Of a DNA stretch of 64,000 nucleotides, positions 1 through 64,000 are shown one piece after another (positions within the stretch are counted from its first letter, which is position 1; the number at the start of each line of letters is the position of its first letter). A program made the position numbers and the translations under genes. The notes below the pieces were generated by a model that did no database searches, was not told where the DNA came from, and saw nothing but the letters and a program-made list of their open reading frames with translations. This DNA comes from an uncultured virus (IMG/VR IMGVR_UViG_3300032321_001739) (lineage: Duplodnaviria > Heunggongvirae > Uroviricota > Caudoviricetes), in the IMG/VR virus record IMGVR_UViG_3300032321_001739, one strand, 5' to 3'.

Positions 1-440
1 TTAGAGGAAATCTAAAATCAAGTCTTACAGATGGTGCTACTAAACTAAAAAGTGGTGGTGGATTATTCGGTGGATTAAGCAACCAAGCAGAAGGTTTATT
101 TGGCGATCTTAAATCTAAAATAAAAAGTGCGGTTCCTTCACTAGATTCAGTTAAAACTAAATTCTCGGAAGCAAAGACTCAAGCAGGCAACGGTTTCTTT
201 GATGTTAGAGGTAATTTAAAATCCAGTTTAACAGAAGGAGCTACTAAACTAAAAAGTGGTGGTGGTTTATTCAGTGGTCTTAGCGAACAAGCTGATGGCC
301 TACTTGGTGGTTTATCTTCTAAAATAAAAAGTGCAGTTCCAGATTTGAGCTCAGTTAAAACTAAATTCTCTGATGCTATATCACAACCAACATCTGGTTT
401 CTTTGATGTTAGAGGTAACCTAAAATCAAGTCTAACTGAA
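1..440 (+). repeat. Intragenic 204-bp (68-aa) tandem repeat, at least 2 copies plus a partial third
   Basis: TTAGAGG recurs at 1, 205 and 409, each followed by near-identical NLKSSLT(D/E)GA coding sequence. FFDVRG occurs again near 660. Confidence 0.85.
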
Positions 441-881
441 GGAGCTAAAATATTAACATCTTTTGATAAGGCAGTAGATGATGCAAACTCACTAACAGAA
501 CAAGTTTCTAAAAAGAAAAATGATACAATAAATTTAGTCAAAGGATTACTTAATAAAGAAGTAGAAGAATCTAAAAATAATATTGGTGGATTTATCAGTG
601 TTGATAATCTTAAAGAAAAATTCACAAATGCTACAGAAATACCATCTAGTTCATTCTTTGATGTTAGAGGACAAATGTCTGGTGATAAAGGAAAAGATAC
701 TAGTTCACTTAATTTAAGAAAAAACTTATTGAACAACACAATAGATAAAATATATAATACTACAAAAACTGGAACATCACCGATAAAAAACAACACACCA
801 CCTCCAACTTCATTCTTCGATTTGAAAAATCAATTAAAAGATTTCTTAGGTGGAACATTAGGTGATAAATTAACAGAGTAA
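3..881 (+). CDS. 5'-truncated repeat-containing protein, probably virion/baseplate-associated; the ORF extends past the window start (the track shows only 345..881)
   Basis: Frame 3 is open from position 3 (RGNLKSSLTDGATKLKSGGG...) to TAA at 881. It contains 68-aa repeats ending in FFDVRG and overlaps the gp5-like start (TAATG). Confidence 0.6.
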   Translation, partial: RGNLKSSLTDGATKLKSGGGLFGGLSNQAEGLFGDLKSKIKSAVPSLDSVKTKFSEAKTQAGNGFFDVRGNLKSSLTEGATKLKSGGGLFSGLSEQADGLLGGLSSKIKSAVPDLSSVKTKFSDAISQPTSGFFDVRGNLKSSLTEGAKILTSFDKAVDDANSLTEQVSKKKNDTINLVKGLLNKEVEESKNNIGGFISVDNLKEKFTNATEIPSSSFFDVRGQMSGDKGKDTSSLNLRKNLLNNTIDKIYNTTKTGTSPIKNNTPPPTSFFDLKNQLKDFLGGTLGDKLTE

Positions 882-3166
882 TGAAAGAAAGAAAAGTTGA
901 ACAGGGTAAAACTTATGTAGGTGTAGTAGAAGATAATCTTGATCCTAACAAAGAAGGTAGGCTTAAGATTCGAATTGTGGATGTTTTTGATGAGGCTAAA
1001 ACTGAAGATTTACCTTGGGCATCACCTTGGAAAGATCTAGCAGGTGGTCAAATTGGAATTCCAGAAACAGGTAAAGTAGTTATTTGTGTTTTTGAACAAG
1101 GTGACCCCTATAAGCCAGAATATATTTCAACCGAACACTGGAACATAAATCTTGAAAATAAATTGAAAGGTCTTTCGGATGCTGATTACACTTCAATGAA
1201 GTCGGTTATTTTCGACCACAAAACTCAGATATATTCAAACGACAGCGAAGGCCTTAAAATGGACTATAAGTTTAACAATGTTAATATCAAAAATAATGGT
1301 ATAAATTTAAATCTTAAAGATAACGAAGGACTTGTAAATATAGGAGATTCAACTGCAAATCAACAAGCTATATTAGGAAATCACTTTCTAAATTGGTTCG
1401 ACTCATTTATAGATGCTTTAATGAATAATACCGCTTTTTTAGGAAACGCAGGAGCTCCTGTTATATCTAATCCAGCATTAATAAGAATACTTGGTCAATA
1501 TAAATCACAGAAAGATTCAACATTTTTATCACATCATGTAAATATTGTAGATAATAATAAAGTTTCATCTGTTAAATTAGATAAAAGAGAGGAAACAGCT
1601 CAATCTGGTGACACTTGGAAGTCAACTAAAACAGAAAACACACTTACTACAACTTCAACAGAGACAAATAAACCAACTGAAGGAGCAAAACCACCTTATG
1701 ATGAAAAACATGTAGAGCCACCTACTGATACACCGGGAGTTCAACCAACAGTGCAACCACCAGCAAAACCAGTTGAGGCACTTCCTGAAAAATCATTACC
1801 TGTGTCTAATAAAAAAATTGAGAAGTTAATTTGGTTTCTTAAAAATAAAAACTACACAATTTATGAAGTTAATTTTCAACTAAATATTGTAGCATTTCGA
1901 TCAAAAAACCAAGTTAAAGACGAAGAAAATGGTAATGTGACAAATTTATTTGATGAAGAACTTTGTGTTTTTTATAAAAATGAGAACGGAAATTGGGAAA
2001 TATTTGAATACTCTATTACTACTGTTCCGGGATATGTTGCTGGGAAAACAGAACTACCCGAAAAAGTAGGTATATTAGTTTTAGGACAATATATTGAAAG
2101 ACTTAGAATAATTAGCTATCTTGGAAATTCATCTTATCCGGCTTTATCATTTGACGAGTGCTCGATTCATAGAAATGATAAACTTGATAGATATAATTTT
2201 TCTGCTCCAATTGAGATAGGAAATTTTGCTATGACAATTCATAGATCATCAGAGGTAAATTCTAGTGAGTTTGTTTTCAATTACTCAGAAGGTGCTCAAG
2301 TTTTCAAAAATCTCAATCAATATGAGCAATTTATGAAAATTTGCCAAAATCAAGTTGATAAAGGAGGTAAAACCACTTTTACTTATACATTATGTTCTAA
2401 AAAAGAATTTGATGAATATCTTAGTCCAGATGAACAGAGAGAACTTATAAAAACTATACCAACATCTACACAACCTACAGGTATCAATCCTACGGCGTCT
2501 GAAACCAATTCAGCAACACAAAGTTTACCAAGTAATGACTACAAAGCAGAAATGACACTTTTAATAAGAAGAAGATTTACTTCTGAACCAGGTAAACCGA
2601 GTATTAAAAGTTTTATCGATAGATTTACTAAAGATAATTCTAACACATTTGATGTTGATAAAATAATTTCTTTTGGTGAGGGAATTGGTATAAAAAATAT
2701 CGAATCTCTGTTAAAATCTATTGCTGGTCAACAAAAATCTGTAATTGGTGATGATGTAATTAAGTATTTAATTTTGAAAAAAGTTTATCCTAAATTAAAA
2801 AGAGAACTACAGAATCACATTAACTACTTAATTAAAAAAGGAAAACTTAAAAAGGATGATTATTTTTATTCATCAGATGGGAAATCCTCAATTGAAAAAG
2901 GATTGTTTATTTATAGAGTTTCTTTTCCGAAAAATCCAGATCCAAAAGTGCCGCCTCCGACAAGTCCACCGACAAGTCCAACTGTAGTAAAGAATTTAGT
3001 TTCGGAATCTGGATACAAAGGATTGACAACTACATATACCAACATTATGCTACCAAATGGTCAATTAAATCCAAATAAACCGTCTAAAAATAATAGTTGG
3101 GTTATAGAGGATAAAGATCCATCAAGATGGTTTGTTGAAATAAAATTTGTTCCTTTTGCTAAATAA
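881..3166 (+). CDS. T4 gp5-like baseplate hub/spike protein: N-terminal OB domain, Pro/Thr linker and a YkuD/L,D-transpeptidase-like domain
   Basis: GVVEDNLDPNKEGRLKIRI...LPWA is the typical gp5/VgrG OB-fold signature. A later IHRS...NYSEGAQVF resembles the H-x(n)-S-x-G-C motif. Confidence 0.75.
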   Translation: MKERKVEQGKTYVGVVEDNLDPNKEGRLKIRIVDVFDEAKTEDLPWASPWKDLAGGQIGIPETGKVVICVFEQGDPYKPEYISTEHWNINLENKLKGLSDADYTSMKSVIFDHKTQIYSNDSEGLKMDYKFNNVNIKNNGINLNLKDNEGLVNIGDSTANQQAILGNHFLNWFDSFIDALMNNTAFLGNAGAPVISNPALIRILGQYKSQKDSTFLSHHVNIVDNNKVSSVKLDKREETAQSGDTWKSTKTENTLTTTSTETNKPTEGAKPPYDEKHVEPPTDTPGVQPTVQPPAKPVEALPEKSLPVSNKKIEKLIWFLKNKNYTIYEVNFQLNIVAFRSKNQVKDEENGNVTNLFDEELCVFYKNENGNWEIFEYSITTVPGYVAGKTELPEKVGILVLGQYIERLRIISYLGNSSYPALSFDECSIHRNDKLDRYNFSAPIEIGNFAMTIHRSSEVNSSEFVFNYSEGAQVFKNLNQYEQFMKICQNQVDKGGKTTFTYTLCSKKEFDEYLSPDEQRELIKTIPTSTQPTGINPTASETNSATQSLPSNDYKAEMTLLIRRRFTSEPGKPSIKSFIDRFTKDNSNTFDVDKIISFGEGIGIKNIESLLKSIAGQQKSVIGDDVIKYLILKKVYPKLKRELQNHINYLIKKGKLKKDDYFYSSDGKSSIEKGLFIYRVSFPKNPDPKVPPPTSPPTSPTVVKNLVSESGYKGLTTTYTNIMLPNGQLNPNKPSKNNSWVIEDKDPSRWFVEIKFVPFAK

Positions 3167-3207
3167 TGATTTTATATATTTAATATATAAAAATAAAAGT
3201 TTTTAAA

Positions 3208-3462
3208 ATGGATAATCCTAAATACTTAGTGAATATAGTTTATGTTCCAGCAAGAGTTACCGGGCAACAAAAAGTCTCAGTAAACGGAGTAACTCAATCT
3301 ATGCCGGCTTATAGTGGTGATATGTTTGTAGCATCAATGCCTGAAATTAGAATCGCGGCTTCGGGATCTTCTTACGCAACTGCACTTAGTAATTTGTTAT
3401 TGATTGCAACTGCTTCTACTACCTATGGTAATGGATTCAGTCCATTAGGCGGGTATCAATAA
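3208..3462 (+). CDS. Hypothetical protein (late promoter)
   Basis: 84-aa ORF preceded by TAATATATA at 3181. Confidence 0.6.
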   Translation: MDNPKYLVNIVYVPARVTGQQKVSVNGVTQSMPAYSGDMFVASMPEIRIAASGSSYATALSNLLLIATASTTYGNGFSPLGGYQ

Positions 3463-3482
3463 TTAAAACTTGACTGTATTTT

Positions 3483-5681
3483 TTATCCACCCATAAGTTT
3501 TAACATTAACTTATGAAGATTTCCGCCCTTACCCGGTGACTTTAAGTCTGTTGGTTTAAATCCAAATTTAGCCAATTCGGCTTTTAAAGGTTCCCAGTAT
3601 TTAGGTATTAAATCTGCTTTAATTTCAAAGTGGTGATACTCGGATATACCCCTTCCAAGGACAATACCCTCAGCCGGCTTACTTTTGGCCCAAGAAGCAC
3701 CCCACGTTATATCACCTTGACCTTTAACAAAATTATTAATAGTTTTAGTTAATTTAGGATCTACTGCTAGATTCTTATTATCATAAATACTCTTCCATGT
3801 AAATCCTGGTATAGTAAAAAGAACATCTATAGCCAATCCAGCACCGTGTAAAGAAGCGGCCGCTCTTAGTGGAGAATTAGGATAAGCAGACTCTTTTAGA
3901 TTTCTCATCACACCATTGTTTCCAATTTTTGCACCAGGATATCCATTTTTATTTAAATAACTTTGTAAGTCTTTTAATATTAGTTCTAATCTATGACCCG
4001 CTAGATTTGTCATAAATGTTCCAGCTTTGTTTGTAAGTTTACTACCAAGTATTGGTCCGTTACCAACAGGAGACTTATCAACTTCACCAGCAACTGGATT
4101 AACAACCTCAGTAGTAGTATTGCCTATAAAAACTCCCTGTGATTCATCATCTGATGGTCCAGTAGGCTCATCATCTATTGAGTTTAACTGTGCTATAAAT
4201 TCCTCCTCTGATCCTAAAAACTCTTCTTCCAAAAACTCAGGTGCTAAACCAGATAAATCATCAGTAGAGTCGCTGTATAAAAATCCTTCAACCGGCACAT
4301 CAGACTCAATATCACCTACCCAAATAGTAAATTTTGGTGCCGGTTCATCTGTTTTGACAATCCAATTTTCCGGAAAAACAGGATTTAATTTTATAAGTTC
4401 AACTTGACTTTGAGTAGCAGCGGGTGGAATAACAGAACCGGAACCACCGGTAGCTGGATTCGGAGTAAATACGTTTGGATTATCACCCACAGTTTCCCAC
4501 TTAAAGACTTTACCCGACTCAACAAAGGTTCTCTTTGATGAGTAATCATTTATTAAGTCTGTTATAGGAAATGTATAACTCGGATTTGCTAATCTTAAAC
4601 TATAATTTTTAGCTGATGGATAAGCAGTTGATAAACTCTTTACCCAATTCTCAATTATATTACTTACAATAAATTCATCTTTAACATCATAACTGTATGT
4701 AAGTGAAACAGGAATTACAGAGTTTGTTATACCACCAGCAAATTCCAAAACATATCTTGGTGTGTATTTATTATCAAATGACCAGAATCTATCAAACTCC
4801 TCATTTTCTTCATCAATAGTTGGTTGTTTCAAAGGACTCGGAACTATATAAAAACTTTTAAAAATATAATTAGGAGTATTAACTTCCTTTAGTGTTTCAT
4901 CTGAATATTCATATCCGGAGATATTTCTGGTAAAAACAGATGGTCCTGTTTTAGGTAGTGTTAAATCCAATAAATTACCAGAAACCGTAAGGATATAATC
5001 ACCGGTCATTTGTTCAAACCCATTATTTAAAGCGTTGCTTTGTGCATGAGCTAAAGCCGAATCTATTGTATAAGACTGAGATAAAGTAAAACCGTAAAAT
5101 TCATCTATACTACCAGTTCCTGTTGTTGTTTTATAGTTTAATTCGAAAAAATTAGGTAAATCAACATCTATATCAGATGGTGAAAAACCATCTAAAAATA
5201 AAGCAGTATCTACTAAAATTTTAGTAGGATCGGATGCTGTTCCATTACCATAAACATAATAAGCTTCAAATTCGTATGATATTTCAAGATTTTTTCTCCA
5301 AGATATATTTATATAAGCTCCATTATTTAAAAAATAAGGATCCTCTCCATATTTTCTTAATTGGGGAACTTCATCACCCCATGGATTCTGAACTATTTTA
5401 AATAATGAATTTCCTAGTTTAGAACCAATTCTATTTGCTTCTATTTCGGAATTACTAGCTATATACTCTTGTAGAATCTCGTCATTGGTTTTATCTTGGT
5501 ATCTAGCACCTTCATAAATAACTTCTGGCCAATAAAGCTGACTACTTATAGAAACTTGACCACGTGCTATTCTTTGAGCGGTGGAGGCGGTTCCCTGTAA
5601 CAACATCACCCTTAAATCCAATGCTCCTGTATTAGCACCCTCTACTATTTTTCTTACTCTAACTTGTTTTATAGTATCCAT
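3483..5681 (-). CDS. Virion-associated protein with C-terminal M15-type Zn peptidase (peptidoglycan hydrolase)
   Basis: SLHGAGLAIDV (H-x6-D) and WG...EYHHFE motifs; acidic linker; located in the baseplate operon. Confidence 0.7.
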   Translation of the reverse strand: MDTIKQVRVRKIVEGANTGALDLRVMLLQGTASTAQRIARGQVSISSQLYWPEVIYEGARYQDKTNDEILQEYIASNSEIEANRIGSKLGNSLFKIVQNPWGDEVPQLRKYGEDPYFLNNGAYINISWRKNLEISYEFEAYYVYGNGTASDPTKILVDTALFLDGFSPSDIDVDLPNFFELNYKTTTGTGSIDEFYGFTLSQSYTIDSALAHAQSNALNNGFEQMTGDYILTVSGNLLDLTLPKTGPSVFTRNISGYEYSDETLKEVNTPNYIFKSFYIVPSPLKQPTIDEENEEFDRFWSFDNKYTPRYVLEFAGGITNSVIPVSLTYSYDVKDEFIVSNIIENWVKSLSTAYPSAKNYSLRLANPSYTFPITDLINDYSSKRTFVESGKVFKWETVGDNPNVFTPNPATGGSGSVIPPAATQSQVELIKLNPVFPENWIVKTDEPAPKFTIWVGDIESDVPVEGFLYSDSTDDLSGLAPEFLEEEFLGSEEEFIAQLNSIDDEPTGPSDDESQGVFIGNTTTEVVNPVAGEVDKSPVGNGPILGSKLTNKAGTFMTNLAGHRLELILKDLQSYLNKNGYPGAKIGNNGVMRNLKESAYPNSPLRAAASLHGAGLAIDVLFTIPGFTWKSIYDNKNLAVDPKLTKTINNFVKGQGDITWGASWAKSKPAEGIVLGRGISEYHHFEIKADLIPKYWEPLKAELAKFGFKPTDLKSPGKGGNLHKLMLKLMGG

Positions 5682-5683
5682 AA

Positions 5684-6214
5684 TTAAATTCCACCTATAT
5701 TAAAGTTTCCATTTTTAATCACAACCGCATCTTTTGGATTCGACTTAGCGATTGGTGGAAGTGCCAATCCGGTTTTGTTGTAATTAGATCTTGAATTATC
5801 CACTCTAGTCTTTTTAGAAGGAACTGAAATTGCTCTTAAAGCTTTGTTTGCCTCAGCTGATAAATCATCCTCTTCGGTGATTCTATAAGACCCTAAATCT
5901 ATTATAGAAGGATATTTTATAATTTGACCACGTTTTATATTCAGAGGGTTGTCTATATTATTAATAGTCAATAATACATCTATCTCACCATAATAGTCTT
6001 CAATACTTATGTAATCCAGTTCATAAATACTTTTAAGAATTAAATCAATTCTCATTTCTTCCTCCATAGGAACAACATACTCATTGATTTTAATTGTTCC
6101 AACTGAGTTTCGTATTGTAGATTTAAATAAATCAAAAAGAGCACCCTCTTTGTCTAATTTTTTTACCTGCTCATACAATGACTTTATGTTTAGACCGTCG
6201 CTTAATGATGACAT
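5684..6214 (-). CDS. Baseplate wedge protein, gp53/LysM-like
   Basis: EMRIDLI..SIY...LLTINNIDNPLNIKRGQIIKYP pattern; near the gp5-like gene. Confidence 0.6.
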   Translation of the reverse strand: MSSLSDGLNIKSLYEQVKKLDKEGALFDLFKSTIRNSVGTIKINEYVVPMEEEMRIDLILKSIYELDYISIEDYYGEIDVLLTINNIDNPLNIKRGQIIKYPSIIDLGSYRITEEDDLSAEANKALRAISVPSKKTRVDNSRSNYNKTGLALPPIAKSNPKDAVVIKNGNFNIGGI

Positions 6215-6216
6215 TT

Positions 6217-8325
6217 TTATTTATAATTTTTTATAGCATTTTGTTTAGCAGCCTCAAGAGCAAGTGCCTTAGCTGACTCAATACTCTCAGTTGGTTTATA
6301 TTTAGCAATACCTGATGTGAAAGGTGTACTCTTACCGTTAATCAAGAATTTAGCAGAAGCCTGTAATAAGATAAACTCAGGTTTAGGATCGGGTTCACCT
6401 GGTCCAGTTGGTGGTGGTTCCTCTGACCCACCCGCATAAATCTCACCTACTTGTAGATACGCAGCTTCACCATCTAATGTGGCCGTTAAATTATTAGTCA
6501 CTGGTTCCTCGACAGGTGGATCAGATGAGTTAGGATTTGAATTCACTGATGTATCACCAAGACCTTCTTTAGAGACGACATCGTTCGTTGGTGGAGGAGG
6601 GTTTGTTGCCGGAGTCGATCCACCCGGAGTCGTAGTTGATGTAGTCGTTGCTGTTTCACCTGATTGGGTCGCATAATGATAAGCATTTGATGAAAGAGCT
6701 TCTGATGGATTTAACATTGTTACGTCTTTTACAACATTCACAGTTCTGATATTTCCAGTATTAAACTTAGCCATAATTTCTTGTAAACCCCAAGGTCTAG
6801 CATTTTCTAATGTAAAGTCTATTTTAATATTTGCAGGTAAATCATTAAATGCCAATGTCGAACCCATTGTTAACTGAACAGTTGTTGTATACATATCACC
6901 TGAACAAAAGATAGGTCTTAGTGGATTTCCAATAGTAACGTGCCAAGGTGTTGATGGCATACCAGTTAAAGCATAAACAACACCTTTAACCGCTTCTTCA
7001 TATTTATTTACAGTTTTAGAAAGAGCAGATCCAATAGTGTTAAAAAAATTAGTAATCAAATCTGATGCTTTTTTAGCATTTTCAAGTGCTTTCTTTTTTT
7101 CATCAGCTTCTTTTTGTAACTCAGCCGGATCTGGACTACCCGATTCTTCTGGATCTTCTTCTCCACCAGCAGCGACTGCTGCATCCGCTTCTGCACTTGC
7201 GGCGGCTGCTTCATCAACAAATTGTTTGAAAAATTCAGTGACTGTTTTCACTACCTCTTGTACTGCCTCTCTTAATGCAGAAACTACTTTATTAAGTAAA
7301 ATTTTAGGATTTTTAACAGCTGCTATAATTGATGCTCCGAATCCACCTGAAAGACCGTAGTTATCACTTGGTGATGTCCCGAATCTAAGAGCATTTTGTA
7401 AAATATCCATATAAACTATAGTAGGATCAATACCTGATATAAACTTTTGTTCATACTCAACCGTTACTTTAATCGAAACTTTACAATCTAAACCAGAACC
7501 AGGTTCACCTTGAGCAACTGTTTTCCTTCTTTTAGCTTCTTTAATTAAATTTGGATTTCCAGCTGGTAGTCTATCTCCACCAGCATTTTGTTCATAAACT
7601 CCAATTTTTGCTAATACAATTCTTGTTAGTGTTTCTGACCAACCAGGTAGAGGAATAGCATTAAACAGCTCACCTCCAGCTCCACCCAAAGGCGACATTT
7701 TTAAAAGATCTTGGCCAATACCATTCACGATGTCAGTAAAATCCGCTGCCGCTGCTTCCCATTGTTCACCAAAAGAGATATCTAAAAAATCCTCACCAGG
7801 TATTCTCCAAGAAATCAAAACCACTATTGGATTCGATTTAATTCCAAATATATTATCTATTTGAGGACCACCAAATCTTCTACAAACAATTAGTCTGTTA
7901 TTCGGATAAACTCCTAAGTTTTTTAAATAAGCAAAATCAGACGGTCTAAGAGCAGCGGCACTACCTGATGTTTTTTCCACTATGTTTAATATAGAAGTAT
8001 CATAAACATCGTTATTGTGTAAAGTCTTTCTTGTGATACCATTATAAGAATCATCAGTTCCTAAACCAGCATTCTCCTCTTTACCAGTAGTGTTGATATT
8101 ACCCCAGGCTTTTACAGCAGCACCTCCGGAAAATACAGAGAAAGCTCCGTCTTTTCTACTAAGACCAGCTTTTTTAAGTTTAGCTTTATCAGCTTCACGA
8201 CCAGAGTTATAAAGGTTAACATTTAAGTTTCTACTTTTACCTCCGTTAAACGTAGACATACCATCAGAAGTAGGCCCACTTTTGACACCAATTAAACCGA
8301 GAGGGGAACCACCTAATACAGGCAT
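6217..8325 (-). CDS. Putative baseplate/tail structural protein
   Basis: 702 aa, first gene of the operon behind TAATATATA (8347-8355, minus); Gly/Pro/Thr-rich linkers. Function inferred from context only. Confidence 0.45.
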   Translation of the reverse strand: MPVLGGSPLGLIGVKSGPTSDGMSTFNGGKSRNLNVNLYNSGREADKAKLKKAGLSRKDGAFSVFSGGAAVKAWGNINTTGKEENAGLGTDDSYNGITRKTLHNNDVYDTSILNIVEKTSGSAAALRPSDFAYLKNLGVYPNNRLIVCRRFGGPQIDNIFGIKSNPIVVLISWRIPGEDFLDISFGEQWEAAAADFTDIVNGIGQDLLKMSPLGGAGGELFNAIPLPGWSETLTRIVLAKIGVYEQNAGGDRLPAGNPNLIKEAKRRKTVAQGEPGSGLDCKVSIKVTVEYEQKFISGIDPTIVYMDILQNALRFGTSPSDNYGLSGGFGASIIAAVKNPKILLNKVVSALREAVQEVVKTVTEFFKQFVDEAAAASAEADAAVAAGGEEDPEESGSPDPAELQKEADEKKKALENAKKASDLITNFFNTIGSALSKTVNKYEEAVKGVVYALTGMPSTPWHVTIGNPLRPIFCSGDMYTTTVQLTMGSTLAFNDLPANIKIDFTLENARPWGLQEIMAKFNTGNIRTVNVVKDVTMLNPSEALSSNAYHYATQSGETATTTSTTTPGGSTPATNPPPPTNDVVSKEGLGDTSVNSNPNSSDPPVEEPVTNNLTATLDGEAAYLQVGEIYAGGSEEPPPTGPGEPDPKPEFILLQASAKFLINGKSTPFTSGIAKYKPTESIESAKALALEAAKQNAIKNYK

Positions 8326-8357
8326 AATTCAAAAATAATTTTGGGTTATATATTAAA

Positions 8358-8747
8358 TTAATAGTCTCTTATGATTTGAGAATTTGAAAATTTTGATAAA
8401 TTTCCTAAGACATCGTCCATTACTTCTGGACTTTTTCTAAACTCGTTGTAAAATATTAAAACATTGAAGTTATTTTCACCGAGAATCTTTTTAAGATTTA
8501 ATAGTTTTTCGATTGAGAATTCTTGATCGAAATCAGGAATGTAATAAATATCTTTCTTTTTGTCTATTGCTTGTTGTATTTTATTGAAGATAATTATTTT
8601 CAAATAAGTCTTATCATTTGTGAAATCGACTTCTTCTTCGTCTATAATCTTTTTAATATCAATTATATACTTATTTTTGACCCGATTGACTTTGATGAAC
8701 TTATCAAACTTTTTCCTGGTTTTACAATAGACGCAAAAGAATTCCAT
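8358..8747 (-). CDS. Hypothetical protein
   Basis: 129-aa ORF with phage-like composition. Confidence 0.55.
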   Translation of the reverse strand: MEFFCVYCKTRKKFDKFIKVNRVKNKYIIDIKKIIDEEEVDFTNDKTYLKIIIFNKIQQAIDKKKDIYYIPDFDQEFSIEKLLNLKKILGENNFNVLIFYNEFRKSPEVMDDVLGNLSKFSNSQIIRDY

Positions 8748-8824
8748 TCATATTTTTTAATTTATGGAAATATATATAAACTAAAATACCTTTCCCTTTC
8801 AAATAATAAATAGGTTTGATATTT

Positions 8825-8833
8825 TAATATATA
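8825..8833 (+). promoter_or_regulatory. Putative phage late promoter TAATATATA (representative; many copies in the window)
   Basis: The motif recurs upstream of structural, lysis and N-tagged genes, e.g. 3181, 8347 (-), 10226, ~27445, ~35922, ~39745, ~59215. Confidence 0.7.
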
Positions 8834-8838
8834 TCTTT

Positions 8839-10224
8839 ATGAAGAAATATTCTGACAAATTTCTAAACCAGTCTTCAAAACTTAAAAACGCAGTCATTGG
8901 ATTTGAGTTTGAATTTTATATGAAAGACCTTTCTTATTATAAGACACTTGAACTTTTAAACCAAGAATTAAAGCCTGTAAAGGTATGGGGGTTTAGGCAA
9001 TATCACTCTGATTTCACACCTGACTCTCAGAACTTTAAAATTGAACCTGATCTTTCGGGTGGTTCAAACATGGTCGAGTTGGTTACGGGTCCTATGGATT
9101 TCTATGACGCGAAATATTATCTAATAAAAATTATTAATTTTATTCAAACACACGGTTATACGAATGAAAAATCATCAATACACTTTAATATATCATTCAA
9201 AGATAAAGATCTTAATGACTTAAATCCACTAAAATTGATATTGAACATAGACGAAGATGAGATTTATAGAGCTTATCCATCAAGAAAAGGTAATATCTAT
9301 GCTAAAACTGTAAAGAAAATTATACCTTTTAAAGAATATGACTTTTTTAATATTCCAATTATGGTTGTTAAAAATAACATGAGGCTACCAGCTGATAAAT
9401 ATTTTGGTATAAACTTCTTACATGTAAACTCTGATAAACAACAACAAAGATTGGAATTTAGATATATCGGCGGTCAAGACTATGAAAAAAACTCAGGTCA
9501 GTTAATTTATTTCTTAGAAAGATTTATTATAGACTCTTATGACTCAATTGACGTAGATTTTGATATGGAAGATGCCAATAAACTTGAAGAATACTTAACA
9601 AATAATATCAAATCATATAAAAACCTATCTAAGTATGATAATTTTATAGTAGAATTTCCAACTATTCAGATTCAAATTGACCAGAATTCTCAATATGATG
9701 TTGTTTCAACATATTATAGTAAGATTTATAGTAGAATTTTCAATCTTATAGATTCAACTCAGGATTTAAAAGAATGTATAGTAAACTATGTTACATCATC
9801 ACAAACACTAGAGGTTGTTGATGGTTATATAAAAACAACAACAACAGTAAGAAATTTAGACTTTGTTAATTCTAAGATAGAAGGTATTTTTGAAGATTGT
9901 CTTTTCTTAGGATGTGAAATAAATAGGTCACAGTGTATAAAATCAAAACTACTACAATCAGATGCCGATGACTCAAAAATACTTAATTGTAGAGTTGACC
10001 AAACTACTTTAAATGATTGTTACTTTATGGATGGTTATCTTAATGGTGATATGTATGGTGGTGTATTCCGTTCAGGTAAACTTGGACCTTACGCAACTAT
10101 GGATTCGGAAGTTAAAATAGTAACAGATAACAATAACTTCTTTGATACTAAATATGAAGATGATGCTAAAGGTGATAAAAAAGGAGTTATCACAGGATAT
10201 GGTAAAAGTTTTGGCAATAAATAA
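8839..10224 (+). CDS. Putative amidoligase (COOH-NH2 ligase, Amidoligase_2-like)
   Basis: GFEFEF, EPDLS...ELVT, SIHFNIS, KYFGIN and LEFR motifs occur in the order typical of phage amidoligases. Confidence 0.65.
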   Translation: MKKYSDKFLNQSSKLKNAVIGFEFEFYMKDLSYYKTLELLNQELKPVKVWGFRQYHSDFTPDSQNFKIEPDLSGGSNMVELVTGPMDFYDAKYYLIKIINFIQTHGYTNEKSSIHFNISFKDKDLNDLNPLKLILNIDEDEIYRAYPSRKGNIYAKTVKKIIPFKEYDFFNIPIMVVKNNMRLPADKYFGINFLHVNSDKQQQRLEFRYIGGQDYEKNSGQLIYFLERFIIDSYDSIDVDFDMEDANKLEEYLTNNIKSYKNLSKYDNFIVEFPTIQIQIDQNSQYDVVSTYYSKIYSRIFNLIDSTQDLKECIVNYVTSSQTLEVVDGYIKTTTTVRNLDFVNSKIEGIFEDCLFLGCEINRSQCIKSKLLQSDADDSKILNCRVDQTTLNDCYFMDGYLNGDMYGGVFRSGKLGPYATMDSEVKIVTDNNNFFDTKYEDDAKGDKKGVITGYGKSFGNK

Positions 10225-10238
10225 ATAATATATAGGAA

Positions 10239-12434
10239 ATGAATATAAATGATTATAAATTGTTTTTGGAACTTCAGAAGGATGAACCAATTAACGAAGA
10301 AGTTGGTTTAAGAAACCTCAAAAAGATTGCTAAGAGTTTAGATACAATTGACCAAGCACTTGTTGGAACTAAAAGATTAGAGATAAATCCATCCTCAAAA
10401 GCGAGTATGATTGATATATCAAATGTTGTAAGTGGAAATAGAAAGTGTGAGATTTATTTTCATAAAGACTTAGATGGTGTTACATCGGCTTTAGCTATGA
10501 AACAAATTCTTTGGAGTCAATACCAAATCGAATGTGTTGATTGTCACACAATTCAATATGGCGGATTAGAATTCGCGGTTCAACAACCAAAACCAGGAAA
10601 TCTAGCAGTTCTTGTAGATTTTGCACACTCTAAACCAATGTTTACAATTGCAACTGACCACCATCAAGAACAAGTTGGTGCCGAAGATACATCATCAACA
10701 TATTACAAACATTCAAGATCAAATGTTGAAACAATTTCTGGTGAGATTGCAAAACAAGAAATTTTTCCACAAAGAGATATTGAGTTTATTCAAACAATAG
10801 ATTCTGCGAACTTTTTGAAATATGATGTTAAACCAGAAGACGTTCAAAACTCAATCTTTAAATTAGATAAATCAATGTCTATCGAAAAGTTAAAATTCAC
10901 TATGGGTTTTGTTACTAATAGATTATTATTAGCTTATAAAAATAAAGCAATTACTTTAAAATCTAAAGACGGTAAAAGAGACCATATTAATAGAAATATT
11001 CTAGAGTGTTTGGTGTTAGATTGTTCTCCAAATTTATATTCAATGTATAATAACTTATTACATTATATGAATAATGCAAAAACAAGTGATAGATTGGGTA
11101 GATTAGCAACACCAGAAGAAATAACAAAAAACTTAGCAGATTATATCGAAACAATGAAAACATATTCTAATAAGGAATTTGATGATGATTATAAAATTCT
11201 AAGACAATATGGTGCTGGTTCTATGGTAAAACCAGGATCTTATGATAGATATGTTGTGTTTAAAAATAACCCAGAGGCAGAGTTTAACTGTATCACTTGG
11301 CCAATGGGGTTAATTCAAGTTTCTTGTAATCCATTTAAAGAAAAAGCTCTTAAAGATATTAACTTAGGTGAAATTGCTAAAGAAGTTCTTGCAATATTTG
11401 AACCAAAGTTTAAAAAATACTTTATCTCAATTAAAGCAATTAAAGAAGTTTACGAAACATCACAAGACTGGAAAAATCAACAAAAAATAAAAGGCGAAGA
11501 TTTCTCAGGAATTGGATTTAAATTTTCTGACCTTGCTGCTTTTTATATGGATTGTATTTACCAAAATGGATCAACTGGGGTCAAAAACATTATAGATAAG
11601 GTTTTAGAAATTGATTTTAGAGCAAATTCTGAAACATACGAGGATATTGATGTTATTATCAATTTTAATGGTCAAAAATTTCAATTTAAAGTAACTGAAG
11701 ATTTATTGATTTCAGAATTTGTAAAAACAGCAGTAGCTGATAGAGATATTAGTAAGTTCTCTGTTTATTCATACAAAGAAGGAGAGCCTTTTATTAGTGA
11801 ATTGACACAAAAAAGAATAGGTGGAGCTAAAGATAATATTTCAAACCTATTAAAGAGACAAAATGCTATAGTAACAAGTAGAGATAAGATTATGGTTTTC
11901 AAACCACTTAAAGATAATGCAATAGTAGATTCAATGAATAAAAACTATTCGGATTTATCATATCAAGAATTAAAATATCTTGATGGTTTAAAAATTCCAG
12001 TATGGGAACTAATCATTAGAAACTCGGGAGGTCACCCATCAATAACAAATATATCGGGTCTAAACTTTTTAGCTTATAATAAAGCAGCTATGAAAGTTGG
12101 TTATAACACAGATAAATATACTGATATTATGGCAATGATTGTGGATAAATTTATAAACTCATTAAAAGAGAAAATCAATTTAGCTAGAGAAGGAAAATTA
12201 GTAACATATGATACAAAAGGAGTGGAACTTCTCGGACAAGATATCAATGAGAACTTTAGTTATCAATTAGTTGACAAATTTACCGGACAACCAAAGTCTG
12301 TTACAAAAGAAGAGTTTCTTAAAGCAGGTTCTGAAACAGGAATGAGAAAGTCAAAGAAAAGCTCAATTATTATTGATAACACTAATAAGAAATTGATTGC
12401 AAAGTTTGAGAATTTTAATAATTCAAAACTGTAA
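10239..12434 (+). CDS. DHH-family phosphoesterase with DHHA1-like C-terminal part
   Basis: H-x-DLDG, VDF, TDHH and a late GGHP motif. Confidence 0.75.
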   Translation: MNINDYKLFLELQKDEPINEEVGLRNLKKIAKSLDTIDQALVGTKRLEINPSSKASMIDISNVVSGNRKCEIYFHKDLDGVTSALAMKQILWSQYQIECVDCHTIQYGGLEFAVQQPKPGNLAVLVDFAHSKPMFTIATDHHQEQVGAEDTSSTYYKHSRSNVETISGEIAKQEIFPQRDIEFIQTIDSANFLKYDVKPEDVQNSIFKLDKSMSIEKLKFTMGFVTNRLLLAYKNKAITLKSKDGKRDHINRNILECLVLDCSPNLYSMYNNLLHYMNNAKTSDRLGRLATPEEITKNLADYIETMKTYSNKEFDDDYKILRQYGAGSMVKPGSYDRYVVFKNNPEAEFNCITWPMGLIQVSCNPFKEKALKDINLGEIAKEVLAIFEPKFKKYFISIKAIKEVYETSQDWKNQQKIKGEDFSGIGFKFSDLAAFYMDCIYQNGSTGVKNIIDKVLEIDFRANSETYEDIDVIINFNGQKFQFKVTEDLLISEFVKTAVADRDISKFSVYSYKEGEPFISELTQKRIGGAKDNISNLLKRQNAIVTSRDKIMVFKPLKDNAIVDSMNKNYSDLSYQELKYLDGLKIPVWELIIRNSGGHPSITNISGLNFLAYNKAAMKVGYNTDKYTDIMAMIVDKFINSLKEKINLAREGKLVTYDTKGVELLGQDINENFSYQLVDKFTGQPKSVTKEEFLKAGSETGMRKSKKSSIIIDNTNKKLIAKFENFNNSKL

Positions 12435-12807
12435 TTTCAATTTCTTCTTTTAGTTTTGAATCATTTAATATAACATCTATTTTATTATCTCTCATTATCG
12501 ATTTATCATATCTTAATGTGATTGTATCAGATGGTGAAAAAAGATCTAAATACACCTCAATTCCATTGATTGATCCCATGTGTCTTAGCAATTCTTCACT
12601 CATCAATGATTCTAAACGAGCAAATTTAAAAGAATCATTTGCTTCTAATATATTATAAATAGACATTGGAACTATCATAAAATTTTGACCTGTTTTATTT
12701 CTTTGCATAATAATTTCCTTAATCAATTTATTAGATTTTAACTTAGCCAATTCAAAACTAGTCTCTGCATAACCCAAACTTTCATCTTTATTTAAATCAA
12801 TTGTCAT
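12415..12807 (-). CDS. Major-capsid (gp23) C-terminal-like fragment with RxxK[LI]xx[LI] tag
   Basis: GQNFMIV...YNILE...GSINGIEVYLDLF..DTITLRY resembles the gp23 C-terminal segment; followed by RDNKIDVIL. Confidence 0.5.
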   Translation of the reverse strand: MTIDLNKDESLGYAETSFELAKLKSNKLIKEIIMQRNKTGQNFMIVPMSIYNILEANDSFKFARLESLMSEELLRHMGSINGIEVYLDLFSPSDTITLRYDKSIMRDNKIDVILNDSKLKEEIEITVLNY

Positions 12808-13462
12808 TTAATATAGAATTTATTTTATCTTCTCTTAATTTTTGAGTATTAACTACTCTTATTTTATAAACTTCAAAGTCACAATCGTAAATTGGACTCT
12901 TAATAGAATGTTCGTTTGATGAAAATCCTTTAGTAATTGAATAATCCATATTTTGTAAAGACCAGACCATGCTCTGAATAGGTCGGTCAACTAAATAAAA
13001 ATGACAATCATCAAGATTATCTTCAATTAATGGTGAATAATATGCAGAGACTTCTCTGTTATACGCCATAATTTTAAATCTACGAGTAAAGTAATTGGGT
13101 AAATAACTATGACCATCATCTTCTGGTTCCACCAAATGACTATCAAGTTGTAAATTCAAATTAGAATTAGTTGAATAAAAGATTATTTTTGGATCAATTT
13201 TTAAACGATCCATTAAATCATGAATATCACTAAACGAGTTTCGATGAACTATAATCTCTTTAGATTTATCAAACATATTTTGAATAGAATAATTATAAAT
13301 TTCTATCATCAATTTTCTAAACAAAGAAGCTGAAAATGAAGAGTGTTTAAATTTCTCAACAACCTTTTTATCAGTGGAAGTGATTACATCACCAGAGTAA
13401 ATAAAATCAATACTTTGTAGAAAATCTTCTAATGTTTTCTTATGTTTGTGAAACTCATTCAT
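12797..13462 (-). CDS. Hypothetical protein with C-terminal tag
   Basis: Ends LREDKINSILNDN. Confidence 0.65.
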   Translation of the reverse strand: MNEFHKHKKTLEDFLQSIDFIYSGDVITSTDKKVVEKFKHSSFSASLFRKLMIEIYNYSIQNMFDKSKEIIVHRNSFSDIHDLMDRLKIDPKIIFYSTNSNLNLQLDSHLVEPEDDGHSYLPNYFTRRFKIMAYNREVSAYYSPLIEDNLDDCHFYLVDRPIQSMVWSLQNMDYSITKGFSSNEHSIKSPIYDCDFEVYKIRVVNTQKLREDKINSILNDN

Positions 13463-13507
13463 TTCTATTTTTATCTTTTTATTTGATAAAGTTTTATATA
13501 TAGTCTT

Positions 13508-14086
13508 ATGAATTGGATTAAATTATTTGAAGAGTTCGACCATGAGTTAATTGATTTAACTAATCTACTTAAACAACATGATATACCGTGTGACCTATGG
13601 GGTACGGGTAAATCCAAAACAATAAACCATTTATTAGACGAATTAAAAAACAATGAGTGTGAATTAAAAATTATATCAAGTAATTTAATTAGATTTATTG
13701 AATTTGTAGGTATAAAGATTTTTTACACAGATGAAGAAGGTCAAAAATGGTTCTTAAAAGAAGAACGTCAAGAATTTAAAGATGGTAGAATTAGAAGAAG
13801 AAACATACCATCTTCTGTTTCAGAAAAAATGAAAAGTGGAGAAGACCCAATAATATCAGGAATAAGAGGTATAAGAGAAGAACTTGGTATTAAAGTCTAT
13901 GCTCATCAATTAAGAAAACATAGAGACCTACACTATGATGGAGGATCACTTTCTTATCCGGGACTTGAAACAAAATACAAAGGCCATAGATTTATTTGTG
14001 AGTTAGAAAAGTCACAATTCGATCCAGCAGGATATATCGAAGTTCAACCAGATAAAAAAACTTTTTTTGTTTGGAACAAACTTTAA
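13508..14086 (+). CDS. NUDIX-fold protein with N-terminal head-targeting-like tag
   Basis: Degenerate Nudix box EKMKSGEDPIISGIRGIREELGI; starts MNWIKLFEEF. Confidence 0.55.
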   Translation: MNWIKLFEEFDHELIDLTNLLKQHDIPCDLWGTGKSKTINHLLDELKNNECELKIISSNLIRFIEFVGIKIFYTDEEGQKWFLKEERQEFKDGRIRRRNIPSSVSEKMKSGEDPIISGIRGIREELGIKVYAHQLRKHRDLHYDGGSLSYPGLETKYKGHRFICELEKSQFDPAGYIEVQPDKKTFFVWNKL

Positions 14087-14140
14087 AAAAAACAAAACAA
14101 AAAATATTTATTTCAATATAATAAAAAAATATTTATTATT

Positions 14141-14557
14141 ATGATTGAAAATGGCACAATAGTCAATGTGCATTACACTGGTAAACTAACCGACGGTAGT
14201 GTTTTTGACTCATCAGAAGGTAGAGGTGCTCTACGTTTTGAAATCGGTTCTGGTAAAATTATTGCAGGATTCGAAACAGCTCTTATGGGTAAAAATATAG
14301 GAGATAAAGTTACTGTAAACATCCAACCAGAAGAAGCATACGGACCAGTATTAGAAGAACTAATTGTTAATGTTCCACTTGATAGACTTCCGGAAAACTT
14401 AGAGATGGGACAAATTCTTGAGGCAACTTTAGAAAATGGAGAATCTTCCAACGTAACGGTGGTTAATATTTCAGAAGAACACGCTACAATCGATGGTAAT
14501 CATCCACTAGCTGGACAAGAGCTAGTATTTGACATCGAAGTAGTTTCTTTAGGTTAA
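14141..14557 (+). CDS. FKBP-type peptidyl-prolyl isomerase (SlyD/SlpA-like, no His tail)
   Basis: VHYTGKL.DG.VFDSS, GFETAL, PEEAYG and DGNHPLAG motifs. Confidence 0.9.
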   Translation: MIENGTIVNVHYTGKLTDGSVFDSSEGRGALRFEIGSGKIIAGFETALMGKNIGDKVTVNIQPEEAYGPVLEELIVNVPLDRLPENLEMGQILEATLENGESSNVTVVNISEEHATIDGNHPLAGQELVFDIEVVSLG

Positions 14558-14560
14558 TAT

Positions 14561-14707
14561 TTATCTACCCTGTCCTTTGTAGGATTTTCTATAGTTTTTA
14601 GAAAACTTACTTCTACAGTTTTTCTTTTTAGAGTGTATTCCAGGTCTTTTTTTATGAGATCTTGTAATATGAACTCTAACGCTTGAGGTAGTGGTTTTTT
14701 TAGCCAT
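14561..14707 (-). CDS. Small basic 48-aa protein ending YKGQGR (not in ORF track)
   Basis: MAKKTTTSSVRVHITRSHKKRPGIHSKKKNCRSKFSKNYRKSYKGQGR*, with TATATA and an A-rich leader upstream. The Y(R/K)GQG C-terminus is common in small T4-like phage proteins. Confidence 0.7.
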   Translation of the reverse strand: MAKKTTTSSVRVHITRSHKKRPGIHSKKKNCRSKFSKNYRKSYKGQGR

Positions 14708-14743
14708 ATCTTTTTATTTTTTTGTTTATATATAAAATAAAAT

Positions 14744-15451
14744 TTGAAAAATATGTTGAAAATTCCACTACTTTTTTTTGTGCTTATTTGCAATGTGGTC
14801 TTCTCACAGGAAATCAAAACAGACAACAATTTAACAGGTTTAATCTCAAACTCTACAAGCTCTCAAATTGGACTGACTTTTGTTGGAGAAAATTCTTTTT
14901 TAAAAAAAAACTGGGATGTAACATCTGTTACAAATTATACACTCACATTCTCACCTAATATTTCTGAGAACGAAATTTTACAAAGGATAAGTTATGATTG
15001 GAAAATTAAAAATTGGTATAATTTTACTAATTATCAATTTAATTACTCATATGTTAGAAAGATAGAGAGTGACCATTTTTTTGGTATAGGCACCGGTATC
15101 AAAAAGGAATTTAAATTAATTAAGATTTCAACCTCTTACGCAATACTTTTTCAAAATTCAAACTATCTGAATAATCAATCAGAATATCTTTTTAGACATT
15201 CATTTAAATTAAAATTGAAAATTGAAAGAAATTTCTGGGAATTTGTTTCAGAATATTATTTCCAACCTAATGTGGTAGATTTCAGTGACAACATTATTTA
15301 CGGAACTACCAGGATTAGTTTTTTTCCACAAAACAAATTTAACTTTACGGTTGGAGATATTTTGAATTTTAGAAGTAAATCCGATGTAAAGATAATCCAT
15401 AACTTGACAATTGGTGTTGGATATAAATTTCAAAAGAAAATTACAAGATAA
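14744..15451 (+). CDS. Outer-membrane beta-barrel protein, DUF481-like
   Basis: Signal peptide ending VFSQ, alternating aromatic beta strands, C-terminal GVGYKF. Confidence 0.6.
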   Translation: MKNMLKIPLLFFVLICNVVFSQEIKTDNNLTGLISNSTSSQIGLTFVGENSFLKKNWDVTSVTNYTLTFSPNISENEILQRISYDWKIKNWYNFTNYQFNYSYVRKIESDHFFGIGTGIKKEFKLIKISTSYAILFQNSNYLNNQSEYLFRHSFKLKLKIERNFWEFVSEYYFQPNVVDFSDNIIYGTTRISFFPQNKFNFTVGDILNFRSKSDVKIIHNLTIGVGYKFQKKITR

Positions 15452-15492
15452 AAAAAATCATTTTTTCAACTTTAAGATAAAACTAATAAACT

Positions 15493-15522
15493 AAAAAACC
15501 ATCTTTCCAGATGGTTTTTTTT
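15493..15522. terminator. Bidirectional intrinsic terminator
   Basis: AAAAAACCATCT-ttcc-AGATGGTTTTTT between convergent genes. Confidence 0.8.
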
Positions 15523-15955
15523 ATTTAGACAATATATACTTATCAAATTCTGAAAGAGAATCTACACCTTTTTCAAGAATTTTATCTAAAACATCATCAG
15601 TTGTAGTGAAATTTTCTTTAAAGTTTTTAATGAACTTGTCCAAATCATCGGAAATATCATTGTCGGATTCATCTACAAAGTTACAATCTATTTGATTGTC
15701 AAAAAAAACATCTTTTGAAATATCTTTCTTTTCAAACGAAATTTCATATTTAGTTAAAAAAGATTCAATTTTTGACTGATACACATCTGTTAAAACTGCA
15801 AAAAAACCACTTTTACCATTATTATCAGTAAAATCAAAATGTTGAAAGTATTTACTAGCAGTAAATACTGATTCTAGTTCTACCAATGGAACATTTTCAA
15901 AAATAGAAATTAGTTCACTATATGATTTGTTTGTCTTATATTTAAAAAGTTTCAT
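15521..15955 (-). CDS. Hypothetical protein with C-terminal DUF6576-like helix; paralog of 52573..52908
   Basis: Ends DDVLDKILEKGVDSLSEFDKYIL. Likely start MKLFKYK at 15955, below a TATATTTG promoter. Confidence 0.55.
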   Translation of the reverse strand: MKLFKYKTNKSYSELISIFENVPLVELESVFTASKYFQHFDFTDNNGKSGFFAVLTDVYQSKIESFLTKYEISFEKKDISKDVFFDNQIDCNFVDESDNDISDDLDKFIKNFKENFTTTDDVLDKILEKGVDSLSEFDKYILSK

Positions 15956-16038
15956 ATTGTATGATTTTGATTGTAAATTATAATAATACAAATATAATAA
16001 AAATAAAATAAAAAAAGAGAATTTTTCAATTCTCTTTT

Positions 16039-16386
16039 TTAATAACCTCTATCAGTTGTATGATAAGATTCAAATCCACCGGTTTTTGTCCAAGTTTCAT
16101 CAGCTCTTCCTGACTCGTGCCAACTATCTTCATACTTCCAGGCTGAGTTAGAATATTCACTCCATTCTGGATCCCATATTTTACCAAGTTCAGAAAGAGT
16201 TTCTTCATCAAATTCTTCATAGATTTCTTCAAGTTCATACCTATTTGACTCAATATAATCTAAAAATTCTTCTTCAGTCTCTCCTTCAAATGGAATTGAT
16301 AATGTTCTAAATTTCTCAGGGTCTAAATTGGCGACTTCTGTGGTCTGCCAAGATGTATACCTTTCACATTTTCTAATTTGATACAT
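16039..16386 (-). CDS. Acidic hypothetical protein
   Basis: 115-aa Glu/Trp-rich ORF. Confidence 0.6.
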   Translation of the reverse strand: MYQIRKCERYTSWQTTEVANLDPEKFRTLSIPFEGETEEEFLDYIESNRYELEEIYEEFDEETLSELGKIWDPEWSEYSNSAWKYEDSWHESGRADETWTKTGGFESYHTTDRGY

Positions 16387-16403
16387 AATTTATAATTTAA
16401 TAA

Positions 16404-16604
16404 TTAACACTCTTCGATATCAAAATCATATTCATCTTCGTCGGTAATTTTGTCCCATTCAAGATCTTGATTTCCTCTGAAATCTATCTCTTCGTAGAAT
16501 CTATCTTCATCGTTTTCAAAAAGTTCTGCCTCTTCGTCTGTCAATTCTGCTGAGTATTTACAAATTGTTGTATAAGACTCAAACCATACTAATTTCTTTG
16601 CCAT
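16404..16604 (-). CDS. Small acidic hypothetical protein
   Basis: 66-aa Asp/Glu-rich ORF. Confidence 0.6.
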   Translation of the reverse strand: MAKKLVWFESYTTICKYSAELTDEEAELFENDEDRFYEEIDFRGNQDLEWDKITDEDEYDFDIEEC

Positions 16605-16662
16605 AATTTAAAATTTAAAAGTTATAAATGATATACCAAAATAAGTGAAAAGTTTGTTATAA

Positions 16663-16721
16663 AAATGATTTTTGAAATAAAATATATAAATTAAGAAAAA
16701 ATAAAAAAAACTATGAAATAC
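16663..16721 (+). repeat. Late promoter + leader + start-codon cassette, copy 1 (copy 2 at 18177..18235)
   Basis: 59-nt direct repeat with one mismatch, offset 1514 nt. Confidence 0.9.
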
Positions 16722-17684
16722 GTTAAAACATTTGAAAATTTTAATTATTTGTTTGAAGATACCGAGGCACCAGCAACTGAACCTGTTGTATCACCTGAAG
16801 AACAAAAAGAAATTATTGATGCAACTGCAGCAGCAACAAAAGCTGAAATGGAAGTTAAATCAGCATTTTCACAGAAATTAAAATCTAAAGTTGCTCAAGC
16901 ACAAGCGCAATCACAGAGTCAACCTGAACCTGCAAAAAACGAAGGATTTATCTTTGAAAATGTACAAGGTGAGATGTTGACTAAAGAAAATATGCAAAAA
17001 TATACTGATGCTCTTGTAAAAAAATTACCAATTCTTAGAGCTGGTGATAAAGAAGTAATATTCCGTGGTCAAAAAACTAAAATTCCAGCAGGAGCTGAGT
17101 TCGAAGCGTATAAAGCTACAATAACTACGGGCAAGCTTTATGTAAACTACAAAGATAAAACTGATAAATATCCAGAAGTTCTATTTATTTATGGGCCATC
17201 AAAAGAAGAGATTGCACACGTTACTAAAATTTATAGTGAGTTCGGTAAAAAATTAGCAACACAACAAAAAAGAAGTAAGTTATTAACCAGAGGTGGTGTA
17301 ATATTAGCATCACTTGGTGTTGTTGCTGCTGTTGGAGGTATGGTGACAAATATATTCCACGGAAGTCCCTCAGATGCTTTCCGTGAAATTCCTGGAATAG
17401 TTATCGCAGGAGGTGGTGCTATTGCAGCAGGATCTGCTGCTTATGTAGCTTCTAGTCAATTGGATAAGAAAATCGATGTTGCTGAAGATGCTCTTGCTAT
17501 GTTTACTGCACTTATTAAAGCATTCTGTGATTCATTAAACATGAATATGATGGAAGTTCAAACAGTAGGTGATATTCAATCTTTATTTACAATGGATAAA
17601 ATTGAAGTAGAAGTAGAAAACACAACTACTAGTGCTAAAGTAGAAAGTGTTTCTAATAAATTAAAAGGTTTTGATAAATTTTAA
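16713..17684 (+). CDS. Putative internal head/ejected protein with hydrophobic Gly/Ala hairpin
   Basis: Starts MKYVKTFENF; two Gly/Ala-rich hydrophobic segments. Confidence 0.55.
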   Translation: MKYVKTFENFNYLFEDTEAPATEPVVSPEEQKEIIDATAAATKAEMEVKSAFSQKLKSKVAQAQAQSQSQPEPAKNEGFIFENVQGEMLTKENMQKYTDALVKKLPILRAGDKEVIFRGQKTKIPAGAEFEAYKATITTGKLYVNYKDKTDKYPEVLFIYGPSKEEIAHVTKIYSEFGKKLATQQKRSKLLTRGGVILASLGVVAAVGGMVTNIFHGSPSDAFREIPGIVIAGGGAIAAGSAAYVASSQLDKKIDVAEDALAMFTALIKAFCDSLNMNMMEVQTVGDIQSLFTMDKIEVEVENTTTSAKVESVSNKLKGFDKF

Positions 17685-17700
17685 TATAATAACAACAAAT

Positions 17701-17731
17701 AAAAAAGGGAAGTGAAAACTTCCCTTTTTTT
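17701..17731. terminator. Bidirectional intrinsic terminator
   Basis: AAAAAAGGGAAGT-gaaa-ACTTCCCTTTTTT. Confidence 0.85.
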
Positions 17732-18119
17732 ATGCTAATTCTAATTCTTCTTCCTTAACTTTTTCTTTTGACTTCGTTTTCTTTTGAGGAACATAAAGTC
17801 TTTCTTCAACAATTGGTAAAATCTCAATTCTAACAATTTTTCTTTTACGAAGTGGTTTAGCTGGCTCAAAACGATTTACAGCAAAACCTGGCTCACAGAT
17901 GTCAATTAACTCACCTTCTAAATTGGAAAACTTATGAACTTTATTATCAATTCCTTCTAATAGAAATCCACCATTTTTTGAAAACTCCTTTACTACATAA
18001 ACATTACCAATAACTGGCTTGTTAATAGATGGTACATCAGCATACATATCTCTATCATCTACGAAACGCACTTCTGAACCGATTGTGATTTCTTGACCTT
18101 TTAGAATAACTGTTTTCAT
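17730..18119 (-). CDS. Hypothetical protein (SH3-like N-terminus)
   Basis: 129 aa; TATATTTGTA promoter at 18137-18146 (minus). Confidence 0.55.
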   Translation of the reverse strand: MKTVILKGQEITIGSEVRFVDDRDMYADVPSINKPVIGNVYVVKEFSKNGGFLLEGIDNKVHKFSNLEGELIDICEPGFAVNRFEPAKPLRKRKIVRIEILPIVEERLYVPQKKTKSKEKVKEEELELA

Positions 18120-18226
18120 ATCTTAAATTTTAATAATACAAATATAATACAAAATATTTGATAAAAAAAGTTAGATAAATGATTTTTTAAATAAAATATA
18201 TAAATTAAGAAAAAATAAAAAAAACT

Positions 18227-18799
18227 ATGAAATACATAAAAACTTTCGAAAATTACTCAATCAACGAAGAGGAATTTTTAACAGCATTAAAAGCAGGTTT
18301 TGGAAAAATTAATCAGAAGTCTATAGATACTTTAGACCAAGTTTCTACAGAATCTTTATCAACATTTACAGATGCTGAAGTTTACAACTCTGGAAATAAA
18401 GAAACTAAAATGCTTTTACAGAAAATTAACTTAATGCAAATATTGAAAGATAGATACAATAAAAATCAAGGTATCAAAATTTCAGAATTACAAAATGCTG
18501 ATATCAAATTAGGTAAAGACGCAAAAACATTATTAGCAGAAGGTGAATCAATCGGTAAACACGACTATACCAATAATCTAATTTACGTTGGCGAGACCGG
18601 CACCGTGATGTGTAAGGGTCAAAAAGTACCAGATATGACAGCAGAAGACGTTAAAAAAGCTTATTCAAACTCAGTTAGTGAGGTTTATATAGCTGCGTCT
18701 GAAAGTAAAAATAATCCTTTAGCGAACGCAAAAGTTTACTTTGATGTTAAAAAGAACATTTGGAGTGGTGGTTCTCTACCAAGCAGAGTTTATGCTTAA
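18227..18799 (+). CDS. Putative internal head protein
   Basis: Starts MKYIKTFENYSINEE; duplicated promoter cassette upstream. Confidence 0.6.
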   Translation: MKYIKTFENYSINEEEFLTALKAGFGKINQKSIDTLDQVSTESLSTFTDAEVYNSGNKETKMLLQKINLMQILKDRYNKNQGIKISELQNADIKLGKDAKTLLAEGESIGKHDYTNNLIYVGETGTVMCKGQKVPDMTAEDVKKAYSNSVSEVYIAASESKNNPLANAKVYFDVKKNIWSGGSLPSRVYA

Positions 18800-18832
18800 A
18801 ATTTAGAAAAATGAGTTGAGTCTTTTTTCTTA

Positions 18833-19396
18833 TTACTTTATGGAAAATTTTATTGGATAGTCACAATAAACTTCACCTTTACTTATTTTATCTAATTTAG
18901 ATTGAAGTAACTTTTTTCTAAGAGGAGAAGCTTTATCAATCCACATATGACCTTCTAAGTGATCATACTCGTGTTGTAGAATTCTACATTGTATTCCAGA
19001 AAACTCTTTTTCATGTAAATTCCAATCTTTATCAAAATAAGACATAATGATTTTGGAAGGTCTTTTAATTTCTTCTGAAATTCTCGGAAGTGAAAGACAA
19101 GCCTCTCTAAATGAGAATTCTTCACCAAATTCCTCTTCAATAATAGGATTAATAAAAACTTCTCTAAAATTCTCTAAATCACTATCAGGGAAATCTTCAG
19201 ACATTGATTTTGAATCAACTGTGATTACTCTTATATTCTTACCAATTTGAGGTGCAGCTAAACCAATACCTTTAGCGTTATCCATAGTTTCAAACATATC
19301 TGAAATTAGTTGTTCTAATTCAGGATAATCTTTATCTATTTCTAAAGATTCTTTTCTGAGAACTGGACAACCATAAGCATAAATCGGTAAAATCAT
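18833..19396 (-). CDS. def: Peptide deformylase
   Basis: GIGLAAPQ, EACLS and HEYDH motifs. Confidence 0.95.
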   Translation of the reverse strand: MILPIYAYGCPVLRKESLEIDKDYPELEQLISDMFETMDNAKGIGLAAPQIGKNIRVITVDSKSMSEDFPDSDLENFREVFINPIIEEEFGEEFSFREACLSLPRISEEIKRPSKIIMSYFDKDWNLHEKEFSGIQCRILQHEYDHLEGHMWIDKASPLRKKLLQSKLDKISKGEVYCDYPIKFSIK

Positions 19397-19434
19397 AAAG
19401 ATTATATCATAATTCTAATAAAAGTTAGAAAAAA

Positions 19435-19764
19435 TTACTTATTTCTTTCTTTTTTGATGTCATTAAGAACATTAATAGTCAATTCCAACTCATATTTATT
19501 TTCAGAGACCAACTCTTCAGCTCGGTTTTTGAGATACATTTCCCAAGAAAAAAGATGAAAAATCAAAGTAATCATATAAGGAATAAAACTATTACTGATA
19601 AAGAATGGAACTAATAAGAAAGCACCCATACTAAAAATCCAAAAGAAGGTATTTGATGTGAAAAAAAGTAAAAACTTGTGTAGGGCAATATACACTGATA
19701 GTTTAAAATCAGAATAGTCCTTTGTTGTTTTTGTTTCGAATTCTTTAATCTTGTAGTAGTTCAT
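19435..19764 (-). CDS. Membrane protein
   Basis: Two hydrophobic segments; TATATTTGTA at 19796-19805 (minus). Confidence 0.55.
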   Translation of the reverse strand: MNYYKIKEFETKTTKDYSDFKLSVYIALHKFLLFFTSNTFFWIFSMGAFLLVPFFISNSFIPYMITLIFHLFSWEMYLKNRAEELVSENKYELELTINVLNDIKKERNK

Positions 19765-19887
19765 AACGATATTTTTTTAAAGATTTTTATATATCTACAA
19801 ATATAATAAACTTTTTTTAATTTACAAAAAAATTAAAAAATGATTTTTTTCCTTTAATATATATAATTATAAAAATAAAATAAAAAT

Positions 19888-20478
19888 ATGAAGTATATTG
19901 CTACTTACGAAAATTTTAACTATCAACCAACTAATGAAGAGTTCATTGGTCTGTTTAGTGCAAAAACTAGAAATGAGAAAATCAAACAAGGTTTTGAAAA
20001 CGCATCAAAAATAATTGAAGGTGATAAGGGTCTACAGGATAAAATAATGGCAGCCTACAACACACAAAAAGAAAAACCATCTACAGCTGAGATGAAAGAT
20101 GCTATTGATATAGTTAGTGGATCTGATGAAGCTCAAGTTCAAAGTTTAGAAAAAGAATTAAAAGCTGATCCTGTTACAAGTGGTGAAGCTCAAAATGAAT
20201 CAACTACTGAACCAAAAACTTTTATGCAGAAAGCGTTAGGAATTGTAAGTAAAATCTGGAAATTCGGAGTTAATTTAGTTCATTTTATGGGAGCTTTAGC
20301 AATGATTATTCTACCTTTCTCTAAAGAGTTAGGAGCTAAGGTAATCACTTCCGGTGAGGCAATGGGAAATACATCACTTTCTTGGTATGGATTTTTATTA
20401 ATGTTTGGTGGAATTCTTGCGATGATGGGTTTCATCTACAGAAGAGTATCAGCTGCAGAAGATAAAAGAAATTCTTAA
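19888..20478 (+). CDS. Putative internal head/ejected protein with two TM helices
   Basis: Starts MKYIATYENFNYQPTNEE; C-terminal hydrophobic pair; TAATATATA upstream. Confidence 0.55.
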   Translation: MKYIATYENFNYQPTNEEFIGLFSAKTRNEKIKQGFENASKIIEGDKGLQDKIMAAYNTQKEKPSTAEMKDAIDIVSGSDEAQVQSLEKELKADPVTSGEAQNESTTEPKTFMQKALGIVSKIWKFGVNLVHFMGALAMIILPFSKELGAKVITSGEAMGNTSLSWYGFLLMFGGILAMMGFIYRRVSAAEDKRNS

Positions 20479-20500
20479 AAAGTAAAAAAATTATATTCTT

Positions 20501-20534
20501 AAAAAGGAGAGACTTTTGTTTCTCCTTTTTTTTT
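20501..20534 (+). terminator. Intrinsic terminator
   Basis: AAAAAGGAGAGAC-tttt-GTTTCTCCTTTTTTTTT. Confidence 0.75.
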
Positions 20535-20641
20535 GAAAAAAATTTCAAAATTGACAAAACAAAAGTTTTTTTTCTGATATATACTAACAGTGTAAATTAT
20601 TTTTGAACAGATTCATTTCTGTATCAAAAAAAAAATTTCTT

Positions 20642-21478
20642 ATGAGAAACACAAAAACTTACAACGAGCTCGTACAAAAGATGCGAGCATTTTTTTTGCA
20701 AAAAGGATTCATCGAAGTCCCAACACAGTCAAGATTATCAATCTTAGCAGCATGTGAAAATCCACATTCAATTACAACATTCAATTACAGTGGTGAAATC
20801 TGGCCTCTTCCACAAACTGGACAAATGTGGCTCGAACATGAACTTTTACAAAACCCAGAATGGCCTGGTTGCTTTTGCATCTCAACTTCTTATAGACAAG
20901 AAAAAAATCCAATTCCAGGAAGGCACGAATTAATCTTCCCTATGTTCGAATTCGAATCAAAAGGTGGAATGAAAGAACTACTACAATTAGAATCAGAGTT
21001 ACTAAATCATTTAGGATTTGACCAACCAGTTGAAGTTAACTACAATGACGTATGTGAAGAATACGGTGGTGTTTCTATCTTAGAAGATGAACATGAACAA
21101 AAAATGTGGAAAGAAAAAAGTTCAGTTGTGTCACTTCAAAATTTCCCAAGAAGAACAAATCCATTCTGGAATATGCAACACAACAATGGTGAAATATTTA
21201 ATAAAGTAGATGTTATTCTTTACGGCCAAGAAACAATTGGTTCAGCTGAAAGAAGTTGTGATGTTGAAAAAATGAAAGATATGTTCTATACAATTGAAGA
21301 TGGTAAATACTCGGCTAAATTATTTGAATTGTTTGGTAAAGAAAGAGTAGAAGCTGAATTGGAAATTTTCTTACAGTATGATTTCTTTCCAAGATTTGGA
21401 GGAGGAATTGGAATGACAAGACTTGCTAGAGCTTATGAAATGATGATGAGTGAAAAGGAAGTTGAAGAACTGGTTTAA
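20642..21478 (+). CDS. Class IIb aminoacyl-tRNA synthetase-like catalytic domain lacking the anticodon-binding domain (AsnRS2/EpmA-like)
   Basis: Motif 1 GFIEVPT, motif 2 SYRQE...RH..F.MFEFE, motif 3 GGGIGMTR. Likely start ATG 20642. Confidence 0.8.
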   Translation: MRNTKTYNELVQKMRAFFLQKGFIEVPTQSRLSILAACENPHSITTFNYSGEIWPLPQTGQMWLEHELLQNPEWPGCFCISTSYRQEKNPIPGRHELIFPMFEFESKGGMKELLQLESELLNHLGFDQPVEVNYNDVCEEYGGVSILEDEHEQKMWKEKSSVVSLQNFPRRTNPFWNMQHNNGEIFNKVDVILYGQETIGSAERSCDVEKMKDMFYTIEDGKYSAKLFELFGKERVEAELEIFLQYDFFPRFGGGIGMTRLARAYEMMMSEKEVEELV

Positions 21479-21495
21479 TCATTAATTATTTATAG

Positions 21496-21525
21496 AAAGA
21501 GGAAGTTTACTTCCTCTTTTTTTTT
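21496..21525 (+). terminator. Intrinsic terminator
   Basis: AAAGAGGAAG-ttta-CTTCCTCTTT followed by a T run. Confidence 0.8.
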
Positions 21526-21536
21526 ATATATAAGTT

Positions 21537-22184
21537 ATGAAACATCTTAGAAAATTTTTTGAGTCAGTTGATATAACTAAAGAAGAAATTTTAGAAAACT
21601 TTCTTTACATAACTGATAAATTTGGTGATCCAGACGTTTACAATTCTCCATATGGTAAATCAAAAAAATGGACAATTTCTTGGAATATTAAACTAAATCT
21701 AAGTGTAATGCAAGAAGCTGAACAACTTATTAACAAATTAAAAGACTTAACAGAAGATATTGATGATGTATTAGCAGCTGGTGACAGATTAGAAGACTTT
21801 ACTATAAATATGAGTTTAACTAATACTCTTAAATTAGAATTAGTTCCAAAAGACACGGGTGAAGACACTTACAAATTTATTTCACATTTTGAGTGGAGAC
21901 AACTTTATGTTAGAATAAATGAAGTTGAAAGATTTTTCAATGCAAGAGGAATCAGAATTGAGAAGTATGATAATGAAAGTATGTATAGAGAAAATGATGA
22001 TAATAACGAACTATGGATTTATCTCAGTAAAGTTGATAGAGAAGTGATTGGAACTTTTTGTGATTTAGTAAATACTGAGTTACAAGAAATAGAAGATAGA
22101 CAGTATAGATGTAGTTATAGCGGAAACCAAATATATATTTCACCAGAAGAAGAAAAAGCTTTTGTTGAAGTAACAACTAAATAA
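21537..22184 (+). CDS. Putative internal head protein
   Basis: Starts MKHLRKFFES, directly after a TATATATA motif. Confidence 0.6.
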   Translation: MKHLRKFFESVDITKEEILENFLYITDKFGDPDVYNSPYGKSKKWTISWNIKLNLSVMQEAEQLINKLKDLTEDIDDVLAAGDRLEDFTINMSLTNTLKLELVPKDTGEDTYKFISHFEWRQLYVRINEVERFFNARGIRIEKYDNESMYRENDDNNELWIYLSKVDREVIGTFCDLVNTELQEIEDRQYRCSYSGNQIYISPEEEKAFVEVTTK

Positions 22185-22379
22185 TTACTTAACATAATTT
22201 TTTAAGATTTCAATAGTATCATTTTGATAACCATCAAATAAATTTTTTCTATCTAAAGTTGCACGACTAACACCTAACTGTTCATTTGAATAATATGAAT
22301 ACAGTTTTCCTAAATTAACAAAGACTTCAATTCTTCCTGTCAATTTCCATCGAATACATATAGCTGTTTGACTTCTCAT
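22185..22379 (-). CDS. Small hypothetical protein
   Basis: 64-aa ORF. Confidence 0.5.
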   Translation of the reverse strand: MRSQTAICIRWKLTGRIEVFVNLGKLYSYYSNEQLGVSRATLDRKNLFDGYQNDTIEILKNYVK

Positions 22380-22399
22380 ATTTTAAAAAAGGAAGAGAG

Positions 22400-23158
22400 T
22401 TAATCTCTCTCTTCCCATAATTCATTAACATTTAATAATCTATGTTTAATACCATCATAGTCCATAACATCAGTTTTGTGAAAGTGTCCGTAGTAATGAT
22501 GTGTGATATTATTATTCATTTTAAGAATAGTAAAAGCATCAGTAACTTGTTGTCTTTCTACAAGTAAATCTGTTTTTAATTCGGTATCTCCGGTTTCTCT
22601 AACAATTCCTTCAACAAAAGGACCAAATCCAAAAGTATTATCTGGCTCACAATAGTGAGGTGCGGTATGAGTTGCGACAATATCTATGTCTTTCATTTGA
22701 CCTAACTTATCTCTATCTAAAACAAATGTTTCATCTGGCCACCAGCTTTCTTTACCTAAAGTTTGATTTTCAAAGATACCTTGTTTTTGTAATTTAGTAT
22801 AACGCCAATTTCTATCTACACTGACTGCTCCACCAATACAAAGAATACGTTTATCACAAAGTTCTAAAACAGTATAGTCTGGAATTAAATGTATATTACT
22901 TAAACCAAAAGGATCATTATCAAAGTGAGGTTTGTAGTCATGGTTTCCACGAATAGCCCAAACATGAACATTATTTTTGACCAAAATTGGATTATACATT
23001 TCAAGCATTCGTTTTTCCTTTTCTATAGTATTGAATCCGACACCAAAATCCCCAATTTGAATTATATGAGCGTTAGTAATACCATACAATTTTACATATT
23101 GATGTATGATACTAAAACTACCGTGAATGTCACCGAGAAACATTAATCTTGTTTTCAT
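22400..23158 (-). CDS. Calcineurin-like metallophosphoesterase
   Basis: GDIHG, GDFG, GNHD, TH and GHFH motifs. Likely start MKTRL at 23158. Confidence 0.9.
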   Translation of the reverse strand: MKTRLMFLGDIHGSFSIIHQYVKLYGITNAHIIQIGDFGVGFNTIEKEKRMLEMYNPILVKNNVHVWAIRGNHDYKPHFDNDPFGLSNIHLIPDYTVLELCDKRILCIGGAVSVDRNWRYTKLQKQGIFENQTLGKESWWPDETFVLDRDKLGQMKDIDIVATHTAPHYCEPDNTFGFGPFVEGIVRETGDTELKTDLLVERQQVTDAFTILKMNNNITHHYYGHFHKTDVMDYDGIKHRLLNVNELWEERD

Positions 23159-23288
23159 AATATACAAATTTAAAAAAAAAATTCAGAACTGCAAAAATTA
23201 TTATAGTTATATCATGATGTTACATGAATTATTGTTAATTATTGAACAAATTTACTAAATGTTATATAATTTTTTATATATAAGTTAT

Positions 23289-23855
23289 ATGAAAAATATT
23301 AAAAACTTCCAATCTTTCAATGAAGGTTTCGGAAGACTATCTGATTACATAAATCGACTCTTAAAAAAAGGAGGTGATTTTGCATCTGAAGTTTGGCAAG
23401 TTACAAAAAGAGAAAGTCAGGAGACAAAGATAGCAGTTGAGATTTTGGGTAGGATGTTGAAAGGTGAAAAAGTTTCAGATAAAGAAAAGTATTTTGTAAA
23501 AAAACAATCAGGTGATTTAGCTAGAATACTTCCACTTGTTGCAATTTCTGGACTTCCTATACCTATTCCTATAACACCTTTACTTGTTGTCTTAGGTAAA
23601 AAATATGGTTTTGATTTTCTTCCAAAAGACCATAGAGCAATACTTGAAAATCAAATTGATTTGCCTGAAAATGTAAAATCACAATTAGATGGCTTACCTG
23701 AAACAGGAATGGGATTTCATATAGTAGATATTTTGCTTAAAAATGATAGGGTATTGAAAAATAGAACTATTATAAATTCATCAAAATTAATACTTAATCC
23801 AGATGAAGATATTAACCCAGAAGATATAGTAGAAATATTTGCGACTACAGAATAG
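23289..23855 (+). CDS. Putative internal head protein with hydrophobic Pro-rich segment
   Basis: Likely start MKNIKNFQSFNE at 23289, after TATATA. Confidence 0.55.
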   Translation: MKNIKNFQSFNEGFGRLSDYINRLLKKGGDFASEVWQVTKRESQETKIAVEILGRMLKGEKVSDKEKYFVKKQSGDLARILPLVAISGLPIPIPITPLLVVLGKKYGFDFLPKDHRAILENQIDLPENVKSQLDGLPETGMGFHIVDILLKNDRVLKNRTIINSSKLILNPDEDINPEDIVEIFATTE

Positions 23856-24378
23856 TAGAAATCACTTTAGGAAAGTATTTCATTTCTAATTCTTTAATTT
23901 TATTTTGTAAAGTTTCAGCAGTTTCATTTTTATCCACAACACATTTGTATTGAGAAATTATTTCTCCTTTATCATACTCACTATTAACCCAATGAATTGT
24001 AATACCACTTTCAGATTCACCAGACTCAATTACTTTCTTATGAACATTTAATCCCCACATACCTTTACCACCAAACTTTGGAAGTAAAGAAGGATGTATA
24101 TTGATTGTTTTAAATTCATTTAAGAACTCAGTTGGAACCATTTTTAAAAATCCCGCCAATATAACTAAATCAGGGTTATAACCTTTTATAATTGGTATAA
24201 TAGATTTCCAATTAGTTAGAATCACATGGTCAATTTTATTATCTTTAGCCACAGTTGTAGCACCACATAAAGCATCAGTTATAATAAGATTAACATTAAC
24301 ATCACTTTCTTTAAAGAAGTTTATTATGTTTTGAGCATTGGATCCTTTACCAGATGCCATTATACAAATATTACTCAT
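23845..24378 (-). CDS. purN: Phosphoribosylglycinamide formyltransferase
   Basis: ASGKGSNA, LAGFL, NIHPSLLPKFGG, SGITIH and YDKG motifs. Confidence 0.92.
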   Translation of the reverse strand: MSNICIMASGKGSNAQNIINFFKESDVNVNLIITDALCGATTVAKDNKIDHVILTNWKSIIPIIKGYNPDLVILAGFLKMVPTEFLNEFKTINIHPSLLPKFGGKGMWGLNVHKKVIESGESESGITIHWVNSEYDKGEIISQYKCVVDKNETAETLQNKIKELEMKYFPKVISTIL

Positions 24379-24592
24379 TTACAATTTCAAATCTGCTTGT
24401 GTTTGTTATGATACCTTTCATTTCTACTTTATCATTCCAACTATCCAAAGGTCTTGAATAATAAGATCCAAAATGTAAAGATTTATAATTTACCAAAACT
24501 TCATCAGTCTCTGTGTGTTTTGATAGAAATAAGACTTCATAAAGTCCTCCTTTATAATGTTTGTATTTTTTTCCTGGCTCTGGGTAATTCAT
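24371..24592 (-). CDS. DUF1653-like protein
   Basis: YKHYKGGLYEV...HTET.E.LV.Y...RP..RF. Confidence 0.8.
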   Translation of the reverse strand: MNYPEPGKKYKHYKGGLYEVLFLSKHTETDEVLVNYKSLHFGSYYSRPLDSWNDKVEMKGIITNTSRFEIVNE

Positions 24593-24598
24593 ATTTAA

Positions 24599-25030
24599 TT
24601 ATTTACTCATTAAGTATTCAACAACTTGTGACCAAGTTTTAAATTTATCATCTTTACCAAAATGAATGTGTTCTCCTTCAAATTCGGTTTGACCATGTCT
24701 GTGATCATCATCAATTAAATAATCACCTTTCACTAAAGATTTATCAGGACAAAGAATCATTCTTTCAAGCATTTCTTCACCTAAGTATTTCTTAATCCAT
24801 TCGGCTTTTTCGCTGTAACAATGTATATTTTTAATTGATGGTCTAGTTAAAATATAAACTTTATATTTTGTTTGTAGAGTTTTCATTCCATCAATTGCTC
24901 CTTCCAATGGATCTAAGTCTAAGAAGAAACCTACTTTTGAGTGTGGATATTTTAATTTATATTCTCCTGATTTGAATGGACCTGTGAAATCACAAAGAGT
25001 ATCGTCCATATCTACATATACTTTTTTCAT
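24599..25030 (-). CDS. 5'(3')-deoxyribonucleotidase (NT5C, HAD family)
   Basis: DMDDTLCDF, K..W, DKSL..GDYLIDD. Likely start 25030. Confidence 0.85.
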   Translation of the reverse strand: MKKVYVDMDDTLCDFTGPFKSGEYKLKYPHSKVGFFLDLDPLEGAIDGMKTLQTKYKVYILTRPSIKNIHCYSEKAEWIKKYLGEEMLERMILCPDKSLVKGDYLIDDDHRHGQTEFEGEHIHFGKDDKFKTWSQVVEYLMSK

Positions 25031-25045
25031 AATACAAATATACAA

Positions 25046-25240
25046 TTATTTAATGATATTATTAATCTTTTCAATCCTATTTTCAGAAATCCAATCATAA
25101 TACTTTCCTACTTCTATTACTTCACCAAATCCATCTTCAAATTTAACCTCAATCATTTTACCGATTAAACGATATGATTTGATAGTTGGTTTGTGACTCC
25201 ACCTACTTTGTATAAATTCATTGAGTGAATCCAATTCCAT
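25046..25240 (-). CDS. Small protein with C-terminal tag
   Basis: Ends NRIEKINNIIK. Confidence 0.6.
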   Translation of the reverse strand: MELDSLNEFIQSRWSHKPTIKSYRLIGKMIEVKFEDGFGEVIEVGKYYDWISENRIEKINNIIK

Positions 25241-25577
25241 TATCTCATTATTTTATTTAATTTGACATCTCTATCTCTTCTTAGTATCTCATTATCAAAA
25301 GGTATCCAATTCTCATCAAAGTTATACTTATAAATTTTATCATCATCTTGCCAAATCATATAAGAAGAAAATTTAACTTGATTACCAAGATAATCTATAC
25401 CTGTAAATGCTTCTTTGTGAAGACTTTTTCCAAATCCGTCTCTTTTAAGTTCGATTTCTGATATTATATCTAATAGTTGATTAAAATCTATATCAATTTC
25501 TAAAATCTCTTCTCCGGTGTCCCATATATAATCATCGGATTTTATAAATTTAACTTTTATTATTTTTTCTATTTCCA

Positions 25578-25578
<1 letters not shown>
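25240..25578 (-). CDS. Hypothetical protein with C-terminal tag
   Basis: Ends RDVKLNKIMR. Confidence 0.65.
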
Positions 25579-26864
<1,286 letters not shown>

Positions 26865-26879
26865 TTATTTGATTATTTT

Positions 26880-27386
26880 TTAATTTGTCGAGTCATCTAA
26901 TAATTGATCTAAATTGTTATCACGAATAATTCCAGATTCCTTCATAACTTTATCCCAAATATCTGTGAAGTTTTCTTTATTAATCTCCATAACTCTTTTA
27001 CTAACTATATCAATTAATTCATTAAACATACCAATGTCTTCGTAGTTAGACCGTTTTTGATAAGATAAATTAATACTAAATCCTTCGTCTTTAATTACAT
27101 GAATATCTAAATAATTATCATCATTATAAAGAGTATTTTTAGAAGCTCTTTTTTTTATACTTGTAATATCAGGAGTTGAAATATTGAATGATTCCGATGA
27201 GAAATTAATATTCACATTATCGTTATAGTCAATTAATTTTAAGATTAAATTTTTAGTTTTTTCAGAAACATCACTATCATAAGGAACATAATCCACTCTT
27301 TCGCGAATTGGTGCGTCCATTTTTTGTAAAGAATTTACCTCAGTAAAAATAAGTTTTGCAATTTTTTTAAGTTTTTTCTTTTTCAT
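26880..27386 (-). CDS. Hypothetical protein with C-terminal tag
   Basis: Ends IIRDNNLDQLLDDSTN. Likely start MKKKK at 27386. Confidence 0.6.
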   Translation of the reverse strand: MKKKKLKKIAKLIFTEVNSLQKMDAPIRERVDYVPYDSDVSEKTKNLILKLIDYNDNVNINFSSESFNISTPDITSIKKRASKNTLYNDDNYLDIHVIKDEGFSINLSYQKRSNYEDIGMFNELIDIVSKRVMEINKENFTDIWDKVMKESGIIRDNNLDQLLDDSTN

Positions 27387-27457
27387 ACAAATAATTCTAT
27401 GTTTTATAAAACTATTTGTTTTAAGAAAATTGGATAACACTTTTAATATATACTTTT

Positions 27458-28450
27458 ATGATTAGTAAATACAATGAATTTCTACTAGAAAAAGAATTTA
27501 ATGAAATCTTAAACGACATCTTTTTAATCATTGAGTCGGAAGGAGTTTGGACTAGCCCAAATACAATTGAGTGGGATATGACAAAGAAACCGGATGAAAA
27601 GAAACCGGACTTAATTGATAGAGGGTTAGATAAACTAAAGAGCTTCATATCTAAATTAGATAAAGACCAAATTAAAGATTACTATATTAGATTGATAAAC
27701 AAATTGAAGCCTTTGCCGGAAAAAATGAGAAAGTTTTTGATTACTCATTATACCAGTGTTTTCTTAACTGCAGTATCACTTACATATTTAGTGGGTGGTC
27801 AAAATGAGACCACAAAATCAGATGAAACACAACCGGTTAAAACCGAAACAATAGATCCAAAAATTAAAAAAGAAATCGTTGAATTACATAAAGTAGCTTC
27901 TTTTGAAGAAGCTCAATCTGCTGTTAAAGAAGTAGAAGCTGGATATTCAGATGATAGAGGTGATACTGGAAACTGGGTTGAGGTTCCGGGTTACGGTAAA
28001 AGATTTGTTGGAACAAATCATGGAATTTCTGCTCCAATTTTACAAAAGTATTTAGGTAGAATTCCAAAAAGAGAAGATATGGAAAACCTTTCTTATCAAA
28101 CAGCTATTGAGATTTATAAAAAAGATTATTGGGATGCTCAAAATCTGTCAACTCTTTGTGACCAATCAGTTGCTAATGTTATCTATGATGGATGTGTAAA
28201 TCAGGGTATTGATGGTATGTCGGAAGTTATAAGAAATGCTGCTAAAGAACAAGATATAAATTTAACAGGCTCTGTCTATTCCAAATCTAATCTAAGAAGA
28301 CTTAACTCACTAAATCAAAAGGAACTATTCAATTCAATTAAAAAGTTCAGAGAATCAAGATATAAACAAGCAGCAACTTGGAATAGACATGGTGAAGGTT
28401 GGTTGAATAGATTAAATGGAATTGAATATCAAACTGTAAATCAAGCATGA
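27458..28450 (+). CDS. GH108 lysozyme with N-terminal head-targeting-like extension
   Basis: EAGYSDDRGD.G...GTNHGI...IYKKDYWD...GWLNRL; starts MISKYNEFLLE. Confidence 0.75.
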   Translation: MISKYNEFLLEKEFNEILNDIFLIIESEGVWTSPNTIEWDMTKKPDEKKPDLIDRGLDKLKSFISKLDKDQIKDYYIRLINKLKPLPEKMRKFLITHYTSVFLTAVSLTYLVGGQNETTKSDETQPVKTETIDPKIKKEIVELHKVASFEEAQSAVKEVEAGYSDDRGDTGNWVEVPGYGKRFVGTNHGISAPILQKYLGRIPKREDMENLSYQTAIEIYKKDYWDAQNLSTLCDQSVANVIYDGCVNQGIDGMSEVIRNAAKEQDINLTGSVYSKSNLRRLNSLNQKELFNSIKKFRESRYKQAATWNRHGEGWLNRLNGIEYQTVNQA

Positions 28451-28992
28451 GGCACCTAAAAACATATATAGAATTAAAAGAAACTATTAAAGTTCCAATT
28501 GAAATAGGAGATACCGTTTTAGGTGGAAGATTTAAAAATAAGAAAATAGTAGTGAAGAAAATTGGAAAAAATAAAAAAGGTGACATCACAATAAATGATA
28601 AACCTCTTCTTAAATTTAGATTAGTTAAAGAAAACCTACAAGAAGATGTTGATTATTATTTTAGACATTTAGAAGATGATAACTTTGTAATACAAACAGA
28701 AAATGATTATTTCAGAATTTTTAAACCAATCAATCAATCTAATGATAGAGGTAGTTTAGTATATTCTTACTCAAATTGTAATCCATTTCAATGGTCTGAA
28801 ATAGCCGGTGAAATATCAAGATATGTAATTGAGTTAGATGATAGTGAAAATAGTGAAAAGTCAATTGAATATGCTTACGTCGTTAAAAAAGAAGGTGGTA
28901 TTAGTAATAGAAAACAAATACACACACAAATGTTATTAGATGATACATTCGATTGTGGTGAAATTTTATCATTCACAATAGGATTCAGATAA
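28447..28992 (+). CDS. Putative internal head protein
   Basis: Starts MRHLKTYIELKE; ATGA overlap with the previous gene. Confidence 0.55.
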   Translation: MRHLKTYIELKETIKVPIEIGDTVLGGRFKNKKIVVKKIGKNKKGDITINDKPLLKFRLVKENLQEDVDYYFRHLEDDNFVIQTENDYFRIFKPINQSNDRGSLVYSYSNCNPFQWSEIAGEISRYVIELDDSENSEKSIEYAYVVKKEGGISNRKQIHTQMLLDDTFDCGEILSFTIGFR

Positions 28993-29035
28993 ACTTTTTT
29001 TTATAATTAAATATAATATACAAATTAGTCAGTAT

Positions 29036-29260
29036 ATGGAAAATAATAAACCTGTTAAGAAAACTAGAAGAAAGAAAAAGAAAACAGTCAAAAGAGACTG
29101 GAAAACTCTTCGATTTATGTGTATAAATGAAGAAGACAAGTTTGAAATTATTGAATTCCCTTCAGTTCTTGGAAAGAATTACATTGAAACTTTTGGTCTT
29201 CTAACTGTTAGAACGAAACAAGAGATTAAAAACTGGCTAACTCATAACAATGTATTTTAG
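29036..29260 (+). CDS. Small basic hypothetical protein
   Basis: 74-aa ORF. Confidence 0.5.
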   Translation: MENNKPVKKTRRKKKKTVKRDWKTLRFMCINEEDKFEIIEFPSVLGKNYIETFGLLTVRTKQEIKNWLTHNNVF

Positions 29261-29696
29261 AATTTGTTTAGGATCTGACCACGCTGGATTTGAAATAAAA
29301 GATTATATTAAATCTTATCTTCAAAATCAAACCGAACACAAATTAGATATAAACGATTTAGGTTGTTACTCCGAAGAACGAGTTGATTATCCAGATTTTG
29401 CACATAAAGTCGCAAGTCAAATTTCCGAAGGAAAAGCAGATTTAGGTATTTTAGTTTGTGGTTCTGGAAATGGAATTTCAATGGCTGCTAATAAATGGGA
29501 AGATATTAGATGTGCTCTTTGTTGGAATTCTGAAATCACTGAAATGGCAAGACTTCATAACGATGCCAACATACTTTCACTTCCTGGAAGATATATAACA
29601 AAAAAAGAAGCTATCGAATTTGTTGAGATATTTTTAAACACTGGGTTTGAAGGAGGACGACATTCAGATAGAATATCTAAGATAAAAAAATCTTAA
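29250..29696 (+). CDS. rpiB: Ribose-5-phosphate isomerase B
   Basis: GSDHAG, VDYPD, CGSGNG.SMAANK, RLHNDAN and FEGGRH motifs. Confidence 0.95.
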   Translation: MYFRICLGSDHAGFEIKDYIKSYLQNQTEHKLDINDLGCYSEERVDYPDFAHKVASQISEGKADLGILVCGSGNGISMAANKWEDIRCALCWNSEITEMARLHNDANILSLPGRYITKKEAIEFVEIFLNTGFEGGRHSDRISKIKKS

Positions 29697-29814
29697 AATT
29701 TTTTTTGACCCGAAACGCCTAATTTATAAAGATTTTAATTTTTTTGATGATAATTTCATAACTTTTTAGTAATTTTGATTTAATAAATAACTTACAAAAA
29801 AATATCTAACACCT

Positions 29815-30039
29815 ATGAGAACTTGTCCTACTTTAATTAGAGAAAACGCGATTAAACAACTTAAAGGAAATCAACCTTGTGAAAAATCAAAACCGGTAGT
29901 AGATAAGTTTTTTTGGTATTTAGATTGTTATTGCGCTGAACTAAAACAAACAGAGGATGACGTTCTTTATAATGATGAGCATTATGAAATGGTTTGGGGT
30001 CTTTTTTCAAATGTAGTTCTTAAAGAAAAAGTTGGTTAA
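29815..30039 (+). CDS. Small hypothetical protein
   Basis: 74-aa ORF. Confidence 0.5.
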   Translation: MRTCPTLIRENAIKQLKGNQPCEKSKPVVDKFFWYLDCYCAELKQTEDDVLYNDEHYEMVWGLFSNVVLKEKVG

Positions 30040-31022
30040 TCCTCTTTATCTTTCTTTTTTAATTCTTCTTTGACTTTTTTGAAAACCGTGTTGTAGTCAA
30101 ATTTTACTATGATAACTTTTGATCCAAGAAACTTTTTTGCCTTGTTAATTTGCCAATCCTCTTTAGAAAGAAAACTCACAATATCCGATTCTTTTAATTC
30201 TCTAAACTCGGCTTTATATCCATATTTTCCACAATTCCAATAACCTTCATTATTAAAAGTGTCTAAGACCGAATTAATTGCTTTGTCGAGTGTTTCGGAA
30301 TTAGTGTTATAAACACCTTTTGTTACCGAGTTCCAATCAAAGAACTGAATTGCTAAACCACCTACTATACTTCCCAAAGTACCATGAAAGAATGATTCTC
30401 TGAATTTTTTAGTATAAAACTTATTACTCGAAGAGAATCTATTAAAAGCATTCCAGACTTGTCCGTTTATTTTAGAATTGACCTTGTTATTTAATTCATC
30501 ATCTAACTTTTTATTAATGAAATCACTAGTAACATCAGAAGAAGCAACAAGCCAAACTGAATATCCATCTTCTTCAATTGTTAAATTATGATAAGCTTTA
30601 TCAAAATGAGCACAAAAAGAAGCTATTTCTTCGTATATTCTAAGTAATTCTTCAACATCATTGTCTAAATAATAATGATTGGTTCTACTCGAATATCCAC
30701 CAGTTGAAACTTCTTTATGTATTTTATTAGATTCTTTTTTCTTAAATAGTTTAATTTCATAGATAGCATTCTTAGCCAATTCTATATTAGATTTATGTTC
30801 CCAGTTGTTATAGCGGTGACCACTTTCACCTTTTACTTCTCTACCTTTTTCATCTGCTAAATATCTTTTTTGAGATTTTTCATCTATCTCAAATCCAATA
30901 TCAGTTAAATAAAGAAGTGACTCATAAATATCATTCCAAGAATACTCAAATCCTTCAGGAACTTCAGCATTCTCATCATCTTCTACGTCTTCAAATATTT
31001 TAAATCTTTTTATATGTTTCAT
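30036..31022 (-). CDS. Putative internal head protein
   Basis: Starts MKHIKRFKIFE. Confidence 0.6.
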   Translation of the reverse strand: MKHIKRFKIFEDVEDDENAEVPEGFEYSWNDIYESLLYLTDIGFEIDEKSQKRYLADEKGREVKGESGHRYNNWEHKSNIELAKNAIYEIKLFKKKESNKIHKEVSTGGYSSRTNHYYLDNDVEELLRIYEEIASFCAHFDKAYHNLTIEEDGYSVWLVASSDVTSDFINKKLDDELNNKVNSKINGQVWNAFNRFSSSNKFYTKKFRESFFHGTLGSIVGGLAIQFFDWNSVTKGVYNTNSETLDKAINSVLDTFNNEGYWNCGKYGYKAEFRELKESDIVSFLSKEDWQINKAKKFLGSKVIIVKFDYNTVFKKVKEELKKKDKED

Positions 31023-31609
31023 TTTGTGAATTTTATTCTTATTGCTTCATTTTCAGACATAATCATATCATTGTATAAATCTTCAACTTCTATATCAGAA
31101 TAATCATCTTCTCCTGGATCAGATGAATATTCTGTGCAAAAAAGTATATTGTGATGATATCCTTCACTTTCCATAAAATCAATAGATCTTCTTATACAAT
31201 CTATAAAGTCTTCAGGAATTTCTTTCTGTTGATATCCATATTCCTCTAAACCTTCTTCACCTCTATTAAGATATGGCTCTGAATCACCAAATGAAATATA
31301 AATCTCATAGTCTGTTCCTGTTACTTTTCCCGGAGTGGAATACACCGAAACATCAGCATACCAATCACTAACATCAGATAATTCTAAGAATATATCATTA
31401 AGTGTTGATTCAATCAAATCATTATTAACTGACTCGTTCTTGTATTTACCACCTCTTCGTTTTCTTTTACAATATTGCTTTTGTGAAAAACCTTTTGGGT
31501 TTGAACAATTAATTTTCTTTTTATATTTAACGGACCATCGGTTTTTTCCACCAGAGCGAGGTTTGTTATAACCTTCATTGAAACTTTCCCATCCTAAAAT
31601 AATTTTCAT
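31019..31609 (-). CDS. Putative internal head protein with WSxKYKKxINCxNPKGFSQxxxC motif
   Basis: Starts MKIILGWESFNE; TAATATATA directly upstream. Confidence 0.6.
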   Translation of the reverse strand: MKIILGWESFNEGYNKPRSGGKNRWSVKYKKKINCSNPKGFSQKQYCKRKRRGGKYKNESVNNDLIESTLNDIFLELSDVSDWYADVSVYSTPGKVTGTDYEIYISFGDSEPYLNRGEEGLEEYGYQQKEIPEDFIDCIRRSIDFMESEGYHHNILFCTEYSSDPGEDDYSDIEVEDLYNDMIMSENEAIRIKFTK

Positions 31610-31662
31610 AAAGTATATATTAATTATATTTTTTTATTTATCTTTACCTAAAATTTATATTT

Positions 31663-32286
31663 ATGTCATATTTAAAACTCGTATTTAATTTTATTAAATA
31701 TTTGATTATTGAAAATCCAATTAAGTTATTAATGGCGGTCGCTTCTATTGTAGCTTTTAACTTTGCCGGAACTGTCTCAGGGGAAAATGAATACTATAAT
31801 TTAGTATCACAAGTAAAAGATGGAAACACTTATGTTTATGTTGTGAATTCACACTCAACAAGTGATAATGGTTATGAAGTATTTACTTCAGATAAACCAG
31901 AAGTGGTTAAGAATGGACAACTTCAAGTTTGGAACTATAATGATGCAAACATACTTCTTTATATTATTGGTGGTATTTTAACTTTAATTGTTTTAATTGT
32001 AACAATTGTTGGACTTGCAAATGACGATGATGATATCGGATGGAATATCGAAAGTTGTTATCAAAGATCAATTTCAACACTTATTTATTGTGAGTTAGAA
32101 GGTGATACTTATTATTATATGATTATGGGTAGATTGATTGATAAACGAAAAGACCAAATTAGATACACATCAAATGTAGCTAGAGAAATGAGAATTTTTG
32201 ATATGTCAGATGTTTATAGACTTCCAAAATTTTCAACAAAAACTCAAAAAAGAAACAACAATTTAGATAAATTAGGTATAAATTAA
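31663..32286 (+). CDS. Membrane protein with C-terminal tag
   Basis: Two TM segments; ends KRNNNLDKLGIN. Confidence 0.65.
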   Translation: MSYLKLVFNFIKYLIIENPIKLLMAVASIVAFNFAGTVSGENEYYNLVSQVKDGNTYVYVVNSHSTSDNGYEVFTSDKPEVVKNGQLQVWNYNDANILLYIIGGILTLIVLIVTIVGLANDDDDIGWNIESCYQRSISTLIYCELEGDTYYYMIMGRLIDKRKDQIRYTSNVAREMRIFDMSDVYRLPKFSTKTQKRNNNLDKLGIN

Positions 32287-32290
32287 TATT

Positions 32291-32533
32291 ATGGCATCAA
32301 AAAATTCATCTTCAGGCTTAAGTTTAGCTGGTGTTCTTTTCATCGTATTCTTAATTCTTAAATTAACAGGAAATATTGATTGGTCGTGGTGGTGGGTAAC
32401 CTCACCTTTATGGATACCAATTGCTTTAGCAGTATCAATTTTCTTTGTTGTTTTAATAGTAATAGTTTTATTACTAATCTTTGGATTCAGTCCAGATGAT
32501 TTAAAGAACAAATTTGAGAAATATAGAAAATAA
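32291..32533 (+). CDS. Small membrane protein (IDWSWWWVxxPLW type)
   Basis: LKLTGNIDWSWWWVTSPLWI between two TM helices. Confidence 0.7.
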   Translation: MASKNSSSGLSLAGVLFIVFLILKLTGNIDWSWWWVTSPLWIPIALAVSIFFVVLIVIVLLLIFGFSPDDLKNKFEKYRK

Positions 32534-32563
32534 AAAAACCCAGTCATAACGACTGGGTTTTTT
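32532..32563. terminator. Bidirectional intrinsic terminator
   Basis: AAAAAACCCAGTC-ataac-GACTGGGTTTTTT between convergent genes. Confidence 0.85.
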
Positions 32564-32564
32564 A

Positions 32565-33866
32565 TTATAACTTAACAAAGAATTTATCATCAAATCCGTT
32601 GTATCCAGGATTATCATACATTCTTATTTCGGCCTCATCTGTTAAAAATCCAAACATATCACTCAAATCTTTTTCTTCAAAGAAATCCTTTGCGTTAAAA
32701 ACGAATTGGAAATCATTACCAGTTAGACTATATGCGCCATATTCATCAGTCTTGATTCTAAATTTAGCCTTTACTTCAACATCTTCTTCTTTTTTTTCAG
32801 TAACTAAATTATCAGGGTTAATTTTAATCTCTCGTCTCGGATCAGCAATCGCTTGAAACAATTTTACCAATTTTAACAAATTATCAGCATCTTTATCATT
32901 GGTAACATAAGCTATTCTGGCATTATAATTTGAGTTACCCATTCCTAAATATTTTTCAAACCAATCTTTTTGAGACCGAAACATATTTTCAGTTCTTTGA
33001 TCCATAGTGACCTTTCTCAATATAAATGTCCATTCACTGTTCAAAAGTTCAGAAAGTTCAGGCCACACATCTTTCTGTAGATCCACTAACCTTTCAATAG
33101 CAGCCTTAGGTCTTTGTTCACTGATTTTTAAAACATCTCTATATGATTGAATCTCTTCAGGCGATACTTCGTTTTCGTCTACCTCATTTTCAAAAGATAC
33201 ACCAGCCTTCTTATAAAGATGTTGAATATATTCATCATTTGTATTTATATCAATAGTAGATTTTAAACATTTATCTTTTTCATCCCAATATATTTTAACT
33301 ATTTGAGATGGACCACAATCGCGAAAATGTGATTCTTGATATTCCCATCGATTACTTCCTAAGTAATGTGTCTTAAAGTGATCGTAAATTAGAACTTTTG
33401 GTATCCATGGCATTTCCGCTCTTAGAACACCTTTATTTTTCATATTATTATCAATCGCGTATTCACCTGTAACAAAATAAGGACCATCTGGATAGAATAC
33501 AAATTCACTACGTTGATCTATCATCACCACCGCTTCTTCTTTTTTCTGAAGTCCTAGTTCTCTCCAAAAATTATTTGCTTGCGGTGTCGTTGATAATTTA
33601 TAAAACGATTTTATGATTTTAGCTAATTTGTTTGCATTTTCTCTACTATCCACATATGCTCTGAAGGTTATTTTGTTACCATCGGCCTTCTCCGGGAAAA
33701 AGAAAAATTGAAATTCCTCATCATATCCAGGAACCACTTTATTTCTAATATCATGAGCCCTCTCTGGAAACTGACTTGCTAGTTTATCAGCAGCACTCAA
33801 AGAAGTGGTTTCTTCTAACTCTTCGTTTACTTCTTTCCAAGTAAAATATTTTTTTAAATATTTCAT
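32565..33866 (-). CDS. Putative internal head protein
   Basis: Starts MKYLKKYFTWKEVNEE; TAATATATA upstream. Confidence 0.55.
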   Translation of the reverse strand: MKYLKKYFTWKEVNEELEETTSLSAADKLASQFPERAHDIRNKVVPGYDEEFQFFFFPEKADGNKITFRAYVDSRENANKLAKIIKSFYKLSTTPQANNFWRELGLQKKEEAVVMIDQRSEFVFYPDGPYFVTGEYAIDNNMKNKGVLRAEMPWIPKVLIYDHFKTHYLGSNRWEYQESHFRDCGPSQIVKIYWDEKDKCLKSTIDINTNDEYIQHLYKKAGVSFENEVDENEVSPEEIQSYRDVLKISEQRPKAAIERLVDLQKDVWPELSELLNSEWTFILRKVTMDQRTENMFRSQKDWFEKYLGMGNSNYNARIAYVTNDKDADNLLKLVKLFQAIADPRREIKINPDNLVTEKKEEDVEVKAKFRIKTDEYGAYSLTGNDFQFVFNAKDFFEEKDLSDMFGFLTDEAEIRMYDNPGYNGFDDKFFVKL

Positions 33867-33898
33867 AATAAAAATTATATTTTCTTATATATTAAAAA

Positions 33899-34273
33899 CT
33901 ATCTTGGAAAATCCTTACCTCTTTCAACAACTTTAACTTCACAATCTTGAGGTTGAAATATTTCTTTAGTCAATCTAATAGCTCTTTCATAGTCAAAAGG
34001 CTTACAAGAAAAAATGTCTATAAAACAGTATCCTTTATCTTCAAAAGAATGAACAGAAATGTGAGATTCTGCGATAATAACGATTCCGGTAATTCCTTTA
34101 TCTTCTGGAACTAAACCTTCATAAGGAAAAACATATGGTTGTGTAATAGGAGTCATTTGGATTAACTCAGGTATATTTTTCAAATATTCAAAGTGTAATT
34201 GATAGTTTGATAAAATATCTTTAGGACACCCTTTTAAGTCAAGGGTGATGTGAGGTCCAAATGTGTCTTCCAT
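33899..34273 (-). CDS. speD: S-adenosylmethionine decarboxylase proenzyme
   Basis: G.H...D, GITG..IIAESHISVHSF (E-S self-cleavage site) and DIFSC motifs. Confidence 0.9.
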   Translation of the reverse strand: MEDTFGPHITLDLKGCPKDILSNYQLHFEYLKNIPELIQMTPITQPYVFPYEGLVPEDKGITGIVIIAESHISVHSFEDKGYCFIDIFSCKPFDYERAIRLTKEIFQPQDCEVKVVERGKDFPR

Positions 34274-34321
34274 TATTCATAAGTTTTATTTTTTAATTTG
34301 AAGTTTTATATATTAAAAAAT

Positions 34322-34616
34322 TTGGCCACATCGACGGAAATCCTTAAATTTGTTATAAGGTATTTAAGTTATACCGAAACCCAAAATAATAAATATCCTG
34401 TAATAAGCCAAGACGGCAATCTGAGGTAAATAACAGGCTAACTTTTGCCGAGGTTAGGGGATAATAAATCTGTTGGTCCCGCAGTAGATGTCAGTATCAG
34501 TCATACCGATACGGTCGAACTAAAAGGTGTATGACGTGAGGTGAATGAAATGTGAATTCTGAAACCATTTAGAACCGATTAGTGTTTGATTCACACAGAC
34601 ACAATCGGTTTTTTTT
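34322..34616 (+). ncRNA. Candidate structured non-coding RNA of unknown class
   Basis: Interval with no tracked ORF and elevated GC, with at least 6 hairpins whose G.U pairs work only on the + strand. It ends in a + strand terminator although both flanking genes are on the minus strand. Confidence 0.6.
34573..34616 (+). terminator. Intrinsic terminator on the + strand
   Basis: AACCGATT-A-GTGTTTG...CAGACAC-AATCGGTT followed by TTTTTT. Confidence 0.75.
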
Positions 34617-35364
34617 ATTCTTTTAAATTATTCTCTAATGAGAATTGAACATTAACACTTATATTTCTTTCACTATTATAAGGCATTGCTGAGCCAGCAA
34701 CTTGCCACTGAATTTTAAAGCTACCACCTTCGTAATCTAAATTTCCAATTAACTTTTGAGCAATCTCTTCAACTAAATAAAGGAGTTCTTCTTCACTTTG
34801 ACTTAATGATTTACCAGATGCTCTTAAAGTCATTACATCTTTAGATATAACACCACTTTCATTAAATTTACAAATAATAATCATGTTCCCAGTCCAAACC
34901 TGATTGATAGTTTTATTTAATGAAATTCTCAATTCTTCTTGATTAAAGTATCCAGTTTCTTCTTCATCTAAGTCAACAGAGTTTCTTTGTTTATTATAAT
35001 CCATAAAATTTAATTCAAAGTCTTGGTCATACAATTCAACTAGACAATTGTTAATCATATTTAGTGTCTCAGGATCATAAGCTGGGTCACGAGGTCTTAT
35101 TCCTATTGTCACATCAGACTCTTTAACATGAGTTACTCCTTTAGCTGGTGCTAAATCTCTTAAATCAGTTACCTCAGATGGTTTTCCTTTTTTTCTCTTA
35201 CTTTTAGTTCTTAAATAAAAAGATAAATCTCCCGAACCATCCATAGCACCGACACCTGGTAAACTACCAACAGTTGCACTTACCACAGGACCAGGCCCGG
35301 CAGTTGAAGAAGCGGTAGCCACTGCATTTTCTTGAAACTTTTTATATGATTTGATATACCTCAT
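34615..35364 (-). CDS. Putative internal head protein
   Basis: Starts MRYIKSYKKFQE; TAATATATA directly upstream. Confidence 0.55.
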   Translation of the reverse strand: MRYIKSYKKFQENAVATASSTAGPGPVVSATVGSLPGVGAMDGSGDLSFYLRTKSKRKKGKPSEVTDLRDLAPAKGVTHVKESDVTIGIRPRDPAYDPETLNMINNCLVELYDQDFELNFMDYNKQRNSVDLDEEETGYFNQEELRISLNKTINQVWTGNMIIICKFNESGVISKDVMTLRASGKSLSQSEEELLYLVEEIAQKLIGNLDYEGGSFKIQWQVAGSAMPYNSERNISVNVQFSLENNLKE

Positions 35365-35382
35365 TTAGATATATATTAAATT

Positions 35383-35607
35383 ATGAAAAATAGAATTGAC
35401 CTACATGGAATTAAACATGAAAATGTCCAAAAAGAGTTAGACCAATTTTACTGGCAAATGATGCAAAAAGGACACTCTGAAGTTGAAGTTGTAACTGGTA
35501 TATCTAATAGAATGAAAGAGATAGTTAAACAAGTCTCAGAAGATTATAACTTTACTGTATTAGAAACCACAATAAATCCAGGATCACTTATTGTTAGAAT
35601 TAAATAA
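35383..35607 (+). CDS. Stand-alone Smr (small MutS-related) domain
   Basis: RIDLHG, VVTG and NPG motifs. Confidence 0.75.
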   Translation: MKNRIDLHGIKHENVQKELDQFYWQMMQKGHSEVEVVTGISNRMKEIVKQVSEDYNFTVLETTINPGSLIVRIK

Positions 35608-35889
35608 TTAAAGATATTTAATCTCTGAATAAAAAGGTCTATTAACTCTATGAGACATATAACCATCTATTCCTCTTGAATCCAAACCTAATTCTTTAAT
35701 CAACTCCTGTGAATATTGAACAGGATCTTTACCCATCTCAATTTCCGAATCAATGTCTAATCTATTAATAAGTTCTCTTATCTCGACCGCGCTCATATTT
35801 AATTTACCAAGTTGCTTTCTTAATTCATCAACAAACTCTTCTGGTGTGTAATTAGATTCAAATAATTTAAAAGACTTTAAGTGCTTCAT
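35608..35889 (-). CDS. Putative internal head protein
   Basis: Starts MKHLKSFKLFES. Confidence 0.6.
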   Translation of the reverse strand: MKHLKSFKLFESNYTPEEFVDELRKQLGKLNMSAVEIRELINRLDIDSEIEMGKDPVQYSQELIKELGLDSRGIDGYMSHRVNRPFYSEIKYL

Positions 35890-35935
35890 AGTTTATATAT
35901 TAAATATATAATTTACAAGATTAATATATACAATT

Positions 35936-37387
35936 ATGATTAAAAGATATTTAGAATTTGTTAACGAATCAATAGAACTCGTTTTAGAATCAGATGTAGT
36001 CTATTCTAAAATGTTTAGAACAGCACTAACTAAGATTGATAATCCAATCTCAAAAATTCTTTTAGATGTTGAAAATAAGGATCTACCAGTAGCTTCTAAT
36101 TATTTTGACTTAGCTAGAGGTAAAAATGATACACTATCAGTTATTCCGGATAGAAAAGCTAAAGAGATATTAGAGGGCACAAAAGAGATGGTAAGATTCA
36201 CCGGTTCAGGTGGCGGTTGGTTAAAACATTCAGATGCTAACAAATCTATTTTTCAACAATTAGGTTATGAACCAGAAGGTGATGCTTATCAACCTAACTC
36301 AATTGCAATAGGTGAAGTTATTTCAAAAATGACATCACAAACATCAGGTAAAGTTTGGTGTTATGTCAAATTTCCAGAAGGTAAAGGAGTTTATAATCAA
36401 GAGAAACTTAGAGTTGTTGATGAGAGATTAAAAGAAGTTTGGTCTAAAAATAGACAAGAAGTAAGAATAGGAAGAGCTATAAGAGCTTTATTAACAGTAG
36501 CTGGTGAAAATGTATTGGATAAAGACCTTGAAGTTTTTGTAAACCAATGGAAAGCCACAATTGATAAAATAAATGATCGTTTTCAATATTTTGACGTAGT
36601 TGATGGACAAGATATTGGCCACTGGTATCATTATTCAAATTATAAGGAAAGAAATGGTAGTTTAGGATCTTCATGTATGTCAAATGTGAATAACAACTAT
36701 TTTGATATTTATATGACTAACACAGATGTTTGTCAATTAGTAATTTTAAGATCGGTAGAAGATGATTCAAAAATTGTTGGAAGAGCCTTACTGTGGACTC
36801 TTATTGATGGTAAAAAATTTATCGATAGAATCTATACAATTCAAGACTCAGATGTTCAACTTTTCAAAGACTATGCAAAAGAAAATGGTTGGTATACCAA
36901 GCAATATAACTCATCATCAGATTCTGGAAGAGCAATTAGCCCAGATGGTGAATTTGTAGACTTAGGAGAAATAAAAGTTAAAGTCAAAAGTGGATACTAT
37001 GAAGCTTATCCTTATTTAGACACCCTTAAAAATTGGAATCCAAACAGAGGAACTTTATCAAATAAGTCTGATGATGAGAGTTATAATTTAGAATCGACTA
37101 ATGGTGAATATTATAACAGATGTGAATATTGTGATGGCAGTGGAAACCAAAGTTGTTCAAACTGCGACGGTGATGGTTCATGGCAATGTGGAAATTGTGA
37201 TGGTAATGGTGACGTTTATTGCAATGATTGCAAAGGAACTGGAAAAACAGAAGGTGAAGATGGTCCAGAAGAATGTGATGAATGTGGTGGATCTGGTAGA
37301 GAAAATTGCAACAGATGTGAAGACGGTAGAGTAGAGTGTGATGATTGTGGCGGAAGAGGATCTCACTCTTGTTATGAATGTCAGTAA
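35936..37387 (+). CDS. Protein with SCM...GRALLW...DRIY domain and C-terminal DnaJ-type CxxCxGxG zinc-finger repeats
   Basis: About 7 CxxCxGxG-like repeats plus a terminal CxxC; starts MIKRYLEFVNES. Confidence 0.65.
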   Translation: MIKRYLEFVNESIELVLESDVVYSKMFRTALTKIDNPISKILLDVENKDLPVASNYFDLARGKNDTLSVIPDRKAKEILEGTKEMVRFTGSGGGWLKHSDANKSIFQQLGYEPEGDAYQPNSIAIGEVISKMTSQTSGKVWCYVKFPEGKGVYNQEKLRVVDERLKEVWSKNRQEVRIGRAIRALLTVAGENVLDKDLEVFVNQWKATIDKINDRFQYFDVVDGQDIGHWYHYSNYKERNGSLGSSCMSNVNNNYFDIYMTNTDVCQLVILRSVEDDSKIVGRALLWTLIDGKKFIDRIYTIQDSDVQLFKDYAKENGWYTKQYNSSSDSGRAISPDGEFVDLGEIKVKVKSGYYEAYPYLDTLKNWNPNRGTLSNKSDDESYNLESTNGEYYNRCEYCDGSGNQSCSNCDGDGSWQCGNCDGNGDVYCNDCKGTGKTEGEDGPEECDECGGSGRENCNRCEDGRVECDDCGGRGSHSCYECQ

Positions 37388-37424
37388 TGAGTAGTTAATA
37401 CGTGAAGATTATTAAAATAAGATT

Positions 37425-38129
37425 ATGAGTATAATTACCAAGTTTCATTTGTTTGAGAAAAAAGAATCTCAAAAAGAGTTTGAACCTTCTAAAGAAGTTC
37501 AAAAAGAAGTTGATCATTTTATGAAAAAATGGGAAATTGAATTAGATCCACATTTCACAATAAAAGAAATTAATGTCATATCAGAAGGAATAGAATATTA
37601 CAACACAAAATTTATTAAAAGCAGAATTGATAAAATAATCAGAAAAGATTTAGGTGGAGTTCACGGTCGATGGAAAGACACAGAAACAAAAAAGTGGATG
37701 ACACTTAATCCAAGAATTTTTAATTTCAAAAGAAGATGGAAAGATGAAGACACAAATGTACCTTACGCGCTTTTTACTGTAGTTCATGAAATTGCACACT
37801 GTGTTGACCACATTGAAAAGGTATCTTTTTCTAAAAAATGGCAAGCGATTTCTGGTTGGAAAAAATGTGATATTAATGACAAAATTCCAGATGGTTATAA
37901 GAGATATATTGAAAAAAGACCAGGAAGAAAAATAGCTGGTCACAAAAAATCAGGATGGGTTTACAAAGAAGATTCTAATTTCTGTAGAAAGTATACTTCA
38001 AGAAATCCAAGAGAAGATTTCGCTGATTGTTTAGCCTTTGTTATTTTAGGTTTTCCAGAAAAACTTAAAGGTGAAGGAGGTAAGAAAAAGCTTGAAATCA
38101 TTAAGGATTTGCTCAAAAAGATAGATTAA
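37425..38129 (+). CDS. Zincin metallopeptidase-like protein (HExxH ... EDFA)
   Basis: VVHEIAH and Y...NPREDFAD; starts MSIITKFHLFE. Confidence 0.65.
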   Translation: MSIITKFHLFEKKESQKEFEPSKEVQKEVDHFMKKWEIELDPHFTIKEINVISEGIEYYNTKFIKSRIDKIIRKDLGGVHGRWKDTETKKWMTLNPRIFNFKRRWKDEDTNVPYALFTVVHEIAHCVDHIEKVSFSKKWQAISGWKKCDINDKIPDGYKRYIEKRPGRKIAGHKKSGWVYKEDSNFCRKYTSRNPREDFADCLAFVILGFPEKLKGEGGKKKLEIIKDLLKKID

Positions 38130-38184
38130 ATTGAAATTTTAAAGCTTTTTTACTTTATATATAACTCAAAAATAAATTTAATAT

Positions 38185-39015
38185 ATGTTACTAAAAGTAG
38201 GAAGTAAAGGAGATGATGTTAAAAAACTCCAAGAAAAATTAGGATTAGGAGCTGATGGTTCATTTGGACCAGGCACTGAAAAAGCTGTTAAAGCATGGCA
38301 AACAGCTAATGGACTAAAAGCAGATGGTCTTGTCGGAGACGGAACTTGGTCAAAGTTATTTGGTGAATCAGCACCGGTAGCAGCTCCAAAACCAGCTGTG
38401 GTTATTCCACCATCTGAATTCAAATTAGAGGCTCTTAAAGGACACGTTCCTGATGCGGTTATTGCTCAAATTCCAGATACAGCTGCTAAATTCAATATTA
38501 CTAATCCACTAAGATTAGCACACTTTTTGGCTCAGTGTGGTCACGAGTCAGGTGGTTTCAAAGCAGTTTCAGAAAACCTTAACTATTCAGCTAAAGGTTT
38601 ACTTGGAACTTTTGGAAAATACTTTAACGCTACTACAGCAGCCCAATATGAAAGAAAACCAGAAATGATTGCTTCAAGAGTTTACGGTTCAAGAATGGGT
38701 AACGGAGATGAGGCTTCTAAAGAAGGTTTCAAATTTAGAGGAAGAGGATATATTCAATTAACTGGAAAATCAAACTACACTAACTTTACCAAATTTATTG
38801 GAGAAGATTGTATCGCTAATCCAGATTTAGTTGCTACTAAATATCCTTTAGCATCTGCTGCTTTTTTCTTTGACTCAAATAAATTATGGTCTATTTGTGA
38901 TAAGGGAGCTACCGATGCTGATGTTACTGCAGTTACAAAAAGAGTTAATGGTGGAACTATTGGACTACCTGATAGAATTAAACACTTCAAAGAATATTAT
39001 GCATTATTGAAATAA
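38185..39015 (+). CDS. Endolysin: peptidoglycan-binding domain + GH19
   Basis: LKVGSKGDDVKKLQ...DG.FG..T..AVK.WQ...L.ADG; HFLAQCGHESGGF, RGRGYIQLTG and TKRVNGG. Confidence 0.92.
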   Translation: MLLKVGSKGDDVKKLQEKLGLGADGSFGPGTEKAVKAWQTANGLKADGLVGDGTWSKLFGESAPVAAPKPAVVIPPSEFKLEALKGHVPDAVIAQIPDTAAKFNITNPLRLAHFLAQCGHESGGFKAVSENLNYSAKGLLGTFGKYFNATTAAQYERKPEMIASRVYGSRMGNGDEASKEGFKFRGRGYIQLTGKSNYTNFTKFIGEDCIANPDLVATKYPLASAAFFFDSNKLWSICDKGATDADVTAVTKRVNGGTIGLPDRIKHFKEYYALLK

Positions 39016-39017
39016 TT

Positions 39018-39048
39018 AAAAACCCACTCAAACGAGTGGGTTTTTTTT
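39018..39048. terminator. Bidirectional intrinsic terminator
   Basis: AAAAACCCACTC-aaac-GAGTGGGTTTTT. Confidence 0.85.
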
Positions 39049-39049
39049 A

Positions 39050-39724
39050 TTATAATATCTCTTCTAGTTTTACTTCTCTTACAATCATTTTATAAATAGA
39101 TGGACTAGTCTCGTTTAATAATCTGAGTATTTCTGATTTTTTAAAAAAACCTTTATACATCGTTTTTTTATTTTCGATAAAGTCACCGTGCTCTGCAATT
39201 AAATTGACAAATAGATTAGGTTGAATTCTTAATATACACTTATAAAGAATACCACCAGTTTCGTCATCATATACACTCAAAGTAAAAGCTTGTTCCATTT
39301 CAGGACCAACATTGGATAAACCTGGATTAAATCCTAATTTTTCAAACCACTCTGTAACTATTTTATGTTTAGACCAACGACAAGTCATTTTAGTTTCAGT
39401 ATCATAATAAGGAAATCTACTTGGCATCAAATTAAATTCCTTTTCATCAGAAATATAATAATCATCTGATAATATCTCATCTAAATTAATATCTCTCGTT
39501 TCTTCTTTTGAAAATGAAACTCTTCGTCTAGCTGTGTTTGTTAGATGTTTATCAAAAATAAATCTCGTCCGACCATCTTTACACAATCTTTCACATTCTT
39601 CTATTAAAGATTTTGGAACTTCTGATGACACACTATCTACAATAATCTCTTCGATATAACCATCAGGTTTTTCATCTTCATTTACTATACTAACTGTTCC
39701 ATCAGGATTCTGAACTACTCTCAT
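39050..39724 (-). CDS. Hypothetical protein with internal and C-terminal tag copies
   Basis: Internal TRDINLDEIL; terminal VREVKLEEIL. Confidence 0.65.
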   Translation of the reverse strand: MRVVQNPDGTVSIVNEDEKPDGYIEEIIVDSVSSEVPKSLIEECERLCKDGRTRFIFDKHLTNTARRRVSFSKEETRDINLDEILSDDYYISDEKEFNLMPSRFPYYDTETKMTCRWSKHKIVTEWFEKLGFNPGLSNVGPEMEQAFTLSVYDDETGGILYKCILRIQPNLFVNLIAEHGDFIENKKTMYKGFFKKSEILRLLNETSPSIYKMIVREVKLEEIL

Positions 39725-39758
39725 AATTATTTATACAAAAAGTTTAATATATAGTTTT

Positions 39759-40334
39759 ATGAAACATTTATCAACATTTAAACTATTTGAGAGATTGGAT
39801 AACTCTACATTAGTTACTATCGAACAATTACTTGAAAGAATTGGAATTCCAAATCCAATGAGACCAACTATAGTTAGTTGGTGGAATCAAAACAGAAGTG
39901 AAATTAGAATTCATCTTTTCCCTTTTAATTCACCACAGCCAATAGCTGGTGTCTTTTTAGGAGAAAATATAATCGCTCTTAACGAAAGACTTCCAATGCC
40001 TCCACATGTTAAATTATTTTTAGCACTACACGAGTCAAGACACTGTGACCAACATAGAGAAGGTGGATTTATGGAAGGATACTATGATACAGTTGTTAAT
40101 GGAGATAGAGAATCATTTTTACAAGCTTATAGAGATTTTGAAAGAGATGCAAATGACTTTGCAATTCAATCAATGAGAGCTTGTGGATTTGAAAGAGAAA
40201 TGAATTTTGAAGAAATGAGATTGAGAGGAAATGAAAGAGCTGGTGATATGGTTTATCAAATGATGTCTAATGATATTCAGAGAGTAAATCCAGTTGATTT
40301 CTTTGACTTACTTAAAAAACAAATTGGAGTGTGA
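39759..40334 (+). CDS. HExxH metallopeptidase-like protein with N-terminal tag
   Basis: ALHESRH..Q ... FERDAN; starts MKHLSTFKLFE. Confidence 0.6.
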   Translation: MKHLSTFKLFERLDNSTLVTIEQLLERIGIPNPMRPTIVSWWNQNRSEIRIHLFPFNSPQPIAGVFLGENIIALNERLPMPPHVKLFLALHESRHCDQHREGGFMEGYYDTVVNGDRESFLQAYRDFERDANDFAIQSMRACGFEREMNFEEMRLRGNERAGDMVYQMMSNDIQRVNPVDFFDLLKKQIGV

Positions 40335-40975
40335 AACATCTAAAGACATATAAGATATTTGAGGGTTCTGATGATTTTCGTAAAGAAATGGATAATCTTC
40401 AGCAAACTAGATTAGAAATGGTTGAAAGGATAAAAAAGGATTGTGCTCCATTTTTAGAGCTATCAAAGACTTGTGAACATCCGTTGGTTTTTTTAAGAGG
40501 AACATCTTCAGATTGGTTAGATAGAAATGGTGAAAGTCTACACAGATGGGGATGCTGGAAAGTGAATCACAACTGGAATAGAAGACCGGTAGATTCTCCT
40601 AATTGGTTTCATAATGAGTTAAATAAAGAATTAGAAAGTAAATTTCATTGGCCAGTTAGAAACGGTGTATTTGCTCTTAGAAATTACTTAGTTGCTTTGA
40701 ATTACTCAAAAAGATGGAATAGAGATTCAGAAGCTTTTATTATGATTCCAATTGGTGATTTTGAGTTTTGTTACTCTGATAGATATAAAGATGTTTGGGG
40801 TGACTTGAAACAAGAAATATTAGATAATGAAGTAGATGTTAAAGAAATTGCTGATACATACACCAATGAAAACATTGAAGGAGCTGGTATTGGTAATAGA
40901 TGTCATGAAGTATCATTTAAGTGTGATTCTTATTATATGTTATCTACTACTTGGCAAAATATGATATTTGATTAA
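40331..40975 (+). CDS. N-tagged protein, possible ADP-ribosyltransferase-like fold; paralog of 41318..41947
   Basis: FLRG...RRP.DS...R.GVF...HEVSF.CD.YY. Confidence 0.5.
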   Translation: MKHLKTYKIFEGSDDFRKEMDNLQQTRLEMVERIKKDCAPFLELSKTCEHPLVFLRGTSSDWLDRNGESLHRWGCWKVNHNWNRRPVDSPNWFHNELNKELESKFHWPVRNGVFALRNYLVALNYSKRWNRDSEAFIMIPIGDFEFCYSDRYKDVWGDLKQEILDNEVDVKEIADTYTNENIEGAGIGNRCHEVSFKCDSYYMLSTTWQNMIFD

Positions 40976-40976
40976 A

Positions 40977-41321
40977 ATGAAACATCTAAAGACATACAAA
41001 GTATTTGAGAGTTTAAACTCACCAGAAGATATATTGAAAAATATATCTTTAGATTTGAGTGATGGAGGTTTGTATATTGATTTTCCAAATGATAATAAAT
41101 TTGCTGGTAAATTTTATTTATCAGTTGAAGATAAAGATAAAATTTTTTGTAAAAACTATCCAAAAGATGATATGGATTGGTTATATGGAAAACCTATTAT
41201 AAATGATTTTATTGATAAATTAAAAGATTTTGATTTAATAAGAGACGTTCACTATAAAATATATGGTGGTGGTTTAGGAGTTAATTTTGTTTTTGATGAT
41301 AAAAATGTTGTAGAATTGTGA
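40977..41321 (+). CDS. Putative internal head protein
   Basis: MKHLKTYKVFES from ATG 40977. Confidence 0.6.
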   Translation: MKHLKTYKVFESLNSPEDILKNISLDLSDGGLYIDFPNDNKFAGKFYLSVEDKDKIFCKNYPKDDMDWLYGKPIINDFIDKLKDFDLIRDVHYKIYGGGLGVNFVFDDKNVVEL

Positions 41322-41947
41322 AACACTTAAAAACATATAAGGTATTTGAGTCAATTGACACTGAAATAAATTTTGATAAAATTGTAGAAGTCCTTTCAAC
41401 CGAATGCTCAGAATTTTTAGAAATTTTAGAGACATTTAATATTGAAGGTCTTTACCGTGGTCACAAGTTGTGGGATGATGGAAATATAGTTAAAGGATTT
41501 TGGAAGATAACTCCATTTGAAAAGAGACTTCCAAGAGATACTAAATCACAAATAAGTAAATTATTAGACGAAGGTCTTCAAAAGAAATTTGGAATTCCAC
41601 TAAGAAGTAAAGGTATATTTGTAAGTAAAGATATGTCAATTGCAAAAGACTATGGTAAATTTAGAAATACCGCTTTTTTATTCTTTCCAAAAAATGGATT
41701 TAGATACTTTTGGAATCCACAAATAGATGACCTTTATACAGAACTAAGAGATAATACAAGTTGGTATAATAAGGAACCTTTTTTCTGGAACTCAAGCGAG
41801 AAGAGAGACTTTCAGGAAATAATTGATGGTTATCAAGAAGGTGAAATTGAGAAAGTTAAGTGGCAAGAATTAACTTTTATTTGTGATGAGTATTACTTAC
41901 TTGATTTAGAATATTATGACCAATTCTTAAATTATTTCATTAGATGA
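41318..41947 (+). CDS. N-tagged protein, possible ADP-ribosyltransferase-like fold; paralog of 40331..40975
   Basis: LYRG...R.PRDT...RSKGIFVS...QELTFICDEYY. Confidence 0.5.
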   Translation: MKHLKTYKVFESIDTEINFDKIVEVLSTECSEFLEILETFNIEGLYRGHKLWDDGNIVKGFWKITPFEKRLPRDTKSQISKLLDEGLQKKFGIPLRSKGIFVSKDMSIAKDYGKFRNTAFLFFPKNGFRYFWNPQIDDLYTELRDNTSWYNKEPFFWNSSEKRDFQEIIDGYQEGEIEKVKWQELTFICDEYYLLDLEYYDQFLNYFIR

Positions 41948-41978
41948 AACAAATTTACTAACTTTACATAAAAATTAA

Positions 41979-42284
41979 ATGGTAAAGTTATTTTCTTATG
42001 GAACTCTTATAGATAAAGAAGTTCAATTGCGTGAATTTAGACAAGAGTTTAGTGTTGAACCAACATTAGATGGGGTAAAAGGATTTTTAATCGATAAAAT
42101 CGAAATTGAAGGTGAGTTTTATTACTGTGCAATTGAACGACCGGAATCAATTATATTAGGTCAAATCGTCTATATTCCAGAAGATTTGATGGATTTAGTT
42201 GATGAATATGAAGGAGAAGACTATAAAAAGGTCAATATTACGACACTTTCTGATGTTGAATGTTTAATGTATGTTAAAAAATGA
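41979..42284 (+). CDS. Gamma-glutamylcyclotransferase (AIG2-like)
   Basis: LFSYGTL and DEYEG..Y motifs. Confidence 0.8.
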   Translation: MVKLFSYGTLIDKEVQLREFRQEFSVEPTLDGVKGFLIDKIEIEGEFYYCAIERPESIILGQIVYIPEDLMDLVDEYEGEDYKKVNITTLSDVECLMYVKK

Positions 42285-42631
42285 GCACCTTTGGTAAAAA
42301 ATACTTAAATTACTGGCCCTATGATTTTGATAATCTAAATGTAGATATGCCTCGTTGGAACAAAACACCAAAAGAATTTCAATTAGAAATCTTAAAGAAG
42401 TGGTATCCAATTGGAATGAAGGGTAAATGTATTTTGGTTGGAAGTAATAAACCATCACAGACGACTGTTGAGATAACTGGATATTTAGAATTTATTTGGG
42501 GTTATACTTTAGATGTTGATTATGTTGATAGTAACTATAGAAAGGATATTCATCCAATTAGATTTATTCCAGAACAAGAAGATAGACTAAGAATTTTAAG
42601 AGAACTTAGATTGGATAAGTTATTAGACTAA
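42281..42631 (+). CDS. Hypothetical protein with C-terminal tag
   Basis: Ends LRELRLDKLLD. Confidence 0.65.
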   Translation: MSTFGKKYLNYWPYDFDNLNVDMPRWNKTPKEFQLEILKKWYPIGMKGKCILVGSNKPSQTTVEITGYLEFIWGYTLDVDYVDSNYRKDIHPIRFIPEQEDRLRILRELRLDKLLD

Positions 42632-43012
42632 TCCATCTAAGTTCTTTCTTCGTCTATAAATCTTTTTTGACTTTTCTTTTTCTTCTTCAACAAATCCTTC
42701 TCGAGCATACATATAATTTCCATAGTAAAGAAGTGTAGCATCTTCTAAATTCTCTTTAATGCAATCATCACAGATAGCAATAACAAATTGATCACCGTCA
42801 TGAACTGATCCATAACCTGCATCAATGATGTGTATGATTCCATTGTCAATCATTTCATTATTGACATTGACTAAACTACCATCCGGTCTTTTGGAATCTT
42901 TCCAAAGAATATCTTCTTCTTCAACTTTTTCTTCTAGACCTCTCATACTTTCTTTAGTATAAGAGAATTTATCAGGAATTACGTTATTCTTTTTACAACA
43001 AATACAATACAT
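42623..43012 (-). CDS. C4 zinc-binding protein with C-terminal tag
   Basis: CICC...ICDDC; ends RRKNLDGLV. Confidence 0.6.
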   Translation of the reverse strand: MYCICCKKNNVIPDKFSYTKESMRGLEEKVEEEDILWKDSKRPDGSLVNVNNEMIDNGIIHIIDAGYGSVHDGDQFVIAICDDCIKENLEDATLLYYGNYMYAREGFVEEEKEKSKKIYRRRKNLDGLV

Positions 43013-43158
43013 TATTGGAATATTTTTTTAATTTTCATTTTTCTTATGATAGCTCGTAAAAAAGACTTTCTCATACTTGATCCAATATTATATGATTTTT
43101 GAGTATTTGGATATAAAGAGGCAAAGTCGATGTTTATTATGGTATTAATGTATTCCAT
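43012..43158 (-). CDS. 48-aa peptide with PolB motif-A-like DFASLYP and C-terminal tag (not in ORF track)
   Basis: MEYINTIINIDFASLYPNTQKSYNIGSSMRKSFLRAIIRKMKIKKIFQ*; TAATG-coupled to the next gene. Confidence 0.65.
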   Translation of the reverse strand: MEYINTIINIDFASLYPNTQKSYNIGSSMRKSFLRAIIRKMKIKKIFQ

Positions 43159-43184
43159 ATTCTCTTATTTTTTTTTCTTTCAAC

Positions 43185-43799
43185 TTATTGAATCCATTTC
43201 TCTGCTACCTTTCTAAAGTCTGTTAGAATTTCATTTCTAAGTTCTCTAAACTCATTATCTAATTCTTCCCAAGTCCATTCTTTACTTATTAACTTTTTCC
43301 AAATCGGATTAGCCGCCTCGAAGTCATAAATAGTTCCTTTAGTTGCAACTTGAGTTGCGAACATCGGAATTCTAAGTGAATGAAAAATAGATTTTATTCC
43401 AGTGTAATAGTCTCCAATTTCCAATTTCTTCTTACACTTTACCCAACTATTAGAACTTATATGAGAAGTTGCATGTCTTAGTTTAGGAAAATCTATATCT
43501 AAATTGTAAGTAATGTTTTCTTGTAGTTTGGCCCAGGATGGGGCAAAAATACATTCTAAGTTGTTTATACGATGCCATTCTAAATCCTCTTTAAACTTAT
43601 CTGGTGTGTAAATATGAATGTTATACTTTTCTCCTTTCAACTCAATTGCTTCTACTGAATTGTTTGCAACCATTATGATATCCCAATCAGAATTCTCTGA
43701 GTTGGTTTTGTAAACACGACTTCCAAAGACATAGATGTTATGCACCCGTTTTGTATGAAGTCCCGAATGAAGTATTATATCTGATGCAGTTGGTATCAT
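43185..43799 (-). CDS. Pol-beta superfamily nucleotidyltransferase
   Basis: VFGSRVY....SDWD motif; TATATTTG promoter just upstream. Confidence 0.8.
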   Translation of the reverse strand: MIPTASDIILHSGLHTKRVHNIYVFGSRVYKTNSENSDWDIIMVANNSVEAIELKGEKYNIHIYTPDKFKEDLEWHRINNLECIFAPSWAKLQENITYNLDIDFPKLRHATSHISSNSWVKCKKKLEIGDYYTGIKSIFHSLRIPMFATQVATKGTIYDFEAANPIWKKLISKEWTWEELDNEFRELRNEILTDFRKVAEKWIQ

Positions 43800-43821
43800 A
43801 ATTTAGCAAATATAAGGAAAA

Positions 43822-44073
43822 TTATAATAACTGACTTAATTTTAACTCTCTAATAATTGGAGTTAAAAGAAGTCTCTGATTATCTGGAAGTCCAACCAAA
43901 CAACTTTGTAGTAAAACCGTGAAGTGAGAAACTTCAACTTGGTCTTCAGATTCATATTTAGATTCCAGTTCTCTTTCAATTGTTCTAAGATTTGCTGCTA
44001 AACTATACATCTGTTTATCAATTGCGGTTTTTTTAATACTCTTAATTGTTTCTATCACTAATTTAGATTTCAT
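43822..44073 (-). CDS. UVR (UvrB/C, ClpC M-domain-like) protein with C-terminal tag
   Basis: KKTAIDKQMYSLAANLRTIEREL; ends IIRELKLSQLL. Confidence 0.6.
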   Translation of the reverse strand: MKSKLVIETIKSIKKTAIDKQMYSLAANLRTIERELESKYESEDQVEVSHFTVLLQSCLVGLPDNQRLLLTPIIRELKLSQLL

Positions 44074-44105
44074 AAAATAATATATAAAAAAAACTATATT
44101 AAGTT

Positions 44106-45080
44106 ATGGCTAATGATCCAAAAACAATAAAAGAAGATTGGGGAGTTGATCCTCTTGAAGGAGTTCAATTAAATGAAGTTCAACAAATAATAGTTGATGA
44201 AGCTTTAGGAAATTCAACTTCACTTAGAACCGAAAAAGAAGTAAGTAATGATTTAGAAAATAGATATTCAGGTCTATTTAGTCAATGTGATGGTTTAATT
44301 AAATCATTAGATGGAACATCACTTAAAAGACTTTTAAGAAATGTTTATATCAATGAAAATCCAAAATGGCATCCAGAAAGAAATTCACTTGTTCATATCA
44401 AAATTGTTATGTCCAGAGGAATCGAAACAGGAGATGATGATTTAATCCAAACAGCTCTTTATCATGATATTTCAAAATTTGATACGGTCTCATTCAATAA
44501 ACAAGGATGGCCGACATCACTCGGACATGACAAAGCAGGAGCAGAAGTTGCAACTACAGATGGTGCAAATGAAGTAGTGGTTTATGTATGTGCTAAACAT
44601 ATGGTTATTAAAGGATGGCAGGGTGCATCAGAAGGTGGTGAATTAAATCCTTCTACAAAATTTAAAATATTTGCAGAAGCGCCCGGCGCTGATAATAATG
44701 AAAAAGCAAAAGCATTTTGGAAACTATGTGTGTTTTCTAAAATGGATAATATGGGAAATGAATTTAATGCAGATTCTTTAAAATGGGATAATCCAAGTTA
44801 TGATAAGTGGGATGAAGAATGTCCTTTAAAAGATCAATTTAAAAAGTCAGAATTGGTTCAGATTGTAGAAGAAAAGAAACCACTTGCATTCACTGTTCCA
44901 GAAATTATTAAGATGGGAGCTGTTGGTCCTCAGATTGGTCAAATCAATAGAGAGATTGTTGGGAAATCAAGAGAAGAAGCTTTTGAGATTATCAAACAGA
45001 TATTAGGCAAACCTGATTTAACAATGGAGTCTAAAAAATGGATTAAAACATTTGAGAGTTTTAGAAAGAGATTAAGCTAA
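44106..45080 (+). CDS. HD-domain phosphohydrolase-like protein, with the head-tag motif at its C-terminus
   Basis: WHPE..SL.HI, ALYHDISK, GHD..GA and KHM; ends KWIKTFESF. Confidence 0.7.
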   Translation: MANDPKTIKEDWGVDPLEGVQLNEVQQIIVDEALGNSTSLRTEKEVSNDLENRYSGLFSQCDGLIKSLDGTSLKRLLRNVYINENPKWHPERNSLVHIKIVMSRGIETGDDDLIQTALYHDISKFDTVSFNKQGWPTSLGHDKAGAEVATTDGANEVVVYVCAKHMVIKGWQGASEGGELNPSTKFKIFAEAPGADNNEKAKAFWKLCVFSKMDNMGNEFNADSLKWDNPSYDKWDEECPLKDQFKKSELVQIVEEKKPLAFTVPEIIKMGAVGPQIGQINREIVGKSREEAFEIIKQILGKPDLTMESKKWIKTFESFRKRLS

Positions 45081-45401
45081 TATCTTATCTAATTTTAATT
45101 CTCTAATTTTTTGGATATCTAATTTTAAGGTCTCAATTGATGAATACTGAAATTTTTCTCCACCATCATACGACCAAAGTTTTTGCCCATAATGAGCATC
45201 ACTTAATGAGTTTTGTATAACTTTAACCCAGTCTAAAGGTTTAACTAAAATCACTTGTTGATTTTCATTATAAATAAGTTGAAAAGCATAAACGCCTTCT
45301 TTGACATATTTGCGTATTTCAGATGAAATAACAAAACCAAATAGAAGATTATATCTCACTATGTGTTTATTTAACACATCATTTACAAAATCTTCAATCA
45401 T
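45072..45401 (-). CDS. Hypothetical protein with C-terminal tag
   Basis: Ends IRELKLDKILA. Confidence 0.65.
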   Translation of the reverse strand: MIEDFVNDVLNKHIVRYNLLFGFVISSEIRKYVKEGVYAFQLIYNENQQVILVKPLDWVKVIQNSLSDAHYGQKLWSYDGGEKFQYSSIETLKLDIQKIRELKLDKILA

Positions 45402-45679
45402 ATTCCTAATTCTTTTAACTTCTTATTTCTTTCTAACTTAACTTTTCTTTCAATATAATCACAAACTCCAGAACCAAAATGAGATATTGTTCCTAATTGT
45501 CCAGGCTTATTTGGCTTACTGTGTCTAAGAAAATCAACCCATTCATTCCAAATCAAAAAAGTCATTTCTTCTCCAACATAATAATCTTTAGATGTTGTGC
45601 CATTATTCAAAAACTCATCTATTTTAGTTATAACAACAACGTCACCTGGTCTTAATGATTTTAATTCTTCTAATGTCAT
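45398..45679 (-). CDS. KOW/SH3-like small protein with C-terminal tag
   Basis: LRPGDVVVI; ends RNKKLKELGI. Confidence 0.65.
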   Translation of the reverse strand: MTLEELKSLRPGDVVVITKIDEFLNNGTTSKDYYVGEEMTFLIWNEWVDFLRHSKPNKPGQLGTISHFGSGVCDYIERKVKLERNKKLKELGI

Positions 45680-45927
45680 ATTCCAATCTCACTTAATATC
45701 TTTTCTCTCCACACTTCTAAAGTAACAAAGTTCTTTGTTGGAAACCACTCTAATTCACCACATCCCTCTAAGTTTAGAAAGTTATTATTCCAATCGACTA
45801 TTCCATCAATGTTAAATATAAGTTCTCCTTCATAAACTTTACCATATTCTAACGGATCTTCTAATTTAAGAGTGGGAGCTCCGCCTAACTTATTTGTAAA
45901 ATTGGTATCTATACAAACTACTTTCAT
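45676..45927 (-). CDS. SH3-like small protein with C-terminal tag
   Basis: KVVCI...LEYGKVYE...WFPTKNF; ends REKILSEIGI. Confidence 0.65.
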   Translation of the reverse strand: MKVVCIDTNFTNKLGGAPTLKLEDPLEYGKVYEGELIFNIDGIVDWNNNFLNLEGCGELEWFPTKNFVTLEVWREKILSEIGI

Positions 45928-46463
45928 ATTCCTAAATCATCTAATTTACTATCTCTTAAAAACTCTTTTATAAGCAAATTCAGTTCATACTTTCCATCTA
46001 TACAATCTCTTTCTAAAATCCTAATAGGTCTTAATCTCATCGTATAAGTTTTCCTAACATTTATATTAAGATGGTTTAATTCCATAATAGGATCAGTTCC
46101 GGATGTGCGTTGAATACTTTTATCTTTTGATAAGATATGATAAGTCATTAAACGAATCGATTGCATCTTATTTGTATTAGTAACTAAATTCGACTTAAAG
46201 TAATCTACTTTATCAAAAGTAATCTCAACTAAGAAATTAAATTTATCTGTAACCTCTGATAAATTTGATGGATTAGTTTTATAAAACTGACGATCTTCAA
46301 CATGAGAATAGGAAATAACTCCATCACTTTCTGAAACTGTGATATCATCAATTGAAAAAAAATCATCAGATGTTAATTCCTCAAAATTCTTTTCATTTGG
46401 ATACCATCTTAAAAAGACCAAACTAATTTTCTGAGTATTGTTTATGTTGTAATCAATTTTCAT
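45924..46463 (-). CDS. Hypothetical protein with C-terminal tag
   Basis: Ends LRDSKLDDLGI. Confidence 0.65.
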   Translation of the reverse strand: MKIDYNINNTQKISLVFLRWYPNEKNFEELTSDDFFSIDDITVSESDGVISYSHVEDRQFYKTNPSNLSEVTDKFNFLVEITFDKVDYFKSNLVTNTNKMQSIRLMTYHILSKDKSIQRTSGTDPIMELNHLNINVRKTYTMRLRPIRILERDCIDGKYELNLLIKEFLRDSKLDDLGI

Positions 46464-46581
46464 TAAATAACTTTTTAATTTTGTTCATCCTCACATACTG
46501 TCTAATACCAAAATGGTATTTAGACACACCTGATGCCGTCAATAACTTTTCATAGAAATATTTTAATTCGTTATTTAACAT
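46453..46581 (-). CDS. 42-aa peptide resembling a portal-protein helix, with C-terminal tag (not in ORF track)
   Basis: MLNNELKYFYEKLLTASGVSKYHFGIRQYVRMNKIKKLFNEN*; fills the gap between two tagged genes and overlaps both. Confidence 0.6.
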   Translation of the reverse strand: MLNNELKYFYEKLLTASGVSKYHFGIRQYVRMNKIKKLFNEN

Positions 46582-46913
46582 ACCCAATATTGATATTCAT
46601 TTTCGTCTCTTAAGACTTCATCTATTTTTAACTCTCTCTCATAAGCAATCATCTTACCTAAAGTTTCTCTCAAGAAACTCAAAGTCTTTTTCTTTCTTAA
46701 TTCACTTCTATAATTAGTAAGTTCAAGTTCTTCAATACTCGTCTTAAACATTTCAAGATTAGCCTTCATATCTTGATAGTAGTTATTAGATTTCTGCCAA
46801 TAAATAATCTCACCATCTTTTAAGATGATATAAATATCTTTCTCTTTGAAAGGACATTGAAGTTCCTCAATGATTTGATATTGCTCGCCTCTGTTATTTA
46901 TTATAAACCTCAT
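46575..46913 (-). CDS. Hypothetical protein with near-terminal tag
   Basis: ERELKIDEVL; first gene after TATATTTGTA (46919-46928, minus). Confidence 0.6.
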   Translation of the reverse strand: MRFIINNRGEQYQIIEELQCPFKEKDIYIILKDGEIIYWQKSNNYYQDMKANLEMFKTSIEELELTNYRSELRKKKTLSFLRETLGKMIAYERELKIDEVLRDENEYQYWVC

Positions 46914-46974
46914 ATTACTACAAATATAATAATTTTTTTAATATATACAATGTGAAACACTTAAAAACATAATT

Positions 46975-47511
46975 ATGAAACACCTAAAAAGATTTAATGA
47001 GAATATAACTTCTGATAATAGAGGGGAAAGATATCAGTCTATGATGGATCTTGTAAAAGCTTTTGATAAGAGTATAATTACACCACCAACTGAACAAATC
47101 CCTATAAGTCAGGTTTATAAAGGCATTATTATTAAAACGGTAAATAAAGTTGACACAACTGGCTTAGGTGGAAAAATTGGCTCCTCTAATACAGAACTTC
47201 CCGGAGTTGAGGTTCATTGTGATATTCAATCAGATTGGTTTCACAGAAAACCAGATACAGAAAATAAAAACTTCCAAACAAACTGGATTTATATAGGTCA
47301 AGTTCATCACTACTCTGTCCTTCCTGGTCACTTTAATCTTTGTTTTTATGAAAGCGAAGGTGGAGTAAAACAAAGAGTATCTGCTAATTTTAATGTTGAT
47401 TTTCATGACCACTTAATACTTAACTACAATGACGTAAATCATGCTGAATTAGAAAATCTACTTTCCGAATTTGGAATTGAAGTAGATGAAATGTGGGGAA
47501 TTCCAAGATAA
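46975..47511 (+). CDS. Putative internal head protein
   Basis: Starts MKHLKRFNE. Confidence 0.6.
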   Translation: MKHLKRFNENITSDNRGERYQSMMDLVKAFDKSIITPPTEQIPISQVYKGIIIKTVNKVDTTGLGGKIGSSNTELPGVEVHCDIQSDWFHRKPDTENKNFQTNWIYIGQVHHYSVLPGHFNLCFYESEGGVKQRVSANFNVDFHDHLILNYNDVNHAELENLLSEFGIEVDEMWGIPR

Positions 47512-47594
47512 TCTTTCAATATAATTTATTGTAATTAAAATTCAGACTAAACTTTTCTCTTAACATTACATATTAAATCTATAAACTAATAATT

Positions 47595-48320
47595 ATGGAT
47601 TACGGAAAAGATTTTAAAAAGTATGCACTAAGTGAAGGTTTGACTTCAATGAACCTCAATTACTACGAACAACAAATTGAAGGGTCAATGACACCTTATA
47701 TCTTAGAAGAAAGAGAAATGCGTGTGACACAAATGGATATTTTCTCGAGATTAATGAGAGATAGAATTCTTTGGGTCGCTGGTGTGGTTAATGACCAAAT
47801 GTCAACAGTTGTTCAAGCACAACTTATGTATTTAGACTCAGTTGAAAAACGAGACATCACAATGCATATTGACTCACCAGGTGGATCAGTAAAGTCAGGT
47901 TTATCAATGATTGATGTGATGAATTATATCAACTCGGATATTCAAACAATCAATACAGGAATGGCAGCATCAATGGGGTCTGTTCTACTTTCATCAGGAA
48001 CAAAAGGAAAACGTTCTTCACTTTTTAACTCTAGAGTTATGACACACCAAGTCAGTCACGGAATGCAAGGAAACATTCAGGACACAACAATCTCACACAT
48101 CGAGGGACATAAATACAATTATATCTTATTTAATATTTTGGCACAAAATTGTGGTAAAACATTTGAAGAAATGATTGAAAGTTCTCGCAGAGATAAATGG
48201 TTCAACTCACACGAAGCGTTAGAATTTGGTCTTATAGATGAAGTTATTGGGGACCAATCAATGGATAAAATGTTAGTAGGATTTGATGATTATTATAACA
48301 GAGAAGTTCTCTCAAAATAA
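47595..48320 (+). CDS. clpP: ATP-dependent Clp protease proteolytic subunit
   Basis: MDIFSRLMRDRI, IDSPGGSV, AASMGS (Ser), MTHQ (His) and RDKWF (Asp). Confidence 0.95.
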   Translation: MDYGKDFKKYALSEGLTSMNLNYYEQQIEGSMTPYILEEREMRVTQMDIFSRLMRDRILWVAGVVNDQMSTVVQAQLMYLDSVEKRDITMHIDSPGGSVKSGLSMIDVMNYINSDIQTINTGMAASMGSVLLSSGTKGKRSSLFNSRVMTHQVSHGMQGNIQDTTISHIEGHKYNYILFNILAQNCGKTFEEMIESSRRDKWFNSHEALEFGLIDEVIGDQSMDKMLVGFDDYYNREVLSK

Positions 48321-48346
48321 TAAATACAATAAAAATAAATAAAAAT

Positions 48347-48721
48347 ATGAAAAATTTAATTTTAACTTTTGTCTTTGGTCTTATCTCTTTAGTTTCCTTT
48401 TCTCAATCACAAATTGATTTTGTTGAATTAACTCATGACTTTGGTCAAGTTCAATTCAATGGAGATACCTTAGTGACTCAGTTTTGGTTTAAAAATAGAG
48501 GAACATCTGATTTAGAGATTTACGATGCTAAAGGATCTTGTGGATGTACTATAGCTGATTATCCAAAAAATGTTCCAGTTGGAACCGGTGGTTCTATCAC
48601 TGTTAAATACTACAATAATAATCCAGGATTCATCAATAAAAGCGTAACTGTAACAACAAACGATCCAAACAATACTGTTATTGTTTTACGAATTAAAGGT
48701 GAAACCTATAAACCGGAATAA
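48347..48721 (+). CDS. Secreted DUF1573-like Ig-fold protein
   Basis: Signal peptide; HDFG...F.N.G...L.I...SCGCT...K...V.TN....L.IKG. Confidence 0.8.
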   Translation: MKNLILTFVFGLISLVSFSQSQIDFVELTHDFGQVQFNGDTLVTQFWFKNRGTSDLEIYDAKGSCGCTIADYPKNVPVGTGGSITVKYYNNNPGFINKSVTVTTNDPNNTVIVLRIKGETYKPE

Positions 48722-50527
48722 ATGTCAAACTGGACTTTAATTAAACGAATTTGGGAATTTGCAAAGCCGTTTAGAAAAACAATTGGAATTATTTTCATTT
48801 GTATATTTATAACTTCTGTTATAGAGGCTCTAAACACTTATTTCTTGAGTAATATCTTTGATATTATTCAAAAACACTCTAACGATCCATCTTATCTGAA
48901 TACTTCTTTATTCTTTGTAGGGCTTGCAGCACTTGGTGTTTTTGTTAGAATTTTAGTTAGTAGATTTCAAGGTAATCTTGAAATTAGAAAATTAGATATT
49001 AAGGCATCTAACCATCTTAACCATCATTCAATTGCAAAGTATTTTAACTTTTCCAATGGTCAGCATATAAATGAACACTCTGGTGTGAAACAAAACATTA
49101 TCACTTCTGGATTTCAATCGGTTCAGGGTCAAATCTCGATGTTTGTTTATCATCTTTTTCCAGCGATTGCTAACTTTATTGTTTCAATTGTGATGCTTTT
49201 TGTAATTAGTTCTTATATTGGATTTTCCTATTTAGCAATCTCATTTGTTTTCTTGTGGTCTGTTTATAAATTTAACAAGTATCTACAACCTAAGTTAAGA
49301 GAAGTAACGGATGCTAGAAACCAAACGGCTAGAACAATTTCCGAACTTTACCGTTTTGTTTTCCTTATCAAAAACGAAGTTGGTGAAAAGAAATCATTAC
49401 AAGACTTAGATGATGTTCAAGATGCTCACCAAGATGCTTTTCAAAGAACTTGGATTCCCGGAAACAACTTACTAACACTTATTAGAATTGGAACAGCCGG
49501 ATTTAGATACTTGACTATTCTATTTGGAGTTTGGTTATTATTTAAGGGATATATTACAGCTGGTGCTATCTTTCTAATCTTCACTTGGTCTCAGAATTTT
49601 ATCATGTCACTTTGGATGATAACAGATATGCAAAAACAATTTATCACCGATAAAATTAACATTGAAAAGTATTTTGAACTACTTGAAATAAAACCAGATG
49701 TTGAAGAAATTGAAAATCCGATTTCTAATAATATCACAGGTGATATCGAATTCAGTGATGTCGAGTTTAGTTATCCACAAAGAAAGAAAAATCATAAAGA
49801 CAAAGATGAAGAAGAACTTCAACCTGAAATGGTTCTTAAAGGAATTTCTTTTAAAATTAAAGAAGGTGAGAAAGTAGCATTTGTTGGTGAGAGTGGTTCT
49901 GGTAAATCAACTATTGCAAATCTTGTCAGAAGAGCATTCGATCCACAAAGTGGGAAAATTACTATCAACAATAATAATCTTAAAGATTTAGAACTCAAAT
50001 CTTTCTTAAAGAAAATTGGAAGTGTTGACCAAGAAGTAAATCTATTCGATAAAAGTATTCGTGAAAATATTTCTTATGGAACAGAAAGTTTACTAACTGA
50101 CGAGGAGTTAAACAAGATAGCAAAGATGGCTCGTATTGATACCTTTTATAAAAAACTAGAACATGGTTGGGACACTATAGTTGGTGAGCGTGGATCTAAA
50201 GTATCAGGCGGCGAGAAACAACGAATTGGAATTGCAAGAGCTTTGGCTAAGAATCCACAAATTCTTATTTTTGACGAAGCTACTTCTGCTTTAGACACAG
50301 TAAGTGAAAGAGTTGTTCAGAAATCAATAGATGCTGTAAGTAAAGGAAAAACATCTATTATAATTGCACATAGGCTTTCAACGGTCAAAAACTGTGATAA
50401 GATTTTTGTTCTTAAACAAGGTCAGTTGTTAGCAGAAGGAACACATGATTATCTATTAGAAAATTGTGAATATTATAAAGAATTAGTAAAACATCAATTA
50501 ACAAACAAAATAACAGAAAATGAATAA
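48722..50527 (+). CDS. ABC exporter, fused permease/ATPase (MsbA-like)
   Basis: About 6 TM segments; GESGSGKS, VSGGEKQR, ILIFDEATSALD and IAHRLST. Confidence 0.92.
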   Translation: MSNWTLIKRIWEFAKPFRKTIGIIFICIFITSVIEALNTYFLSNIFDIIQKHSNDPSYLNTSLFFVGLAALGVFVRILVSRFQGNLEIRKLDIKASNHLNHHSIAKYFNFSNGQHINEHSGVKQNIITSGFQSVQGQISMFVYHLFPAIANFIVSIVMLFVISSYIGFSYLAISFVFLWSVYKFNKYLQPKLREVTDARNQTARTISELYRFVFLIKNEVGEKKSLQDLDDVQDAHQDAFQRTWIPGNNLLTLIRIGTAGFRYLTILFGVWLLFKGYITAGAIFLIFTWSQNFIMSLWMITDMQKQFITDKINIEKYFELLEIKPDVEEIENPISNNITGDIEFSDVEFSYPQRKKNHKDKDEEELQPEMVLKGISFKIKEGEKVAFVGESGSGKSTIANLVRRAFDPQSGKITINNNNLKDLELKSFLKKIGSVDQEVNLFDKSIRENISYGTESLLTDEELNKIAKMARIDTFYKKLEHGWDTIVGERGSKVSGGEKQRIGIARALAKNPQILIFDEATSALDTVSERVVQKSIDAVSKGKTSIIIAHRLSTVKNCDKIFVLKQGQLLAEGTHDYLLENCEYYKELVKHQLTNKITENE

Positions 50528-50948
50528 AGCTTATATTGTAATGAAAAAAGGTTATGAATATGATGATAGTATTTATAACGAAACCGAAGGAGGAACTCCA
50601 AAAATTGTTTGTTTTTCAAAAAAAGATGCTGAAGAAAAGGTAAAAGAACTTAATATTAAATCTTATAAAGAAAGTTCAATAACTGATTTTGCATATGAAT
50701 ATGAGAACTGTGTAAATGTTGAATGGAATGAGTTTGAGAAATTCAATAACTCACTTATTAAAAAGTATGGTGAAGTTAAGAAAAATTACGCTTGGGACTC
50801 TACTGAAAATAGATTACATCAATCAGCAAATGAAGATGAAGTAAACGAATACTGTAAAATGGTTACAATTTCTTTTTATGAAGTAGTCGAAGTAGATGTA
50901 GACACATCAAGTTATCGAGAAGAAAAAATCAATCAGATTTTAGATTAA
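50520..50948 (+). CDS. Hypothetical protein with C-terminal tag
   Basis: Ends YREEKINQILD. Confidence 0.65.
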   Translation: MNKAYIVMKKGYEYDDSIYNETEGGTPKIVCFSKKDAEEKVKELNIKSYKESSITDFAYEYENCVNVEWNEFEKFNNSLIKKYGEVKKNYAWDSTENRLHQSANEDEVNEYCKMVTISFYEVVEVDVDTSSYREEKINQILD

Positions 50949-50972
50949 ACCACTTATTAAAGTGGTTTTTTT
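50947..50972 (+). terminator. Intrinsic terminator
   Basis: AAACCACTT-att-AAAGTGGTTT followed by a T run. Confidence 0.65.
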
Positions 50973-51005
50973 CTTTTAATATATAAAGAAAATTAAGAAT
51001 TCTTT

Positions 51006-51422
51006 ATGGATAAATATAATACAAATTCTAAAGTATCAAATTACTCAGATTTCTGTAATAACTGGGAATCAGAGAAGGAAAAACTTAAAAAAACTAAAAG
51101 AAGTTTCCAACCTAATTCTGATAGACAAAATCACACAACTGATACTAGAAATGAGTATAATCCAGTAACTCATAAAATCACTGCTTACACCAAAGATGAA
51201 GTAGAAGATGCTTTAGATAAAATGGAAGAAATTGAAAAGATGGAAGAAAAAAAATCTGAAAAATCTGAAAAATTAGAAGACTGTCCATCATTCAAAGAAT
51301 TTAATAAAGCAATCACTGATTTAAAAAAAGTAACTAAAAAAATTCACTCCGAACTTAAAAGAGGAACAAAATCGGAAATTGATGATTATATAGAAAAGAA
51401 AATTTTTGGAAGAGATGTTTAA
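51006..51422 (+). CDS. Charged hypothetical protein (late promoter)
   Basis: TAATATATA upstream. Confidence 0.55.
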   Translation: MDKYNTNSKVSNYSDFCNNWESEKEKLKKTKRSFQPNSDRQNHTTDTRNEYNPVTHKITAYTKDEVEDALDKMEEIEKMEEKKSEKSEKLEDCPSFKEFNKAITDLKKVTKKIHSELKRGTKSEIDDYIEKKIFGRDV

Positions 51423-51469
51423 CATCTCTTTTTTTATTTAAAACAATTCCTTATATTTGTATAAAATAT

Positions 51470-51688
51470 ATGAATATGAGTAAGTTTATCTTAAAGTTAA
51501 AAAGTTATTTCAAACCATTTGAGGTTCAAGGAGAAGATTTCGTTGTTGGCGTAAAAACAATTATGCCAAAAGAAGTTATGAAACCTAAACACAACTCAAT
51601 GACACCAGGTGATAGAAAACGATATTTTGATAACTATAATCAAAATCTAATCAATCGGATTTCTGATATAAAATCAATAAATTCATGA
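51470..51688 (+). CDS. Small hypothetical protein
   Basis: TATATTTGTA at 51452-51461. Confidence 0.55.
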   Translation: MNMSKFILKLKSYFKPFEVQGEDFVVGVKTIMPKEVMKPKHNSMTPGDRKRYFDNYNQNLINRISDIKSINS

Positions 51689-51852
51689 TACTTTTAAAAA
51701 TTTTATTAGTATTAGTTGGTGTCTCAGTGTTTCTATTCGGAATACTAGCGATGTCAATTTGGATACATATTAATAAAAGAGGAACCAAAATTTGGAACTT
51801 CGTAAATAAACATATCATCACAGATGAAGATGAATATTTAAAAAATAAATAG
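51685..51852 (+). CDS. Small membrane protein, 55 aa (not in ORF track)
   Basis: MILLKILLVLVGVSVFLFGILAMSIWIH...; ATGA overlap with the previous gene. Confidence 0.55.
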   Translation: MILLKILLVLVGVSVFLFGILAMSIWIHINKRGTKIWNFVNKHIITDEDEYLKNK

Positions 51853-51857
51853 TATTT

Positions 51858-52154
51858 ATGGATATGATAAAATTTGAACTTCCAGAAATTTTATGGAAAG
51901 TTACAAGAGCCTATCTAACTAATGATGTGCCTATTCAGTATTTATTTGAAATTATTTCTCAGGAACAAGTTTTTTATTTCAAAGACCATACACTGGCTCA
52001 AGAATTTTGTGACTCTATTTCTGGTTACGAAATGGTTGAAGAAGTTGAGGTAGCAAAATTTGACAATGAGGATATTACTTATAGACTTACAGTCGTTGCT
52101 TACATGGAGCGAATTGAATCAAAAAATTTAATACCGGAAATTTTTGATTTGTAA
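51858..52154 (+). CDS. Hypothetical protein
   Basis: 98-aa ORF. Confidence 0.5.
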   Translation: MDMIKFELPEILWKVTRAYLTNDVPIQYLFEIISQEQVFYFKDHTLAQEFCDSISGYEMVEEVEVAKFDNEDITYRLTVVAYMERIESKNLIPEIFDL

Positions 52155-52192
52155 ATTATTTTACTATCTTTGTATAAATAAAAATTAAAACA

Positions 52193-52417
52193 ATGGACCA
52201 GAAAAAAGTTAAAGACCACTTGAAGATTACAGGAATTATCGCACTTGTTGTATTTATTGGATTCAGTTATTTAGTTGGATCTCTTAATCACTCTGTAGCA
52301 TCGGAAGATGATAGAGGAATGGCATTGATAATTTTTTCATTGGCAGCTATCGTTGCCAATCTTATGTATTACGAGTCTTACGAGAAAAAAGATAAAATAA
52401 CTGATAAAGAAAACTAA
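52193..52417 (+). CDS. Small two-TM membrane protein
   Basis: Two hydrophobic segments; TATCTTTGTA at 52165. Confidence 0.55.
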   Translation: MDQKKVKDHLKITGIIALVVFIGFSYLVGSLNHSVASEDDRGMALIIFSLAAIVANLMYYESYEKKDKITDKEN

Positions 52418-52420
52418 AAA

Positions 52421-52567
52421 ATGGAAGTTAGTAAAATGACAATAACCGAGGCTTATCCTTATTTACAAGGAGTAGCATCGGCTTATGGTTTAAGATTGAA
52501 TAGAGCAAAAGAATTTAAACTAGCTAAGGTTATTTTAGTAAACCTTTACTGTAGAGAATTAATATAA
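52421..52567 (+). CDS. 48-aa hypothetical protein (not in ORF track)
   Basis: MEVSKMTITEAYPYLQGVASAYGLRLNRAKEFKLAKVILVNLYCRELI*, which fills the operon gap. Confidence 0.55.
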   Translation: MEVSKMTITEAYPYLQGVASAYGLRLNRAKEFKLAKVILVNLYCRELI

Positions 52568-52572
52568 TTAAT

Positions 52573-52908
52573 ATGAGAGTATATAAAATTAGCACAAATC
52601 TAACCAACGAGGAAAATAAAGACCTTGTTAAAAATATTTCCGAAGAAGATGCAAATTTTCTTGCAACTTTGGATATTAAATTATCAGTTGACCTACTTGA
52701 TGAAGAAGATAAATTAACAACAATAATGGTCACGAATATTCTTAACGTTGAAAAGTTAAAAACTTATTTCAATAAAGCAAATATTGAATTCGATGTTGAG
52801 GATATCACAGAAAATTTTTCTTCAGAACAAGACGAAGAAGTATTAACTAAATTTCTTGAAAATCTTACCGCAGAAGATATCATGAAAACCTTTGGTGTAG
52901 AAATTTAA
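52573..52908 (+). CDS. Hypothetical protein; paralog of 15521..15955
   Basis: MRVYKISTN / KLKTYFNKANIEFDVEDIT versus MKLFKYKTN / KIESFLTKYEISFEKKDIS. Confidence 0.55.
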   Translation: MRVYKISTNLTNEENKDLVKNISEEDANFLATLDIKLSVDLLDEEDKLTTIMVTNILNVEKLKTYFNKANIEFDVEDITENFSSEQDEEVLTKFLENLTAEDIMKTFGVEI

Positions 52909-53310
52909 ATGAAAGTCAGCTTTGATTTTGATGGAACTCTTTCAAGAAAAGATGTTCAAAATTTTGCAAAAAGTCTTGTAAACTCTGGGTATGATGTTTG
53001 GATTGTGACATCAAGATTTGATGATGAAAGTGCTATGAAAAAAAACTGGCACTGGATTAAAGGTCAAAATAAAAATTTATTTGTTGTTGCTGAAGAATGT
53101 GGAATTAAATTAAATAATATCCATTTCACTTGTATGGAATCAAAATCTCATTTCTTAAAAGATAAAGGTTTTATTTTTCATATTGATGATGATGTTGATG
53201 AACTAATGGATATTCTAAATTCAAAAGACAGTTGCAAAACTGTAAATGTTGACCACTTTGAATGGAAAGAAAATTGTGAAAATATTTTGAAAAAATATTT
53301 GGAGAATTAA
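52909..53310 (+). CDS. HAD-superfamily hydrolase
   Basis: SFDFDGTL, IVTSR, K and HIDD motifs. Confidence 0.8.
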   Translation: MKVSFDFDGTLSRKDVQNFAKSLVNSGYDVWIVTSRFDDESAMKKNWHWIKGQNKNLFVVAEECGIKLNNIHFTCMESKSHFLKDKGFIFHIDDDVDELMDILNSKDSCKTVNVDHFEWKENCENILKKYLEN

Positions 53311-53364
53311 AAAATCAGCATTATATTTGTAATGTATTATTAATCACTTAAAAACTTAAAAAAA

Positions 53365-53580
53365 ATGGCAATTAAAAAAAATGTAGGAAAAGTTATCGGG
53401 CAAGTTGAAGGACTTAAAATTCGTCAAACTGATCAAACCGCTACCGTAAAAGGTAAAACAGTTACAAAATCTACCCAAATTGGAATCTTTCAAGGAAAAA
53501 ATATGGTAGAGACCGGATTTAAAAACCGTGAAGTAGCTCTAATACGTGCCAAAGAAATTAAATCTCAAATCGTTAAATAA
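53365..53580 (+). CDS. Small basic hypothetical protein
   Basis: TATATTTGTA at 53322; own terminator at 53586-53609. Confidence 0.6.
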   Translation: MAIKKNVGKVIGQVEGLKIRQTDQTATVKGKTVTKSTQIGIFQGKNMVETGFKNREVALIRAKEIKSQIVK

Positions 53581-53585
53581 TTTAC

Positions 53586-53609
53586 AGGAGACTTCGGTCT
53601 CCTTTTTTT
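53586..53609 (+). terminator. Intrinsic terminator (UUCG loop)
   Basis: AGGAGAC-TTCG-GTCTCCT followed by a T run. Confidence 0.85.
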
Positions 53610-53621
53610 GATATATAATCT

Positions 53622-53729
53622 ATGAAAAAATGGTTAAAACGTATAGGTTTAGCTGGATTTTTGTTCTTTTTAATTAAAGGACTTATCTGGATTGGTATTT
53701 TTACAATAGCATACTTTTTTGGTAATTAA
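53622..53729 (+). CDS. 35-aa membrane peptide (not in ORF track)
   Basis: MKKWLKRIGLAGFLFFLIKGLIWIGIFTIAYFFGN*, after ATATATA. Confidence 0.6.
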   Translation: MKKWLKRIGLAGFLFFLIKGLIWIGIFTIAYFFGN

Positions 53730-53965
53730 TTATCCAAAGAAACACTGATTAATTCACCTTCTTTATTATACCACCATCTACGAACTAAAACACCATACTG
53801 ATTATATTGATAAACCACTTTGATATAGTTTTTACTACTATTAAATTCTTTTTGTTGAATTTTACCATCTTTGTAGATTACAATATCCTTACCATATTTG
53901 ATAGTATCTTGTGTGAAAGAACACGTTAGAAATATTGAAAACAATAGACTTATAACACATTTCAT
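53726..53965 (-). CDS. Small secreted protein
   Basis: Signal peptide; MORN/YD-like Y..G repeats. Confidence 0.5.
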   Translation of the reverse strand: MKCVISLLFSIFLTCSFTQDTIKYGKDIVIYKDGKIQQKEFNSSKNYIKVVYQYNQYGVLVRRWWYNKEGELISVSLDN

Positions 53966-54016
53966 AAGATATATATTGAACTTTTAAACAAACATTAACT
54001 ATAAAAAATAAAAATT

Positions 54017-54220
54017 ATGAAAAGATACAGTCTAATTCTATTTATGTGGCTATTTAGCTTAATTGGAAGCACATTTGCTACGTTTTTAACATATATTAAC
54101 GGTGAGTTTAATGAAGCTTTAGCTTGGGGAACAGCCACAACATTCTTATCGAATCTTATTATTTATCACTTCTATATGACTAGAAATGGAAAAGAGGATT
54201 CTAAAATGGTAGATGAATAA
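54017..54220 (+). CDS. Small membrane protein
   Basis: Two hydrophobic segments. Confidence 0.5.
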   Translation: MKRYSLILFMWLFSLIGSTFATFLTYINGEFNEALAWGTATTFLSNLIIYHFYMTRNGKEDSKMVDE

Positions 54221-54419
54221 AGAACTTCTTGAATATAATATTTGTTTAATCTCTGAACAACTAACAATTGAGCAACTAATATTTGCACGTAGAAATAGAG
54301 ATTGGAATAGATTTGATAAACTTGATGATATTAGAAAACTAATTGTTAGATTAGAAGAACTTGAGTATTTTTCAGATGATATCGATCCTAATTACAAACC
54401 AAAAGGTTATTTTAAATGA
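54213..54419 (+). CDS. Small hypothetical protein
   Basis: 68-aa ORF overlapping both neighbours. Confidence 0.5.
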   Translation: MNKELLEYNICLISEQLTIEQLIFARRNRDWNRFDKLDDIRKLIVRLEELEYFSDDIDPNYKPKGYFK

Positions 54420-54631
54420 TGGATAAAGAAACTGTCGAAAATTATTTCAATTTAATGAAATCAAAAGGCGCAATTGCGGATTACTGGATTTTTGATTCTT
54501 ATCGTGAAGAAGTCGATTATATCAAAATATACTATTTACATAAATCAGGAAAAAAGTCTTCTTATAGATTTCTAACAGAAATAGTCTTACAGGAATTAAG
54601 AGACGATAAGTTAAGAAAGTTATTTGATTAA
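54416..54631 (+). CDS. Small protein with C-terminal tag
   Basis: Ends LRDDKLRKLFD. Confidence 0.65.
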   Translation: MMDKETVENYFNLMKSKGAIADYWIFDSYREEVDYIKIYYLHKSGKKSSYRFLTEIVLQELRDDKLRKLFD

Positions 54632-54632
54632 T

Positions 54633-54824
54633 TTATTTATTCTTAGGAGCTCTAAATGGAAATATCTGATTTAATTCTTTTTGCCTTTGGTCACATCCAC
54701 AATCTTCTAGTCCTAAATTTTTAGCTACTACATCAGCGACTTTATCTATACCTGTGGCCTTTGTTACTTTAGCAACCAAGTCACCGAGACCTTTCATTTC
54801 ACCATCTAATTCTTTATCTTTCAC
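54633..54824 (-). CDS. Small GLGD...CGC phage protein
   Basis: KGLGDLVAKVTKATGI...DCGCDQRQ..LN; AATATATA just upstream. Confidence 0.65.
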   Translation of the reverse strand: MKDKELDGEMKGLGDLVAKVTKATGIDKVADVVAKNLGLEDCGCDQRQKELNQIFPFRAPKNK

Positions 54825-54859
54825 ATTGTATATATTTAAATTTTGTATTATATTTGTAT

Positions 54860-55117
54860 ATGACTATTTTCACAAAAGCTAAAATAATTAAGTTACTAAA
54901 CGATAAAATAGGATCTGGTGAGATTAAAAACTATAATCTCACCGGTGACTACTTGAGGATTTCAAAATCTAAACGAACCGGGCATACTATAAAATTTAAC
55001 GAACTTAGTCAACAAAATCTAGTAACACTTTTAAAAAAGAAAACACCGAAACCAGAAGTTCAAAATATATCAGACTTCTATAAAATAGAAATAAAAAAAC
55101 TTAATGAGTCCAGATAA
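54860..55117 (+). CDS. Hypothetical protein
   Basis: ATG 54860 immediately after TATATTTGTA (54849-54858). Confidence 0.5.
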   Translation: MTIFTKAKIIKLLNDKIGSGEIKNYNLTGDYLRISKSKRTGHTIKFNELSQQNLVTLLKKKTPKPEVQNISDFYKIEIKKLNESR

Positions 55118-55490
55118 AGTAATATCATATATCGATAAAGTTGTAATTGAACAAATACAACAGGGTCTTAGATGGGATGATATCTCAAAAACTCTTAAAG
55201 ACAAATCTATCAATTATAAAAAGAGAGACTCTTATATTCAAGTAAGTGAAAGATATTTAATTAATAACTGGGATAGAATTGAATGGAAAAAAAGAATGAC
55301 AACAATGCTTGTTATTCAAAGTCTTAAAAGGTTATCTGATATCAAATGGATTAAACAGAACCATATTAAATTTCCTCAACTAGGTTCTGTTGGTATTTAT
55401 AAACTATTAAATCTAAAAGATAAACTTAGATATAATCAATCCCAGGAATCAATTTCAGACTCAACATCAGAATCAAGCTCTAACTCATAA
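55104..55490 (+). CDS. Hypothetical protein
   Basis: 128-aa ORF; its 3' end overlaps the convergent ORF 55436..55621. Confidence 0.45.
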   Translation: MSPDKVISYIDKVVIEQIQQGLRWDDISKTLKDKSINYKKRDSYIQVSERYLINNWDRIEWKKRMTTMLVIQSLKRLSDIKWIKQNHIKFPQLGSVGIYKLLNLKDKLRYNQSQESISDSTSESSSNS

Positions 55491-55671
55491 ATATCTCCTT
55501 TGAATTCAATCCAACTTGAATCGTTGATTGAGTATCTTTTTATGTAGGTTTCTGATTTACCTTCTGTTTTAAGTATGATTTTATTTTCCAGTATTTTAAT
55601 TGTGCCTTTAAGTTCTGCCATATCTAAATCATTTTTTATTTAATATATATTGAAATGAAAAAACCCATTTT

Positions 55672-55791
55672 TTAATGGGTTTCACTTTGGTATTTTTTTA
55701 TTAACTCTTCGTTGTTTTTGATTCTCTTCAGAGACTTTACTAAATTCGCTCTGTTTCTTTTCGGTTTTCCTTCTTTTTTTGCTTTTGCCAT
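55672..55791 (-). CDS. 39-aa basic peptide (not in ORF track)
   Basis: MAKAKKEGKPKRNRANLVKSLKRIKNNEELIKKYQSETH*; stop lies inside the hairpin at 55658-55682. Confidence 0.55.
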   Translation of the reverse strand: MAKAKKEGKPKRNRANLVKSLKRIKNNEELIKKYQSETH

Positions 55792-55815
55792 AGTAGTGAT
55801 TTTTTTTGTGTGGAT

Positions 55816-57384
55816 TTATAATCCAAATCTTGATTTAGTTAAATTCCATTTTGATGTTACTTGTGAATTACTTAAAGCTTTATCATAAATATCAACAGTC
55901 GCTAATCTACCTCCCCAGTAATCAGGGAGATCCCATCTTGTCATTAATCTTATTCCACCTTGAGATGATACAGGATTTCCCGTGTAGTTAGTAGTATCTA
56001 CTAATACATTATTAACATATAAGTTAAGAGTTGTTCCGTCATAAGTTCCGACAATATGATACCAATTATTTGGAGTTAATGAATAACCATCAGTAACTCT
56101 CCAACCACCATCAAAGAAACCCGAACTAAACCCACCGTTGTTATCACCTAAAGAGTAATTTATTTGACCAACACTACCTGGGTATACTTCGGTTAAAATA
56201 CAAGGAGCACCACCAACGTTAGAACCAGTGTAATAATGCCAAACTTCCATTGTCCAATTACTTAAGTTGGGTAAACTTGTATTAGATTGAGCATATTGAG
56301 AACTTGATGCAGTAAAAGTGAAATACCCACCATTGTTAGATGACCAACTAGGTGAGTTATATAAAGTAAATGATTTACCACCAACAGAATCTACCCAATT
56401 ACCACTTGTGTAATTCGCAGCATCTAAAGATAAAACCGGAGTTATATAACTTGTCCAATAACCATTTGTTCTTAACCAAGCACTAGCACTAAGTCCGTTT
56501 GGAAAACTTTGACCTAGTTTAGAATAAATCAAACCAAGAAAAGATTGATCTGTAAAAACATTTGTTCTATAGAAACCAACAGATGCATTAATATTAGTTC
56601 CCAAAAAATTAAATCCATTTGGAACACTATACGATGCGGTATTTTGAATTACCATTGTGCCTTCGTATCCAGGACAAAGCACTGGATAAAATGATGTTAA
56701 TCCACTCATAGTTAAACTACAAACACCTGTTATTGGATTTTCAGATAGACTATTATTCCAATATCCACCATTAACTCTTATCCAAATTTTATTACCTGAA
56801 TTCAAATTAATAGCAATATCAATAATGTCACCGCTGGAAAAAGTTGGTAACCCTGTTGCTGCAACACCACCATTAAAATAATATTCGCCTATTGCATTAA
56901 AACCAACACTTTTATTATCATTACCTGGATAACCACCATAAGGACTACCCTGATAATTCATTGAGGTTTTACCAACTCCAATAAAACGAGATTGTGGTAA
57001 TGTTAATGGTTCTAATGATGTTGATAAAATACTAAACATAACTTTATCATTCTTATCAACTAATGTATTACCCAATACTGACATTTGGTATCCAAATTGC
57101 TGAGATGCAGTTTGGTCACCATTACTTAAATTAATATCAACTCCTTTATAAGTTGAACTTAATGTTAGGTTTGCTGATTGATTAAATTCTGGTGTTGGAT
57201 GATTACCAGCAGGAATAGAACGAGCGATAACATATCCTAAATCTTCATCAGGTCCATTCCACCATTTTAAACCACCAGACGTTGGATTCCATCCACTAAT
57301 TTGAATGGCTAAATTTCCATATTGAGTCGCACCTATTGGTGCAGTTGGTGATGGGTTATATGCGAATGCTCTTGAATTTGACAC
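55816..57384 (-). CDS. SPRY/B30.2-like + LamG (concanavalin-A-like) domain protein, probably virion surface
   Basis: IGVG...GDIIDIAINL...KIW.RVNG (SPRY-like); WYHIVGTYDG..L.LYVN...YDKALS (LamG); TAATATATA upstream. Confidence 0.75.
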   Translation of the reverse strand: MSNSRAFAYNPSPTAPIGATQYGNLAIQISGWNPTSGGLKWWNGPDEDLGYVIARSIPAGNHPTPEFNQSANLTLSSTYKGVDINLSNGDQTASQQFGYQMSVLGNTLVDKNDKVMFSILSTSLEPLTLPQSRFIGVGKTSMNYQGSPYGGYPGNDNKSVGFNAIGEYYFNGGVAATGLPTFSSGDIIDIAINLNSGNKIWIRVNGGYWNNSLSENPITGVCSLTMSGLTSFYPVLCPGYEGTMVIQNTASYSVPNGFNFLGTNINASVGFYRTNVFTDQSFLGLIYSKLGQSFPNGLSASAWLRTNGYWTSYITPVLSLDAANYTSGNWVDSVGGKSFTLYNSPSWSSNNGGYFTFTASSSQYAQSNTSLPNLSNWTMEVWHYYTGSNVGGAPCILTEVYPGSVGQINYSLGDNNGGFSSGFFDGGWRVTDGYSLTPNNWYHIVGTYDGTTLNLYVNNVLVDTTNYTGNPVSSQGGIRLMTRWDLPDYWGGRLATVDIYDKALSNSQVTSKWNLTKSRFGL

Positions 57385-57399
57385 TCAATATATATTAAA

Positions 57400-58044
57400 T
57401 TATTTTTTTATATAATAATACCACCTACACGGTTCTAATTGCCAAGTAACATCTAAATATATTTCTTTAACTGAGTTACCAAAATTTTTAAAACTTATAA
57501 AATGAGAACCTACTGGTAAACGATCCCAAATAATTTTCGTCAACTGATTTGGAAAACAAACATCATTTGTAAAAACAACACACGGTCTTTCAAACTCTAT
57601 CTTTAAAATATCATCATTTAGAAAAATCACATTATCAAAATCTTGTCCTAAATTCTGCTGCAACTCAATAGCATATAAATGTCTTCCCGTTACAATTTCA
57701 ATTCCTACAATATTTTCAAAATTGGATATCGTAGACATATGAAGACATATCTTACCAGTTCCACTACCGACATCCACAAATGTATCTAAACCACTATATT
57801 CAGAAATTTCTTTATAAATAGTCTCTACTCCAGCTTTTCTTATTTCACCATACACAAACTTACTATCAGAAGTTATAATTTCTTTTCTTTTATCAATTAA
57901 ATCATACAATTCGTCAGGAGAATAAACAACATCAGTAAATTGACTTTCTATTTTTTCAGTATCACCTAAAAGTATATTACTTTGAGTAACCTTAATATTA
58001 ACATAATTTGAGTAGATATTATCTAATATATCTTGATTTTCCAT
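57400..58044 (-). CDS. DOT1-like class I SAM-dependent methyltransferase
   Basis: VYGE, FVDVGSGTGK, GIEI...R and VFTN..F motifs. Confidence 0.7.
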   Translation of the reverse strand: MENQDILDNIYSNYVNIKVTQSNILLGDTEKIESQFTDVVYSPDELYDLIDKRKEIITSDSKFVYGEIRKAGVETIYKEISEYSGLDTFVDVGSGTGKICLHMSTISNFENIVGIEIVTGRHLYAIELQQNLGQDFDNVIFLNDDILKIEFERPCVVFTNDVCFPNQLTKIIWDRLPVGSHFISFKNFGNSVKEIYLDVTWQLEPCRWYYYIKK

Positions 58045-58169
58045 ACTTATTCTATGATTTTCACCATTTATTGTTTATTTTAGATACTTTTTTCAACAAA
58101 ACCTTATAGTTATTAACAATTAGACAACCTTTTTGATATATTGACGTATCTTAATAAAAAATAATTTAT

Positions 58170-58412
58170 ATGGTGTTTTCTTACTTACTTTTGTTTAGTA
58201 CTATTTATTTAGTATGTTCTTTTAATTTAGCTTGTTTGACTTATTTAATTCAAGAAGGTTACTTTGATAATAAATTTTGGACAAGGTCTCTTAGATCTTC
58301 TTTTGTGGCTCCACCTTTTGCCATTATTATTTTCATGACTCTGTTCTTTAAAGAGTCATTAAAGTTGAATTGGGAGAATATTAAAATTGTTATGAAAAAG
58401 AGAGAAGATTAA
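58170..58412 (+). CDS. Small membrane protein
   Basis: Hydrophobic 80-aa ORF. Confidence 0.45.
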   Translation: MVFSYLLLFSTIYLVCSFNLACLTYLIQEGYFDNKFWTRSLRSSFVAPPFAIIIFMTLFFKESLKLNWENIKIVMKKRED

Positions 58413-58633
58413 TTCTCTCTTTTTTTATACAAACTGTTTTCCCATTCGATATAATCTCTTCTGTCTTTCAACACTGTTGTAATAACAAGTGAAAAAGAAA
58501 AAAATCCAAATATGAATAATAATATTATTTCCATATGTTATATATTCATGACTTTGAAAAAAAGACCCTATTTACAGTTTAACAAATTGTTATTAAATTT
58601 TGAATTATCATAAATTATTATTATATTTGCTAA

Positions 58634-58867
58634 ATGAAAATTTTGAAACTACCTTTTTTACTTCTTTTGACATTGGTGATTAGTGTTATAATTTACCGGT
58701 CTTTAAATATAAAAGAATGTAAAACAGTTGTTATCTTAAATGATGGTGAAGTAATAAATTGTAAATTTGTAAATTCTTATGCATCTGGATTTTCAAATAT
58801 TCGTAAATGTGATAACACAGATTTTCAAATCGAAACAAATAATATAAAACAAGTTATTAATAAATAA
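58634..58867 (+). CDS. Small membrane-anchored protein
   Basis: N-terminal TM; TATATTTG at 58622-58629. Confidence 0.55.
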   Translation: MKILKLPFLLLLTLVISVIIYRSLNIKECKTVVILNDGEVINCKFVNSYASGFSNIRKCDNTDFQIETNNIKQVINK

Positions 58868-58868
58868 G

Positions 58869-59174
58869 ATGAAAAATTTTAAAACCTTCTCACCTAAAGT
58901 TGACCAGAAAAGAAGATTGGTTTTAACTCGTTTTTACACCGGAGTTAAAGAATCAAACTCTTTTTGTTATCAAATCACCAAAATCACTAAGACAGGGTCC
59001 TTAGACAAAAAGTTTAAACCACTTTACGCATTTGGAACCGATGATTTTAACTCAGTAAAATCTTTTAGTCATAGTGGTAATGGTCAAGAGGTAAAAGTCT
59101 TTAAGAAGCCTTTTAAATCAGTATTTGGAGTTGATAAAAAGAACGATCCAGTTAGTGTTTGGCGTAAGATTTAA
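58869..59174 (+). CDS. Basic hypothetical protein
   Basis: 101-aa ORF. Confidence 0.5.
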   Translation: MKNFKTFSPKVDQKRRLVLTRFYTGVKESNSFCYQITKITKTGSLDKKFKPLYAFGTDDFNSVKSFSHSGNGQEVKVFKKPFKSVFGVDKKNDPVSVWRKI

Positions 59175-59239
59175 CTATAAAAAACCCAGAAATATTTTCT
59201 ATTTAATAATGGGTTAATATATAAAAGAAAAATAAACTT

Positions 59240-59410
59240 ATGAAACTAACTAAAGAACAATTGCTTGGTATCGTAAGACACACACTTACTTTCGTTGGAG
59301 GTATTATCGTGATGAAAGGTCTTGTTGACGAATCAACTATGGCTGAAATCACAGGTGGAGTTCTTACTTTAGCTGGAGCTATTTGGTCTATTATCGCTAA
59401 GAAAGCGTAA
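59240..59410 (+). CDS. 56-aa two-TM putative holin (not in ORF track)
   Basis: MKLTKEQLLGIVRHTLTFVGGIIVMKGLVDESTMAEITGGVLTLAGAIWSIIAKKA*; TAATATATA upstream and a terminator downstream. Confidence 0.65.
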   Translation: MKLTKEQLLGIVRHTLTFVGGIIVMKGLVDESTMAEITGGVLTLAGAIWSIIAKKA

Positions 59411-59427
59411 ATAGAATAAGAAATTTC

Positions 59428-59456
59428 AAAACCCACTTCAAAAAAGTGGGTTTTTT
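59428..59456 (+). terminator. Intrinsic terminator
   Basis: AAAACCCACTT-caaaa-AAGTGGGTTTTTT. Confidence 0.8.
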
Positions 59457-59504
59457 GTTTGCCAAATAATTTTTTTTCATTATATTTGTAGAAATAAATC
59501 CACT

Positions 59505-59783
59505 ATGAGAACATTTGAATCTAGTCGTTTAACAGAAGGAAATAAATTATTTCCTACACAGATTATACTAACTGATAAAGGTATCGTGGTTAGAAAACCA
59601 GGTATTTTGAGGTCTGAAGAAAAAGTTATTCCTTATCCTCAAATTACTTTTGTTAATATTAACACACCTCTTATCGGTTTTTCTCAAATTGTTATTGGGA
59701 CCGAAAATCAACCAGTTACAATTAGTGGGTTTACAAGAGCTGAAGTAAAGCAACTTCAAAGTTTAATTTTAGAAATGATTTAA
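59505..59783 (+). CDS. Bacterial PH-domain-like protein
   Basis: I.LTDK.I..RKPG.....E..IPY.QIT.V pattern; TATATTTGTA at 59481. Confidence 0.65.
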   Translation: MRTFESSRLTEGNKLFPTQIILTDKGIVVRKPGILRSEEKVIPYPQITFVNINTPLIGFSQIVIGTENQPVTISGFTRAEVKQLQSLILEMI

Positions 59784-59990
59784 AAAAATATATTATGAGC
59801 TCAGAAATTATTGTCGCAATTTTAACACCTATTATGATAATTGGATTCTTTTTAGTTTCAATTCTAAAAGATAAGAAAAATTGAAGTATACATTTAAAAA
59901 AAATTTTTATTAACAAATAATGAAAAGACTTTTATTAAAATTACAACTTTGGTGGAGTTTGAAATTCCAAAATAAAAAAAGAAAGTCTAT

Positions 59991-60299
59991 ATGGGATCTT
60001 TAATTAATGAAAATTACAATCCTCTATTAGAAACAGTAATAGATATCTTTAAATCTAAATGTAGACCTGGATACACTCCATTATATTTACCTGGTAAAAC
60101 TTTTGTTGAACACTTTAGTTTACAAGATGGAGATATTGATCACTTCTTTAATTTAATGTGTTATGAGTTAAAAGTCCTTTCAATAAATCCAGGGTCTGAT
60201 GAAATGTCATATCACTGGGAACAAAATGACTTTGGATTGTTAGAACCCTATCTAACACAATTAAAAAGAGATAATAATCTAACCGATTTAGGAATATGA
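59991..60299 (+). CDS. Hypothetical protein with C-terminal tag
   Basis: Ends KRDNNLTDLGI. Confidence 0.65.
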   Translation: MGSLINENYNPLLETVIDIFKSKCRPGYTPLYLPGKTFVEHFSLQDGDIDHFFNLMCYELKVLSINPGSDEMSYHWEQNDFGLLEPYLTQLKRDNNLTDLGI

Positions 60300-60517
60300 A
60301 TGTAGGAGATATTGTTAGACTTAAAAGTAATCATCATCTTACTGAATTCATTAAAGGTGATTGCTTTATAACACAAGTAGTAAAGTATAATAATAAACAT
60401 AGAAAAACTCGTTATCATATTAAAAATAACGAAGATTGCATGACTTGGGTTCACTTAGAAGAATTGGATTTAGTTAGTGATTTAAGAAATCAAAGATTAG
60501 AAAAATTAGGAATATGA
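60296..60517 (+). CDS. KOW/SH3-like small protein with C-terminal tag
   Basis: MNVGDIVRLK; ends LRNQRLEKLGI. Confidence 0.65.
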   Translation: MNVGDIVRLKSNHHLTEFIKGDCFITQVVKYNNKHRKTRYHIKNNEDCMTWVHLEELDLVSDLRNQRLEKLGI

Positions 60518-60545
60518 ATGTAGAAGAATTAAAAACAGCCAGAAA

Positions 60546-60555
60546 TATATTTGTA
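60546..60555 (+). promoter_or_regulatory. Bacteroidota housekeeping-sigma -7 element TAnnTTTG (representative; about 13 copies)
   Basis: TATATTTG(T/C) at 15987(-), 18137(-), 19796(-), 25033(-), ~43807(-), 46919(-), 51452, 53322, 54849, 58622, 59481, 60546; TATCTTTG at 52165. Confidence 0.75.
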
Positions 60556-60557
60556 AT

Positions 60558-61160
60558 ATGAAAATACACAAATTAGAAGATGGTGATATCATTAAGATAT
60601 TACCAATGATTGATAAGAATAATAAGATCTCTTGGATAAAACAGTATGATTGTGTTGGTCTTAATACTAAGACATTCATCAGTGATACTAAAGGATATTT
60701 GAGAAGAATATCACTTATGCAATCCAAATCAAGTATTAACTTACCGATCACAACAAGATATGCTATGAATATTTATATTGATGGTGAGATTCGTGTTTTA
60801 AATGTTGGTAGAAAGCTATTTCAAATAATCACAGATAATCCAAAGCTATGGGATATAAAAGGTAATCATCAAATCTTTATATCTATGAAGGAAGTTAGTG
60901 CTGGTGGTGGTCAAGTTTTCCCATCATTTGATAAGTCTTATGTTTCTGAAAAAAGTTGGACACCACCAGTTAGTGATATTAATTCTGAAGTAGAGTGGTT
61001 ATCTTATATCAAATCAAATCAACCAGACTTTGATAATCATCTCGAGAAGAGTAACATATTTAATCATAAACAATTACTTATTAATCATTTAGGAAAAGAT
61101 ATGTTAGGTGAGTTGATAGCAGATGATAGACAGAAAAAATTAGAAGGATTAGGAGTATGA
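60558..61160 (+). CDS. Degenerate gp32-like ssDNA-binding fold with C-terminal tag
   Basis: IKILP, TRYAMNI, GEIRVLNVGRKLFQII and FPSFDKS parallel gp32 motifs; ends DRQKKLEGLGV. Confidence 0.55.
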   Translation: MKIHKLEDGDIIKILPMIDKNNKISWIKQYDCVGLNTKTFISDTKGYLRRISLMQSKSSINLPITTRYAMNIYIDGEIRVLNVGRKLFQIITDNPKLWDIKGNHQIFISMKEVSAGGGQVFPSFDKSYVSEKSWTPPVSDINSEVEWLSYIKSNQPDFDNHLEKSNIFNHKQLLINHLGKDMLGELIADDRQKKLEGLGV

Positions 61161-61321
61161 AAGAAGATTGGATAGAGTTATATAACGGAGACTGGATGGA
61201 ACAAATGGCTAAAAAAACTTATGATGAAGCGTGGATAGATACCTTAAAAGACTTTAGGAAGATAATAAGAAAAGATAAAATAATGACAATATATGATTTA
61301 CATTTACAAACCAAGAAGTGA
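61157..61321 (+). CDS. 54-aa peptide with near-terminal tag (not in ORF track)
   Basis: MKEDWIELYNGDWMEQMAKKTYDEAWIDTLKDFRKIIRKDKIMTIYDLHLQTKK*; ATGA-coupled. Confidence 0.55.
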   Translation: MKEDWIELYNGDWMEQMAKKTYDEAWIDTLKDFRKIIRKDKIMTIYDLHLQTKK

Positions 61322-61514
61322 TTGGCATAAAAGATCTGATTTAACTGAAGGAAAGACTTATGAGTGTGAGTGGAATGGTGAAATGGTTTATTCATCTACC
61401 GGTGTTTATTTTAGATTGATTGGTGATTTCGGACATGAAATTGAAGTGCATGAAAGTCAATTTGTTCAATTAGATAAGGTTAGACAACAAAAACTAAATG
61501 AAATAGGTATATGA
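61293..61514 (+). CDS. SH3-like small protein with C-terminal tag
   Basis: LTEGKTYE...IGDFG...SQF; ends RQQKLNEIGI. Confidence 0.65.
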   Translation: MIYIYKPRSDWHKRSDLTEGKTYECEWNGEMVYSSTGVYFRLIGDFGHEIEVHESQFVQLDKVRQQKLNEIGI

Positions 61515-61720
61515 TTGTTAAATTAAATTCAGATAACAGAATTGGTAAATTCTATGCTTTATCTTTAAATAAAGAATATGTAGCTGAAGTGATAAATAGA
61601 AAAATGGGCGATTGGTATAAAATCAAATGTGATGATGGTCATATTAGAGAGTTTTCAGAACACCACTTTATTTCAATTGAGAAAATGCGTGATAAGAAGT
61701 TAAATGAATTAGGAATATGA
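61511..61720 (+). CDS. SH3-like small protein with C-terminal tag
   Basis: LSLNKEY...YKIKCDDG...HHF; ends RDKKLNELGI. Confidence 0.65.
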   Translation: MIVKLNSDNRIGKFYALSLNKEYVAEVINRKMGDWYKIKCDDGHIREFSEHHFISIEKMRDKKLNELGI

Positions 61721-61920
61721 TAGTTAGATGTAAATTAGACAATGATTCAGTTGGTAAATTAAAAGGTTTAACAATTGATAAGTCTTATATGGTAACTGGA
61801 ATTGATAATATTGGATATAGAATTATTGACGATGTGTTGAACAACTATTGGTATACAAAAGAATTATTTTATCCAATTGAAGATGAAAGAGAAACGAAAT
61901 TAAATGAATTGGGAATATGA
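61717..61920 (+). CDS. SH3-like small protein with C-terminal tag
   Basis: LTIDKSY...YRIIDD...ELF; ends RETKLNELGI. Confidence 0.65.
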   Translation: MIVRCKLDNDSVGKLKGLTIDKSYMVTGIDNIGYRIIDDVLNNYWYTKELFYPIEDERETKLNELGI

Positions 61921-62378
61921 AAGAATTATATAAACAACTTACTGATACAATTCAGGCTCTTCCAGGTATTGAAGTTAGCGGTAGTAATTTATCAAATTCA
62001 TTTGATAAGATTAAATCTAATTGGGGTGGTCATTGTATTTTCTTTTACTCTGATGAAAAAGATGCTGAAGGACTTTTCTTTCTTACACGTTCTATAGATA
62101 CTAGGTATTGGGAGTTTGGACATTTATGGAGAATTGAAATAACTTGTGGTGACCAAATACATCCAAATGGTGACAGACCAATTACTTATAATATTTACAG
62201 ACCTTTCATTGGAGAAGAAACTGAAGAAGAAATTGATAAAGAGATAAACTTACTCATTGAAAATATGCACTATCATTTCCACCACGATAATTTTATGTCT
62301 GGCTTTAATATGGATAGAACTAAGTATGACCTGAAAGAGTGGAAAAGAGAAATGAAGTTAAATGATTTAGGGTTATGA
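61917..62378 (+). CDS. Hypothetical protein with C-terminal tag
   Basis: Ends REMKLNDLGL. Confidence 0.65.
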   Translation: MKELYKQLTDTIQALPGIEVSGSNLSNSFDKIKSNWGGHCIFFYSDEKDAEGLFFLTRSIDTRYWEFGHLWRIEITCGDQIHPNGDRPITYNIYRPFIGEETEEEIDKEINLLIENMHYHFHHDNFMSGFNMDRTKYDLKEWKREMKLNDLGL

Positions 62379-62707
62379 AAATAATTTGTGATGATACTAC
62401 CTCTAAAGAGATAGTAGATATATTCTTTCACTTTGATGAAAATAGAGAAAGGTATATCAGAATTGATTGGATTCATCTAACCAAAGGAACTTCTTCTAGA
62501 AGAGAAAAACCGGGTGATCCTCTGAAGCAAGTGATTGTTGATTGTATTCAAGTAAGAGGTAAATCACATTTAGGTTATGATGGAGACTCTACAAATGGCA
62601 CTCGTTATGTATATGAAGGTGATGCACTTTTCAAAGAGTTAAATAATTGGATGATTAATCATCAAACAATTAAAAGAGATATTAAGTTAAAAGAATTGGG
62701 ACTATGA
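62375..62707 (+). CDS. Hypothetical protein with C-terminal tag
   Basis: Ends RDIKLKELGL. Confidence 0.65.
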   Translation: MKIICDDTTSKEIVDIFFHFDENRERYIRIDWIHLTKGTSSRREKPGDPLKQVIVDCIQVRGKSHLGYDGDSTNGTRYVYEGDALFKELNNWMINHQTIKRDIKLKELGL

Positions 62708-62997
62708 AATTGAAATATAAAAGAGGAGATTCCTGTCATATAAAAAAGGCTAGTAAGTTTGTAGAAGGTTCAATAGTCAAGTTGGATATGCCATATCATG
62801 GAAGTTCATGCTATAAAGAAGGAGATATCAGATACTTTGTTACTGAAAAGAAAACTATAACAATAAGCGCAAAAGAACTCTTATTAGGTAAGTATGATAA
62901 AAATGATATAACACAAACTTATTCAGAGAGCGATCTTATATCGTGGGAAAGAGAATGGAAAATAAATCAATTATATGAGAAAGATACACTTATCTAA
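62704..62997 (+). CDS. KOW-like protein with near-terminal tag
   Basis: KYKRGD; REWKINQL. Confidence 0.6.
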   Translation: MKLKYKRGDSCHIKKASKFVEGSIVKLDMPYHGSSCYKEGDIRYFVTEKKTITISAKELLLGKYDKNDITQTYSESDLISWEREWKINQLYEKDTLI

Positions 62998-63217
62998 GTT
63001 TCCAGAAAGACCACATGTGCTTAAAGCCAGTTTAATGTTTGTTGAAGATAATAAGATATGTGATGGATGTGATGAAAGATCAAAATGTGCTTCTATACGA
63101 ACATTGGGTGATGGAGTTTCAATACTTTGTCAAGATTGCATTGAAGGTATTTTAGAGAGTTTAGATCCATCAGCAGTAAGAGATATTAAATTAAATAAAT
63201 TATTAAATGAATTATAA
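62975..63217 (+). CDS. C4 zinc-finger protein with C-terminal tag
   Basis: CDGC...LCQDC; ends VRDIKLNKLLNEL. Confidence 0.65.
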   Translation: MRKIHLSKFPERPHVLKASLMFVEDNKICDGCDERSKCASIRTLGDGVSILCQDCIEGILESLDPSAVRDIKLNKLLNEL

Positions 63218-63557
63218 AGAAATTGTTAGTAAGACAAAAGACAAATTTCAATCAATGTCTTTTATACCCGGAGATACGTTCTCTGAAATGTTATCTTTTT
63301 GGATTGTTGTTATTTCTAATCAGAATGGAATGATTAAAACACTAGAAGGAAATTCCGGTGGGCTAAAATTGGTTACTTACCAATCACCAGAAGAATTTAA
63401 ATCTAAGTGTCAATATAAACACAGTGATGGGTATTGGATTGAATTTATGTCAAACAACACACAAAAGAAATCCGACTTTATTGAATACTATTTTGAACAA
63501 GAGAAAATGAAAGTTGATGAAATTAGAGATTTTAAGTTAAATGACTTAGGAATATAA
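63207..63557 (+). CDS. Hypothetical protein with C-terminal tag
   Basis: Ends IRDFKLNDLGI. Confidence 0.65.
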   Translation: MNYKEIVSKTKDKFQSMSFIPGDTFSEMLSFWIVVISNQNGMIKTLEGNSGGLKLVTYQSPEEFKSKCQYKHSDGYWIEFMSNNTQKKSDFIEYYFEQEKMKVDEIRDFKLNDLGI

Positions 63558-63574
63558 TTTTAAATATATAACTT

Positions 63575-64000
63575 ATGTTAACAACTATTTTTATTATATT
63601 AAACATCGTTCTTTTAGAAATCGTTCTAAGTATCGATAACGCCGCAGTTCTATCAACAATGGTAGGACAACTTCCGAAATATGAACAGAAAAAAGCCTTA
63701 ACCTGGGGAATCCTCGGAGCTTATCTTTTTAGAGGAGTAGCTCTTCTTTTTGCTACTGTTTTAATCAAACTGATTTGGTTAAAAGTAGTAGGTGGTCTTT
63801 ACTTAGTTTATTTAGGAATAAAATCACTTAGTTATCAATCCGATACTAAAGAAAAACATCCTGTTAAATTACCTTTCTTAAATACATTTTGGTCAACCGT
63901 TGTTATGGTTGAGTTTATGGATATCATCTTTAGTATTGATAATATCTTTTCAGCAGTTGCTTTCACAAGCAACTTCTGGGTAATATGCTTTGGTGTGTTT
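63575..64000 (+). CDS. terC: TerC-family integral membrane protein, 3'-truncated (not in ORF track)
   Basis: LEIVLSIDNAAVL...QKKALTWGILGAYLFR...GGLYLVYLG...VEFMDIIFSIDNIFSA. Confidence 0.85.
   Translation, partial: MLTTIFIILNIVLLEIVLSIDNAAVLSTMVGQLPKYEQKKALTWGILGAYLFRGVALLFATVLIKLIWLKVVGGLYLVYLGIKSLSYQSDTKEKHPVKLPFLNTFWSTVVMVEFMDIIFSIDNIFSAVAFTSNFWVICFGVF

What the first reader, a model, noticed from the sequence alone, without database searches (positions are those of the whole stretch)
12415..63557. About 31 unrelated small proteins share a C-terminal R-x-x-K-[LI]-x-x-[LI]-(G-I) tag: candidate modular bait + docking-helix (decoy/adaptor) system
Seen: the motif ends, or nearly ends, the ORFs at 12415, 12797, 25046, 25240, 26880, 31663, 39050 (two copies), 42281, 42623, 43012, 43822, 45072, 45398, 45676, 45924, 46453, 46575, 50520, 54416, 59991, 60296, 60558, 61157, 61293, 61511, 61717, 61917, 62375, 62704, 62975 and 63207. 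Examples are RDSKLDDLGI, RNKKLKELGI, RDKKLNELGI, RELKLDKIL and REEKINQIL. The N-terminal parts are unrelated (SH3-like, zinc fingers, a membrane protein, fragments of core phage proteins). I saw the tag on no recognisable enzyme and on no N-tagged late protein. Three tag-rich operons start right after host-sigma TATATTTG promoters (~43807-, 46919-, 60546+), so they are probably early. Inference: the spacing gives an amphipathic helix that docks many variable baits onto one hub, as F-box/SOCS-box adaptors do. The hub could be a protease/unfoldase (clpP is in this window), a membrane or a phage compartment. One use would be to trap or destroy host defence sensors. I am not aware of this being described.
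Basis: partly seen in the sequence, partly recalled or inferred. Interest (0 to 1): 0.93.

Follow-up and report, generated by a model that had tools for sequence, protein, structure and literature searches.

The report
Shared tail tag on megaphage mini-proteins
A giant bacteriophage of Bacteroidetes ends roughly one in five of its small, otherwise unrelated proteins with the same ten-residue helical tail, which looks like an address label read by one still unidentified partner and has not been described in print as far as I could find.

Summary
In the window, 26 of 117 ORFs carry R-x-x-[KRN]-[LI]-x-x-[LI] within 6 residues of the C-terminus (0.2 expected from shuffles). The other 5 listed ORFs carry a variant or near-terminal copy. 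Selection acts on the protein: synonymous codons vary and nothing is conserved after the stop. The window belongs to a Mahaphage-type huge phage of Bacteroidetes. The tag ends 7-25% of ORFs in relatives, sits on about 184 unrelated bodies, and 147 of 150 tagged proteins scanned have no Pfam family. It is common in IMG/VR and absent from 596 Gb of cellular genomes. More distant huge phages carry clade-specific variants (R-K-x-[KR]-I-x-x-L-L; R-T-K-L-I-D-K-M), which points to a co-evolving reader. My best guess, with weak support, is the phage's own ClpC-like unfoldase with ClpP. An ABC exporter and a DNA-level origin are rejected. A few tagged mini-proteins copy pieces of phage PolB, capsid protein and the ClpC M-domain. 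Six literature searches found no description. Unchecked notes of this scan report similar tags in other giant-phage genomes.

The parts
12415..12807 (-). 130-aa ORF; motif RDNKIDVIL lies 17 residues before the end (near-terminal copy, not among the 26 strict ones)
12797..13462 (-). 221-aa tagged ORF, tail REDKINSILNDN; ortholog in G001 keeps the identical tail
25046..25240 (-). 64-aa tagged ORF, tail RIEKINNIIK
25240..25578 (-). 112-aa tagged ORF, tail RDVKLNKIMR
26880..27440 (-). 186-aa tagged ORF, tail RDNNLDQLLDDSTN
31663..32286 (+). 207-aa tagged ORF with two TM-like segments, tail RNNNLDKLGIN; followed by a convergent gene, so the tag does not serve a downstream start
39050..39724 (-). 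224-aa ORF with an internal copy (RDINLDEIL at residue 77) and a terminal tag REVKLEEIL
42281..42631 (+). 116-aa tagged ORF, tail RELRLDKLLD
42623..43012 (-). 129-aa tagged ORF, tail RRKNLDGLV; 60% identical homolog in G003 keeps the tag
43012..43158 (-). 48-aa mini-protein: a copy of DNA polymerase B motif A (IDFASLYPNTQ) followed by the tag RKMKIKKIFQ
43822..44073 (-). 83-aa tagged ORF, tail RELKLSQLL; the N-terminal part weakly resembles the UVR/M-domain of the phage ClpC-like unfoldase
45072..45401 (-). 109-aa tagged ORF, tail RELKLDKILA
45398..45679 (-). 93-aa tagged ORF, tail RNKKLKELGI, ATGA overlap with the next gene
45676..45927 (-). 83-aa SH3-like family member with the variant tail REKILSEIGI
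45924..46463 (-). 179-aa tagged ORF, tail RDSKLDDLGI
46453..46587 (-). 44-aa tagged ORF, tail RMNKIKKLFNEN
46575..46913 (-). 112-aa ORF, motif RELKIDEVL followed by 11 residues; first gene behind the TATATTTG box at 46921-46928
50520..50948 (+). 142-aa tagged ORF, tail REEKINQILD; in 30 homologs R is invariant; AF2 puts a terminal helix at 129-141 after strand 120-127
54416..54631 (+). 71-aa tagged ORF, tail RDDKLRKLFD
59991..60299 (+). 102-aa tagged ORF, tail RDNNLTDLGI
60296..60517 (+). 73-aa SH3-like family member, tail RNQRLEKLGI
60558..61160 (+). 200-aa tagged ORF, tail RQKKLEGLGV; first gene behind the TATATTTG box at 60546-60553
61157..61321 (+). 54-aa ORF, weak copy RKDKIMTI 9 residues before the end
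61293..61514 (+). 73-aa SH3-like family member, tail RQQKLNEIGI
61511..61720 (+). 69-aa SH3-like family member, tail RDKKLNELGI; AF2 pLDDT 88, small beta-barrel plus terminal helix 56-66
61717..61920 (+). 67-aa SH3-like family member, tail RETKLNELGI
61917..62378 (+). 153-aa tagged ORF, tail REMKLNDLGL
62375..62707 (+). 110-aa tagged ORF, tail RDIKLKELGL
62704..62997 (+). 97-aa ORF, motif REWKINQL 7 residues before the end
62975..63217 (+). 80-aa tagged ORF, tail RDIKLNKLLNEL; 75% identical homolog in G003 keeps the tag
63207..63557 (+). 116-aa tagged ORF, tail RDFKLNDLGI, stop TAA, next gene 18 nt downstream
43807..43814 (-). TATATTTG box (Bacteroidetes -7-like) 7 nt before the ATG of the nucleotidyltransferase gene that heads an operon with two tagged ORFs
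46921..46928 (-). TATATTTG box 7 nt before the ATG of a six-gene operon in which every product is tagged
60546..60553 (+). TATATTTG box 4 nt before the ATG of the 60558-63557 array (12 ORFs, all with the motif)

Best explanation
The motif is a protein-level C-terminal address tag. It is an amphipathic helix of about 12 residues: [K/I/L]-x-x-[I/L/V]-R-[D/E]-x-K-[L/I]-[N/K]-x-[L/I], closed either by G-[I/L/V] or by one more hydrophobic residue. Huge T4-like phages of Bacteroidetes attach it directly to the last structural element of hundreds of small (225 residues or fewer), fast-evolving, mostly orphan proteins, which are probably early. The conserved Arg, Lys and two or three aliphatic residues would lie on one helix face and dock into one reader protein that co-evolves with the tag. 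I think the most likely reader is the phage's own Clp machine: a ClpC-like double-ring unfoldase that has lost its regulatory N-domain, working with phage ClpP. On that reading the tag tethers each body, and whatever the body binds, to the unfoldase, or marks the body for timed removal. Shown: the tag exists, is selected as protein, is modular, is phage-only, and varies by clade. Inferred: that it is a docking helix with one reader (about 0.75) and that the genes are early.
For: Enrichment: 26 of 117 window ORFs against 0.2 expected. With the same pattern, widened only to admit Met at the two hydrophobic positions, 38 of 572 in G001, 81 of 344 in G003 and 47 of 187 in G004. With a looser pattern, 160 of 1014 in LR756502.
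Protein-level selection: Arg and Lys codons at the fixed positions match genome usage (p = 0.08 and 0.99), all Leu and Ile codon families occur, and there is no conservation after the stop.
Orthologs at 50-78% identity keep the tag.
Modularity: 226 tagged proteins fall into 184 BLAST clusters of N-terminal parts.
Pfam: 147 of 150 tagged proteins scanned have no family.
Structure: AF2 puts a terminal helix on two unrelated folds.
Phage-only: in IMG/VR, 87 of 94 pattern matches end an ORF open for at least 40 codons. In 596 Gb of cellular genomes only 3 of 40 do, and none of the 40 has D/E/N/Q at position 2.
Clade-specific variants: in LR756504, R...I..L lies in the last 14 residues of 110 ORFs against 2.5 expected (consensus R-K-x-[KIR]-I-[END]-[NED]-L-[LI]). 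LR756501 has about 15-20 tails of the type R-T-[KE]-L-[IM]-D-[KE]-M.
Cytoplasmic side: 32 of 344 tagged small proteins have a TM-like segment, mostly an N-terminal anchor followed by Lys/Arg.
Clp link:
- G001 encodes a 710-aa ClpC-like protein with a VGF loop, a UVR M-domain and no Clp_N domain.
- It is 80-83% identical in three tag-bearing relatives and ranks 8th of 183 reciprocal best hits (median 54.6%).
- Its architecture changes in step with the tag variant in the three clades.
- Four tagged mini-proteins resemble its M-domain, the best at E 6.7e-7.
- ClpP lies beside a tag-rich operon in the window.
Against: - No binding was tested.
- Clp unfoldase homologs occur in all five huge phages examined, including LR756501, which has few tags. 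Presence therefore does not discriminate.
- LR756501 has no ClpP match. LR756502 has many tags but only 39-44% ClpP paralogs of the window type.
- ClpC's high conservation is shared with other core enzymes; 7 proteins rank higher.
- The match between tag variant and unfoldase architecture rests on three clades only.
- The M-domain-like mini-proteins are weak hits apart from one, and they could equally be baits aimed at ClpC rather than evidence that ClpC reads the tag.
- The helix follows the last strand with no flexible linker, unlike known tethering tails.
- The last residues vary, and up to 6 residues may follow the motif, unlike pore-engaged C-terminal degrons.
- A mild excess of A-ending Leu/Ile codons and a 30% against 8% excess of ATGA overlaps show some mRNA-level constraint as well.
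- A host-encoded reader is not excluded.
Confidence: 0.33

Rival explanations
1. The reader is a host protein, for example host ClpX/ClpC, the beta clamp, RNA polymerase, DnaK or the ribosome. The tag then directs early phage proteins to a host hub, and the clade-specific variants follow different Bacteroidetes hosts.
For: The tag-rich operons carry host-type -7 boxes, so the products appear when mostly host proteins are present. No phage protein could be singled out: 97 G001 proteins are shared by all the huge phages compared. The tag variants differ between phages whose hosts may differ.
Against: No cellular genome in 596 Gb holds a canonical tag, so the phage does not copy a host motif in this form. 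The variants track phage clades that also differ in their own unfoldase. No host genome is known for any of these phages, so nothing could be tested.
Confidence: 0.2
2. The tag is a packaging signal that loads small proteins into the very large T4-like capsid (or another virion part) for co-injection. This would be analogous to T4 internal proteins or encapsulin cargo peptides.
For: The phage has a gp23-type capsid protein, a gp20-type portal and a T4-type terminase. All tagged proteins under the strict patterns are 225 residues or fewer in the window, G001, G003 and G004. A hydrophobic C-terminal peptide ending in L-G-I recalls encapsulin targeting peptides (recalled, not tested).
Against: The tagged operons sit behind host-type promoter boxes, away from the structural genes. 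About 9% of tagged proteins are membrane-anchored. Up to 25% of all ORFs would have to be cargo. No protease-site pattern accompanies the tag.
Confidence: 0.12
3. There is no external reader. The helix is a generic structural or self-association element, such as a capping helix or an oligomerisation helix, inherited by a huge, rapidly diverging family of paralogs.
For: About 40-45 tagged proteins do form one diverged SH3-like family in tandem arrays. In that family AF2 predicts the helix with pLDDT of about 85-88. Tandem arrays suggest duplication.
Against: The same tail ends 184 BLAST-unrelated bodies, among them alpha/beta proteins, membrane proteins and a PolB fragment. The invariant residues are Arg and Lys, which are surface residues. 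In the 142-aa protein the helix has pLDDT 52-60. All tags of a clade shift together, which is hard to explain without a shared partner.
Confidence: 0.1
4. The conservation is at the nucleic-acid level: a gene-junction element for translational coupling, recombination of gene cassettes, or RNA processing. The peptide would be a by-product.
For: Of the tagged ORFs, 30% end in an ATGA overlap with the next gene, against 8% of untagged small ORFs. Leu and Ile at positions 5 and 8 prefer A-ending codons.
Against: Arg is written with 6 codons and Leu with 6, including first-base changes, and Lys AAA/AAG usage matches the background exactly. The x positions are free and nothing is conserved beyond the stop. 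26% of tagged ORFs have no same-strand gene within 60 nt downstream. The backwards-read control of the DNA pattern gives 0 hits in all 11 records searched.
Confidence: 0.03

Closest known systems
Adaptor tethering tails and C-terminal degrons of Clp proteases (SspB's ClpX-binding tail, ssrA tag, MecA-ClpC); features recalled from the literature, not tested here
   Same: A short peptide at the extreme C-terminus of otherwise unrelated proteins that would be read by one AAA+ machine. The phage encodes such a machine: a ClpC-like unfoldase with a VGF loop, plus ClpP.
   Different: There is no sequence likeness. The tag is a helix joined directly to the fold with no long linker. The last residues vary, and up to 6 residues may follow. 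It sits on 7-25% of the ORFs of a genome rather than on a handful of proteins. The phage unfoldase lacks the N-domain that known adaptors bind.
Substrate-receptor libraries with a shared docking module (F-box, SOCS-box, poxviral ankyrin-PRANC proteins); recalled
   Same: Many variable binding bodies carry one constant C-terminal docking element. They lie in fast-evolving gene arrays of a large virus.
   Different: Those modules are folded domains of 40-50 residues that dock to ubiquitin-ligase scaffolds. Here the element has about 12 residues, there is no ubiquitin system, and no Pfam family matches. The resemblance is in logic only.
T4 capsid-targeting sequence of internal proteins (IPI-III, Alt); recalled
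   Same: A short amphipathic peptide shared by unrelated small proteins of a T4-like phage acts as an address label.
   Different: The T4 signal is N-terminal, is cleaved by the prohead protease, and sits on late proteins. This tag is C-terminal, shows no cleavage pattern, and sits in operons with host-type promoter boxes.
Sliding-clamp-binding C-terminal tails (bacterial QL[SD]LF-type motifs, T4/RB69 gp45 ligands) and PIP boxes; recalled
   Same: Many different proteins carry one hydrophobic C-terminal peptide that plugs into one hub. In some families Gln replaces Lys before the first aliphatic residue.
   Different: The spacing is different, there are no aromatic residues, and an invariant Arg lies four residues upstream. 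Hundreds of orphan proteins carry the tag, rather than replication factors.
Encapsulin cargo-loading peptides; recalled
   Same: A C-terminal hydrophobic peptide, often with a Gly, is shared by unrelated cargo and read by an HK97-fold shell. The phage capsid protein has that fold class.
   Different: Encapsulin cargo are enzymes. Here no tagged protein is a recognisable enzyme and some are membrane-anchored. No binding was tested.

Membership tests
SspB-type ClpX-binding (XB) adaptor tails | Substrate-binding domain joined by a long flexible linker to the C-terminal tethering peptide (recalled definition) | tested here: not met
   In both AF2 models the tag helix starts 1-2 residues after the last strand: strand 120-127 then helix 129-141, and strand 53-55 then helix 56-66.
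SspB-type ClpX-binding (XB) adaptor tails | The peptide binds the N-terminal domain of the unfoldase | not testable with these tools
The phage ClpC-like protein has no Clp_N or zinc-binding N-domain.
ssrA-like C-terminal degrons | Recognition of the last 2-3 non-polar residues and the free carboxylate (recalled) | tested here: not met
   The residues after the motif's last Leu/Ile vary (GI 45, GL 14, LK 7, L 7, LD 6 and others, of 191), and up to 6 residues may follow. The invariant residues lie 3-10 positions from the end.
T4 capsid-targeting sequence | N-terminal position with prohead-protease cleavage after the signal (recalled) | tested here: not met
   The motif is C-terminal in 26 of 34 window occurrences and is terminal by construction in the relatives.
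ClpP-docking [LIV]-G-[FL] loops of Clp ATPases | Tripeptide aliphatic-Gly-aromatic/Leu that enters the ClpP surface pocket (recalled) | tested here: inconclusive
   Roughly 40% of the 191 pooled tails have Gly after the last Leu/Ile (GI 45, GL 14, GV 4, plus forms such as GIK 6). The rest have a hydrophobic residue there instead. The LR756504 variant has almost no Gly form: 2 GL tails of 160. Binding was not testable.
Bacterial beta-clamp / T4 gp45 binding motifs | Q-L-[SD]-L-F-type pentapeptide or an aromatic-rich C-terminal tail (recalled) | tested here: not met
   The logo shows K (155 of 191) at the position before the first aliphatic residue, two residues between the aliphatics, and no aromatic preference. 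Gln appears at that position in one family only.
Any curated protein family (Pfam, PHROGs) or solved structure holding the tag | Significant profile match covering the tail | tested here: not met
   Pfam: no family on the tails of window proteins. 147 of 150 tagged proteins of the relatives have no hit at 1e-3. PHROGs: 29 of 30 have no family. A profile of 103 tails against PDB sequences gave one chance-level hit, E = 1.
F-box / SOCS-box / PRANC receptor libraries | Folded docking domain of 40-50 residues homologous to those families | tested here: not met
   No Pfam match. The conserved stretch is about 12 residues long.

The most novel reading that the evidence does not exclude
The tagged mini-proteins form a phage-encoded library of adaptors for targeted protein destruction. 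Each variable body binds a different host protein (for example a defence sensor) or phage protein. Some bodies are decoy copies of conserved phage epitopes: PolB motif A, a capsid-protein segment, the ClpC M-domain. The common tail tethers the catch to the phage's deregulated, N-domain-less ClpC-ClpP protease. This would be a bacterial-virus counterpart of F-box/SOCS/PRANC systems, evolving as an arms-race gene array.
Probability: 0.15. Interest if true: 0.95.

Novelty: categorically new. Interest (0 to 1): 0.86.

Why it matters
Up to a quarter of the genes of some of the largest known phages are orphan mini-proteins, and this tag is the first handle on them. It says they are not a random collection but clients of one machine, and it gives a simple experimental bait, a 12-residue peptide, to find that machine. 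It would then be a natural toolkit of small binders against host proteins, defence systems probably among them. The clade-specific variants offer natural orthogonal tag-reader pairs. The tag also improves annotation: it marks real genes among very short ORFs in AT-rich megaphage genomes.

Tried and rejected
- Whole genome of the window: none is held. I worked with relatives instead.
- DNA-level origin of the motif: rejected on codon usage, free x positions and the lack of conservation past the stop.
- Translational-coupling role: tags also end genes with no downstream partner.
- ABC exporter 48722-50527 as reader (a type-1-secretion-like idea): absent from LR756502, LR745206 and G002, which all carry tags. 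Rejected.
- Window-type ClpP as universal reader: not conserved as an ortholog in LR756502 and absent from LR756501. Weakened.
- The 483-aa protein 35936-37387 as hub: it belongs to a multi-copy family in all five huge phages examined and is not specific.
- Host mimicry: no canonical tag in 596 Gb of cellular genomes.
- Profile of the tails against PDB sequences: nothing.
- PHROGs and Pfam on tagged proteins: almost nothing.
- Foldseek on the 142-aa model: nothing significant. On the 69-aa model: only weak SH3/KOW-like matches, best E = 0.07.
- BLAST of 373 tagged N-terminal parts against 453 large phage proteins: 1 query hit at 1e-3. A permissive phmmer run added only a few credible fragment matches among many chance rows.
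- My first labelling of LR756504 and LR756501 as tag-free, from the strict DNA pattern, was wrong. De novo motif counting found variant tags.
- Comparative genomics of 'shared by all' proteins left 97 candidates, too many to name a reader.

Full report
1. THE OBSERVATION

I called ORFs in all six frames and kept a greedy non-overlapping set of 117.

With the pattern R..[KRN][LI]..[LI], 26 of the 117 ORFs have it ending within 6 residues of the C-terminus, and 11 end strictly in [LI]-G-[ILV]. Only 8 further hits lie anywhere else in 20,048 residues. Shuffling each protein 2000 times gave a mean of 0.215 terminal hits (maximum 3) and 3.9 hits in all.

- 26 pass this test.
- 45676 carries a one-position variant (REKILSEIGI).
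- 12415, 46575, 61157 and 62704 carry the motif 7-17 residues before the end.

The distance from the last motif residue to the stop is exactly 2 residues in 18 of the 26.

2. PROTEIN OR DNA?

At the fixed positions the codons vary. In the window Arg is written AGA, AGG, CGT and CGA. Leu is written TTA, CTA and TTG, and Ile ATA, ATT and ATC. Lys is written AAA and AAG. The x positions are free, and nothing is conserved after the stop.

I pooled 191 distinct tags from the window and three relatives. Arg and Lys codon usage is the same as in the rest of the genes (p = 0.08 and 0.99). Leu and Ile use all codon families but prefer A-ending codons at positions 5 and 8 (p between 4e-7 and 1.5e-3 for three of the four tests).

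Tagged ORFs end in an ATGA overlap with the next gene in 58 of 192 cases, against 61 of 733 untagged small ORFs. However, 50 of the 192 have no same-strand gene within 60 nt downstream.

The motif is therefore selected as a peptide, with a minor mRNA-level constraint on top. It is not a gene-junction element.

3. WHAT THE WINDOW IS

The baseplate-hub gene 881-3166 is 56% and 53% identical to genes of the uncultured huge phages LR756502 (642 kb) and LR745206 (635 kb). It is more distantly related to genes of LR756501 (735 kb) and LR756504 (636 kb).

In passages of PMC7162821, the four largest curated genomes are given as 634, 636, 642 and 735 kb, placed in the 'Mahaphage' clade and predicted to replicate in Bacteroidetes.

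An IMG/VR contig of 436 kb (handle G001) is collinear with the window at 70-88% nucleotide identity. It has a gp23-type capsid protein, a gp20-type portal and a T4-type terminase. Relatives also encode T9SS sorting domains and TonB-dependent receptors, which are Bacteroidetes hallmarks.

4. HOW FAR THE TAG REACHES

A DNA pattern for the strict L-G-I form gave these counts:

| Record | Hits |
|---|---|
| LR756502 | 24 |
| LR745206 | 12 |
| G001 | 9 |
| G002 | 17 |
| G003 | 28 |
| G004 | 13 |
| G005 | 14 |

The backwards-read control gave 0 hits in every record.

At the protein level, with the pattern widened only to admit Met at the two hydrophobic positions:

| Sequence | Tagged ORFs |
|---|---|
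| Window | 26 of 117 |
| G001 | 38 of 572 |
| G003 | 81 of 344 |
| G004 | 47 of 187 |

All these tagged proteins are 225 residues or fewer, with a median near 92-110. With a looser pattern, 160 of 1014 ORFs of LR756502 are tagged. They are concentrated at the two ends of the record (19 in the first 20 kb, 48 in 600-640 kb), which is one region of a circular genome.

A scan of IMG/VR gave 94 matches in 90 stretches. Of these, 87 close an ORF open for at least 40 codons, 84 have D/E/N/Q at the unconstrained position 2, and there are 71 distinct tails on contigs of 5-483 kb. The same scan of 596 Gb of bacterial and archaeal genomes gave 40 matches. Only 3 of those close an ORF of that length, and none has D/E/N/Q at position 2. 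In this form the tag is a phage feature.

5. ANATOMY

The pooled logo extends the motif upstream:

| Position | Residues |
|---|---|
| -3 | K/I/L/T |
| -2 | S/E/Q/A |
| 0 | I/L/V |
| 1 | R |
| 2 | D/E |
| 4 | K (155 of 191) |
| 5 | L/I |
| 6 | N/K |
| 7 | E/K/Q |
| 8 | L/I |
| after 8 | G plus I/L/V (about 40%), or a hydrophobic residue plus a polar one |

On a helix, positions -3, 0, 1, 4, 5 and 8 share one face. A Gly followed by a hydrophobic residue is a classical helix C-cap. Both statements are my inference.

AF2 predicts a terminal helix in two unrelated bodies:
- In the 142-aa alpha/beta protein 50520-50948, the helix spans 129-141 with pLDDT 52-60, after strand 120-127.
- In the 69-aa protein 61511-61720, the helix spans 56-66 with pLDDT about 85-88, after a small beta-barrel.

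The barrel weakly resembles SH3/KOW/Tudor-like domains, with best Foldseek E = 0.07. The 142-aa model matches nothing significant.

6. THE BODIES

N-terminal parts of the window's tagged ORFs show no pairwise BLAST similarity better than E = 0.007. Over four sequences, 226 tagged proteins fall into 184 clusters, of which 154 are singletons.

One real family does exist: an SH3-like module of about 70 residues with some 40-45 members, at least 5 of them in the window. Its nearest ESM-Atlas clusters are virus-only and carry no Pfam family.

Family scans found little:
- Pfam finds nothing on 147 of 150 tagged proteins of the relatives.
- Pfam finds no enzyme among the window's tagged ORFs.
- PHROGs finds nothing on 29 of 30.

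Homologous pairs almost always agree in tag status. The 8 discordant pairs mostly carry variant tails, and orthologs at 50-78% identity keep the tag.

32 of 344 tagged small proteins have a TM-like segment. It is usually an N-terminal anchor followed by Lys/Arg, which puts the tail in the cytoplasm.

A few mini-proteins are copies of pieces of core phage proteins:
- Window 43012-43158 holds PolB motif A, IDFASLYPNTQ, against DFASLYPTTQ at residues 408-426 of the G001 and LR756502 polymerases.
- One LR756502 mini-protein matches residues 439-470 of the capsid protein.
- Four mini-proteins, window 43822-44073 among them, resemble the UVR/M-domain of the phage ClpC-like protein. The best is E 6.7e-7; the others are 0.004-0.02.

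They are few: 1 of 373 bodies by BLAST at 1e-3.

7. CLADE-SPECIFIC VARIANTS

The strict DNA pattern suggested that LR756504 and LR756501 lack the tag. That was wrong.

De novo counting of gapped triplets in the last 14 residues recovers the known motif in G003, LR756502 and G001. In LR756504 it finds R...I..L in 110 ORFs against 2.5 expected.

The LR756504 consensus is R-K-x-[KIR]-I-[END]-[NED]-L-[LI]. It sits on about 160 of 982 ORFs, again massed at the record ends. LR756501 has about 15-20 tails of the type R-T-[KE]-L-[IM]-D-[KE]-M-(L-N) at 216-278 kb.

A concerted shift of all tags within a clade is what a co-evolving reader predicts.

The ABC exporter next to a tagged gene is absent from three tag-bearing relatives and is rejected.

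The window-type ClpP has 72-75% orthologs in G002, LR745206 and G003. LR756502 has only 39-44% paralogs, and LR756501 has none.

G001 encodes a 710-aa ClpC-like unfoldase with these features:
- two AAA+ modules, a UVR-type M-domain and a VGF loop;
- no Clp_N domain, and instead a 47-residue acidic, low-complexity N-terminus;
- closest library proteins that are full-length ClpC of 810-860 residues.

It is 80-83% identical in LR756502, LR745206 and G002 but 45-49% in LR756504 and LR756501. It ranks 8th of 183 reciprocal best hits between G001 and LR756502, where the median identity is 54.6%.

Its architecture differs in the three tag clades:
- Window clade: acidic tail plus UVR M-domain.
- LR756504: no tail and a divergent M-domain.
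- LR756501: ClpA-like, with an N-domain and no M-domain.

The listed abstract of PMC12583610 says that ClpC rests in an inactive state held by M-domain contacts, that partner proteins activate ClpC by binding its N-terminal domain, and that this domain stabilises the resting state; the listing cuts off at that point. That an unfoldase without the N-domain could be constitutively open to clients is my inference.

All of this is circumstantial. RNA evidence for timing was also out of reach.

9. TIMING

TATATTTG occurs 17 times against 7.8 expected. Eleven or twelve copies lie 4-25 nt upstream of the ATG of small-gene operons, in the gene's orientation, and several have a TTTG about 20 nt further upstream.

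The general TAnnTTTG pattern is not enriched (110 against 106). That these are host sigma-A promoters, and that the genes are therefore early, is inference from the published Bacteroidetes -7 consensus (recalled).

10. NOVELTY

Six full-text searches gave no paper describing a shared C-terminal tag in huge or jumbo phages. PMC7162821 does not mention Clp in its main text. I read search listings, abstracts and passages only, and saw no supplements.

Earlier unchecked notes of this scan describe comparable tags in other giant-phage genomes. One is an 'RDxxIxxIL' tag on about one protein in ten, with tagged fragments of capsid, scaffold and protease. I partly re-tested that idea here and found a small number of such fragments.

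11. VERDICT

The reading as a docking helix for one co-evolving reader is well supported but not proven. I commit to the phage ClpC/ClpP machine as the most likely reader at about one chance in three.

Noticed in passing
window 15521-15991 (-); L104:3958-4416; L108:413-913: A second short recurring module. A DUF6576-like stretch (…LDKILEKGVDSLSEFDKYILSK) ends the window ORF (Pfam E 5.6e-4, below cut-off). It is clearer in two G001 proteins, once C-terminal (E 7.8e-10) and once N-terminal (E 1.3e-8).
   Followed up: partly
window 35936-37387 (+): A 483-aa protein with no Pfam family and a Cys-rich C-terminus belongs to a family with 5-16 copies in each of five huge phages.
   Followed up: partly
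window 15989-15996, 18139-18146, 19798-19805, 25035-25042, 43807-43814, 46921-46928 (-); 51452-51459, 53322-53329, 54849-54856, 58622-58629, 59481-59488, 60546-60553 (+): The consensus (T)AT-TATATTTG-TA lies 4-25 nt before start codons of small-gene operons. This implies leaderless or very short-leader mRNAs from Bacteroidetes-type promoters.
   Followed up: partly
L093:12047-14176 (-) in G001; L173-L178: A phage ClpC-like unfoldase that lacks the Clp_N domain, with an acidic 47-residue N-terminus, a UVR M-domain and a VGF loop. G001 also has three ClpP paralogs.
   Followed up: yes
LR756501 (W03), whole record: Another C-terminal motif (D...E..W, YG...W, P.G...W) ends 38-41 ORFs against about 2.5-4 expected. 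It is probably the end of a large paralog family.
   Followed up: no
L102:3524-5047 and L107:17542-18972 in G001: The family-B DNA polymerase appears split into two genes about 114 kb apart. The tagged window mini-protein 43012-43158 copies motif A of the first half.
   Followed up: partly
window 13508-35364: A dense set of auxiliary genes: FKBP isomerase, peptide deformylase, a class II tRNA-synthetase-like gene, formyltransferase, adenylosuccinate synthetase, RpiB, SAM decarboxylase, and TerC at 63575-64000.
   Followed up: no
window 46975-47511 (+): The untagged 178-aa protein upstream of ClpP ends …LENLLSEFGIEVDEMWGIPR. This is a tag-like L-x-x-L-x-x-F-G-I followed by 10 more residues.
   Followed up: no
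L125:11056-11550 in G004: A 165-aa protein holds two tandem copies of the SH3-like module and a single terminal tag (HRQNQLEKIL), which shows module duplication inside a gene.
   Followed up: no

What the first reader, a model, noticed from the sequence alone, without database searches (positions are those of the whole stretch)
34322..34616. Candidate ~290-nt structured ncRNA transcribed divergently from speD
Seen: a GC-elevated gap with no tracked ORF between two minus-strand genes. Stems: CCTTA/TAAGG (34342-34360) or alternatively GGTAT/ATACC (34359-34375); CCTGT/ACAGG (34397-34437) enclosing GCC/GGC; CTAACTT/AGGTTAG (34438-34457); ATCTGTTG/CAGTAGAT (34468-34489); GTCATAC/GTATGAC (34500-34535). 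A possible long-range ACATC/GATGT pairing links 34328 and 34487. Several stems need G.U pairs that exist only on the + strand, and the final hairpin has its U-tract on the + strand, where no gene precedes it. A palindromic TATATA at 34307-34312 could fire in both directions. I do not recognise tRNA, tmRNA, RNase P or SAM-riboswitch signatures, so it may be a new RNA class.
Basis: partly seen in the sequence, partly recalled or inferred. Interest (0 to 1): 0.72.

Follow-up and report, generated by a model that had tools for sequence, protein, structure and literature searches.

The report
Four-pseudoknot RNA gene of megaphages
A group of very large bacterial viruses keeps a free-standing gene for a 260-letter RNA that folds into four knots; it fits no catalogued RNA family, is not a control switch for the neighbouring enzyme gene, and its job is still unproven.

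Summary
Real, with revised limits and fold. Window 34357-34616 (+) is a free-standing non-coding RNA gene of a Bacteroidota megaphage: a host-type TTTG/TAnnTTTG promoter, about 260 nt, and an intrinsic terminator. I found 19 distinct versions, all on phage or phage-like contigs, one full copy in each of 8 carrier records searched. On an unfitted 18-row alignment 96.5% of pair cells hold and 19 of 49 pairs show double changes (0 of 500 shuffles). A homolog at about 55% identity keeps the downstream helices and rewrites a kissing loop on both sides. Fold: 5' hairpin, A-rich linker, two kissing loops (one uses the terminator loop) and two H-type pseudoknots. It is not tied to speD (adjacent in 7 of 17 informative loci). 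No Rfam match; not tmRNA, because four carriers hold a separate tmRNA. Most likely a stable trans-acting decoy or scaffold for a protein of translation or RNA turnover (inferred, about 0.35). Expression could not be tested. This scan noted the same RNA before on another genome (e1-6079200).

The parts
33899..34273 (-). speD-like gene (AdoMet decarboxylase, PF02675); a neighbour, not part of the RNA
   Evidence: directly upstream of the RNA in 7 of 17 loci with enough upstream DNA
34307..34315 (-). TAATATATA motif 42 nt before the speD start; probable phage promoter element for speD (inferred)
   Evidence: 16 of 19 such sites in the window lie in sense orientation within 60 nt of an ORF start
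34321..34324 (+). -33 box TTTG of the Bacteroidota housekeeping promoter
   Evidence: 20-nt spacer to the -7 box; present in 11 of 18 distinct versions; consensus in PMC2483708 passages
34345..34352 (+). -7 box TAnnTTTG
   Evidence: same place in 18 of 18 versions and in L550; identity to the window 0.87 against 0.53 in the spacer
34357..34616 (+). the RNA gene, about 260 nt; start inferred from the promoter, end at the U tract
34359..34375 (+). P1, 5' hairpin, followed by a conserved GAAA
   Evidence: double changes in L195, L196, L204; replaced in L550; reused before a different sequence in L013
34376..34396 (+). A-rich single-stranded linker, variable in length
34397..34437 (+). P2: outer stem 34397-34401/34433-34437, A-rich internal loop, inner stem 34407-34413/34420-34427, 6-nt loop 34414-34419
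34438..34457 (+). P3 hairpin; loop bases 34445-34450 kiss the P2 loop (PK1)
   Evidence: 6 of 6 pairs in 19 of 19 versions; one pair changed on both sides in 5 of 18 and three pairs in L550
34458..34489 (+). PK2, H-type: 34458-34462/34476-34480 plus 34470-34473/34481-34484 (alternative register 34468-34475/34482-34489)
   Evidence: first stem: double changes in 2 pairs on the model-fitted alignment and rewritten in L550; second stem invariant, register unresolved
34494..34535 (+). PK3, H-type: 34494-34498/34508-34512 plus 34500-34507/34527-34535
   Evidence: 5 of 5 and 6 of 8 pairs with double changes, 100% of cells paired
34540..34566 (+). P7 two-part stem; loop bases 34551-34555 kiss the terminator loop (PK4)
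34574..34616 (+). P8 terminator hairpin with U tract; loop bases 34591-34595 form PK4
   Evidence: 12 of 13 stem pairs with double changes on the fitted alignment; kiss pair U-A to C-G in L010, L196, L204; terminator scan
34615..35364 (-). convergent 249-aa ORF of no Pfam family; its stop touches the U tract

Best explanation
A free-standing phage non-coding RNA gene (about 0.93 on this much). Shown: a conserved Bacteroidota -7 box, a terminator, and helices kept by double changes, among them two kissing loops and two H-type pseudoknots. Inferred: host RNA polymerase makes a 260-nt RNA; the 5' hairpin and the kiss that ties the terminator loop back onto P7 shield both ends, so it accumulates as a compact, nuclease-resistant RNA. 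It has no downstream gene on its strand and no conserved antisense target, so it acts in trans through shape. The mechanism I think most likely (about 0.35; the confidence figure is for this step) is a decoy or scaffold for a protein of translation or RNA turnover, such as an S1-type OB-fold protein on or off the ribosome, held by the A-rich linker and the pseudoknots, as one part of these phages' takeover of host translation.
For: Covariation: unfitted; fitted; distant homolog. Promoter and terminator. Neighbours vary while the RNA stays. One full copy in each of 8 carrier records. The four near-complete carriers (G001, G008, W01, W02) also encode tRNA arrays (seen for G001, W01, W02), tmRNA, SmpB, bS21 (129), two S1-domain proteins, one of them RNase R-like, and GOLLD. 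In G001 the tmRNA and the tRNA-Met/GOLLD region are also preceded by TAnnTTTG. That S1 binds pseudoknots and A/U-rich single strands is recalled, from no call.
Against: No transcript data could be had. No partner was identified. SmpB, bS21, S1, the RNase R-like gene and GOLLD are all present in G006, in which the RNA was not found, so they set the scene but do not single out a partner. In-clade double changes may be few events: the tree leaves the basal fork open. The family is small and narrow: 1 of 34, 1 of 50 (the same record) and 0 of 50 related phage records matched.
Confidence: 0.38

Rival explanations
1. An RNA-only assembly unit: the two kissing pairs form between molecules and build rings or cages, as GOLLD and ROOL do, or as phi29 prohead RNA does (recalled).
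For: Two complementary, non-palindromic loop pairs kept by double changes. In ROOL and GOLLD, kissing contacts first found by covariation proved to be intermolecular (10.1101/2024.12.08.627333, passages). The same phages carry GOLLD.
Against: Both kisses join neighbouring hairpins; P2a stacked on P3 (about 11 bp) beside P2b plus the kiss (about 13 bp) fits an intramolecular fold (inference). No self-complementary loops seen. At 260 nt it is far smaller than ROOL or GOLLD. No packaging genes beside it.
Confidence: 0.2
2. An anti-defence decoy: a string of pseudoknots that mimics type III antitoxin RNAs or soaks up a host defence nuclease (pseudo-ToxI precedent recalled).
For: Host-promoter expression suits an early anti-defence role; tandem H-type pseudoknots with A-rich spacers; patchy occurrence among related phages.
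Against: The four modules differ from each other rather than repeat; no Rfam antitoxin match to E 5; strong conservation and fixed synteny in most carriers are unusual for arms-race genes (inference).
Confidence: 0.18
3. A ribozyme or a ligand-binding RNA acting in trans.
For: Invariant bases around PK2 and dense pseudoknotting.
Against: No catalogued ribozyme or riboswitch match; no exons, no gene downstream on its strand, no reverse transcriptase in 10 of 10 records searched.
Confidence: 0.1
4. A cis regulator or SAM/polyamine sensor of speD.
For: speD lies directly upstream, divergent, in 7 of 17 informative loci.
Against: Opposite strand, outside the speD leader; no adjacent speD in 10 of 17 loci and in L550; 0 of 6 other speD-bearing phage records carry the RNA; speD has its own TAATATATA element.
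Confidence: 0.03
5. The mRNA-like, pseudoknot half of a split tmRNA.
For: The order hairpin, A-rich linker ending in UAA, then pseudoknots resembles tmRNA; carriers have SmpB, and Rfam found no tmRNA over its cut-off in them.
Against: All four near-complete carriers hold a separate full-length tmRNA-like gene that Rfam and ARAGORN missed. No tRNA-like-only piece in G001. No reading frame fixed to P1. The RNA model does not match 5 tmRNA loci.
Confidence: 0.02

Closest known systems
GOLLD (RF02032) and ROOL, orphan ornate RNAs of phages
   Same: Phage-encoded, free-standing, rich in pseudoknots and kissing loops, function unknown; GOLLD occurs in the same genomes.
   Different: No Rfam match; 260 nt against 659 to over 800 nt; not in a tRNA island (no tRNA in the window); different helix order.
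tmRNA (RF00023)
   Same: A chain of pseudoknots after an A-rich single strand.
   Different: No tRNA-like domain, no closing helix, no fixed tag frame; the carriers have their own tmRNA elsewhere.
Type III antitoxin RNAs (ToxI type) and phage mimics of them (recalled)
   Same: H-type pseudoknots spaced by A-rich stretches.
   Different: Modules are not repeats; no toxin gene beside it among the neighbours scanned; no Rfam match.
phi29 prohead RNA (recalled)
   Same: A phage RNA with complementary loop pairs.
   Different: No Rfam match; no packaging genes nearby; four knots and a terminator-loop kiss.

Membership tests
Any Rfam 15 family | match at the gathering score, or any match to E 5 | tested here: not met
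   0 at gathering in the whole window; none of 10 weak matches in 30000-39000 overlaps the RNA; none on the L550 RNA to E 1
tmRNA | tRNA-like domain: paired ends with G.U at the third pair, T arm, CCA | tested here: not met
   ARAGORN 0 genes; the 5' end is its own hairpin and the 3' end a terminator
tmRNA | conserved tag reading frame | tested here: not met
   peptides recur in different frames across 18 rows, two frames look equally conserved, each has exceptions
SAM riboswitches | in the leader, on the strand, of a SAM-related gene | tested here: not met
   opposite strand to speD; speD adjacent in 7 of 17
SAM riboswitches | binds SAM | not testable with these tools
   needs in-line probing
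GOLLD / ROOL | match to the family model | tested here: not met
   the true GOLLD of G001 scores 294 bits at another place
GOLLD / ROOL | protein-free multimer through kissing loops | not testable with these tools
   kissing pairs shown by covariation; intra- or intermolecular cannot be told from sequence
Retron / DRT-type RT-associated RNA | reverse transcriptase gene beside the RNA or in the genome | tested here: not met
   PF00078 in 0 of 10 records; none among neighbours
Y RNA (Ro60 partner) | 5' and 3' ends paired in a stem; co-occurrence with a TROVE protein | tested here: not met
   ends not paired to each other; TROVE hit in 3 of 4 near-complete carriers and in non-carrier G004
Antisense sRNA | conserved complementarity to a target | tested here: inconclusive
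   none above shuffles for three 16S and one 23S rRNA of Bacteroidota, and no same-site match to own tmRNA or GOLLD in all 4 genomes; mRNAs not tested; true host unknown
RNase P, 6S, SRP, group I intron | family model match; closing helix or splice context (hallmarks recalled) | tested here: not met
   own promoter and terminator, no end-to-end helix

The most novel reading that the evidence does not exclude
A new functional class of phage RNA: a self-capped, four-knot RNA in which the terminator hairpin doubles as a structural lock, and which captures host ribosomes or their S1 protein, or builds a protein-free assembly, to steer translation during megaphage infection; its 5' hairpin-GAAA is a portable tag reused on a second phage transcript (L013).
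Probability: 0.3. Interest if true: 0.88.

Novelty: new variant of a known kind. Interest (0 to 1): 0.68.

Why it matters
Orphan ornate RNAs are where new RNA biochemistry has turned up. This one is small enough to probe, mutate and solve, comes with a tested helix map and natural compensatory variants, and sits in phages that carry an unusually full translation kit. A terminator loop used as a conserved kissing partner is an unusual design. It would make the question of what phage ornate RNAs do testable on a 260-nt molecule.

Tried and rejected
Split tmRNA: pursued after seemed to show SmpB without tmRNA in carriers and tmRNA only in non-carriers; dropped when a divergent full-length tmRNA was found in all four near-complete carriers. 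Tag frame in the linker: not fixed. speD link: rejected. rRNA, tmRNA and GOLLD complementarity: nothing above controls; the best, a 9-mer to 23S shared by 10 of 14 rows, was reached by 4 of 40 shuffles and falls on a paired strand. Host copies: 0 exact pattern matches in genome contigs; 0 of 151 Bacteroidota genomes with the model, only 13 candidates scored per genome and no positive control in that call. Neighbour-gene loci gave only known copies (6 of 80, 3 of 80). One search used a mis-registered structure string and is discarded; one search replaces it. No whole genome and no sequencing-run search was available for this window, so expression is untested.

Full report
Setting. The window is A+T-rich phage DNA without tRNA genes. 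Its RpiB-like gene is closest to Bacteroidota genes (best hits 56-60% identity). The gap lies between a speD-like gene (PF02675) and a 249-aa ORF, both on the - strand. Rfam gives nothing at gathering scores in the window and nothing over the gap to E 5.

Homologs. blastn found the gap in two phage records of 635 and 642 kb and in a 436-kb relative. Pattern scans added more: 2 of 2, 5 of 6, 9 of 119 metagenome hits and 9 of 21 viral hits. After removing identical copies there are 18 versions including the window, down to about 63% identity. A covariance model (R1) found one full copy in each of 8 of 14 phage records, plus one weak partial match in W02, and a distant 19th version, L550, in 1 of 34 further records (34.6 bits, E 1.5e-8, 48-58% identity). 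A second model including it found no more. It was not found in the bacterial genomes searched. A paper on huge phages describes genomes above 634 kb as Bacteroidetes phages of the Mahaphage clade that carry tmRNA, SmpB and other translation genes (PMC7162821, passages); that the carriers belong there is my inference from size and gene content.

Limits of the gene. Every version has TAnnTTTG four bases before the conserved start (18 of 18; the script used the box to set limits but dropped no homolog; also L550), and 11 of 18 have TTTG about 20 nt upstream. This is the Bacteroidetes -33/-7 promoter (PMC2483708, passages). The spacer is poorly kept (0.53) while the box (0.87) and the body (0.84) are kept. 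The RNA therefore starts near 34357, not 34322; the start is inferred, not mapped. The 3' end is a hairpin plus U tract in all versions.

Fold. On the plain MAFFT alignment A4, 49 named pairs give 96.5% paired cells and 19 pairs with double changes; 0 of 500 shuffles reach this, and slid partners give 27-43% (the structure was read from these sequences, so the controls lean in its favour). The model-fitted alignment gives 37 of 54 nested pairs with double changes. Order: P1 hairpin; A-rich linker; P2, whose 6-nt loop kisses the loop of P3 (PK1); H-type PK2; H-type PK3; P7, whose loop kisses the loop of the terminator hairpin (PK4). PK1 is complete in 19 of 19 versions, with CGGYAA/UURCCG in 18 and CCCUAA/UUAGGG in L550; PK4 has 4 to 8 pairs in 19 of 19, with a U-A to C-G change in 3. 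The tree leaves the basal fork open, so the in-clade changes in PK1 and PK4 may be one or two events each (14 of the 19 versions); L550 is independent support for PK1. P1 is replaced in L550.

Context. Of 19 loci mapped, 2 were too short upstream; speD is directly upstream in 7 of 17, a small membrane-protein gene on the RNA's strand in 8, and other DNA in 2 (two of these loci carry the same RNA sequence). L550 has other neighbours. Six other speD-bearing records lack the RNA (five are under 90% complete). No gene follows on the RNA's strand inside the terminator. It is a stand-alone gene in a mostly syntenic region.

Function. Split tmRNA was tested and rejected: the four near-complete carriers have SmpB and, although Rfam missed it, a full-length tmRNA-like gene with acceptor stem, G.U pair and long tag frame. 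No reverse transcriptase, no match to Ro60 distribution, no conserved rRNA complementarity. The carriers hold bS21, S1-domain proteins, an RNase R-like gene and GOLLD, but so does G006, in which the RNA was not found. I commit to a stable trans-acting decoy or scaffold for a translation or RNA-turnover protein (about 0.35-0.4), ahead of an RNA-only multimer (0.2; precedent in 10.1101/2024.12.08.627333, passages), an anti-defence decoy (0.18) and a ribozyme or ligand binder (0.1). Gene limits and helices rest on comparative evidence; expression, end protection and partner are inferred.

Novelty. No Rfam family fits. Nine paper searches listed no description of it; for most listed papers I saw only the listing and the start of the abstract. 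For the viral structured-RNA catalogue PMC10690425 I saw the listing and searched 3 of 6 held supplements for a core motif with no hit; its alignment archives and three further files could not be read, so an unnamed entry there is not excluded. It is a new structural class within the known kind of orphan ornate phage RNAs.

Noticed in passing
L356:3110-3490 (-) (G001); L383, L384, L386 (W01, W02, G008): A divergent full-length tmRNA-like gene with an unusual T loop and a tag frame of about 30 codons, missed by both RF00023 and ARAGORN, in four megaphages.
   Followed up: partly
L013:1400-1525 (-) (LR756502.1): The same promoter and P1 hairpin-GAAA stand before a different 110-nt sequence with three possible hairpins; one example only, fold z -1.24.
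   Followed up: partly
L312, L336, L337: Canonical tmRNAs of related phages carry long tags (17 to 31 codons as called by ARAGORN).
   Followed up: no
L344:16071-16481 (-); L387-L389: GOLLD RNA after tRNA-Met in G001, and in W01, W02, G008 and G006.
   Followed up: partly
L308:1501-1592 and L344:17118-17204 (-): A tRNA-like gene with an anticodon ARAGORN cannot assign, near GOLLD in W01 and G001.
   Followed up: no
L314:1501-1569 (G006): tRNA-Ala-like RNA with a G.U third pair and a shrunken anticodon arm; an amber-anticodon tRNA is called nearby.
   Followed up: no
window, 19 sites: TAATATATA precedes many genes whose products start with a shared MK(H/Y)(L/I)K..F-type peptide; probably a phage promoter class.
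   Followed up: partly
L103:257-1009: The homolog of the window's 249-aa ORF is split into two ORFs here and occurs as an 80-aa form in several other loci.
   Followed up: no
L352:6844-8295 (-): Phage protein with TROVE and vWA matches (Ro60-like) in G001, G008, W01 and G004; a Y-like RNA partner was not sought.
   Followed up: no
window:32530-32565: A terminator-like hairpin between convergent genes that draws several weak Rfam matches.
   Followed up: no

What the first reader, a model, noticed from the sequence alone, without database searches (positions are those of the whole stretch)
43012..43158. Hidden 48-aa ORF: family-B DNA polymerase motif A (DFASLYP) fused to the tag
Seen: ...IINIDFASLYPNTQ...RAIIRKMKIKKIFQ*, TAATG-coupled to the next tagged gene. 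Established: DFxSLYP(S) is the catalytic motif A of B-family polymerases, which T4-like phages encode. A 7-residue consensus match in an isolated 48-aa tagged ORF is unlikely to be catalytic. Inference: a polymerase epitope captured as a bait, consistent with the capsid, portal and SSB fragments.
Basis: partly seen in the sequence, partly recalled or inferred. Interest (0 to 1): 0.75.

Follow-up and report, generated by a model that had tools for sequence, protein, structure and literature searches.

The report
Tagged polymerase-fragment mini-gene, huge phage
A giant uncultured phage keeps a real 48-residue gene that copies only the active-site segment of a DNA polymerase and joins it to a short tail helix shared by many of its small proteins; it looks like a molecular mimic, but what it binds is untested.

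Summary
The ORF (43012-43158, minus strand, 48 aa) is real. The polymerase match spans about 25-33 residues, not 7 (hhalign probability 96%, E 2.6e-9, against relatives' polB N-subunit). A family profile finds 783 short proteins. Of 134 examined, the motif A Asp and Tyr are invariant, 131 carry the tail helix, and 111 of 131 place it 20-24 residues after the Asp. Serine-codon switches and dN below dS indicate selection on the protein. Related huge phages (LR745206, LR756502, LR756504) have intact polB split into two distant genes, so this is not a missing polymerase piece. It is accessory: intact in 2 of 7 large records, decayed in 1, and often in a variable slot behind a nucleotidyltransferase gene. 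The window also holds tagged portal-, tail-tube- and capsid-like pieces. Best reading: a non-catalytic mimic on a shared handle, most likely a decoy for a host polymerase sensor (0.4); the main rival is competition for the polB C-subunit (0.25). Binding and expression were not tested. Nine literature searches found no description; earlier scan notes saw similar genes elsewhere.

The parts
43012..43158 (-). 48-aa mini-gene: polB motif A segment plus C-terminal tag helix
43075..43140 (-). Residues about 7-28: copy of the polB motif A region (strand, DFASLYP, short helix, YNI)
   Evidence: AlphaFold2 confidence here is low (pLDDT 58-66)
43015..43074 (-). Residues 29-48: predicted amphipathic basic helix with the tag R-x-x-K-I-x-x-I-F. 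It includes a 4-codon in-frame insertion (SFLR) absent from the 9 closest homologs
   Evidence: (helix 29-47, pLDDT 84-93)
43185..43799 (-). Upstream Pol-beta-superfamily nucleotidyltransferase; the mini-gene lies within two genes downstream of it in 5 of 11 distinct intact copies whose context I saw
42623..43012 (-). Downstream 129-aa Cys-rich gene, TAATG-coupled, with a loose tag; it marks the far edge of the variable slot in relatives
45072..45401 (-). Context: 109-aa tagged ORF resembling part of the portal protein of relatives
   Evidence: 0 of 200 shuffles reached its score
63207..63557 (+). Context: 116-aa tagged ORF resembling the tail tube protein of relatives
   Evidence: 0 of 200 shuffles reached its score
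12415..12807 (-). Context: 130-aa ORF with a tag-like motif, resembling part of a major capsid protein
   Evidence: phrog_138 E 0.0055

Best explanation
SHOWN: an accessory protein-coding gene of Mahaphage-like huge phages. It presents a free copy of the family B polymerase motif A segment at a nearly fixed distance from a basic amphipathic C-terminal helix that many of the phage's small proteins share. It cannot be a polymerase on its own, and relatives carry an intact split polB elsewhere. INFERRED: it is a non-catalytic mimic. The motif part binds a protein that normally recognises the phage polymerase's catalytic segment, most likely a host anti-phage sensor or inhibitor, and occupies it without triggering it. 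The tail helix is a common handle (docking, localisation or delivery to a protease; partner unknown). It would be one entry in a library of such decoys, with portal, capsid and tail-tube pieces as others.
For: Homology to polB motif A over 33 columns and none to the C-subunit. All 60 listed PDB hits are DNA polymerases. Asp and Tyr are kept in 134 of 134 and Leu in 133 of 134, while neighbouring positions vary; that these are the metal-binding Asp and nucleotide-pocket residues is recalled. Protein-level selection. Distribution is patchy, the gene sits in a slot whose short tagged ORFs differ between phages, and one lineage has decayed; this pattern is typical of accessory conflict genes (recalled). 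The same design applies to portal, tube and capsid pieces. STAND/Avs receptors are reported to sense capsid, portal, tail tube and DNA polymerase (PMC13581612, abstract and passages), and Borvo and aRES are reported to respond to phage DNA polymerase (passages).
Against: No binding or expression data. Avs19 senses family A polymerases by the core domain, independent of the catalytic aspartate. Borvo escape mutations map to the proofreading cleft of family A enzymes. I read of no family B sensor. Avs proteins read folds rather than linear sequence, and the motif half of the model is low-confidence. 28 of 31 tagged window ORFs matched no core protein tested, so the tag is not specific to core fragments. 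Asp invariance is inflated because hits were ranked by a profile containing it; two cluster members left out of the 134 have Gly there. SSB and tube mini-candidates in relatives were borderline (38-102 of 1000 shuffles).
Confidence: 0.4

Rival explanations
1. Subunit mimic. In these phages polB is split, with motif A near the end of the N-subunit and the rest of the palm in the C-subunit. The mini-protein would slot its motif A strand into polB-C in place of polB-N, acting as a dominant-negative regulator, a placeholder, or an inhibitor of a co-infecting related phage's polymerase. The tag would localise the complex or send it for degradation.
For: polB is split in the three named relatives and in G002. 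The closest long relatives are all polB (35 of 35), and 32 of 35 end 83-116 residues after the Asp, as N-subunits do. Gln at Asp+9 occurs in 10 of 10 distinct clade polB-N segments and 77 of 134 minis, but in only 2 of the 35 other polBs, which mostly have Met as 41 minis do. That the motif A strand pairs with the motif C hairpin in the palm sheet is recalled.
Against: The Trp at Asp-5 and Tyr at Asp-1, invariant in clade polB-N, are mostly not kept, and minis have their own Asn at Asp-2 (107 of 134). The gene was not found in 4 of 7 large records with this polB type. The same design for structural proteins needs a more general purpose, although assembly interference could be one.
Confidence: 0.25
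2. Catalytic in trans. The mini supplies the motif A aspartate to polB-C or to a tagged 208-225 aa mini-palm protein, making an exonuclease-free polymerase or nucleotidyl transferase.
For: The Asp is invariant. Tagged mini-palm proteins resemble polB (30 of 30 PDB hits); two have Ser for the Asp; one lies about 0.7 kb from a motif A mini (L049). Both large records with an intact mini also have a tagged mini-palm.
Against: The three mini-palms aligned already have their own motif A-like segment, and W01's keeps the Asp. G004 has the palm without a detected mini. The mini lacks the N-subunit's finger helix (hhalign does not extend there). No mini-palm is in the window.
Confidence: 0.12
3. Selectively neutral debris: recombination at tag cassettes picks up conserved gene pieces, which persist for a while and decay.
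For: A decayed copy lacking the motif sits in the slot of G001, against an intact ortholog P0139. One short copy lacks the tag (L033). Window versus L001 dN/dS rests on only 37 codons.
Against: 783 proteins at 90% clustering and 31 at 50% clustering. Synonymous sites in the motif are near saturation while residues are kept, with TCN/AGY serine switches. Spacing is conserved and indels are in frame.
Confidence: 0.08
4. Chance resemblance to motif A, or a stray piece of a broken polB gene.
For: The single-sequence Pfam score is below the cut-off. The window phage's own polB was not available for comparison.
Against: (21 of 34 members hit DNA_pol_B). No other polB motif A match is in the window. 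Relatives carrying the mini also have both intact polB genes.
Confidence: 0.02

Closest known systems
Family B DNA polymerase, motif A region (Pfam PF00136; phrog_262, phrog_2062; RB69 gp43 residues 404-429 in PDB 1ig9), here the N-subunit of the split polB of Mahaphage-like phages
   Same: About 25-33 residues align, including D-F-x-S-L-Y-P and the downstream I-x-P.
   Different: No exonuclease, fingers, motif B, motif C or thumb. It has a family-specific Asn at Asp-2 and a C-terminal tag helix that polB lacks.
Phage proteins sensed by STAND/Avs receptors and by Borvo (PMC13581612; 10.1101/2022.08.27.505566; passages read)
   Same: The proteins copied by tagged minis here (polymerase, portal, capsid, tail tube) are on the list of sensed phage proteins.
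   Different: The described polymerase sensing concerns family A enzymes and folded domains. No fragment decoy is mentioned in the passages I read.
MicroProteins and viral pseudo-substrate decoys such as poxvirus K3L (recalled; no call, no paper read)
   Same: A small non-catalytic copy of part of a larger protein, proposed to compete for its partner.
   Different: Those are folded domains without a shared tag. Here it is a roughly 25-residue piece of the virus's own enzyme on a handle common to many genes.
T4 capsid targeting sequence of internal proteins (recalled)
   Same: A short terminal label shared by unrelated proteins of one phage.
   Different: That label is N-terminal and cleaved. 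This tag is C-terminal. The window has a separate N-terminal motif class (9 ORFs).

Membership tests
Family B DNA polymerase (PF00136) | Motif A, DxxSLYP | tested here: met
Family B DNA polymerase (PF00136) | Motif B (KxxxNSxYG-type) and motif C (YxDTD-type) in the chain | tested here: not met
   48 aa only; no match to the polB-C alignment
Family B DNA polymerase (PF00136) | Pfam gathering score of 23 bits | tested here: not met
   15.6 bits
N-subunit of a split polB | Exonuclease domain plus motif A plus finger helix, about 457-513 aa | tested here: not met
   Relatives have a separate full polB-N; the mini covers only motif A
N-subunit of a split polB | Binds polB-C | not testable with these tools
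Anti-defence decoy protein | Binds a host sensor and blocks its activation | not testable with these tools
   No host sensor identified; no assay
Anti-defence decoy protein | Accessory, patchy gene in a variable region | tested here: met
   Intact in 2 of 7 records over 430 kb, decayed in 1; variable slot. This is compatible with the role, not diagnostic of it
Tagged core-fragment mini-proteins (undescribed; scan notes only) | Short ORF made of a core-protein piece plus an R-x-x-K-[IL]-x-x-[IL] C-terminal helix | tested here: met
   (131 of 134 loose pattern, 96 of 134 strict)
Tagged core-fragment mini-proteins (undescribed; scan notes only) | Expressed as protein during infection | not testable with these tools
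   No read or proteomic data obtained

The most novel reading that the evidence does not exclude
Huge Bacteroidetes-type phages encode a modular library of peptide mimics: the most conserved patches of their own polymerase, portal, capsid and tail proteins, each mounted on one shared helical handle. They use it to pre-empt host pattern-recognition receptors, or to route whatever binds them to a common machine such as a protease. This gene would be the entry for the family B polymerase active site and a ready-made probe for an undescribed family B polymerase sensor.
Probability: 0.35. Interest if true: 0.9.

Novelty: categorically new. Interest (0 to 1): 0.7.

Why it matters
If these are decoys, the set of copied fragments maps which phage surfaces bacterial immunity reads, including a family B polymerase site for which I found no described sensor. 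It would also reveal a general anti-defence design: epitope plus common handle. If they are subunit competitors, they are natural peptide inhibitors of a split replicative polymerase. Either way the hypothesis can be tested with a 48-residue synthetic gene. In practical terms, databases often name these proteins 'DNA polymerase elongation subunit (family B)', which is misleading.

Tried and rejected
No whole genome is held for the window, so the comparison with its own polB could not be made; relatives were used instead. The search for related loci with the protein or the close alignment found no confirmed locus in viral contigs (33 and 144 pattern hits) and 1 of 286 in metagenome contigs. Single-sequence searches of three other minis over five genomes found only themselves and were too insensitive; Pfam-guided and pairwise tests replaced them. 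PHROGs named none of 18 other tagged candidates with a known function. Foldseek on the monomer model gave no match at E <= 10. The promoter scan was at chance level, 7 sites against a shuffled mean of 10.1. The ESM Atlas gave DNA_pol_B clusters, a lead only. The tag as a copy of the polymerase finger helix was rejected: hhalign does not align it to either subunit. A 772-aa member in a mini's cluster shows no sign of the mini's motif and no Pfam hit; I treated it as a clustering artefact. Locus L032 from the DNA pattern scan is a non-coding chance match. The SSB-like window ORF 60558-61160 was not significant. An obligate pairing with the mini-palm is not supported. No complex model and no RNA evidence were obtained, so binding and expression remain open; this is evidence neither for nor against.

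Full report
OBSERVATION. The ORF is as described: 43012-43158, minus strand, 48 aa. Its stop overlaps the start of the 129-aa ORF 42623-43012 (TAATG), and it begins 26 nt after a Pol-beta-type nucleotidyltransferase gene. It holds the only SLYP in the window's six frames. An exact DFASLYP is expected 2e-5 times by chance in the window's ORFs, D..SLYP 0.01 times. A loose R-x-x-K-[IL]-x-x-[IL] pattern ends 33 of 272 ATG ORFs of 25 aa or more (a few are probably spurious frames).

A LARGE CONSERVED FAMILY. The single-sequence search gave 3 relatives at 64-82% identity, one on an 817-kb contig. A profile of 10 close sequences found 31 clusters at 50% identity, 39-94 aa long. A profile of 34 found 783 of 6,535 candidates of 21-142 aa at E <= 0.01; only the best 120 were listed, and the tail may include cut polB genes. 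I examined 134 proteins: 4, 31 and 99 new. The Asp and Tyr of the motif were present in 134, Leu in 133, Phe in 126, Ser and Pro in 119 each, and an Asn two residues before the Asp in 107. The tag was present in 131 by a loose pattern and 96 by a strict one, and began 20-24 residues after the Asp in 111 of 131. These counts lean towards the motif because the profile ranked the hits; two cluster members outside the 134 have Gly for Asp. The window copy has a 4-codon in-frame insertion that makes its spacing 28. A longer form (about 65-80 aa) adds an N-terminal extension.

IT IS A PIECE OF POLB MOTIF A. The family aligns to an alignment of five relatives' polB N-subunits over 33 columns (probability 96.2, E 2.6e-9) and not to the C-subunit. 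21 of 34 members hit Pfam DNA_pol_B at E <= 0.1. Of 96 PDB sequences matched at E <= 1, the 60 listed are all DNA polymerases, matched over profile positions 7-34. Among longer proteins, 35 of 8,000 scored candidates passed; all carry PF00136, and 32 end 83-116 residues after the Asp without motifs B or C, as N-subunits of a split enzyme do. Gln nine residues after the Asp occurs in 10 of 10 distinct clade polB-N segments and 77 of 134 minis, while Met occurs in 41 minis and most other split polB-N. I infer either several captures or minis tracking their own polymerase. AlphaFold2 models residues 29-47 as a confident helix and the motif half with low confidence (mean pLDDT 72).

SELECTION ACTS ON THE PROTEIN. 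Window versus L001 gives dN 0.13 and dS 0.28 over 37 codons, a small sample. Across more distant copies, most synonymous sites in the seven motif codons differ while the residues stay, and the Ser codon is TCT, AGT, AGC or TCA in different copies. Nucleotide identity to relatives' polB-N over 18 codons is 56-69%. This argues against recent debris and against a DNA-level decoy. The phage's own polB was not available.

THE PHAGES. The neighbouring nucleotidyltransferase is 62-64% identical to genes in LR745206.1 (634,780 bp) and LR756502.1 (642,428 bp). The mini itself hit LR745206.1 and the polB of LR756504.1 (636,363 bp). These sizes match the 634, 636 and 642 kb genomes reported in PMC7162821, which places genomes of this size in the Mahaphage clade with predicted Bacteroidetes hosts (passages; the match by size is my inference). 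All three have two distant intact polB genes: an N-subunit with exonuclease and motif A (about 477-513 aa) and a C-subunit with motifs B and C (408-474 aa). G002 has the same arrangement. The mini is therefore extra, not a missing part. Among seven records over 430 kb it is intact in W01 and W03, decayed in G001 (motif lost, against the intact ortholog P0139) and not found in W02, G002, G004 or G005; the IMG/VR records may be incomplete. Among 30 further, mostly partial records, 1 had a mini. A DNA pattern scan of viral contigs gave 20 loci: 12 short ORFs (6 distinct sequences, 5 with a tag-like end), 7 full-length polB genes and 1 chance match.

CONTEXT. In 5 of 11 distinct intact copies with visible context, the mini lies within two genes downstream of the nucleotidyltransferase (window, L001, W01, G003 type, G012). 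In W03 that gene is about 3.4 kb away, and in five it is not within 2 kb. The slot between the nucleotidyltransferase and the Cys-rich gene holds different short tagged ORFs in different phages. In the window, 3 of 31 tagged ORFs beat all 200 shuffles against 27 core proteins of relatives: this one (polB-N), 45072-45401 (portal) and 63207-63557 (tail tube); 28 matched nothing. ORF 12415-12807 hits a major head PHROG at E 0.0055. An SSB-like candidate was not significant. In relatives, Gp23 matches several short open frames of 57-95 aa. Seven targeted tests gave 0, 0, 8, 38, 48, 102 and 229 of 1,000 shuffles for portal, capsid, capsid, tube, SSB, SSB and a second portal candidate. A separate tagged 208-225 aa mini-palm resembles polB (30 of 30 PDB hits). 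It occurs in both large records with an intact mini, but also in G004 without one.

MECHANISM. Shown: a coding, selected, accessory gene made of a motif A piece and a shared helix. Inferred: it works as a mimic. I favour a decoy for a host protein that recognises the phage polymerase (0.4), because the same design covers portal, capsid and tube, which with DNA polymerase are among the proteins sensed by STAND/Avs receptors (PMC13581612, abstract and passages). Against this, the same paper says Avs19 senses family A polymerases by the core domain, independent of the catalytic aspartate. Borvo escape mutations lie in the proofreading cleft (10.1101/2022.08.27.505566, passages), and Avs recognition is described as fold-based (PMC13728456, passages). 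The main rival (0.25) uses the split: motif A must join the C-subunit's palm (structure recalled), so a free copy could compete with polB-N. Catalysis in trans (0.12), debris (0.08) and chance (0.02) are weaker, and the remainder is left for roles not considered. The tag's partner is unknown. The window encodes a ClpP (47595-48320), which makes a degradation handle conceivable but untested. No complex model or expression data were obtained.

NOVELTY. Nine full-text searches listed no paper whose title or abstract start describes tagged core-protein fragments. Passages of a jumbo-phage review (PMC7824862) contained none. The library lacks most subscription papers, and I saw no supplements; annotation tables there could list these genes. 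Earlier notes of this scan describe motif A minis and related tagged fragments in other genomes. They are unchecked AI notes and not independent support.

VERDICT. Observation confirmed; interpretation partly supported. The gene design appears undescribed and its function is open. Interest 0.7.

Noticed in passing
L049:2846-3520 (-), L022:1399-2049 (+), L137:1453-2085 (-); also L178-L181: Tagged 208-225 aa miniature polB palm-and-fingers proteins; some have Ser for the motif A Asp.
   Followed up: partly
L005-L013, L050-L053, L064-L117: Family B polymerase split into two distant genes across this huge-phage clade; 57 polB-C-like matches in viral contigs.
   Followed up: partly
window 45072-45401 (-), 63207-63557 (+), 12415-12807 (-): Tagged ORFs resembling pieces of portal, tail tube and major capsid protein.
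   Followed up: partly
window 60558-61160 (+): 200-aa tagged ORF with SSB (gp32)-like motifs by eye; hhalign not significant.
   Followed up: partly
L001:8135-8266, L028:5621-5752: Conserved 43-aa tagged mini with an ISGG motif in the same slot; weak match to the window's 234-aa ORF 37425-38129 (E 0.028).
   Followed up: partly
protein P0040: A mini with an SSB-like short stretch in front of the motif A piece and tag, suggesting modular stacking of fragments (weak).
   Followed up: partly
window 46453-46581 (-): 42-aa tagged ORF with a weak, non-significant likeness to the polB-C thumb (30 of 200 shuffles).
   Followed up: partly
window 18227, 21537, 28447, 30036, 32565, 34615, 35608, 40977, 46975: A second class of ORFs sharing an N-terminal M-K-H/Y-L/I-K-x-F/Y motif; its likeness to a capsid-targeting signal is recalled, not tested.
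   Followed up: no
window 59991-63557 (+): A run of about 12 consecutive, mostly overlapping ORFs that all end in the tag.
   Followed up: no
L027:4691-5533: The nucleotidyltransferase is fused to an 80-aa Cys-rich protein that stands alone with a tag in the window (62975-63217) and in L001.
   Followed up: no
window 38185-39015 (+), 47595-48320 (+): Peptidoglycan-binding GH19 endolysin and a ClpP protease.
   Followed up: no
L049:2121-2849 (-): A microbial PARG gene lies between the mini-palm and the motif A mini in this contig.
   Followed up: no

Follow-up and report, generated by a model that had tools for sequence, protein, structure and literature searches.

A conserved 42-residue gene of an uncultured huge phage that probably joins a portal helix fragment to a shared C-terminal tag

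The mini-gene, its neighbours and its conservation

The window analysed here is the whole 64,000-nucleotide stretch of an uncultured virus (IMG/VR record IMGVR_UViG_3300032321_001739). A 702-residue protein encoded in the window has its best matches in uncultured phages of 634–735 kb (LR745206, 49%), assigning the window to a huge phage, and we take the host of this phage group to belong to the Bacteroidota. A closely syntenic IMG/VR record of 436 kb (G001) was used as a stand-in genome. The window has no portal gene of its own, and the portal tests were made with the portal of G001, a close relative, together with 80 portals of the clade. The locus comprises a mini-gene and two tagged neighbours:

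45924..46463, minus strand: downstream tagged ORF of 179 residues, overlapping the mini-gene by 11 nt and anchoring the cassette slot
46453..46581, minus strand: mini-gene with the putative portal helix, 42 residues, an open frame by translation, conserved
46465..46491, minus strand: residues 31–39 of the mini-gene, the shared tag helix R-x-x-K-[IL]-x-x-[IL]-[FY], basic subtype
46507..46572, minus strand: residues 4–25 of the mini-gene, putative copy of stem helix alpha7 of a gp20-type portal with the beginning of its tunnel loop
46575..46913, minus strand: upstream tagged ORF of 112 residues, overlapping the mini-gene by 7 nt; other genes occupy this place in relatives

The preliminary description had proposed a 42-residue ORF that overlaps both neighbours in a tagged operon and ends in a shared C-terminal tag. 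Both overlaps are present, and the tag lies on the mini-gene product and on each of its neighbours. The residues quoted in that description form the N-terminus of the ORF, the frame closes three residues past the quoted stretch, and an in-frame TTG at 46587 offers an alternative start that would add two residues.

Five close relatives share 67–93% identity with the ORF (six of six candidates, including itself). A profile search returned 16 proteins, of which 13 are further small relatives of 37–52 residues; long repeat proteins among the matches (P0015, P0020 and P0022) were removed as spurious. The G001 orthologue occupies the same position before the same 179-residue gene, and syntenic copies were found in three (L094, L096 and L097) of six metagenome loci examined; a seventh locus that was found starts within the downstream gene. 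Between the window and its closest copy, L094, the 34 codons outside both overlaps contain five synonymous and no non-synonymous differences (binomial P ~4e-4), and dN/dS was 0.15–0.37 in four other pairs (codons outside the overlaps; one pair saturated). The ORF is thus under purifying selection, and the search for homologues that the preliminary description had called for bears out a real conserved gene. Scans of viral contigs for the mini-gene itself gave no confirmed locus, a PDB sequence search gave one match that was judged to be chance, and an ESM Atlas search gave no usable match.

The mini-gene moves as an exchangeable cassette. It stands alone in its slot in the window, L094 and G001, is accompanied by a second, 50-residue tagged mini-gene in L096 and L097, and is absent from L095, which has the second mini-gene alone, and from L098 and L100, which have neither. 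At the level of the portal piece it is also absent from W01, W02 and W04, three of the related genomes compared below. In the comparison of the window with L094, the N-terminal part has five silent differences, hardly any change is seen in the tag and the downstream gene (3/540) and the upstream gene differs, a pattern that we read as a crossover within the mini-gene itself. The second mini-gene (L096:2859-3011, L095:335-487), which shares the slot with the first or replaces it, encodes a motif that looks like a prohead-protease piece; in the comparisons with the protease it ranks only 7th of 339 and 5th of 480.

Relation of residues 4–25 to the T4-type portal

The 42-residue sequence alone matched neither Pfam nor PHROG. 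In local alignment with 339 proteins, this single sequence ranked the portal of G001 fifth, and by gapless score fourth among 183,975 windows. At the level of the family, Portal_T4 (PF07230) was matched by 6 of 20 members, all at one place (~283–310; E 0.003–0.047, best 0.0029) and all six under the curated 22.9-bit cut-off, and phrog_213 by 5 of 20. When 183,975 windows were scored with a gapless family profile of residues 4–25, only the orthologue came ahead of the G001 portal (score 27.7, next 20.4; background mean −20.7, s.d. 8.1), and the portal held this place when the profile was built from the six closest members alone and when five of the most portal-like ones were taken out. In the reverse test, a portal-only profile put the mini-gene ORF first of the 24,898 windows in the window, at a score reached by none of 100,000 shuffles; its 18 portal segments had been located using the mini-gene profile, a mild circularity. 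Three results count against the relation. The hhalign probability was 15.8% (E 0.0016), the G001 portal was not among the best 25 matches of a local HMM of the N-terminal part, and a search of longer proteins scored nothing.

Residues 4–25 map to residues ~360–381 of T4 gp20, in which the accessible text of the structural report places the stem part of helix alpha7 at 359–377 and the tunnel loop at 374–398 (PMC4493910). The profile evidence supports derivation of this segment from the stem helix alpha7 and the tunnel-loop start of a T4-gp20-type portal. A homologous portal fragment is likely, yet it falls outside PF07230 membership by the cut-off. With 42 residues, covering alpha7 and the tunnel-loop start only, the product does not make up the full wing–stem–clip–crown chain able to form a dodecamer. 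The resemblance to the portal stem helix that had been proposed in the preliminary description therefore stands for the family, through PF07230, phrog_213 and the profiles, and is not significant for the single sequence; alignment to gp20 profiles and to the portals of G001 and the clade gave similarity beyond chance at the family level. The same description had cautioned that a match this short could be fortuitous. The mini-gene is indeed short and AT-rich, and its single sequence does not reach significance, but the Portal_T4 matches of the family, the profile ranks, the shuffles and the purifying selection largely refute that caveat and leave chance resemblance or non-coding debris very improbable. 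That the ORF is both a real gene and of portal origin is, on the evidence of these comparisons, highly probable.

The portal copy appears to be old and reworked. All 18 diverse portals compared, and all 80 clade portals, carry an arginine (R379 in T4) after the proline of the alpha7/tunnel-loop junction. None of the 20 members of the mini-gene family has kept it, and most have Y or H at that position. The 80 clade portals and five kin portals all read W-F and end P-x-x-R-F; the W-F has become Y-F in most mini-gene members, and the proline is kept by 17 of 20 and missing from this ORF. Profile scores were alike for own-clade portals (19–30) and for the foreign portals of S-RIM14 (30.0) and Lak (26.4), although 16 of 20 members scored higher against own-clade than against foreign portals. 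Across relatives the portal-like positions of the N-terminal part are kept at 33–50% identity, and the constraint on this part (dN 0.16–0.28) is no weaker than that on the tag (dN 0.24–0.49), in which R31 and I35 are the only positions invariant within the family. An AlphaFold model of the product (pLDDT 84) predicts helices at residues 3–17, 21–24 and 27–38, a helix–turn–short helix–helix arrangement, and a fold search with this model returned generic helical matches (best Z 5.2), no portal among them. Untagged ORFs made of portal pieces, namely of clip and crown, are also found in W02 and W03 (L198, L199, L200, L201 and L203); the set includes a 342-residue condensed portal paralogue and one ORF with permuted pieces, suggesting that bait and tag are separable.

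The shared tag, its other carriers and the Clp set

The tag helix is carried by 44–145 ORFs per tag-rich related genome (G001 44, W01 145, W02 127, W04 63) and by four in W03. The pattern R-x-x-K-[IL]-x-x-[IL] occurs at the C-terminus of 15 of 474 G001 ORFs of at least 100 residues, compared with 9 of 7,714 internal 16-mers. The basic subtype, ending [IL]-[FY], is found on mini-genes of ~50 residues and generally on shorter ORFs (median 53 versus 83.5 residues) of higher net charge (+3.1 versus +1.3 for the others). Among the seven tag-profile matches in proteins of at least 200 residues, the G001 family B polymerase piece, which bears on the idea of the tag as a sliding-clamp tail, was not present. 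In tag-rich phages the tag is also inserted within helicases of the UvsW and DinG-like kinds (G001 L028:7514-9202 and L021:17838-19508), which fits a localisation or docking handle too and does not require degradation. Separately, about ten consecutive ORFs at 60296-63557 (plus strand) of the window end with a K-L-x-x-L-G-I tag subtype, and many window ORFs (for example, 39759-41947 and 46975-47511), like 3–70 per related genome, begin with an M-K-H-L-K...F-E motif that resembles the T4 capsid-targeting sequence.

Several other tagged ORFs carry pieces that resemble core phage proteins. Three of these lie in the window:

12415..12807, minus strand: sister gene of 130 residues, putative major capsid protein piece and tag (PF07068, E 0.01; weak)
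43012..43158, minus strand: sister mini-gene of 48 residues, putative family B DNA polymerase motif A piece and the same tag subtype
43822..44073, minus strand: sister mini-gene of 83 residues, UVR-like motif and tag (PF02151, E 0.07)

The polymerase mini-gene matches phrog_262 (E 8.8e-4) and PF00136 (E 0.007) and ranks first of 339 against the G001 polymerase. The capsid-piece gene is conserved in G001, W01 and W02, but when compared with the capsid protein of G001 it reaches only rank 64 of 339. For the UVR-like mini-gene, the G001 orthologue and look-alikes in W01 and W02 match the UVR segment of the phage ClpC, in its middle domain. Elsewhere, tagged ORFs of W01 carry a capsid C-terminal piece (PF07068, E 2e-4) and a scaffold repeat (E 6e-15), tagged capsid pieces are seen in W02 and W04, and a 42-residue tagged mini-gene of G001 (L023:2496-2624) copies the N-terminus of the tail sheath (rank 1 of 480). 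The mini-gene under study combines the features of this class, being a short ORF with a piece of a core protein, a C-terminal tag helix and conservation at the protein level. Core-protein copies are nevertheless a minority of tagged ORFs, most of which carry unrelated heads; among the 133 short tagged ORFs scanned, one had a core-protein PHROG match at E ≤ 0.02. We note that a similar 79-residue polymerase motif A mini-gene occurs in W01 (83154-83393), and that a 250-residue G001 protein (L033:5055-5807), conserved in W01 and W02, contains a tag-like helix as well as a C-terminal half that can be aligned to the P-domain region of the capsid. Another mini-gene, considered as a polymerase motif B piece, had no cognate match and was set aside.

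Genes of the Clp system co-occur with the tag. The principal features are as follows:

47595..48320, plus strand: phage ClpP, 1 kb from the mini-gene (PF00574, E 1.7e-53)
G001 L013:12044-14176, W01 423224-425329, W02 440544-442667 and W04 534497-536443: head-less phage ClpC
G001 L016:13717-14106: conserved viral UVR protein of 129 residues, with a helical N-terminal part and a UVR motif; candidate linker to the head-less ClpC

Twenty-two G001 genes are common to W01, W02 and W04 and missing from W03, and five of these are Clp-related (three ClpP, ClpS and the 129-residue UVR protein; absence from W03 confirmed). The N-domain of the Clp ATPase, ClpC, is missing from all four tag-rich genomes and present in W03; the W04 ClpC gave no match to the UVR pattern. 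Head-less ClpC, ClpP, ClpS and the UVR protein thus accompany the tag in four of four tag-rich genomes, with one in-group contrast. The UVR protein has 279 relatives and is viral in the Atlas; the suggestion that its N-terminal part is a detached Clp N-domain found no support and no fold match. ClpP alone was rejected as the partner of the tag, since LR756500 and Lak-A1 encode ClpP yet are near tag-free in the parts sampled (one tag over 240 kb of the 462-kb LR756500, two over 160 kb of the 542-kb Lak-A1); neither gave a ClpC or UVR-protein match, in searches run without a positive control. This co-occurrence, from one in-group contrast plus outgroups, is a weak lead to a link between tag and Clp.

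Possible roles and comparison with known systems

Our preferred reading, held tentatively, is that the mini-gene encodes a selected two-module adaptor composed of a portal bait and a docking handle. The portal piece may, with the same reserve, serve as bait and capture a host protein able to recognise portal that is not yet assembled, most likely an anti-phage sensor or a quality-control factor, and the tag would be the handle by which the captured protein is held at a single hub of phage origin. The strongest candidate for this hub would be the phage head-less ClpC–ClpP protease, perhaps reached via the conserved 129-residue UVR protein, which would make the product a bait-and-degrade adaptor and not a passive decoy; that phage Clp is the hub reading the tag is itself doubtful. 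A still broader scheme of programmable targeted degradation, in which head-less ClpC–ClpP with a UVR linker would read the tag on more than 100 exchangeable small proteins and destroy the host receptors caught by portal, capsid, scaffold, sheath and polymerase baits, seems improbable as a whole. Near-equal closeness to own-clade and foreign gp20 portals is as expected for the bait of a broad sensor. The accessible text of a recent study names portal and capsid among the kinds of protein that trigger bacterial sensors, and gives the polymerase sensor as one for family A (10.64898/2026.01.04.697583); the sister mini-gene here is of family B. Since the sister mini-genes copy core proteins, most of them of kinds known as sensor triggers, we count them for the bait reading. 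Purifying selection and the exchange of cassettes in one slot count the same way. On the other side stand the scarcity of core-protein likeness among tagged ORFs, the untagged portal pieces of W02 and W03, and sensors that read whole folds or ring geometry.

In a rival reading, the helix might act in the manner of a microProtein, taking the place of alpha7 and the tunnel loop of a subunit and thereby stalling or timing ring formation of the phage's own portal or that of a co-infecting T4-like phage, with the tag localising or clearing the complex. According to the accessible text of PMC4493910, tunnel loops make contact with adjacent subunits, and rings change in stoichiometry when the loops are deleted; the preference of most members for own-clade portals points the same way, as do sister mini-genes with parts of capsid, scaffold and sheath, each of them an interface in assembly. 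Such interference is nonetheless unlikely, because loss of the portal arginine from every member and the frequent change of W-F to Y-F make the fit to a ring look eroded, polymerase and UVR pieces are unsuited to an assembly role, and the gene swaps freely and is missing, at the level of the portal piece, from three tag-rich genomes. About as unlikely is a reading in which the tag is the working part and the portal DNA was raw material captured by recombination, serving now as a spacer, a small fold or a binder of an unrelated partner. The two invariant tag positions, the unrelated heads of most tagged ORFs and the crossover inside the mini-gene in the L094 comparison would suit it; constraint on the N-terminal part at least equal to that on the tag, retention of the portal-like positions among divergent relatives and the repeated copying of hallmark motifs of core proteins speak against it.

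The preliminary description had favoured a decoy of Avs4-type sensors. A passive decoy of a portal-sensing STAND receptor (Avs4 or Avs11), with no degradation step, would draw on the portal being a proven trigger of both and on sensors that appear to target monomers, according to the accessible text of 10.64898/2026.01.04.697583, and alpha7 would be exposed in portal monomers. In the same text, Avs sensors are described as closing around entire core folds through extended, fold-wide interfaces, of which a 22-residue piece offers only a part, and this counts against an Avs4 decoy. So does the loss from the copy of the arginine common to all portals compared. Both the passive decoy and Avs4 specifically as the target are accordingly quite improbable. 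RAZR, another sensor, responds to ring geometry or size (PMC13017515, accessible text).

The phage parts that bacterial receptors sense are conserved and hard for phages to change. If the two-module reading is true, small copies of sensed parts, all joined to the same handle, would amount to a counter-strategy, or to a means of policing assembly, that has not been described. Every fragment would then point to an epitope under pressure, here the portal stem helix alpha7, and serve as direct bait for unknown sensors. A handle that feeds the phage Clp protease would be a natural bacterial degrader tag. Literature on portal decoys, tagged mimics in huge phages, fragment decoys, truncated portal paralogues, dominant-negative portal peptides and phage Clp adaptors, in which subscription papers and supplementary gene lists were poorly covered, did not reveal this design, so that a portal fragment plus a shared tag is a gene design for which we found no description in print. 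The accessible part of a jumbo-phage survey mentions phage ClpP, ClpS and ClpA/X and no decoys (PMC7824862).

Compared with the T4-type portal gp20 (PF07230, PHROG 213, PDB 3JA7/6UZC), the likeness is between residues 4–25 of the mini-gene and ~360–381 of gp20. The portal has more than 500 residues; the mini-gene retains 22 of them, without wing, clip, crown or alpha5, with the arginine lost and a tag fused, and a full portal gene is present elsewhere in relatives, apart from the mini-gene. Like the mini-gene, microProteins and small interfering peptides are single-interface pieces of a larger homologue kept under selection; the known examples regulate processes in eukaryotes and do not share a docking tag. 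In T4, internal-protein cassettes place exchangeable heads on one short, conserved N-terminal capsid-targeting signal, whereas the mini-gene has no such N-terminal motif and its own tag is C-terminal and different. Trigger-competing inhibition is known from DSAD1, which acts on DSR2. Anti-Avs and other small anti-defence phage proteins of EVADES blunt sensors of virion proteins, and none, as described in the accessible text, combines a homologous trigger fragment with a shared tag (10.1101/2025.06.06.658234). The nearest adaptor precedent for the handle is SPO1 Gp53, a small phage adaptor-like protein of the B. subtilis ClpCP that has been proposed to redirect the protease and whose main binding site on host ClpC is the N-domain (PMC6873191, accessible text). 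The analogy would lie in the handle: here the ClpC is phage-encoded and without its N-domain, and a library of heads stands on one tag.
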